A stretch of DNA of 16,000 nucleotides from an uncultured Phycisphaeraceae bacterium. Its GTDB lineage: Bacteria; Planctomycetota; Phycisphaerae; Phycisphaerales; Phycisphaeraceae. Positions 1 through 16,000 of this stretch are shown piece after piece (position 1 is the first letter of the stretch; the number at the start of each line of letters is the position of its first letter). The stretch is taken from positions 22,716-38,715 of the forward strand of contig CAYYGM010000019.1 of NCBI GenBank assembly GCA_964471555.1. The letters run 5' to 3'. The notes below the pieces were generated by a model. It saw only the letters and a program-made list of their open reading frames with translations. It made no database searches and was not told the DNA's origin. The position numbers and the translations under genes were made by a program.

Positions 1-4
1 CCGG

Positions 5-10
5 TACAAT
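5..10 (+). promoter_or_regulatory. Candidate -10 box TACAAT, 7 nt upstream of the ATG at 18 (possible leaderless mRNA)
   Basis: TACAAT hexamer at 5-10. There is no Shine-Dalgarno sequence between it and the ATG. The same hexamer and spacing occur at 2313-2318. The -35 region lies outside the window. Confidence 0.3.
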
Positions 11-17
11 CGTCGCC

Positions 18-677
18 ATGAGTAAGAAACTGAAGTTCGTGGCGTTGACCGATGCCCTGGCTGGTTACGTGGATGCCCACCGGTCGAGTGCGGCCGATCC
101 GTTGCTGCAAAAGCTGCGCGAGGAGACGGCCCAACTGGAACACGGGCACATGCAGATCAGTGCCGATCAGGGCGATCTGCTGGCGATCCTGGTGGCGGCC
201 ACGGGTGCGAAAACCTGCGTGGAGATCGGCACCTTCACCGGCTACAGCTCCACCTGCGTGGCACGGGCGTTACCTTCAGGGGGAAAACTGCACTGCTTCG
301 ACATCAGCGCCCATTTCACGGACGTGGCTCGGCGCTACTGGAAAGAGGCGGGCGTGGCAGATCGCGTTGAGCTGCACCTGGGGCCGGCTATCGAGATGCT
401 GGCCAAACACTGTCCCGCCCGGGTGGATTTCGCCTTCATCGATGCCGACAAGACCGGCTACGACGCCTATTACGAGTTCCTCCTGCCGCGACTGCGGACC
501 AGCAGCCTGATGATCTTCGACAACATGCTCTCACACGGGCGGGTGGTTGACGAAGCCGAGCAGCACGAGAACGTCCGCGCCATTCGAGCGATGAACGACA
601 AGCTGGCGGCCGACCCGCGCGTGGAATGCGTGTTGCTGAGCGCGGCTGACGGCATGATGGTGGTGCGGAAGCGGTAA
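18..677 (+). CDS. Class I SAM-dependent O-methyltransferase (caffeoyl-CoA O-methyltransferase-like, family 3)
   Basis: 219-aa ORF with an ATG start. It has the SAM-binding motif VEIGTFTGYSS, the FIDADK motif and a typical family length. The TAA stop at 675-677 directly abuts the repeat element. Confidence 0.85.
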   Translation: MSKKLKFVALTDALAGYVDAHRSSAADPLLQKLREETAQLEHGHMQISADQGDLLAILVAATGAKTCVEIGTFTGYSSTCVARALPSGGKLHCFDISAHFTDVARRYWKEAGVADRVELHLGPAIEMLAKHCPARVDFAFIDADKTGYDAYYEFLLPRLRTSSLMIFDNMLSHGRVVDEAEQHENVRAIRAMNDKLAADPRVECVLLSAADGMMVVRKR

Positions 678-808
678 ATTCGAATGACGAAATTCGAATG
701 ACGAATCAATGTTCAAATGACGAATGACGAAAGCTCAAAAAGTTTCGTCATTTGAACATTCGAGCATTCGTCATTCATTCGTCATTCGAATTTCGTCATT
801 CGAATTTC
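678..808. repeat. Heptamer-array hairpin element, family 1 (AATGACG/AAATTCG units), copy 1
   Basis: The left arm is 678-733 and the right arm is 743-808. The outer ~29 bp pair perfectly (AATTCGAATGACGAAATTCGAATGACGAA with its complement). ATGACGA recurs at 684, 698, 717 and 724. Positions 683-731 are 47/49 identical to 14867-14915, and 777-808 are 32/32 identical to 14965-14996. Confidence 0.85.
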
Positions 809-1755
809 TCCGCAGGAAACTGCGGGGTTCCGCCTTCCAGCACAGCCAGCACATCGCGCACGACCCAGCTCATGTTCAGCATGGCGGTGTCCGTGCGCGA
901 GGCCAGGTGCGGCAGCAACCGAACATTGGGCAGATCCCACAGCGGATAGGTTTCACCTTCCGGGGGCGGGGGTTCGGGGTCGTGGACGTCGAGAATGGCA
1001 TGAGCCTGCGGATTTCTTTTCGCCCAGTCGGCCAGGGCGGCTGCATCGACGATCATGCCGCGGGCGGCGTTGATCAGCAGAACGTTGGGCTTCAGCTTGG
1101 CCAGCATGGTCGGATTGACCAGATGCTTGTTGGCGGGCCGGCCGTCGATGTGGATGGTGACGATATCGCTGGCGGCATAGAGTTTGTCGTGATCGACGAA
1201 CTCGAAGGGGTAGTTGACCGCTTTGCGCAACTGGGCTTCAGGCAGCAGATCACAGGCGTGCACGTTCATGCCCAGGGCGTGGGCGACGCGGCCGAGCTTC
1301 TTACCGATGCGGCCGAAGCCGAGGATGCCGAGCGTGAGTTGATCCAGTTGCGTGCCGACCTCGGTCTTGCGCATCTCGTGGAATAGCGCCGCAGAAGCGC
1401 TCGGGGGCAAATCCTTCCGGGGGCGGTAGTGGTCGAGCATCAGGCCGAGCACGTACTCGACGACCGCCTGCGTGTTGGCGTCGGGCGTATAAACCACTTC
1501 GATGCCGCGTTTGCGGCAGGCGGGCACATCGATGTTGTCCAGTCCCACGCCGGCCCGGCCGACGACTTTCAGCCTGGGCGCCTTATCGAGCAGGGCGTCA
1601 TTGACCTGCGTGTAGGTGCGCACGATCAGGCCTTCCGCTTCAGCCAGCGCAGCGGCGAAGCCGGGATCATCATGTTTGCACCAGACGACCTGGGCCCGCT
1701 GAGCGAGCCAGTCCGCGGCGATGGGGTCGAGTGTTTCGGTGATGAGGATGTTCAT
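796..1755 (-). CDS. D-isomer-specific 2-hydroxyacid dehydrogenase (phosphoglycerate dehydrogenase-like), NAD-binding
   Basis: 319-aa ORF with an ATG at 1753-1755. It has the Rossmann motif GILGFGRIGKKLG and catalytic-domain architecture typical of the family. The last codons AAA TTC GAA TGA lie inside the repeat element. Confidence 0.85.
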   Translation of the reverse strand: MNILITETLDPIAADWLAQRAQVVWCKHDDPGFAAALAEAEGLIVRTYTQVNDALLDKAPRLKVVGRAGVGLDNIDVPACRKRGIEVVYTPDANTQAVVEYVLGLMLDHYRPRKDLPPSASAALFHEMRKTEVGTQLDQLTLGILGFGRIGKKLGRVAHALGMNVHACDLLPEAQLRKAVNYPFEFVDHDKLYAASDIVTIHIDGRPANKHLVNPTMLAKLKPNVLLINAARGMIVDAAALADWAKRNPQAHAILDVHDPEPPPPEGETYPLWDLPNVRLLPHLASRTDTAMLNMSWVVRDVLAVLEGGTPQFPAEKFE

Positions 1756-1794
1756 GGCAGGCAGTAGGGAGTAGGCAGCAGGGTGTTGCGCTGT

Positions 1795-1823
1795 AGCGTA
1801 CCGCGCAGGTCCTGGTTGCGCAA
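1795..1823 (-). promoter_or_regulatory. Candidate sigma70-type promoter for the dehydrogenase gene (TTGCGC-N17-TACGCT)
   Basis: On the minus strand TTGCGC (1823-1818) is followed by a 17-nt spacer and TACGCT (1800-1795). It lies just downstream of the ferredoxin terminator. The call rests on sequence resemblance only. Confidence 0.3.
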
Positions 1824-1857
1824 AAGAAAAAAGCCGACCGCGTGTTGCGATCGGCTT
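1821..1857 (-). terminator. Rho-independent terminator of the ferredoxin gene
   Basis: The minus-strand RNA reads AAGCCGAUCGC-AACAC-GCGGUCGGCUU. This is an 11-bp stem with one G-U pair, followed by UUUUUUCUUUU. Confidence 0.8.
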
Positions 1858-1927
1858 CGTTGGTCAGTTTCATAGCAAGCAGGCCCGGGGCCGAAGCCCC
1901 TACTGCCTGCTGCCTACTCCCTACTGC

Positions 1928-2188
1928 CTACTTCTTGTAATACGCTGCGTTCTTCTCGATAAAGCTGGCCCATTCCGAGGGCAGGTCTTCTTCGGGGAAG
2001 ATGGCCTTGACCGGGCACTCATCGACGCACAGGCCGCAGTCGATGCAGGTCTCGGGATCGATGTACAGCATCTCGGAGCTTTCGTATTCCGCTTCGTCCT
2101 TGGTCGGGTGAATGCAATCCACCGGGCAGACGGCGACGCAGGCGGTGTCCTTGGTTCCAATGCACGGCTCGGCAATGATATGAGGCAT
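1928..2188 (-). CDS. fdxA: 7Fe ferredoxin ([3Fe-4S][4Fe-4S], FdxA type)
   Basis: 86-aa ORF. It carries the cluster motifs CIGTKDTACVAVCPVDCIH and CIDCGLCVDECP, as in actinobacterial/Thermus-type FdxA. An AGGAG ribosome-binding site lies 8 nt upstream of the ATG at 2188. Confidence 0.9.
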   Translation of the reverse strand: MPHIIAEPCIGTKDTACVAVCPVDCIHPTKDEAEYESSEMLYIDPETCIDCGLCVDECPVKAIFPEEDLPSEWASFIEKNAAYYKK

Positions 2189-2312
2189 TTGATCGGCTCC
2201 TGGCCTGAAATAGTATGGATTCCAGCCTTCTTACAACGGCAGGCCCAAGGCGGGACTGGAAGGCCTGTGGAGTATATCGACCAAAGGCCCACCGGGGCAA
2301 ACCGCGATCCGT

Positions 2313-2318
2313 TACAAT
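2313..2318 (+). promoter_or_regulatory. Candidate -10 box TACAAT, 6 nt upstream of the methyltransferase ATG (possible leaderless mRNA)
   Basis: TACAAT at 2313-2318 and ATG at 2325, with no SD sequence between them. The arrangement matches 5-10/18. Confidence 0.35.
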
Positions 2319-2324
2319 CTTCAA

Positions 2325-3290
2325 ATGCCTCGTGCCAAGCCCAAAAGCACTGTGGATCTGCCGCGAAACACGCTGGTGCAGGGCGATTGCATCCAGCAGA
2401 TGACCGCCTGGCCCGCCGGCGGCGTCGATCTGATTTTCGCCGATCCGCCCTACAACATCGGCTACGAATACGACCAGTACGTCGACAAACGCAGCGACGA
2501 GGACTACGTACAGTGGACCTTCGACTGGATCGACGCCTGCACGCGGTTGCTCAAACCCAGCGGCTCGCTCTACGTGTTGATCGGCGACGAGTACGCGGCC
2601 GAGACGCGCGTGCACCTGAAAAAGTTGCAGGCTGAAGGCAAACTGCTGTTCCGCAACTGGATCATCTGGCACTACACCTTCGGCCAGCGCTGCAAGGCCA
2701 AGTTCAACCGCTCGCATGCCCACCTGTTCTACTGTGTCGGCTCGGCTGCGGTGGGTAAGGATGGCCAGCCCAAGCTCAACGGCAGTGATCTGCCTTTCAC
2801 CTTCCACTACGACGCCGCGGCCGTGCCCTCGGCTCGCATGACCACCTACAAGGACAAGCGGCAGAACCCCAAGGGCAAGCTGCCCGACGACACCTGGGTC
2901 GCTCGCTTTCCCGCCATGAAGGATTGGCACGTGCGCCCGCAGGAGGCTGCCCAAGAGGATTACTTCCAGGGCGACTGCGATACCTGGTACCAGTCTCGCC
3001 TATGCGGCACGTTCAAGGAGCGCACCGACTGGCATCCCTGCCAACTGCCCGAAGCCCTGCTCGAACGGATCATCAAGGTCAGTTCCAATCCGGGTGACCT
3101 GGTTTTCGATCCCTTTGCCGGCAGCGGCACGACTCTGGCGGTGGCAGCCAGGCTGGGACGCGACTGGTTAGGGTGCGAATTGAGTGAGGAATATGCCGCC
3201 AAGGCGCTCCGGCGCATCCGGGCGGTCGCCGGGGGTGGCAAGGCGAAGCGGGAACCAGCTTCCACTCAGTCCACACAATCACTTTTTTGA
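2325..3290 (+). CDS. Beta-class DNA methyltransferase (N6-adenine or N4-cytosine; PF01555-like), orphan
   Basis: 321-aa ORF. Motif IV DPPYN is near the N-terminus (GDCIQQM...VDLIFADPPYN) and motif I FDPFAGSGTT is near the C-terminus. That order is the beta-class arrangement. No restriction endonuclease gene is adjacent. Confidence 0.85.
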   Translation: MPRAKPKSTVDLPRNTLVQGDCIQQMTAWPAGGVDLIFADPPYNIGYEYDQYVDKRSDEDYVQWTFDWIDACTRLLKPSGSLYVLIGDEYAAETRVHLKKLQAEGKLLFRNWIIWHYTFGQRCKAKFNRSHAHLFYCVGSAAVGKDGQPKLNGSDLPFTFHYDAAAVPSARMTTYKDKRQNPKGKLPDDTWVARFPAMKDWHVRPQEAAQEDYFQGDCDTWYQSRLCGTFKERTDWHPCQLPEALLERIIKVSSNPGDLVFDPFAGSGTTLAVAARLGRDWLGCELSEEYAAKALRRIRAVAGGGKAKREPASTQSTQSLF

Positions 3291-3354
3291 GTCGGGGCTG
3301 TAACCAATACCTGTTCGTGGGGTCAAAACTCGTGGATTCACGAAAGGAGTACCC

Positions 3355-3894
3355 ATGGCTCGCATTCAAACGATCCAGGACGATCAAATGTCCGAGAAGA
3401 CCCGGGCCCAGTTGGAGCCGATCCGCAAGGCGCGCGGCCGCGTGATCAACATTTACGCCACCCTGGCTCATTCCCCGGCCGCACTGGAGTATGTGCTGGC
3501 CGGCGGCAAGGCCATGAGCAAGATGTCACTGAGCGCCAAGATGCGTGAAGCGGTGACGCTGGCCATCGCCGGGGTCAACCAGTGCGACTACTGTGCCGCG
3601 GCTCACAATGCCCTGGCCTTGAAGCTGGGCGTCAGCCAGCAGGAGTTGACCGACAACCTGCACGGCCGCAGCGCCGATCCGCAGACCCAGGCCGCCATCG
3701 ATCTGGCCCTGGCCCTGGTGGCCGGCGAAGGTCACGTCAGTGACGAGCAACTGGCTGCCGCCCGGGCGGCGGGGCTGGACAACACCAAAATTGTCGAACT
3801 GGTGGTGGTGGTGGCCCACAACCTGCTGACCAACTACATCAACCACGTCGCCCAGACGGACATCGACTTCCCGCTGGTGGCCATGCCGTCATGA
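3355..3894 (+). CDS. Carboxymuconolactone decarboxylase / AhpD-like family protein
   Basis: 179-aa ORF with the CxxC-containing signature NQCDYCAAAH. A strong AAGGAG ribosome-binding site at 3344-3349 lies 5 nt from the ATG. Confidence 0.8.
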   Translation: MARIQTIQDDQMSEKTRAQLEPIRKARGRVINIYATLAHSPAALEYVLAGGKAMSKMSLSAKMREAVTLAIAGVNQCDYCAAAHNALALKLGVSQQELTDNLHGRSADPQTQAAIDLALALVAGEGHVSDEQLAAARAAGLDNTKIVELVVVVAHNLLTNYINHVAQTDIDFPLVAMPS

Positions 3895-3923
3895 TCTCCC
3901 GCGAGCGAGTGAGCAGCGCGAGA

Positions 3924-3958
3924 GAAGCCCACCGCGATTCGCTGTGGGCTTCTTTTTT
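3924..3958 (+). terminator. Rho-independent terminator after the AhpD-like gene
   Basis: GAAGCCCAC (3924-3932) pairs with GTGGGCTTC (3944-3952) across an 11-nt loop. A TTTTTT tract follows at 3953-3958. Confidence 0.8.
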
Positions 3959-4027
3959 CGAAAAAACTCAATTCAATGCCTGCAAAGCGACGCGATTCAT
4001 CGCGCCGAACGCGGCAGATCCGCGCCG

Positions 4028-4399
4028 CTACACCAGCAGCGCCAGTAGCGGCACCACGAACCCGATCACCAGCAGTAGTGTGATCAGCCACCAGCGCTTG
4101 GGATACATCTTGTACGCCATCACGATCCCGATCAGCGTGGAGATCGCCAGGGCCGCGGCCATGGCAGCGATGATCCACGCCGCCCAGTGCCGCAGATGGG
4201 TCCACCCGCGCAATTGCTGGTCCTGGTGAGCGTCCTGCAGGACATAGATCACCGACAGCACCCAGTCGGGCAGCGACCACTTTTCCACCTGCAGCGTCTG
4301 CAACAGTCCGCTGACGGCAAACAGCAGGATCAGCGGTGCGAACAGCAGACCCGACCAGCGGTGAATCGTGCGCAGCAGCTTGAAAGTCGTCGGCTTCAC
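4028..4399 (-). CDS. Small integral membrane protein with a PepSY-associated-TM-like N-terminus
   Basis: 123-aa ORF with a GTG start (cac at 4397-4399). It lies 3 nt after the stop of the upstream lipoprotein gene, which suggests translational coupling. It has three hydrophobic segments, and the N-terminal LRTIHRWSGLLFAPLILLFAVSGL resembles the PepSY_TM helix. Confidence 0.6.
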   Translation of the reverse strand: MKPTTFKLLRTIHRWSGLLFAPLILLFAVSGLLQTLQVEKWSLPDWVLSVIYVLQDAHQDQQLRGWTHLRHWAAWIIAAMAAALAISTLIGIVMAYKMYPKRWWLITLLLVIGFVVPLLALLV

Positions 4400-4402
4400 C
4401 GG

Positions 4403-4930
4403 TCAGTGCTCAACGCCCATGGCTTCGTGGCCCGCCTCTTCACCCTCGTGCATTTCACCGATCACTTGCTGAGCGGTTTCCCGATCGCCGGCCTTAAGCG
4501 CGGCGATCAACTCATCGACCAGCGGCGGCAGGGCGGAAAGCTTCTCATGGAAAGTCGCCATCTTCGCAGCCTGCTCCGCTTCCGGGGCGCGGCTGACCAA
4601 TTCCGGCGTCAACTGGCCGGCTCGCTCGAACAGCAGCTTGATACGCTGGGCGTGCTCCAATGACTGTGCGTCGCTGGCGGCATCCGTGATGTGGGTGCGC
4701 AGGAACTTGAAGGAGCGGCCGATCTGTTTCATCACGTCTTCCAGTTTGCTCAACTCGGCGATGTCGGCCGGAACCGCCTGCGCGTTTGAAGTCTCAGCAG
4801 CAGGTTCCGCCGCCGGTGCCTGGCTCGCATCCGGGGGCGCGGGCGGGGGTGTGGTGGACGTTCGCTCGCAGCCGAGCAGTGCCGCCGACACGATCAAAGC
4901 GATTCCGAGCAAGCCACTGAGTCTGATCAT
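4403..4930 (-). CDS. Lipoprotein with a cytochrome b562-like four-helix-bundle domain
   Basis: I placed the start at the internal ATG at 4930, which has an AAAGG 7 nt upstream. This gives the signal peptide MIRLSGLLGIALIVSAALLGC with an LLGC lipobox. A Pro/Ala linker follows, then a helical domain that aligns by eye to b562 (LEDVMKQI vs LEDNMETL; FHEKL...VDELIAALKAG vs FRHGF...IDDALKLANEG). The tail HEGEEAGHEAMGVEH is His/Glu-rich. Confidence 0.65.
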   Translation of the reverse strand: MIRLSGLLGIALIVSAALLGCERTSTTPPPAPPDASQAPAAEPAAETSNAQAVPADIAELSKLEDVMKQIGRSFKFLRTHITDAASDAQSLEHAQRIKLLFERAGQLTPELVSRAPEAEQAAKMATFHEKLSALPPLVDELIAALKAGDRETAQQVIGEMHEGEEAGHEAMGVEH

Positions 4931-5094
4931 GATCAACCTTTCAATGGAACTACCTGATTGGCCAATTGTTATACCCGTTTGCCGGCATGTCGCGTTTCGT
5001 GTGACATTTTTTCGCACGCCCGGCGTTGCCTTGAGACGCGTTTCTGGTAGGTTGTCAGCAGTGAAATTCATCGTCAGCGGAGGTAGAGCCAGGG

Positions 5095-8000
5095 ATGGCC
5101 GACAGTGCGTCCAACTCTTTTGTACACCTGCATTTACACACGCAATACTCCCTCCTCGACGGGGGCAATCGCATCGACCGTCTGATAGCCCGGGTCAAAG
5201 AACTGGGCATGGACGCGGTGGCGATGACCGACCACGGCAATCTGTTCGGCGCCGTGGAGTTTTACACCAAGGCCAAAGCCGCCCACGTCAAGCCGATCCT
5301 GGGCATCGAGGCTTACATCGCGCCCGATCTGGACGGCAAACCCTCCGATCGCACCAGCCGCGAGTACACCGGCGTGCAGGACGGCGGCTTCCACCTCGTG
5401 CTGCTGGCGGAGAACAACACCGGCTGGCGCAACCTGCTCAAGCTCTCCAGCGATTCCTACATCCACGGCTTCTACTACAAGCCGCGCATGGACAAGACCA
5501 CGCTCACCCAGTGGTCCGACGGCCTGATCGCCATCAACGGGCACCTCGGTTCGTCCATCGGCTACTACATGGTCAAGTTCGAGCAGTCCCGCGACCAGCG
5601 CCACTACGAAGCCGCCAAACGCGAGGCGCTCTGGCATGCCGAGGTCTTCAAGCCCAGCGAGAAAGGCGAGCCGCGCTTCTTCCTGGAACTGCAATCCCAC
5701 GAGGAGCAGTTGCAGGAGCAGATCAACCCGCACATCGTGCGCCTGGCCCGCGAGTTGAACCTGCCGCTGATCGCTGACAACGACGCCCACTTTCTGACGG
5801 CCGAGGACTATGACGCCCACGACACGCTCTGCTGCATCTCGATGGGCAAGATCAAGAGCGAGCAGAGCCGGCTGCACTATCCGCGCGATCTGTACGTCAA
5901 GCCCCCGGAAGTGATGCGCCGCCGTTTCTGTGATGAGTTGCAACTGCCCGAAGCGATCGACAACGCGGTGGCCGTGGCCGAGCGCTGCCACGTGGATCTG
6001 AAGTTCGGCGTCAGCCACGCCCCGGTGGTGCGCGTGGTCAAACACGAGGCCGACGACAATCTGAAGCAACTGCCCGAAGGTTCCACCGAGTGGTTCAAGG
6101 CTTTCTGCGCCCACTACGAGTTGCTGCCGGTTGACACGCACAAGCAGAAGGTGGACATCGCCCAGTTGAACAAGGCTTGCGATGCCGCCCTGCGCGATCT
6201 GTGCGAGGCGGGACTGATCTGGCGCTACGGCGCTTCCGGGACTTCCGGGGGCGGCGTCACCGACGACATCCGGGCCCGGCTCGAGCGCGAGTTGAAAGTG
6301 CTGGGCGATAAGTCCATCAGCGCCTACTTCCTGATCGTGTGGGACTTCGTCAACGAAGCCCGCCGCCGCGGCATCCCCGCCAACGCCCGCGGCTCCGGCG
6401 TCGGCACCATGGTCGGCTACTGCCTCGGTCTGTCCAACGCATGCCCCGTCAAGTACGGCCTGCTCTTCGAGCGATTCACCGATCCCGATCGCTCCGAGTA
6501 TCCCGACATCGACATCGACATGTGCCAGGACGGCCGCGGCGAGATCCTCCAGTACGTGCGCGACAAGTACGGCCACGTCGCCCAGATCATCACCTTCGGC
6601 ACGCTCAAAGCACGGGCGGCCATCCGCGACGTCGGCCGCGTGCTCGATGTGCCGCTGAGCGAAGTCGATCAACTGTGCAAGCTCGTCGGCGACGGCCTGG
6701 GCATGACCATCGACAAGGCCCTGGCCCAGGAGCCCAAGCTCGCCAAGCTCTACAAGGAATCGCAGCAGACCCGCCAACTGATCGACACCGCCCGCCAACT
6801 CGAAGGCATGACTCGTCATGCCGGCGTCCACGCGGCCGGCGTCGTCATCGCCACGCAACCGCTGGACAACCTGATCCCGCTCTACCAGCCGGCCGGCACC
6901 ACCCAACTGGTCACGCAGTGGGACGGCCCCACGGTGGAAAAAGTCGGCCTGCTCAAGATGGACTTCCTGGGCCTGCGCACGCTGTCAATCATCGAGCGAG
7001 CGCGGCAACTGATCCGCAAGACGCTCAGCGAAGAACAGATCCGCGCCGCGGTAGAATCGGGTATCGGGATTCGGGTATCGGGTATCGGGAAGACTTCCGA
7101 CAACGGTTCTACGACACCCGACACCCGACACCCGATACCCGATCACGATCCGCTCGACCTGGATCGCCTGACCTACGACGATCCCAGGGTGCTGGACCTG
7201 TTTGCCCGCGGCGAGACAGCCGGCGTGTTCCAGTTTGAATCCGGCGGCATGCGCAACACGCTGCTGGCCATGAAGCCCGACCGCTTCGAAGACCTGATCG
7301 CCGCCAACGCGCTGTTCCGGCCCGGGCCGATGGAGTTGATCCCCAACTACGCCAACCGCAAACACGGCCGCGAACAGGTGCCACGCGTGCACGAGGTAGT
7401 CGATCGCATCACCGCTGAGACCTACGGCATCATGGTCTACCAGGAACAGGTGATGCAGGTGCTCAACCAGCTTGGCGGTATTCCCCTGCGCGCTGCGTAC
7501 AGCATCATCAAGGCCATCAGCAAGAAAAAAGAGAAGACCATCAATGCCGCCCGCGAGGACTTCGTGGCCGGCGCCAGCCAGCGCGGCGTCAACAAGCGGC
7601 AGGCGGAGGAGATGTTCGAGCTGATCCTCAAGTTTGCAGGCTACGGCTTCAACAAGTCGCACTCCACCGGCTACGCCATCGTCGCTTACCAGACCGCATA
7701 CCTCAAGACCTATTTCCCCGTGCAGTACATGGCCGCGGTGCTCACCTACGAATCGGTCAGCACCGACAAGGTGGTCGAGTACATCGACGAATGCCGCCGC
7801 TGCCGCCTGCCTAACGGTGAACACGGCATCGAAGTGCGCCCGCCGGACATCAACCTGTCGGAGATTGCTTTCACCGTGGTCTATGACAAGGACGAGCCGC
7901 GCGATCCTTCGCATGGGCACATCCGTTTCGGGCTCAGTGCCGTCAAGGGCGTGGGTGAGAAGGCCATCAGCGCCATCATGCAGGAGCGCGAGAAGTCCGG

Positions 8001-9090
8001 GCCGTTCAAGGGCCTGTACGACTTCTGCGAGCGCGTGCCGCCGGGCACGGTGAATCGGGCCACGATTGAAGCCCTGATCAAATGCGGCGCCTTCGACAGC
8101 CTGCACGGCGTCGAGCAGCGCGCGGCCATGCTGGAGGCGCTGGACGCTGCGATTCAACTCGGCCAGCGCGCAGCCCGCGATCGCGCCAGCGGCCAGATGA
8201 ACTTCTTCAGCGCGGCGGCGGAGGCCGATTCATCGGCCGTCTCCTCCACCCCCGCCCCCGAGGCCATGTTGCCGCGCGTCGAGCCCTGGTCGCGCCAGCA
8301 GCAGCTCAAGCACGAAAAGGACGTGCTGGGTTTTTACATCTCCGCTCACCCGCTGGACGAGCATGCCGATCAGTTGGCCCGCTTCAGCAACGTGGCGGTC
8401 GCTGACATTCGCCGCCTGCCCGCCGACACGCCGGTGATCGTGGCCGGGATGATCAGTCGCCTGCGCCCCACGCGCACCAAGAAGGGCGACGCCATGGCCA
8501 TGCTCACGCTGGAAGACAAGACCGGCTCCATCGAGGCTGTCGCCTTCCCGCGCACCTTCGCTGTCTGCTCCGCGCTGTTGCAGCAGGACGCCATCGTTTA
8601 CCTGGAAGGCAAAGTCGATCGCCGCCGCGAGGAGCCCAACATCATCATCGATGCGGTGACGTCCATGGCCGAGGCCGAAGCGATGTACACCCGGGCGGTC
8701 AAGATCACCATGCACGATCCGTCACCTGCCGGCGCGGGCACTGTGTTCCAAAGTCGGTTGACGGACCTGAAGGAAGTGCTGCGTCAGGCCGGCCAGCGCC
8801 AGGCTCCGCGGCGAGCGGAGGTGATCTGCGAACTGCACCAGGCGGGCAAGGTGGTGACGCTGCGGCTCAACGGCCTGCGCGTGGCGGTGGACCAGCACCT
8901 GCTCAGCGGCGTGCGCGGCGTCCTGTCCCGCGCTGCCGGCGGACAGGTTGCCTGCGAGCCCATCGGCCCGCCGCGCCTGAACGTGCCCACTTCGCAGCCG
9001 GCCGATGACGACATGGACGAAGCCCCGCTGATCACCGTCGGCAGCGGACGCAGCGGCGGCGAAGTCTGCGCCAGCATCGACCGGTACTGA
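5095..9090 (+). CDS. dnaE: DNA polymerase III alpha subunit
   Basis: 1331-aa ORF. It has the PHP domain motif FVHLHLHTQYSLLDG, the conserved GETAGVFQFESGGM and ALFRPGP motifs, an OB fold and a C-terminal domain. A GGAGG lies 11 nt upstream of the ATG. Confidence 0.97.
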   Translation: MADSASNSFVHLHLHTQYSLLDGGNRIDRLIARVKELGMDAVAMTDHGNLFGAVEFYTKAKAAHVKPILGIEAYIAPDLDGKPSDRTSREYTGVQDGGFHLVLLAENNTGWRNLLKLSSDSYIHGFYYKPRMDKTTLTQWSDGLIAINGHLGSSIGYYMVKFEQSRDQRHYEAAKREALWHAEVFKPSEKGEPRFFLELQSHEEQLQEQINPHIVRLARELNLPLIADNDAHFLTAEDYDAHDTLCCISMGKIKSEQSRLHYPRDLYVKPPEVMRRRFCDELQLPEAIDNAVAVAERCHVDLKFGVSHAPVVRVVKHEADDNLKQLPEGSTEWFKAFCAHYELLPVDTHKQKVDIAQLNKACDAALRDLCEAGLIWRYGASGTSGGGVTDDIRARLERELKVLGDKSISAYFLIVWDFVNEARRRGIPANARGSGVGTMVGYCLGLSNACPVKYGLLFERFTDPDRSEYPDIDIDMCQDGRGEILQYVRDKYGHVAQIITFGTLKARAAIRDVGRVLDVPLSEVDQLCKLVGDGLGMTIDKALAQEPKLAKLYKESQQTRQLIDTARQLEGMTRHAGVHAAGVVIATQPLDNLIPLYQPAGTTQLVTQWDGPTVEKVGLLKMDFLGLRTLSIIERARQLIRKTLSEEQIRAAVESGIGIRVSGIGKTSDNGSTTPDTRHPIPDHDPLDLDRLTYDDPRVLDLFARGETAGVFQFESGGMRNTLLAMKPDRFEDLIAANALFRPGPMELIPNYANRKHGREQVPRVHEVVDRITAETYGIMVYQEQVMQVLNQLGGIPLRAAYSIIKAISKKKEKTINAAREDFVAGASQRGVNKRQAEEMFELILKFAGYGFNKSHSTGYAIVAYQTAYLKTYFPVQYMAAVLTYESVSTDKVVEYIDECRRCRLPNGEHGIEVRPPDINLSEIAFTVVYDKDEPRDPSHGHIRFGLSAVKGVGEKAISAIMQEREKSGPFKGLYDFCERVPPGTVNRATIEALIKCGAFDSLHGVEQRAAMLEALDAAIQLGQRAARDRASGQMNFFSAAAEADSSAVSSTPAPEAMLPRVEPWSRQQQLKHEKDVLGFYISAHPLDEHADQLARFSNVAVADIRRLPADTPVIVAGMISRLRPTRTKKGDAMAMLTLEDKTGSIEAVAFPRTFAVCSALLQQDAIVYLEGKVDRRREEPNIIIDAVTSMAEAEAMYTRAVKITMHDPSPAGAGTVFQSRLTDLKEVLRQAGQRQAPRRAEVICELHQAGKVVTLRLNGLRVAVDQHLLSGVRGVLSRAAGGQVACEPIGPPRLNVPTSQPADDDMDEAPLITVGSGRSGGEVCASIDRY
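7054..7146 (+). repeat. Heptamer-array hairpin, family 3 (NATCGGG / CACCCGA units), inserted in frame in dnaE
   Basis: TCGGG occurs at 7057, 7064, 7071, 7078 and 7085. CCCGA occurs at 7117, 7124, 7131 and 7138, with a strict 7-bp period. The spacer is 25 nt. Positions 7056-7068 are a perfect reverse complement of 7131-7143. The element encodes ESGIGIRVSGIGKTSDNGSTTPDTRHPIPDH. Confidence 0.85.
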
Positions 9091-9095
9091 TGTGT

Positions 9096-9151
9096 GAGCG
9101 AGCCGCGTTGTGTCAACGCGGAACACCGCCGCGACACGCGGCGGCTCGCTT
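9096..9151 (+). other. Three-way-junction-type RNA/DNA structure immediately 3' of dnaE
   Basis: The outer stem pairs GAGCGAG (9096-9102) with CTCGCTT (9145-9151). It encloses two perfect 8-bp hairpins with 3-nt loops: CCGCGTTG-tgt-CAACGCGG (9103-9121) and CCGCCGCG-aca-CGCGGCGG (9126-9144). No U-tract follows. Confidence 0.5.
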
Positions 9152-9305
9152 GTGATATCATCACCATCTGATGGCAACTGCCTGAGCAACAGCCCGGCCG
9201 ACCGCCGCCCCACGGCGCGGTGACTGCGCACACGTCTTGATGTGCCGGGCTGATCCTCCGCTTGTGTCCGTTGTTTTCCCCGCACACGCGCGCGAGTTGC
9301 TCCCC

Positions 9306-9653
9306 ATGTCATCCGGTTTCACCTGCATTCACTGTCGCCAGCCGGTGGACGGCCGCTCGTTCGGCACCCGGCATCGCAATCACTGTCCCTATTGCCTGTG
9401 GTCGCGCCACGTGGACGTCCAGCCCGGCGATCGCCAATGCGCCTGCCGCGCCCCGATGCGCCCGATCGGCATCGAGGTGCGCGATGCTGCAACCTCCGGC
9501 GGGGGCGAATGGGCCATCATCCATCGCTGCACCGGCTGCGGCGCCATCAAGGTCAACCGCATTGCCGGCGACGACCGCGAGCTGGCCCTGCTGCAACTGG
9601 TGCTGCGTCCGCTGGCCAATCCGCCGTTCCCGCTGGATCATTTGCCCAGTTGA
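9306..9653 (+). CDS. RNHCP domain-containing protein (Cys-rich, function unknown)
   Basis: I placed the start at the ATG at 9306. The literal motif TRHRNHCPYCLWSRH is present, along with additional CxxC pairs (CIHC, CTGC). The upstream part of the tracked ORF (9237-9305) looks non-coding. Confidence 0.8.
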   Translation: MSSGFTCIHCRQPVDGRSFGTRHRNHCPYCLWSRHVDVQPGDRQCACRAPMRPIGIEVRDAATSGGGEWAIIHRCTGCGAIKVNRIAGDDRELALLQLVLRPLANPPFPLDHLPS

Positions 9654-9748
9654 TGTCTGATGTGTGATTGCTGATCTCTGATGTGAGAACCGCAACTCAT
9701 CCCTGCCTTTTTACATCAGCAATCAGCCATCAGCGATCAGACATCATC
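9651..9748. repeat. Heptamer-array hairpin, family 4 (TGATSTS / NATCAGC units), between convergent genes
   Basis: TGA occurs at 9651, 9658, 9665, 9672 and 9679. TCA occurs at 9716, 9723, 9730, 9737 and 9744, with a strict 7-bp period and 5 units per arm. Positions 9651-9661 are a perfect complement of 9736-9746. About 29 of 36 arm positions can pair, and the loop is about 25 nt. Both flanking stop codons lie inside the arms. Confidence 0.8.
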
Positions 9749-9949
9749 TTCCACCCGGGCAATCGCCTTGCGGTCCCTGTCATAGATGTACAGCTTGCCC
9801 GGTTCAGCTTCATGCGAGCGGCAGAGCTTGTGCGAGCCGTCGCAGAGGGGCAGTTTCTGGCTCAGGCCGCAGCCGCAGATCCAGGCGCTTTTTTCCTGGG
9901 GCTTGATCTCGTAAGGTCCAAGCTGATCGTGTCGCACCATTCTGGCCAT
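9737..9949 (-). CDS. CDGSH iron-sulfur domain protein (mitoNEET-like [2Fe-2S])
   Basis: I placed the start at the ATG at 9949, which has an AAGGAG 7 nt upstream. The 70-aa product contains CGCGLSQKLPLCDGSHK. Confidence 0.8.
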   Translation of the reverse strand: MARMVRHDQLGPYEIKPQEKSAWICGCGLSQKLPLCDGSHKLCRSHEAEPGKLYIYDRDRKAIARVEDDV

Positions 9950-9969
9950 GGGTTGGCTCCTTTCGCCCT

Positions 9970-9994
9970 CATCATAGGCACTCCGACTATGATG
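9970..9994. promoter_or_regulatory. Perfect 8-bp inverted repeat CATCATAG-N9-CTATGATG in the 52-bp divergent promoter region; each arm reads TATGAT toward its gene
   Basis: The repeat is seen directly at 9970-9977 and 9987-9994. TATGAT at 9988-9993 lies 8 nt upstream of the MFS ATG at 10002. The mirrored TATGAT faces the CDGSH gene. Confidence 0.4.
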
Positions 9995-10001
9995 GATCGA
10001 C

Positions 10002-11207
10002 ATGTCCGTGCTGGCGTCAACGCGCTATGGGCGGCGGGCGTTGTTCGCGGCCCTGTATTTTTCGGAAGGCGCGCCCATTGGTTTTCTGTGGTGGGCGCTG
10101 CCGGTGCTGCTGCGCCGTCACGACATGCCGGTGCAGGTGATCGGCTCGACGCTGGCCATGCTGGCGCTGCCGTGGACGATCAAGTTCCTGTGGGCGCCGA
10201 TGGTCGATCGCCTGCGCGGCCGGCAATGGGGGCATCGGGCCTGGATCGTCAGCGCCCAATTGCTGATGGGTCTGACGCTGCTGCCGTTGGTCTGGCTGGA
10301 TCCGGCCCGGGACTTCGGCGTCGTGTGGTGGCTGTTGCTGGCTCACGCCCTGGCCGCCACCACGCAGGACGTGGCCATCGACGCCTGGGCCATTCATCTG
10401 ACCCAGCGTGATGAGCGGGCCGGCCTCAGCGGTTTCATGCAGGCGGGCATGCTCAGCGGGCGCTGGCTGTTCGGCGCGGGTCTGCTGTTGTTGCGGGGCA
10501 CACTGCCGCAGGCGCTGGTGATCGGACTGCTGGTGGCAGCCGTGTGGTGCACGACGTTGCTGGTGCTGATCGCCGGACCGGGCCGGGCAAGCCGGGATCA
10601 ACCGATGGGCAAATTCTGGCCTGTGATCAAACAGGTGCTGAGTCGGCGCAACACATGGTTGGGGATGGCTCTTGCCTTGCTGGCGGGGGCGGCCTTCGAA
10701 TCGACGGCTGGTATGGCGGGCGTGCTGCTGACGGACATGGGCTTCAGTGAAACCCAGAGCGGCGCCTACTTCACCGCTCGCGTCGTGGCCATGCTCAGCG
10801 GGTCGCTGGCCGGTGGATTGTTATTCGATCGCCTGTCACGGCGAATATCGGTAGGCGGCTCGATCGTGTACGTGGCACTGGCTGTCGGCGCGGTGGCGGG
10901 TTGCACCGCACTGGACCTGCCGCGCGGAGCGTACGTGGCCCTGGTGGCGATGGACCTGGGCATCGGGCTGCTGACTGCCTCGTCGTATGCCCTGTGGATG
11001 GACCTGACCGACGACCGCATCGGCGGCACGCAGTTCAGCGCTTACATGGGTGCGACCAACGCCTGTGAAGTGTGGGCCATCTTTCTCGTGGGACAACTGG
11101 CGGCCGGCTATGGTTACGCGGCGGCGTTCAGTGTGATGGCGCTGTTGAGTCTGCTGGCGCTGCCGGTGCTGGGGATGATTAGCGAAGGCGAAGCTCAGTC
11201 ATCGTAG
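10002..11207 (+). CDS. AmpG-like MFS permease (PAT family)
   Basis: 401-aa polytopic membrane protein. It carries the family signature LPWTIKFLWAPMVDR after the first TM pair, preceded by LYFSEGAPIGF. Confidence 0.8.
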   Translation: MSVLASTRYGRRALFAALYFSEGAPIGFLWWALPVLLRRHDMPVQVIGSTLAMLALPWTIKFLWAPMVDRLRGRQWGHRAWIVSAQLLMGLTLLPLVWLDPARDFGVVWWLLLAHALAATTQDVAIDAWAIHLTQRDERAGLSGFMQAGMLSGRWLFGAGLLLLRGTLPQALVIGLLVAAVWCTTLLVLIAGPGRASRDQPMGKFWPVIKQVLSRRNTWLGMALALLAGAAFESTAGMAGVLLTDMGFSETQSGAYFTARVVAMLSGSLAGGLLFDRLSRRISVGGSIVYVALAVGAVAGCTALDLPRGAYVALVAMDLGIGLLTASSYALWMDLTDDRIGGTQFSAYMGATNACEVWAIFLVGQLAAGYGYAAAFSVMALLSLLALPVLGMISEGEAQSS

Positions 11208-12385
11208 TTGCCGAACTCCAGAGCCGCGGCATACATGGCAGCCAGGTTTTCCTCGGGCACCAGCGGCGGCAGATTGTGGGCTTCGCGCAACACGAAACGT
11301 TTGCCCGCCATCACGCCGCTTTGCAGGATCTGCCGCGAGCGCTCGAACACCTGCTCAGGCGAACCCTTGAGCAGCAGCGGCACCGGGGGCCCGCCCTGGA
11401 TCATGACGTCCTCACCCAGCTTTCGCCGCAGGTCGCCGTGGTCCACGGGGAAGCCGGTGTCGAAGACGGTGATGTTGATCTCCTCGTGCATGGCGGGGAA
11501 CAGGTGCGTGGCGTTGCCGCACATGTGCAGGGCACGCTCGCTGTCGGGCGCTGCGCCGCAGCCGTCGGTTTCCTGGATGCGATACAGACGGTCGTGGTGC
11601 GGCTTGACCAGCGTGCGCCATTGCTCAACACCCAGCATGGCGCAGGCGTCGTCGGCGATGTGATGATGCGGCGGGCGGACGATGGCGCCGTCGAACGCTT
11701 TCAGCAAGGCGCGGCGGCGATGAGCGACCGAATCGACCACGAAGGCCATCAGCTTCTGTGCATACTCCGGCTCCGTGAGCAGGTCCATGAGGAAAGTCGG
11801 ACCGCGCAGGTTGCAGCCGATGGTGACCGGCCCGTCCGTGCCCAGATAGCTGACCGGCAGCAGCTTGACCGGCCGACCCTCGAATGTCATGCCGTCAGCC
11901 AGCTTCTTCATGTCGCGCCACATGCGCAGTTGATGTTTCCAGTAAGGCGTTTCCAGCGGGTGCTCGATATCGACGTCGAACACCTCGTTTCGCCGATCGT
12001 CGTCGGCGAAAGGCGGCGGCTCGGTGGTCGGCACCTGGTCCGGGGGGAAGCACACCTGGCCCCCAAACGCGGCCGCCTCGTACACGTTGTGCAGGTACAG
12101 CGGAACTTCCCAAACGTCCGGCAATTCGTGCGGCCAATCCGAATGTCTGCTGATCACCTGCCGGTTGAACAGCAGGTGCTGAAGTTCCATCTTCAGATGG
12201 GCCCTGGGATCGTGGTAGCAATCCTCGAAGCTGTATCCGTCGGGATTCCAATCCGGCAGAACCATCACCACGCGCACGTTGGTCTTGATGAACATGGGCA
12301 CGCGCGTGTGCCTGCCTTCGCGGTAGGCCCGCCACAAGGCAGCCTTTTCCTGATCGCTGATGATCGGATGTTCGAGCAGGGGCAT
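11195..12385 (-). CDS. Uroporphyrinogen decarboxylase (URO-D) superfamily protein, MtaA/CmuA-like, paralog 1
   Basis: 396-aa ORF. It has the LHMCGNATHLFP (H-x-C) motif and the C-terminal pattern GKRFVLREAHNLPPLVPEENLAAMYAAALEFG typical of URO-D-fold enzymes. It is about 70% identical to the adjacent paralog. Confidence 0.75.
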   Translation of the reverse strand: MPLLEHPIISDQEKAALWRAYREGRHTRVPMFIKTNVRVVMVLPDWNPDGYSFEDCYHDPRAHLKMELQHLLFNRQVISRHSDWPHELPDVWEVPLYLHNVYEAAAFGGQVCFPPDQVPTTEPPPFADDDRRNEVFDVDIEHPLETPYWKHQLRMWRDMKKLADGMTFEGRPVKLLPVSYLGTDGPVTIGCNLRGPTFLMDLLTEPEYAQKLMAFVVDSVAHRRRALLKAFDGAIVRPPHHHIADDACAMLGVEQWRTLVKPHHDRLYRIQETDGCGAAPDSERALHMCGNATHLFPAMHEEINITVFDTGFPVDHGDLRRKLGEDVMIQGGPPVPLLLKGSPEQVFERSRQILQSGVMAGKRFVLREAHNLPPLVPEENLAAMYAAALEFGNYDD

Positions 12386-12524
12386 GCGTTCACTCTTTTG
12401 TTGTAAGGTTCAGGTCAGCAACGTGTACCGTGAGTTCAATCTACCACCAGCCGCCGTGAAATCGGCGTCTTTTCCGCCGATGCGCCTGAAATGACATACG
12501 ACACACCGATTTCGGCAGGCGGCT

Positions 12525-13721
12525 TCAAGGCTGATCGTAATTCCCGTATTCCAGGCACGCGGCATACATGGCGGCCAGGTTCTCCTCGGGCACCAGCGGC
12601 GGCAGGTTGTTGCCCTCGCGCAGGGTGAAGTAGCCGCCATCCATGACGCCGCTCTGGAGGATTTCGCGTGTGCGCTCGAAGACCTGTTCGGTTGTGCCGT
12701 TGAGCAGCACCTGCACCTGCGGGCCGCCCTGGATTTCCACCTCGGGGCCGAGCTTGCGCCGCATGGCCCCGTGATCGATGGGGAAGCCGGTGTCGAAGAG
12801 GGTGACGTTCAGTTCTTCGTGCAGTGCGGGGAACAGATGCGAGGCGTTGCCGCACATGTGCATGCCGCGGCGGGCCCGGGGATTGGTGGAGCCGAAGCCG
12901 TCGGTCTCCAGCATGCGGTAGAGGCGTTCGTGATGAGGCTTGACCAGCGTGCGCCACTGTTCAAGTCCGAGCATGGCGCAGGAGTCGTCGGCGATGCCGT
13001 GGTGCGGGGCGCGCAGGATGTTGCCGTCGAACTCTTCCATCAGGGCGCGGCGGCGATAAGACAACGCATCCACCACGAAGCTCATCAGTTTCTGGGCGTA
13101 CTCCGGCTCGGTCAGCAGGTCCATGAGGAAATTGGTGCCGCGCAGGTTGCAGCCGGCGGTGACCGGGCCGTCGGTGCCCATGTTGCCGATCGGCATCACC
13201 CGGACCGGCCGACCCTCGAAGGTCATGTCCGCGGCCAGCTTCACCATCTCCCGCCACATGCGCAGTTGATGTTTCCAGTAGGGCGAATCCAACGGGTGCT
13301 CAATATCGACCTCGAACACCTCGTGACGCAGATCGTCGTCGGCGAAAGGCGGCGGCTCGGTGGTCGGCACCTGGCCCGATGGGAAGCACACCGTGGCCCC
13401 GAAGGCTGCCGCCTCGTAGATGTTGTGAAAAAACAGCGGCACCTCCCACACGTCGGGCAATTCGTGCGGCAGATCGCTGTGCTTGCCGATCACCCGCCGA
13501 CGGTACAGCGCCATCTGAAGCTCCATCTTCAGATGAATCAGCGGATCGTTGTGGCAATCCTCGAACGTGTAGCCGTCCGGGTTCCACTGCGGCAGCGGCA
13601 TCACCACGCGCACGGTGGTGCCGATCGTCACCGGCACGCGCCGGCCGCGGCCCTCGGCGTGGGCTTGCCACAGGGCGAGTTTTTCCTGGTCGCTGATGAC
13701 GGGATGTTCGAGCAATTGCAT
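12525..13721 (-). CDS. Uroporphyrinogen decarboxylase (URO-D) superfamily protein, MtaA/CmuA-like, paralog 2
   Basis: 398-aa ORF with the same motifs (MHMCGNASHLFP; YFTLREGNNLPPLVPEENLAAMYAACLEYG). A GGAG lies 8 nt upstream of the ATG at 13721. Confidence 0.75.
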   Translation of the reverse strand: MQLLEHPVISDQEKLALWQAHAEGRGRRVPVTIGTTVRVVMPLPQWNPDGYTFEDCHNDPLIHLKMELQMALYRRRVIGKHSDLPHELPDVWEVPLFFHNIYEAAAFGATVCFPSGQVPTTEPPPFADDDLRHEVFEVDIEHPLDSPYWKHQLRMWREMVKLAADMTFEGRPVRVMPIGNMGTDGPVTAGCNLRGTNFLMDLLTEPEYAQKLMSFVVDALSYRRRALMEEFDGNILRAPHHGIADDSCAMLGLEQWRTLVKPHHERLYRMLETDGFGSTNPRARRGMHMCGNASHLFPALHEELNVTLFDTGFPIDHGAMRRKLGPEVEIQGGPQVQVLLNGTTEQVFERTREILQSGVMDGGYFTLREGNNLPPLVPEENLAAMYAACLEYGNYDQP

Positions 13722-13814
13722 TGGGGCACTCCAGGTTCAGAGGCAAACCAGCATAGAGCGCCGCGGCACTGACCGCTTGCATTTTTCTTGAGCGAGAAAA
13801 TCAAACATGCCGCC

Positions 13815-14852
13815 TCAGGGCACGAGCACCAGCTTGCCGATGTGGCGATCCCGGGCCATGAATTCGTGGGCAGCCACAACATCCCGCAATGCGAACGTGC
13901 GTGCCACACGTTGCTGGAACACGCCGGTCTGAAACAGTTCCAGGATCGCTGCACACGCCGGCCGCCAGACGGATTCGCCCTGTTCGACCATGGCCGACAT
14001 CAGGAACGTCTCGATGCGGCCGCGCCGCGCGATCAGCGGATGCAGGTCCACGACATCCGGTTTGCCGAGCAGGCCATAGAAGCACAGCACGCCGCCCGGA
14101 GCCAGGCAGCGGATTTCCTCGGTGAGGTACGGCCCGGCCGCCACGGGATCGAAGAACACATCAATGCCGTGGCCGTCGGTGATCTGTTTGATCTGTTGTC
14201 GCCACGGCCGCATGATGCGCTGCCCCGCGTCGTCACGATCGTGGGTGATCACCAGGTGATCGAACTGTTCGGCGATGGCGGCCGCTTTGTCTTCGCTGCT
14301 GGTCAGGCCGACGGGGATGGCGTCGAAGTGGCGCACGACCTGCGCCGCCGCCAGGCCGACGCCGCTGGAGGCTGCGGGGATGGCGACGAACTGGCCCGGC
14401 TGTAACCCGATCTTCCAGACCAGTGCGCCCCAGGCGGTCAGATAAGTCAGCCAGATGGCGCCGAGCTGGTCATCGTCAATCGCATCGGGTGCTGCGATCA
14501 ACAGATCGGTGCTGACGATCATGTGCGAACGATAGGTGCCGCCGTGCGCACCTTGCACGCCGCGCGGCACGTGGGGCCCCAGCAGCACGCGCTGGCCGGT
14601 TTGCCAATCGGTGACATCGGGCCCGATTGCATCGATGACGCCGCCGCCTTCGAGGCCGGGCGTGTAAGGCGGTTCGCCGGTGGAAAGCTTGTAGTGGCCG
14701 GCGCGGCCCATCAGGTCGGCGTGGTTCATGCCGATGCTGGTCAGGCGCACACGCACCTGGCCCGGCCCCGGCTGCGGCATCGGCTCGTGGACCACGTGCA
14801 TCACTTGCGGGGGGCCGAACTGGGGGACGAGGATGCGCGTGCAGTGGGACAT
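13815..14852 (-). CDS. NADPH:quinone oxidoreductase / zeta-crystallin-type MDR family oxidoreductase
   Basis: I placed the start at the ATG at 14852 (MSHCTRILVPQFG...). The 32 codons upstream in the tracked ORF are a translation of the repeat element. The ORF has the GroES-like N-terminus and the AASSGVGLAAAQV nucleotide-binding motif. Confidence 0.85.
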   Translation of the reverse strand: MSHCTRILVPQFGPPQVMHVVHEPMPQPGPGQVRVRLTSIGMNHADLMGRAGHYKLSTGEPPYTPGLEGGGVIDAIGPDVTDWQTGQRVLLGPHVPRGVQGAHGGTYRSHMIVSTDLLIAAPDAIDDDQLGAIWLTYLTAWGALVWKIGLQPGQFVAIPAASSGVGLAAAQVVRHFDAIPVGLTSSEDKAAAIAEQFDHLVITHDRDDAGQRIMRPWRQQIKQITDGHGIDVFFDPVAAGPYLTEEIRCLAPGGVLCFYGLLGKPDVVDLHPLIARRGRIETFLMSAMVEQGESVWRPACAAILELFQTGVFQQRVARTFALRDVVAAHEFMARDRHIGKLVLVP

Positions 14853-14860
14853 GGGGGGTA

Positions 14861-15028
14861 ATGATGAATGACGAAATTCGAATGACGAAACAATGTTCGA
14901 ATGACGAATGACGAATGACGAAGTGTAACAGTTTCGCCAATCGGACATTCGTCATTGGAATTTAATTCGTCATTCGAATTTCGTCATTCGAATTTCCGCT
15001 CCAGCGGTTGTCGTCATTCGAATTTCCC
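14861..15028. repeat. Heptamer-array hairpin element, family 1, copy 2, plus an extra solo unit
   Basis: The left arm is 14861-14922 and the right arm is 14946-14997. ATGACGA recurs at 14868, 14882, 14901, 14908 and 14915. The element is homologous to 678-808 (see that feature). The solo unit TCGTCATTCGAATTTCC at 15011-15027 duplicates 14981-14997. Confidence 0.85.
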
Positions 15029-16000
15029 TATTGGGGCTGTTGTTTTTCTCGTCGCTCCTGGCGGCGCTGGCGGATTTCTTCGGGCGTCAGCTTGGGCTTG
15101 TTGGTATCAGTCTGCTCGGTCGGCTGTGCCTGTTGCGTCTGCTGCGTCTGCTGCGTTTGTTTGGTGAAAGTCGTGACGATCTGCTCGGCGGCGGCGGGAA
15201 GCGTCCAGGCGGCGGCATTTTTTTCTTTGTCGCGTTCGTTGAGGATTTGACCGATGCCACCGATGATTTTGCCGACGTCGCCGCCCTGATCCTGAAGCTG
15301 ATCCATGCCGATCTGTTTGGCCAGGGCGATCAGCACGGGCTTGATGTCGGGCACGGGATGATTCAGCGTGCCCTTGAGCGGAATGGTCAGCACCTGCCCG
15401 GGCTGATAGACCTTGCCGATGGCTGACACGTGCGAGATCAGCGTCGCACCGAGAATGCCCATCTGGAAGTCGTACTGATCGCCGGGCACATCCGCCTTGC
15501 CCTGGAAGCCGATGGCCAGGTTGCCCGAGGTCATCCACATCTCATCCGTGCGCACCCGGCCGTTGGCCACCACGAAGTTGGCGGGCGTGAACTGGGCGAC
15601 ATAATCCGTGCCCTCGTGCTGCGGCCGGCCGAAGTGCGTGGCGATGGTGTCCATCAGCTTGGTCATCCAGCCGCGGCGGGTCATCTTCAACTCACCCAGA
15701 TCCAGCACGCCCTTGGCCCGCACTTTGTCGAAAGAGAAATCTTTCAGCGGCACCTGGAAACCTTCCTGGCGAATCAGCAGCTTCACGGGCTTGTTGCTGG
15801 CGATCACGTCAGCAACCGCCGGGTGCACTTTGCCCAGCACGGTGCGGGCAGCTTCCTCGTTGAGCATCAACTGGGCGGTGAAGTCTTCCTTGAGCGTGAC
15901 CTGGTTGTTCTCATCGATCTGCAGCGGAGCATCAGCCTGAAGATCGCGGCTGCGCAGGGTGAACAGCACCGCCCCGGGGAACTGGCCGGTGGCGGCCGCG
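15028..16000 (-). CDS. Hypothetical protein, C-terminal part (possibly AsmA/TamB-like); 5' end lies outside the window
   Basis: The frame is open to position 16000 (the GTG at 15969 is internal). It is a long coherent ORF with a low-complexity Gln/Thr/Arg/Glu-rich tail. The family assignment is only a resemblance. Confidence 0.55.
   Translation of the reverse strand, partial: AAATGQFPGAVLFTLRSRDLQADAPLQIDENNQVTLKEDFTAQLMLNEEAARTVLGKVHPAVADVIASNKPVKLLIRQEGFQVPLKDFSFDKVRAKGVLDLGELKMTRRGWMTKLMDTIATHFGRPQHEGTDYVAQFTPANFVVANGRVRTDEMWMTSGNLAIGFQGKADVPGDQYDFQMGILGATLISHVSAIGKVYQPGQVLTIPLKGTLNHPVPDIKPVLIALAKQIGMDQLQDQGGDVGKIIGGIGQILNERDKEKNAAAWTLPAAAEQIVTTFTKQTQQTQQTQQAQPTEQTDTNKPKLTPEEIRQRRQERREKQQPQ
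15130..15156 (-). repeat. 9-bp tandem repeat (CTGYTGCGT x3) encoding (TQQ)3 in the C-terminal tail
   Basis: Seen directly: ctgttgcgt ctgctgcgt ctgctgcgt. The minus-strand translation is TQQTQQTQQ. Confidence 0.7.

Follow-up and report, generated by a model that had tools for sequence, protein, structure and literature searches.

Hairpins with arms of heptamer arrays in a Phycisphaeraceae bacterium and in related genomes

The 16,000-nucleotide stretch of Phycisphaeraceae DNA analyzed here (the window) carries five hairpins whose arms are arrays of units of about 7 nt, and hairpins of this class are widespread in Planctomycetes and Verrucomicrobia genomes. The explanation that we favor, and hold to be rather probable, is that they are members of a class of small palindromic repeats found throughout the lineage, which are non-coding and dispersed, resemble REP, RPE and STRR elements, and are copy-pasted and evolve by 7-nt slippage.

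Five hairpins in the window

The five loci listed in a preliminary description of the window were all confirmed as hairpins, each with arms of about 7-nt periodicity. Their RNA folds range from -47 to -109 kcal/mol, with z values of -6.3 to -10.4 against dinucleotide shuffles. Four hairpins scoring at least 14 were found in the window, compared to a mean of 0.02 and a maximum of 1 in 60 dinucleotide-preserving shuffles of it, and the arms of the shuffle hairpins never had period 7. Neither period-7 arrays nor period-7 hairpins were present in 50 kb of E. coli DNA used as a control. The hairpins of the window are far beyond chance.

Locus 1 (676-808; family 1; units AATGACG/AAATTCG) has arms at about 676-731 and 744-808, within which TRF delimited period-7 arrays at 681-731 and 744-802; an inverted-repeat search, used for all loci, gave 84% complementarity over 51 nt, and the fold reaches -67.2 kcal/mol (z, -10.4). 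It occupies the entire gap between the convergent genes for an O-methyltransferase (18-677, +) and a 2-hydroxyacid dehydrogenase (796-1755, -), the stop codon of the former (TAA, 675-677) overlapping the first unit and that of the latter (TGA on the minus strand, 796-798) lying within the right arm. Locus 5 (14860-15026) was assigned to the same family because it shares with locus 1 the non-repeat core CAATGTTC. Its left arm (14860-14922) and right arm (14947-14996) contain TRF arrays at 14860-14922 and 14965-14990, pair with 100% complementarity over 24 nt and fold at -70.1 kcal/mol (z, -9.1); an additional right-arm block (15011-15026) follows a small GC hairpin. This element lies between the probable start of the ADH gene (ATG on the minus strand, 14851-14853) and the stop codon (TAG on the minus strand, 15028-15030) of the gene at 15028-15969 (-). 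In BLAST comparisons, locus 5 is 75-88% similar to family 1 copies of other genomes.

Locus 2 (1756-1932; family 2; units AGGCAGT/AGGGAGT) has arms at 1759-1782 and 1906-1929 that are 100% complementary over 24 nt, with TRF arrays at 1759-1782 and 1899-1932 and the most stable fold (-109.4 kcal/mol; z, -10.3). It is flanked by a ferredoxin gene (1928-2188, -; stop codon TAG, 1928-1930) on one side and by the dehydrogenase start codon (1753-1755, -) on the other, and a terminator scan placed a canonical terminator-like stem-loop on the minus strand (1830-1858) in its interior. At the orthologous site in L001, this inner terminator and the right arm are conserved, and the arms are identical at 23/24 positions to L009:5171-5259. 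Locus 4 (9648-9749; family 4; units TGATGTC/TGATTGC/TGATCTC) has arms at 9651-9684 and 9713-9746 (TRF arrays, 9651-9684 and 9714-9746; 79% complementarity over 42 nt; -47.1 kcal/mol; z, -7.5) and lies between the convergent RNHCP (9237-9653, +) and CDGSH (9737-10003, -) genes. Its first unit is itself the stop codon TGA (9651-9653), and its right arm holds the opposing one (TGA on the minus strand, 9737-9739). Locus 3 (7054-7146, +; family 3) has the unit ATCGGGT and a right arm of CGACACC/CGATACC (TRF arrays, 7056-7089 and 7112-7142; 88% complementarity over 32 nt; -55.3 kcal/mol; z, -6.3).

Some details of the preliminary description had to be revised. The period is not strictly 7 at loci 1 and 5, which are mosaics of 7 and 14 nt with indels (66-71% matches and 13-16% indels by TRF). 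The spacers, given as about 25 nt in two cases and 115 nt in one, measure 12-30 nt at loci 1, 3 and 4 and 123 nt at locus 2; that of locus 5 is 24-76 nt depending on the register. The precise placement at gene boundaries applies to the four intergenic loci, where the flanking stop codons fall inside the outermost units or at most 3 nt away, and not to locus 3, which is in-frame inside dnaE. The view that the unit sequences of the families are unrelated, while period and architecture are common, was borne out, and the window test together with the wider sample described below supports a genuine class rather than five coincidences.

Heptamer hairpins in related genomes

Related DNA was scanned against shuffled controls, and period-7 arrays were far more frequent than in the shuffles. 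Period-7 arms, with dozens of unit sequences, were present in 87 of the 159 long hairpins detected in 875 kb of sequence from about 45 related assemblies; any other period accounted for at most 6. Similarly, tandem arrays in 843 kb from related genomes were mostly of period 7 (n = 130) or 14 (n = 59), with at most 23 for each other period and 0-2 in shuffles. The arrays fall into 61 canonical unit sequences. Roughly half of the heptamer arrays lack an inverted partner; among the 87 arrays outside family 1, an inverted partner was present within 250 nt in 45 and a direct partner in 9. We found no prior description of these elements in Planctomycetes or Verrucomicrobia in the literature.

The period-7 hairpins lie mainly in intergenic gaps (37 tandem, 16 convergent and 8 divergent), with 7/87 inside open reading frames, and their core begins a median of 18 nt after the stop codon. 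Two consecutive intercistronic gaps of a moxR-type operon carry one hairpin each, and another is in-frame in the gene of a PSD1-domain protein. The 5' arm shows a G>C polarity, which our favored explanation leaves unaccounted for.

An orthologous site could be compared for loci 2 and 3, and both hairpins persist there in a genome whose DnaE is only 75% identical. This retention and the selection on the dnaE loop described below, which both count against our favored explanation, point to a stability greater than that of typical selfish DNA.

An artefact of short-read metagenome assembly or binning was considered because the window, like most of the related records, comes from a MAG and contig L001 terminates inside a hairpin. 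The same architecture is present in dozens of independent assemblies, including contigs of 0.6-3.9 Mb, and the dnaE copies stay in frame, with a protein sequence conserved over many sources. We consequently rejected this explanation as hardly credible.

The DnaE loop

The hairpin of locus 3 (about 7056-7143) lies in-frame at approximately codons 654-684 of dnaE (5095-9090). It encodes ESGIGIRVSGIGKTSDNGSTTPDTRHPIPD, part of an insertion of about 39 residues relative to solved Pol III alpha structures, including that of Taq, as judged from the gap in the PDB alignment. Orthologous dnaE hairpins are present in L001, L120, L117 and L119. At the protein level, 19/112 DnaE homologues show runs of at least three with an amino-acid periodicity at lag 7, compared to 0-2 at other lags, and at the DNA level hairpins with the units GGTATCG, GGGTCTG, GTGACCG, CGATGTG and GCGAACC were confirmed. 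Furthermore, the family 1 sequence itself occurs in-frame in the DnaE of L121. In many lineages, the same surface loop of DnaE hosts heptamer hairpins, whose units are of at least five kinds. The loop peptide is under purifying selection, TSDNGSTTP being preserved via synonymous changes.

The dnaE copies also illustrate how arms change. In L119, the right arm has been homogenized to (CCACACC)x4 and is mismatched to the left arm, whereas the arms of its relative L117 are compensated, with multi-base compensated changes compared to the window. In L118 and L115, the left array begins within conserved codons; such an overlap of the first unit with conserved flanking codons, which counts against our favored explanation, would fit local seeding.

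Dispersal, rival explanations and known systems

The family 1 24-mer GAATGACGAAATTCGAATGACGAA recurs exactly in several phyla, in over 112 stretches belonging to about 45 assemblies, against a chance expectation of about 0.004. Families 2, 3 and 4 were also encountered in other Phycisphaeraceae MAGs, where the order of units is the same but loops and contexts differ; the arms of family 3, for instance, recur at L013:2471. In L025, arms are composite, with heptamers of a second type arrayed outside those of family 1. The earlier statement that this is not one repeat family copied around therefore holds between families and fails within each unit type, whose members keep their unit order and are scattered over unlinked loci and other genomes. 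In family 1, the number of units per arm ranges from 1 to 10 and is equal in both arms in 15/69 copies; arms gain and lose units independently and homogenize within the arm.

A purely local origin, in which a 7-nt seed would be amplified by slippage and its inverted copy made by a replication template switch without any element moving, would fit the extreme diversity of the units, the unpaired arrays, the homogenization within arms and the left arrays that start in conserved dnaE codons; creation of hairpins by template switching is documented (PMC8794818). We nevertheless regard it as unlikely, since the same arms with the same variant-unit order are present at unlinked loci and in other genomes, the exact 24-mer is common to many assemblies, family 1 sits in-frame in one DnaE lineage, and one unit occurs twice within 17 kb of L115. 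The elements could instead be ordinary MITEs, which derive by deletion from an insertion sequence with a DDE transposase and bear terminal inverted repeats and target-site duplications. Indeed, they are dispersed, family 1 combines a conserved terminal block (the 24-mer) with a variable interior, and it forms genome-specific subfamilies. However, target-site duplications of family 1 did not exceed the control distribution, its termini differ by whole units, and its copies, varying in unit number and loop, are 72-88% alike and not near-identical. None of 112 eight-kb blocks contained a pair of opposed family 1 ends at a distance of 0.7-3 kb, as expected of an autonomous copy, and no plasmid copies and only two viral contigs were found. 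Hence, of the MITE features considered in the preliminary description, only dispersal was found, and this origin is quite improbable. REPINs, inverted REP pairs mobilized by RAYT (an IS200-like Y1 transposase), also form hairpins close to gene 3' ends and lack target-site duplications, and GTAG and CGTC occur within families 2 and 1, respectively. As noted previously, no Y1 transposase is encoded in the window, and none adjoins any heptamer hairpin in the 875 kb. The sole Y1_Tnp (RAYT-like) gene, in the related MAG L101, is flanked by different, GC-rich REPs (GGGCCAACGGCCC, GTGGGGC..GCCCCAC), and single heptamer arms are tandem arrays, not palindromes of 20-40 nt with an unpaired tag (definition in PMC3733652). 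The link to RAYT that had been suggested from the GTAG of family 2 is thus not supported, and we find a REPIN origin very improbable.

The structures could also be selected by the host, as terminators, mRNA 3'-end stabilizers, intercistronic processing sites or binding arrays for a protein with a 7-nt footprint, such as a cold-shock-domain protein. The short distance to stop codons, the retention at orthologous sites and the highly stable folds speak for this, and a period that is independent of sequence suggests a physical footprint; one heptanucleotide is bound per CspB protein (reviewed in PMC4679880), and a role in transcript stability or translational coupling has been proposed for STRR hairpins (PMC2670836). 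On the other hand, the in-frame copies in dnaE and the PSD1-domain protein gene cannot be terminators, and the terminator scan detected no U-tract at any heptamer hairpin. Sense-strand stem mismatches are more often A.C (22) than G.U (10), an excess that, like the missing U-tract, also weighs against a function in RNA under our favored explanation. Additionally, related lineages differ strongly in density (none in 24 kb of L116, five in the 16-kb window), and complementarity of the arms can be lost, as in L119. A host use of this kind is therefore doubtful.

Under the favored explanation of copy-pasted repeats, an arm with its particular variant-unit order would be copied elsewhere as a block, leading to several families per genome and families common to genomes, as sequence comparison indicates. 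The copying, presumably by an enzyme, would leave no target-site duplication, as observed for family 1; the failure to find a mobilizing enzyme, or an autonomous copy in the 112 blocks, counts against it. Insertions would survive where they do little harm, and they are indeed found immediately downstream of stop codons, in the gaps between the cistrons of an operon, and in-frame in surface loops that tolerate them, such as that of DnaE. In place, the arms would then evolve by replication slippage in 7-nt steps, which we infer from the independent changes in unit number and the spread of single substitutions to every unit of an arm. Since each arm is an array of units complementary to those of the other, the stem should still pair after units are gained or lost, and compensated double changes suggest that complementarity may be restored in some lineages, through template switching within the hairpin or selection on the stem. 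On transcription, the elements would give very stable stem-loops between cistrons or at the 3' end of an mRNA, and a role in transcript stabilization or operon punctuation, similar to that of REP or STRR hairpins, may follow, although the one test run gave no support.

Several known systems share part of these properties. Heptanucleotides are the most abundant class of long-SSR units in most surveyed genomes (Mrazek et al. 2007, summarized in PMC4679880), and polymerase slippage has been offered as the explanation for the 7-nt step; TAACTGA repeats occur in Beggiatoaceae, Cyanobacteria and Bacteroidetes (PMC4679880). Likewise, our arrays keep period 7 whatever the sequence, are biased to intergenic regions and include one unit present in several phyla without an evident vehicle. 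However, those SSRs are direct arrays (169 direct sets and 1 indirect in the BOGUAY genome), whereas about half of ours are paired as inverted arms. Template switching, which creates and homogenizes inverted repeats (PMC8794818, PMC13100816), would explain a perfect inverted copy made in one step and the compensated changes between L117 and the window dnaE, but it is a mutational mechanism rather than an element family and leaves dispersal and the 7-nt period unexplained. REPs are imperfect palindromes of 20-40 nt with a GTAG or CGTC tag (PMC3733652). Like REP, BIME and REPIN elements, the heptamer hairpins are small dispersed palindromic DNAs close to gene 3' ends, comprise several families in a genome, form long hairpins from inverted pairs and lack target-site duplications; unlike them, each arm is a non-palindromic tandem array, and no association with RAYT was found in the 875 kb. 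Rickettsia palindromic elements reportedly occur both between genes and in-frame within conserved genes, lengthening the protein by a peptide segment at its surface. The heptamer palindromes do the same, but they are unrelated in sequence and host, and the arms of the Rickettsia elements are not tandem heptamer arrays; among the latter, we know of no case in which different families repeatedly occupy one DnaE loop.

The closest resemblance of the window hairpins is to the 7-bp STRR hairpins found in filamentous cyanobacteria, for instance that between hupS and hupL, for which a role in stability or translational coupling has been proposed (PMC2670836). These intergenic hairpins were already described, and the architecture is thus not unprecedented, contrary to the earlier impression. 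In both, 7-bp units stand in tandem, one genome holds several unit families, the sites lie between genes or cistrons, and inverted arrays are able to fold as a hairpin. Our elements differ in their hosts (Planctomycetota and Verrucomicrobiota, plus MAGs labelled otherwise) and dominant units; they are mostly inverted pairs, share arms between genomes as blocks and include in-frame copies in essential genes. The unit AGTTGTC of L004 and L054 is identical to a Nostoc repeat listed in PMC2408588.

Five inverted heptamer arrays in the window

All five hairpins of the preliminary description are real, since TRF found period-7 arrays on both flanks of every locus. By repeat pairing in the window, their inverted arms are 24-51 nt long with 79-100% complementarity, and the single-strand folds range from -47 to -109 kcal/mol (z -6.3 to -10.4). 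Chance does not account for them: using our own ungapped hairpin detector with a cut-off score of at least 14, we counted 4 hairpins in the window against 0.02 per dinucleotide shuffle. None of the hairpins in these shuffles had period-7 arms, and a 50-kb E. coli control contained no such hairpins.

The description nevertheless needed correction. Placement at gene boundaries does not apply to locus 3 (7054-7146), which lies in frame within dnaE, and the strict 7-nt period breaks down at loci 1 (676-808) and 5 (14860-15026), which are 7/14-nt mosaics with indels. Loci 1 and 5 have the core CAATGTTC in common and show 75-88% similarity to family 1 copies (AATGACG/AAATTCG) of other genomes; they are copies of this single family. 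At the four intergenic loci (1, 2 at 1756-1932, 4 at 9648-9749, and 5), the element occupies the entire gap, the outermost units contain or adjoin the stop codons of the genes on either side and, twice, the 3' arm is separated from a start codon by just 3-7 nt. The JGI contig L001 terminates within the locus 2 hairpin, so that it includes the right arm and inner terminator but not the left arm (L001:1-112), indicating that such elements break short-read assemblies.

Occurrence and copying in related genomes

An exact family 1 24-mer was found in at least 112 eight-kb stretches, where about 0.004 matches were expected by chance, and these represent about 45 assemblies among the matches listed. 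The hosts include Phycisphaerae, Tepidisphaeraceae, Pirellulales, Gemmataceae and Planctomycetaceae, as well as Udaeobacter, Chthoniobacter, Brevifollis and MAGs whose records name Chloroflexi and Haliangiales. One MAG recorded as Chloroflexi carries 17 family 1 blocks; its NCBIfam matches, to housekeeping enzymes, gave no taxonomic signal. These 24-mer blocks, with family 1 itself set aside, served as the sample for a survey of the whole class. In 843 kb, we found 130 tandem arrays at period 7, 59 at period 14 and no more than 23 at each remaining period, against 0-2 arrays in shuffled controls, and the arrays comprised 61 different canonical units. Outside family 1, 45 of 87 arrays had an inverted partner within 250 nt, compared to a direct partner in 9 of 87. 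Long hairpins had period-7 arms in 87 of 159 cases, each other period accounted for at most 6, and the family 1 word was absent from 27 of the 87. The contigs of dnaE homologues, sampled independently of family 1, harbored 13 such hairpins in 192 kb. Density varies by lineage, from five hairpins in the 16-kb window to none in 24 kb of contig L116.

The initial view that this is not one family copied around holds between unit types; within each, it does not, as families 1 to 4 all recur elsewhere and each is a dispersed family. The family 2 arms AGGCAGTAGGGAGTAGGCAGC are found again at L009:5171-5259 (MAG SJ399), 23/24 identical, in another context and with a 41-nt loop. Those of family 3 recur at L013:2471-2542 with the order of variant units kept and an unrelated loop, while family 4-like and additional copies are present in other Phycisphaeraceae MAGs. 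In family 1, the copies fall into subfamilies specific to a genome, their outer block being conserved and their interior variable, and contig L025 carries composite copies with another type of heptamer array beyond the family 1 arms. Identical unit order at unlinked sites is not expected from independent local slippage, which argues that the arms must have been copied as blocks.

A MITE would be expected to leave target-site duplications and near-identical copies. Among 69 family 1 copies, we found no target-site duplication, direct repeats at the borders being as frequent as in a mismatched-flank control, and the copies are only 72-88% alike over 120-150 nt, with differing unit number and loop, so that they fail as MITEs on both counts. 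In the 112 eight-kb blocks listed, no gene was bracketed by opposed ends and no autonomous IS shared the terminal inverted repeats. A search for plasmid copies gave no match, and viral copies were limited to two contigs. REPs, defined as 20-40-nt imperfect palindromes bearing GTAG or CGTC as an unpaired tag (PMC3733652), share with the heptamer hairpins an extragenic location near 3' ends, the in-frame exceptions of the latter aside, and the lack of target-site duplication. However, the heptamer arms are not 20-40-nt tagged palindromes; in families 2 to 4 they are direct arrays without internal stems, and no RAYT with the same repeats was present in 875 kb. A link to RAYT, for which a GTAG tetranucleotide had been taken as a hint, is likewise not borne out: tblastn found one Y1 (IS200/RAYT-like) transposase in these 875 kb, in contig L101, with unrelated GC-rich REPs instead of heptamer arrays on either side.

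This Y1_Tnp gene (L101:6698-7171, within L101:6480-7440) lies between classical GC-rich REP palindromes (GGGCCAACGGCCC, GTGGGGC..GCCCCAC). By this arrangement, a conventional REP/RAYT system coexists with heptamer hairpins in one Planctomycetota MAG.

The dnaE loop and the evolution of the arms

The hairpin within dnaE codes for part of an insertion of about 39 residues relative to Taq Pol III alpha, query residues 108-152 being aligned to chain residues 638-643. The syntenic metagenome contig L001, whose DnaE is 75% identical, has the same hairpin with an equal number of units, and the loop peptide TSDNGSTTP is preserved through synonymous changes, including TCC to AGT. The insert is thus old and under constraint as protein. 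In this loop, runs of at least 3 at an amino-acid lag of 7, equivalent to 21 nt or three units, occurred in 19 of 112 Phycisphaerae DnaE homologues, compared to 0-2 at other lags.

Heptamer hairpins at this single site were verified in the DNA of eight further contigs. The unit is GGTATCG in the window, L001 and L120, GGGTCTG in L117, AGGGTCT together with CCACACC in L119, GTGACCG in L114, CGATGTG in L115 and GCGAACC in L118. An AT-rich family 1 element occupies the site in L121 (12029-12139; DnaE P0048), and a second DnaE, P0058, also bears it; the encoded peptide, NDEARMTNDE...SSFEFRHSS, is a signature usable to find in-frame family 1 copies in protein databases. No hairpin was found at the dnaE site of L116. 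The different units show that the site was occupied more than once, by different families. The hairpins of one clade have diverged from a single ancestral insert. The loop of the L115 hairpin contains a small palindrome, GACTCGGGAGTC (L115:5232-5252), preceded by GTAGAA like the family 3 arm of the window. This may be what is left of an older hairpin that newer arms now enclose, which would point to outward growth or to nested insertion.

When five homologous dnaE hairpins were aligned in register, six pairs showed double, structure-preserving changes, mainly in L117. In L119, whose gene neighbourhood around dnaE is largely common with that of L117, homogenisation has turned the right arm into four perfect CCACACC units, which the left arm no longer matches. 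The left arm of L114 shows TGA changed to TTA among other changes, so that the frame stays open, and its right arm is a stop-free perfect array. Arms of family 1 copies (n = 69) contain 1-10 units, with equal counts in only 15 of 69 (r = 0.23). Such unit counts and homogenisation are what would be predicted if the arms evolved by slippage in 7-nt steps, independently in each arm and with rapid homogenisation within it. Complementarity would then be restored only occasionally, through template switching (PMC8794818, PMC13100816) or through selection. We infer that arms made of complementary arrays keep pairing after the gain or loss of units. According to Mrazek et al. (2007), as related in PMC4679880, long SSRs most often have heptanucleotide units in the majority of genomes surveyed, with an explanation by polymerase contacts.

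The arms are also polar. Outside family 1, 22 of 26 hairpins have a 5' arm richer in G than in C, and within family 1 this is so for 53 of 55, whereas hairpins without period-7 arms are split 26 to 21, with no bias. Counted by unit group, a 5' arm with G>C and a 3' arm with C>G prevail by 18 to 4 (p = 0.004), and because the element is palindromic, this polarity exists on both strands. Selection for stop codons in all frames (7 = 1 mod 3) would fit the window anecdotally, but it fails in the sample, where stops occur in 1.00 frames of the left arms outside family 1 compared to 1.14 in composition-matched shuffles. As to a polarity set by the upstream gene, single arrays following stop codons were positive in 5 cases and negative in 3, which gives no indication either way.

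Position, relation to known repeats, and gene context

With a crude GC3-based gene call, period-7 hairpins were located 37 times in tandem, 16 times in convergent and 8 times in divergent gaps (background 333, 111 and 106) and seven times inside ORFs, the hairpin core starting at a median of 18 nt downstream of the stop codon. In contig L020, two consecutive intercistronic gaps of a moxR-DUF58-type operon each contain a family 1 hairpin, and in L027 a hairpin lies in frame inside a PSD1 domain. Location after stop codons would suit intrinsic (Rho-independent) terminators. However, no U-tract follows the heptamer stems, and the terminator scan flagged only an inner hairpin in the long spacer of locus 2 (1830-1858, - strand), which ranks as the window's best canonical terminator-like site; in addition, the in-frame copies cannot be terminators. 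Selection at the RNA level should show as wobble asymmetry, yet A.C mismatches (22) exceed G.U (10) in sense-strand stems, which leaves this explanation unsupported. Rfam 15 gave no family at gathering score and, below threshold, only look-alikes of plant miRNA precursors, which are generic long hairpins. Retention at orthologous sites and tight abutment to stop and start codons speak against pure selfishness. The most economical view is that of REP/RPE-like elements tolerated at gene ends. A role in mRNA stabilisation or coupling is a proposal only, as it likewise is for STRR hairpins (PMC2670836).

The architecture matches that of cyanobacterial STRR hairpins, with tandem 7-bp arms and inverted intergenic or intercistronic stem-loops, and in behaviour the elements resemble REP/BIME/REPIN and RPE. 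Here, however, the hosts are Phycisphaerae, and the units are not the classical cyanobacterial CCCCAGT, TTGGTCA and CAACAGT. Inverted AGTTGTC/CTGACAA arrays occur at L004:1344-1561 and L054:2458-2587 (Gemmataceae and Tepidisphaeraceae MAGs), and only these match a Nostoc repeat. Their unit, ttgtcagttgtcagttgtca, is that of a 44-copy intergenic repeat of Nostoc PCC 7120 (PMC2408588) and is one base away from TAACTGA, which is repeated in Beggiatoaceae and cyanobacteria (PMC4679880). Rickettsia palindromic elements are similarly inserted in frame in conserved genes, as here in dnaE and the gene of the PSD1-domain protein, but there is no sequence relationship and they are an analogy only. We found no description of such hairpins in Planctomycetota or Verrucomicrobiota in the literature, with coverage thin for subscription papers. 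What is new is the range of hosts, the prevalence of inverted pairs over other forms, the block-wise sharing of arms across phyla, the recurrent in-frame occupation of one DnaE loop and the arm polarity.

If the reading as REP/RPE-like elements holds, element-rich PVC lineages like that of the window would have hundreds of hairpin elements per genome, which would punctuate operons, provide stop codons and C-terminal residues, and insert peptide segments in essential proteins such as the replicative polymerase. The elements would illustrate how a stem can tolerate indels when its arms are tandem arrays, together with concerted evolution of inverted repeats, and would offer a natural system for asking why bacteria prefer a 7-nt slippage step. 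The long-unexplained STRR repeats would be tied to a second, unrelated superphylum, and a general mechanism would become testable through comparative genomics. We regard it as improbable that a dedicated, sequence-independent process working in 7-nt steps assembles inverted arrays from seeds of any sequence and renews them, imposes G-rich 5' and C-rich 3' arms symmetrically on both strands and keeps the dnaE-loop hairpin across much of Phycisphaerae despite unit turnover. Its agent could be an enzyme or a single-strand-binding protein with a heptanucleotide footprint, possibly common to cyanobacteria, and the process, if true, would amount to a new way of shaping genomes and not to a selfish-repeat family.

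The window has a G+C content of 63%; its DnaE is 100% identical to a protein of an NCBI contig, and the relatives of this DnaE are all Phycisphaerae (Planctomycetota). The gene content is of ordinary housekeeping type. It comprises an O-methyltransferase (18-677, +), a 2-hydroxyacid dehydrogenase (796-1755, -), a ferredoxin (1928-2188, -), a DNA methyltransferase (2325-3290, +), a CMD-family protein (3355-3894, +), a cytochrome b562-like protein (4403-5071, -), DnaE (5095-9090, +), RNHCP (9237-9653, +), CDGSH (9737-10003, -) and an MFS transporter (10002-11207, +). Adjoining the transporter gene are two neighbouring paralogous URO-D-like genes (11195-12385 and 12525-13721, -; 396 and 398 aa), whose products resemble the methyltransferase-type UroD family rather than haem biosynthesis enzymes. 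The longest ORF of the zinc alcohol dehydrogenase (13815-14948, -) starts at an ATG within the family 1 element of locus 5; a drop in G+C and the offset of the Pfam domain suggest that the true start is the ATG at 14851-14853, an example of how heptamer elements can misguide gene callers into an over-long ORF. The last gene (15028-15969, -) codes for a protein without Pfam match and contains a period-9 repeat, GTCTGCTGC x5.2 (15110-15156), coding for a low-complexity KQTQQTQQTQQAQ tail near the C terminus. A sixth gene-end hairpin (9083-9165; -50.4 kcal/mol, z -4.2) lies immediately 3' of the dnaE stop codon (TGA 9088-9090). Its GC-rich stem, GAGCGAGCCGCG / CGCGGCGGCTCGC, has neither heptamer arms nor a U-tract, and its base, TGATGTGTGA, is similar to the family 4 unit.

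What the first reader, a model, noticed from the sequence alone, without database searches (positions are those of the whole stretch)
7054..7146. Heptamer-array hairpin inserted in frame in the essential dnaE gene
A 93-nt segment interrupts dnaE without breaking the frame. It consists of five NATCGGG units, a 25-nt spacer and four CACCCGA units. It encodes ESGIGIRVSGIGKTSDNGSTTPDTRHPIPDH. The insertion sits in the short variable linker just upstream of the conserved LD..L..DDP...L...GET.GVFQ.ES block, which in E. coli is only ...NGEPPLDIAAIPLDDKK.... Unlike the intergenic families, these units contain no stop triplet in any plus-strand frame, which is what a coding-tolerated element would need. 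The situation parallels Rickettsia palindromic elements, which insert in frame into protein genes. The three identical CACCCGA units and two identical TATCGGG units are slippage-prone. A +/-7 nt slip would frameshift an essential gene, so persistence of the array is itself notable.
Basis: partly seen in the sequence, partly recalled or inferred. Interest (0 to 1): 0.85.

Follow-up and report, generated by a model that had tools for sequence, protein, structure and literature searches.

The report
Heptamer-repeat hairpin inside the dnaE gene
A 93-base palindrome built from 7-base repeats sits in frame in a floppy loop of the main replication polymerase of a planctomycete. Related bacteria carry similar repeat-hairpins at the same spot and at one other, and one close relative has lost it, so it looks like a tolerated, come-and-go repeat element of the kind known from Rickettsia and Xanthomonas rather than a one-off oddity.

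Summary
Window 7054-7146 is an in-frame 93-nt imperfect palindrome inside an intact dnaE: five GGGTATC-type heptamers, a 25-nt loop and four complementary heptamers (RNA fold -61 kcal/mol, z = -7.8).

It is not private to this genome. In Phycisphaeraceae DnaE genes that are 60-76% identical, the same inter-domain linker carries heptamer-array hairpins of at least five unit families. A second linker near residue 318 does so too.

- Elements at different sites share aperiodic detail, so copies are related.
- A 94%-identical relative lacks the insert, so it is dispensable.
- The peptide is not conserved between families and is predicted disordered.
- In-frame stops are specifically mutated away, so the element is translated and tolerated.

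Best reading: a copy of a dispersed, heptamer-periodic palindromic repeat family. It behaves like REP or Rickettsia palindromic elements, and its architecture matches the inverted GGGNATC heptamer arrays of Xanthomonas. It is lodged in a permissive loop.

Two points remain unexplained. Within the sampled loci, dnaE is the only gene with internal copies. The arms are far better conserved than synonymous sites.

Verdict: new variant of a known kind, moderately interesting.

The parts
5095..9090 (+). dnaE (DNA polymerase III alpha), 1331 aa, intact host gene
   Evidence: ORF listed. Pfam domains PHP, DNA_pol3_alpha (residues 365-626), finger (residues 685-830), HHH_6 and OB. GC3 is 0.86. The 120 best homologues are all full-length DnaE.
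7054..7146 (+). In-frame heptamer-array hairpin element (31 codons, residues 654-684)
   Evidence: It lies between the Pfam palm and finger domains. Thermus aquaticus Pol III alpha has only about 4 residues here. AlphaFold2 gives pLDDT below 50 for residues 658-677 and no secondary structure for 658-688.
7055..7089 (+). Left arm: five heptamers of GGGTATC type (AATCGGG TATCGGG ATTCGGG TATCGGG TATCGGG). This is the G-rich strand, with G3 tracts spaced by 4 nt.
   Evidence: The unit matches the GGGNATC type described for Xanthomonas and Nostoc (PMC4692102).
7090..7114 (+). 25-nt loop or spacer (AAGACTTCCGACAACGGTTCTACGA, peptide KTSDNGST). It contains its own small stem.
   Evidence: The loop is homologous to that of L161 (peptide QTSDNGSTT) and resembles the loop of L025 and the short linker of L170.
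7115..7142 (+). Right arm: CACCCGA x3 then TACCCGA, complementary to the left arm with one A.C mismatch per CACCCGA unit on the sense strand.
   Evidence: The antisense fold is more stable than the sense fold (-66.2 against -55.3 kcal/mol).
673..808 (.). Intergenic hairpin of the same class (GAATGAC/GAATTTC units), lying between convergent genes and abutting both stop codons.
   Evidence: It is 90% identical over 59 nt to the copy at 14857 (D5). It aligns with the dnaE-resident element of L163.
1759..1932 (.). Inverted heptamer arrays (AGGCAGT / CCTACTG) flanking a 123-nt spacer.
   Evidence: (I14, 24 nt, 100% complementary). The spacer holds an intrinsic terminator on the minus strand at 1858-1830.
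9648..9749 (.). Intergenic heptamer-array hairpin (TGATGTC / CATCAGC) that starts in the stop codon of the RNHCP-domain gene.
   Evidence: (I4).
14857..14996 (.). Second copy of the GAATGAC/GAATTTC hairpin, between two minus-strand genes.
   Evidence: (D4, D5, I11-I13).

Best explanation
The 93 nt are one copy of a family of small palindromic repeats whose arms are tandem 7-nt arrays. These elements are common in Phycisphaeraceae genomes: there are five in this 16-kb window. Most copies lie just beyond stop codons.

This copy sits in the short linker between the palm and finger domains of Pol III alpha, and the protein tolerates it there. It is transcribed and translated as a roughly 31-residue disordered surface loop.

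Selection acts mainly as a filter. The total length must be a multiple of three and there must be no in-frame stop.

The hairpin character is kept by two processes: copying or conversion from related elements, and slippage combined with templating of one arm on the other. Selection on the peptide plays no part. The element can be lost again without harm.

Shown here: the structure, in-frame translation constraints, homologous elements at the same site in relatives, the same families at other sites, a presence/absence polymorphism, and disorder of the loop.

Inferred: the spreading mechanism (transposition, template switching or gene conversion) and near-neutrality.
For: 1. The structure is real and far beyond chance.

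2. It belongs to a class. In 1.9 Mb of related loci, period-7 arrays form inverted pairs 25 times, against 1-4 times for periods 6, 8 and 9 (one search agrees).

3. The same dnaE linker holds hairpins in relatives, with fold energies of -46 to -77 kcal/mol:
- L161, L162, L164, L165 and L081: GGGTATC units.
- L167: GGGTCTG units.
- L166: a mix of unit types.
- L168: GGGATCA units.
- L025: GGATCGC/GGATGGC units.
- L163: GAATGAC/GAATTTC units.

4. Copies at non-homologous places are related:
- L025 at site 1 and L166/L164 at site 2 show 79% mean column identity over about 95 nt, loop start included.
- The dnaE element of L163 aligns with the window's two intergenic copies.
- The two dnaE elements of L168 share the aperiodic 18-mer GGGACCGGGGATCAGGGA.
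- A hairpin of the window's type is intergenic in L171.

5. It is dispensable. P0128/L170 is 94% identical to P0057/L162 outside a single 29-residue gap at the insert. It keeps only a vestige, TCGGTCGG followed by GGAAAA. Its nearest relatives all carry the hairpin, so loss is the parsimonious reading.

6. It sits in a permissive loop. It falls between Pfam domains, Taq has about 4 residues here, and AlphaFold2 gives pLDDT below 50 with no secondary structure.

7. It is translated and filtered. 19 of 26 arms examined use stop-free units. In the other 7, the real sequence departs from the consensus exactly where an in-frame stop would arise.

8. The peptides differ completely between families: SGIGIRVSGIGK, KGLGSGASGLAGEK, NDEARMTNDE and MADRGSRIVDGK.

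9. There are precedents:
- Intragenic REP and RPE elements, including one in Rickettsia conorii dnaE (PMC3733652).
- 70-75 convergent pairs of GGGAATC heptamer arrays per Xanthomonas genome (PMC4692102).
Against: - No transposase, target-site duplication or conserved terminus was identified, so mobility is inferred from sequence relatedness only.
- The window's own unit (ATCGGGT) occurs nowhere else in the 16 kb, and the rest of the genome could not be searched.
- Arm sequences are 71-95% identical between species whose four-fold degenerate sites are only 38-68% identical. A purely neutral passenger does not explain this without continuing homogenisation or constraint on the unit.
- Every hairpin lying well inside a coding sequence in the sampled loci is in dnaE. 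None lies well inside a neighbouring called gene: the copies outside dnaE are intergenic or overlap gene ends. This hints at something specific to dnaE.
- Heptamer arrays with different units at orthologous positions suggest some in-situ turnover: downstream of the ferredoxin gene in the window, L161 and L164, and mixed units within one arm in L166.
Confidence: 0.58

Rival explanations
1. The hairpin is a functional cis-acting nucleic-acid structure of dnaE. It could be an mRNA or single-stranded DNA stem (or a G-quadruplex/hairpin switch) placed at domain boundaries. It would pause ribosomes for co-translational folding, tune dnaE expression or mRNA decay, or mark the gene during replication.
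For: - Two separate inter-domain linkers of dnaE carry such hairpins in several lineages: site 1, and site 2 near residue 318 in L164, L166, L168, L169 and L081.
- No internal hairpin was found in the neighbouring coding sequence of the same loci.
- The arms are much better conserved than synonymous sites.
- Four of the 25 predicted base pairs show compensatory changes.
- The left arm matches a G3N4 quadruplex motif of the kind shown to fold in vitro (PMC4692102).
Against: - It was lost in a 94%-identical relative and is absent from many relatives scattered through the tree.
- The unit families at the site differ and match intergenic elements.
- Mismatches on the sense strand are mostly A.C rather than G.U. 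The antisense fold is the more stable in 13 of 17 dnaE hairpins, which is not what selection on the mRNA stem predicts.
- There is no Rfam match.
- The apparent enrichment in dnaE rests on loci that were chosen through dnaE.
Confidence: 0.2
2. The hairpin was generated on the spot and is not a mobile or copied element. Polymerase slippage expanded a 7-nt seed, and template switching within the nascent hairpin copied the units onto the other arm. The stem therefore grew outward around the original short linker.
For: - Heptamers are the most over-represented long simple-sequence repeats in bacteria, and slippage has been proposed as the cause (PMC4679880; PMC4692102).
- In L166 the units next to the loop are the older GGGTGTC type and the outer units are a new type, GGGTCTA.
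- The loops of the window, L161 and L025 resemble the short linker GKSKDDNA of L170.
- Orthologous intergenic positions carry arrays with different units.
Against: Elements at non-homologous sites share loops and aperiodic irregularities that independent growth would not reproduce. The window's two intergenic copies are 90% identical over 59 nt.
Confidence: 0.14
3. The insert is selected at the protein level, as a flexible linker or an interaction motif of Pol III alpha.
For: Long linkers at this position are frequent in the family (58-99 residues between KMDFLGL and FQFES). Within the GGGTATC group the peptide SGIGxRVSGIGK...PDTRxPIPD recurs.
Against: - That recurrence follows from conservation of the nucleotide unit read in all three frames.
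- Other families encode unrelated peptides.
- The segment is predicted disordered.
- Many relatives, including a 94%-identical one, have only a short linker.
Confidence: 0.05
4. It is an assembly artefact, or this dnaE copy is decaying.
For: The window comes from a draft contig (42 kb). The rest of the genome could not be inspected.
Against: Independent assemblies from JGI, ENA and NCBI carry comparable hairpins at the same codon position. The ORF is intact, with all domains and strong codon bias.
Confidence: 0.03

Closest known systems
Rickettsia palindromic elements (RPE) and intragenic REP elements (GTAG/CGTC-tagged REPs; Di Nocera et al. 2013, PMC3733652)
   Same: - Small palindromic repeats found mostly downstream of genes.
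- Their ends often supply stop codons.
- Some copies lie in frame inside functional genes and encode 20-30 extra residues.
- Such intragenic copies are notably frequent in replication and repair genes, including dnaE of R. conorii and dnaE2 elsewhere.
   Different: - There is no sequence similarity.
- The arms here are tandem heptamer arrays rather than a unique stem with a GTAG or CGTC tag.
- No RAYT-type transposase link was examined.
- The host is a different phylum (Planctomycetota).
- Several unit families occupy the same two dnaE linkers.
G-rich heptameric simple-sequence repeats of type GGGNATC in Xanthomonas and Nostoc (Rehm et al. 2015, PMC4692102)
   Same: - The unit type is the same: GGGTATC fits GGGNATC.
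- Arrays have about four to five units.
- Convergent inverted pairs able to form stem-loops are frequent (70-75 per Xanthomonas genome).
- They are placed within about 50 nt of stop codons.
- Position is conserved between species while length and sequence vary.
- A few copies are intragenic, for example in rnhB, and one pair abuts dnaE1.
   Different: - Those repeats are described as under-represented in coding regions, and coding copies were not analysed.
- Here the pair is translated inside an essential gene and recurs at the same codon position across genera.
- Other families in this window (GAATGAC, AGGCAGT, TGATGTC) have no G-tracts, so quadruplex formation cannot be the common denominator.
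Heptamer direct repeats of Beggiatoaceae, cyanobacteria and Bacteroidetes (TAACTGA; MacGregor 2015, PMC4679880) and cyanobacterial STRR heptamers
   Same: Tandem 7-nt arrays, mainly intergenic and close to gene ends. Stop codons within the unit limit overlap with coding sequence.
   Different: Those are almost all direct arrays (169 direct sets, 1 inverted set) of one fixed unit. They contain stop codons and lie upstream of start codons. They are not hairpins and are not translated.
Bacterial MITEs that fuse with or insert into ORFs (Correia/NEMIS, ERIC, Nezha)
   Same: Short non-coding repeats that fold into strong hairpins, are co-transcribed with genes and are sometimes in frame.
   Different: MITEs have defined terminal inverted repeats and target-site duplications and are derived from an insertion sequence. 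None of these features was seen here, and the periodic arm structure is absent from MITEs.

Membership tests
Rickettsia palindromic elements (RPE) | Palindromic sequence predicted to form a stable hairpin | tested here: met
   RNA fold -61.3 kcal/mol with z = -7.8, and DNA fold z = -7.2.
Rickettsia palindromic elements (RPE) | In-frame insertion in a gene that stays functional, at a surface or non-structured position | tested here: met
   31 whole codons in an intact dnaE. AlphaFold2 pLDDT below 50 for residues 658-677. Relatives have short linkers.
Rickettsia palindromic elements (RPE) | Many dispersed copies of one consensus within a genome, in genes and between genes | tested here: inconclusive
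   The same families occur at different sites and an intergenic copy of the window's type exists in L171. However, the window's own genome could only be seen over 16 kb, where the ATCGGGT unit occurs once.
Rickettsia palindromic elements (RPE) | Sequence homology to RPE-1 to RPE-8 consensus; Rickettsia host | tested here: not met
   The host is Phycisphaeraceae. The arms are heptamer arrays with no resemblance to RPE. This makes it an analogue, not a member.
REP / REPIN (GTAG- or CGTC-tagged) | Short (20-40 bp) stem-loop with a conserved unpaired GTAG or CGTC tag at one end | tested here: not met
   GTAG happens to precede the window copy (7050-7053) but is absent from L161, L162 and the others. 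The stems are about 32 nt of periodic units.
REP / REPIN (GTAG- or CGTC-tagged) | Association with a RAYT (TnpA-REP) transposase gene | not testable with these tools
   No whole genome was available, and no such gene is present in the window.
GGGNATC-type heptameric G-rich repeats (Xanthomonas/Nostoc) | Tandem heptamers with a G3 tract fitting GGGNATC, two or more units | tested here: met
   GGGTATC/GGGATTC units, 5 in the left arm, with their complement x4 in the right arm.
GGGNATC-type heptameric G-rich repeats (Xanthomonas/Nostoc) | Frequent convergent (inverted) pairs | tested here: met
   Arms 88% complementary. 25 period-7 inverted pairs in related loci.
GGGNATC-type heptameric G-rich repeats (Xanthomonas/Nostoc) | Intergenic location close to stop codons; under-represented in coding sequence | tested here: not met
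   This copy is 653 codons into dnaE. The window's other four hairpins do fit this location.
GGGNATC-type heptameric G-rich repeats (Xanthomonas/Nostoc) | G-quadruplex formation by the G-rich strand | not testable with these tools
   Only the motif can be checked: five G3 tracts with 4-nt loops. The competing hairpin is very stable.
MITE | Terminal inverted repeats of an insertion-sequence family plus a target-site duplication | tested here: not met
   No duplication or distinct termini were visible when the filled site (L162) was compared with the empty site (L170).

The most novel reading that the evidence does not exclude
Heptamer-array palindromes would be a distinct class of spreading DNA element with a real preference for, or a function in, the replicative polymerase gene. 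They repeatedly occupy the two inter-domain linkers of dnaE and are kept at the nucleotide level, perhaps on the template strand. They could act as a structure-based pause or regulatory signal, or as a target for hairpin-directed insertion at replication-associated single-stranded DNA. This would give a mechanistic handle on the old, unexplained observation that intragenic palindromic repeats cluster in replication and repair genes.
Probability: 0.18. Interest if true: 0.8.

Novelty: new variant of a known kind. Interest (0 to 1): 0.6.

Why it matters
- It extends in-frame "selfish" palindromes, so far best known from Rickettsia, to free-living Planctomycetota.
- It links two literatures that have been separate: heptamer simple-sequence repeats (Xanthomonas, cyanobacteria) and REP/RPE-type palindromic elements.
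- The dnaE linker offers a natural series: filled sites, an empty site, decayed sites, and sites with swapped unit families. From this series the birth, turnover and loss of such elements can be reconstructed.
- It re-raises, with independent data, the question of why replication and repair genes are favoured hosts.
- Practically, these inserts inflate and de-align DnaE in phylogenomic marker sets, and they create spurious small ORFs.

Tried and rejected
- **Peptide search in the 5.8-billion-protein index.** A 50-aa idealised translation returned only seven tiny spurious ORFs over similar arrays, for example in Moorena, and not even the known DnaE copies. It therefore says nothing about other host genes.
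- **phmmer of the 31-aa peptide against 1.84 billion representatives.** No hit at E <= 0.001. The query is too short and low in complexity, so this negative is uninformative.
- **Looking up the window's own contig through its DnaE.** Not on record, so the rest of the genome could not be searched.
- **Rfam.** No family anywhere in the window.
- **Intrinsic terminator reading.** Rejected for the dnaE copy, because no T-run follows it.
- **Programmed frameshift or intein.** Rejected, because the frame is continuous and the flanks align directly with relatives.
- **Covariation as proof of a selected RNA.** Only 4 of 25 pairs show double changes. The rest are simply conserved, and the repeated units are not independent data points.
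- **GTAG tag.** It is present only in the window copy, so it is treated as coincidence.
Full report
**Observation**

Window 7054-7146 lies inside ORF 5095..9090(+). This ORF encodes a 1331-aa DNA polymerase III alpha subunit with PHP, DNA_pol3_alpha, finger, HHH and OB domains and strong codon bias (GC3 0.86).

The 93 nt are codon-aligned and encode ESGIGIRVSGIGKTSDNGSTTPDTRHPIPDH. They consist of:
- five heptamers, AATCGGG TATCGGG ATTCGGG TATCGGG TATCGGG;
- a 25-nt spacer;
- CACCCGA x3 followed by TACCCGA.

Tandem Repeats Finder reports both arrays with period 7, and the arms are 88% complementary. The segment folds at -61.3 kcal/mol as RNA (z = -7.8, 0 of 200 shuffles as good) and with z = -7.2 as DNA. 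The two-unit pattern occurs 6 times against 0.15 expected, only here.

**Context in the window**

The window has 63% G+C and holds four more hairpins whose arms are heptamer arrays, each with another unit:
- 673-808 and 14857-14996: GAATGAC/GAATTTC units;
- 1759-1932: AGGCAGT units;
- 9648-9749: TGATGTC units.

All four lie between genes and touch or include stop codons. The two GAATGAC copies are 90% identical over 59 nt, including non-periodic stretches (D5). Their units contain stop triplets, whereas those of the dnaE copy do not. Rfam recognises nothing in the window.

**Who carries it**

The nearest DnaE sequences are from Phycisphaeraceae and Phycisphaerales (Planctomycetota), at 60-76% identity.

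The segment between the motifs KMDFLGL and FQFES varies from 58 to 99 residues among the 120 best homologues. Phycisphaerales without an insert have about 20 linker residues, other planctomycetes about 4-5, and Thermus aquaticus Pol III alpha about 4 (residues 638-643).

Many long linkers show a 7-residue periodicity, which is the signature of three heptamers read in three frames. Runs of at least 4 matches at lag 7 occur 13 times in the 120 proteins, against 0-2 at other lags. They fall at two places only: this linker and a second one near residue 318.

**DNA of relatives**

I fetched the genes of twelve relatives. At the same codon position they carry hairpins of -46 to -77 kcal/mol:
- L161 (76% identical protein, homologous loop), L162, L164, L165 and L081: GGGTATC-type units.
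- L167: GGGTCTG.
- L166: GGGTCTA grading into GGGTGTC.
- L168: GGGATCA.
- L025: GGATCGC/GGATGGC.
- L163: GAATGAC/GAATTTC, which is the window's intergenic family.
- L082, L083, L086 and L169: half-decayed arrays.

The second linker carries hairpins in L164, L166, L168, L169 and L081. L101 has one near residue 200.

Period 7 is special. In 1.9 Mb of loci, period-7 arrays form 25 inverted pairs, against 1-4 for periods 6, 8 and 9 (stricter scan).

**Copies are related across sites**

- The site-1 element of L025 aligns with the site-2 elements of L166 and L164 at 79% mean column identity over about 95 nt, including the loop start GGATGGAAAA.
- The two dnaE elements of L168 share an aperiodic 18-mer.
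- The dnaE element of L163 shares the alternating GAATGAC/GAATTTC pattern with the window's intergenic copies.
- A GGGTGTC/GACACCC hairpin of the window's type sits downstream of a sugar-transferase gene in an unrelated 57% G+C contig (L171).

These facts argue for copying of whole elements or arms between loci, not only for local slippage.

**Gain and loss**

In a neighbour-joining tree of the 120 proteins, hairpin-bearing and short-linker sequences are interleaved.

The clearest case is P0128/L170. It is 94% identical to P0057/L162 outside one 29-residue gap that removes the insert. Its DNA retains TCGGTCGG followed by GGAAAA, which is what a slippage collapse of the left array would leave. 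Because L162, L164 and L165 all have the hairpin with homologous loops, loss in L170 is the parsimonious reading. The insert is therefore dispensable.

**Protein level**

The insert falls between the Pfam palm domain (which ends at residue 626) and the finger domain (which starts at residue 685). An AlphaFold2 model of residues 1-1190 has mean pLDDT 82. It gives pLDDT below 50 for residues 658-677 and no secondary structure from 658 to 688, between two confident helices.

The peptides encoded by the different families are unrelated. Translation does constrain the DNA. 19 of 26 arms examined use units without stops, and in the other 7 arms the real sequence departs from the unit consensus exactly where an in-frame stop would fall. 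Examples are GAATGAC changed to GAAGCAC in L163, and GGGTCTA changed to GGGTCTC in L166.

**Nucleotide level**

In an alignment of nine site-1 elements (A1), RNAalifold predicts 25 pairs. Most are invariant and 4 show compensatory double changes.

Arm identity between species is 0.71-0.95 for most pairs (0.52-0.77 for comparisons involving L168), while four-fold degenerate third positions of the same genes are only 0.38-0.68 identical. The unit is thus held constant, or re-homogenised, far beyond neutral expectation, although repeated units are not independent observations.

Mismatches on the sense strand are mostly A.C, which corresponds to G.U on the antisense strand. The antisense fold is the more stable in 13 of 17 dnaE hairpins. 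This does not favour selection for the mRNA stem.

**Interpretation**

The best-supported reading (confidence about 0.58) is a copy of a dispersed, heptamer-periodic palindromic repeat family lodged in a permissive inter-domain loop. It is translated, it is filtered only for frame and stops, and it is able to disappear again.

Rivals:
- A functional structure specific to dnaE (0.2). This is favoured by the two dnaE hot spots, by the absence of internal copies from the neighbouring called genes, and by the conservation of the arms. It is disfavoured by the loss in L170, the patchy distribution and the family swaps.
- Purely local genesis by slippage and template switching (0.14).
- A protein-level role (0.05).
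- Artefact or pseudogene (0.03).

The dnaE enrichment must be read with care, because every locus was retrieved through dnaE and related lineages are not independent.

**Comparison with what is known**

Palindromic repeats translated in frame are known from Rickettsia (RPE). REPs are also found inside genes, and many of those lie in replication and repair genes, including R. conorii dnaE and dnaE2 of other species. The authors judged that clustering unlikely to be fortuitous (PMC3733652).

Inverted pairs of GGGAATC heptamer arrays (70-75 per genome), placed next to stop codons and positionally conserved between species, are described for Xanthomonas. Related GGGGAYT arrays occur in Nostoc, and G-quadruplex formation was shown in vitro (PMC4692102). 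Heptamers are the most over-represented long simple repeats in bacteria, possibly through polymerase slippage (PMC4679880).

The present element works like an RPE or REP and has the architecture of the Xanthomonas pairs. It fails the defining sequence features of RPE, REP and MITE families. No paper in the searched library describes heptamer repeats in Phycisphaerae.

**Verdict**

This is a real feature. It is ordinary in kind (a tolerated repeat element) but unusual in three respects: its form, its recurrent occupation of two linkers of the replicative polymerase, and the well-resolved series of filled, empty and swapped states. I rate it a new variant of a known kind, with interest 0.6.

Noticed in passing
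relatives: L164:9898-9993, L166:10903-10994, L168:10971-11076, L169:11003-11139, L081:5398-5480 (equivalent to window DnaE residue ~318, window ~6031-6078): A second inter-domain linker of dnaE, between the PHP and palm domains, carries heptamer-array hairpins in several relatives, again with different units. The window itself has only a 16-residue linker there.
   Followed up: partly
window 1759-1932, with the terminator at 1858-1830 (minus strand): Inverted heptamer arrays flank a canonical intrinsic terminator (12-bp stem plus T-run) downstream of the ferredoxin gene. The orthologous position in L161 (81-116) and L164 (1581-1612) also has heptamer arrays, but with other units (CCCTAAC, AGCTAAA).
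   Followed up: partly
window 673-808 and 14857-14996: Two copies of one about 135-nt GAATGAC/GAATTTC palindromic element lie 14 kb apart. Their arms are about 90% identical but their loops are unrelated. Both begin right after GGTAA.
   Followed up: partly
L170:254-500 compared with L162:4358-4690: Presence/absence polymorphism of the dnaE hairpin between DnaE proteins that are 94% identical. The empty site keeps the vestige TCGGTCGGAAAA.
   Followed up: yes
17 dnaE hairpins in the window and in L025, L081, L101 and L161-L169: The reverse-complement strand folds more stably than the coding strand in 13 of 17 cases. Sense-strand mismatches are A.C, which are G.U on the antisense strand. This may reflect mutation bias, or maintenance on the template strand.
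   Followed up: partly
window 11195-12385 and 12525-13721 (minus strand): Two tandem paralogous URO-D-family (uroporphyrinogen decarboxylase-like) genes, 77-85% identical at the DNA level over long stretches.
   Followed up: no
window 9648-9653: The TGA stop of the RNHCP-domain gene is the first TGA of the TGATGTC heptamer array. The repeat therefore supplies the stop codon, as described for REPs.
   Followed up: no
L018:3881-3979 and L004:7864-7947: The same dnaE linker holds an 8-nt tandem array (AGCGACGG x4, no inverted partner) in L018 and a perfect 10-bp palindrome (GCCGAGGGAT cgtc ATCCCTCGGC) in L004. The linker therefore attracts other repeat and hairpin types too.
   Followed up: no
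L002:9958-10043: A 12-unit heptamer array shifts from GAATGAC to GAATGGC within one tract. This is an example of unit turnover that links two of the families.
   Followed up: no
L171:6012-6160; proteins P0121-P0127: Hairpins and arrays of the GGGTRTC/GAYACCC type occur intergenically in unrelated metagenomic contigs and in Moorena. They are mis-called there as 47-79-aa hypothetical proteins.
   Followed up: partly
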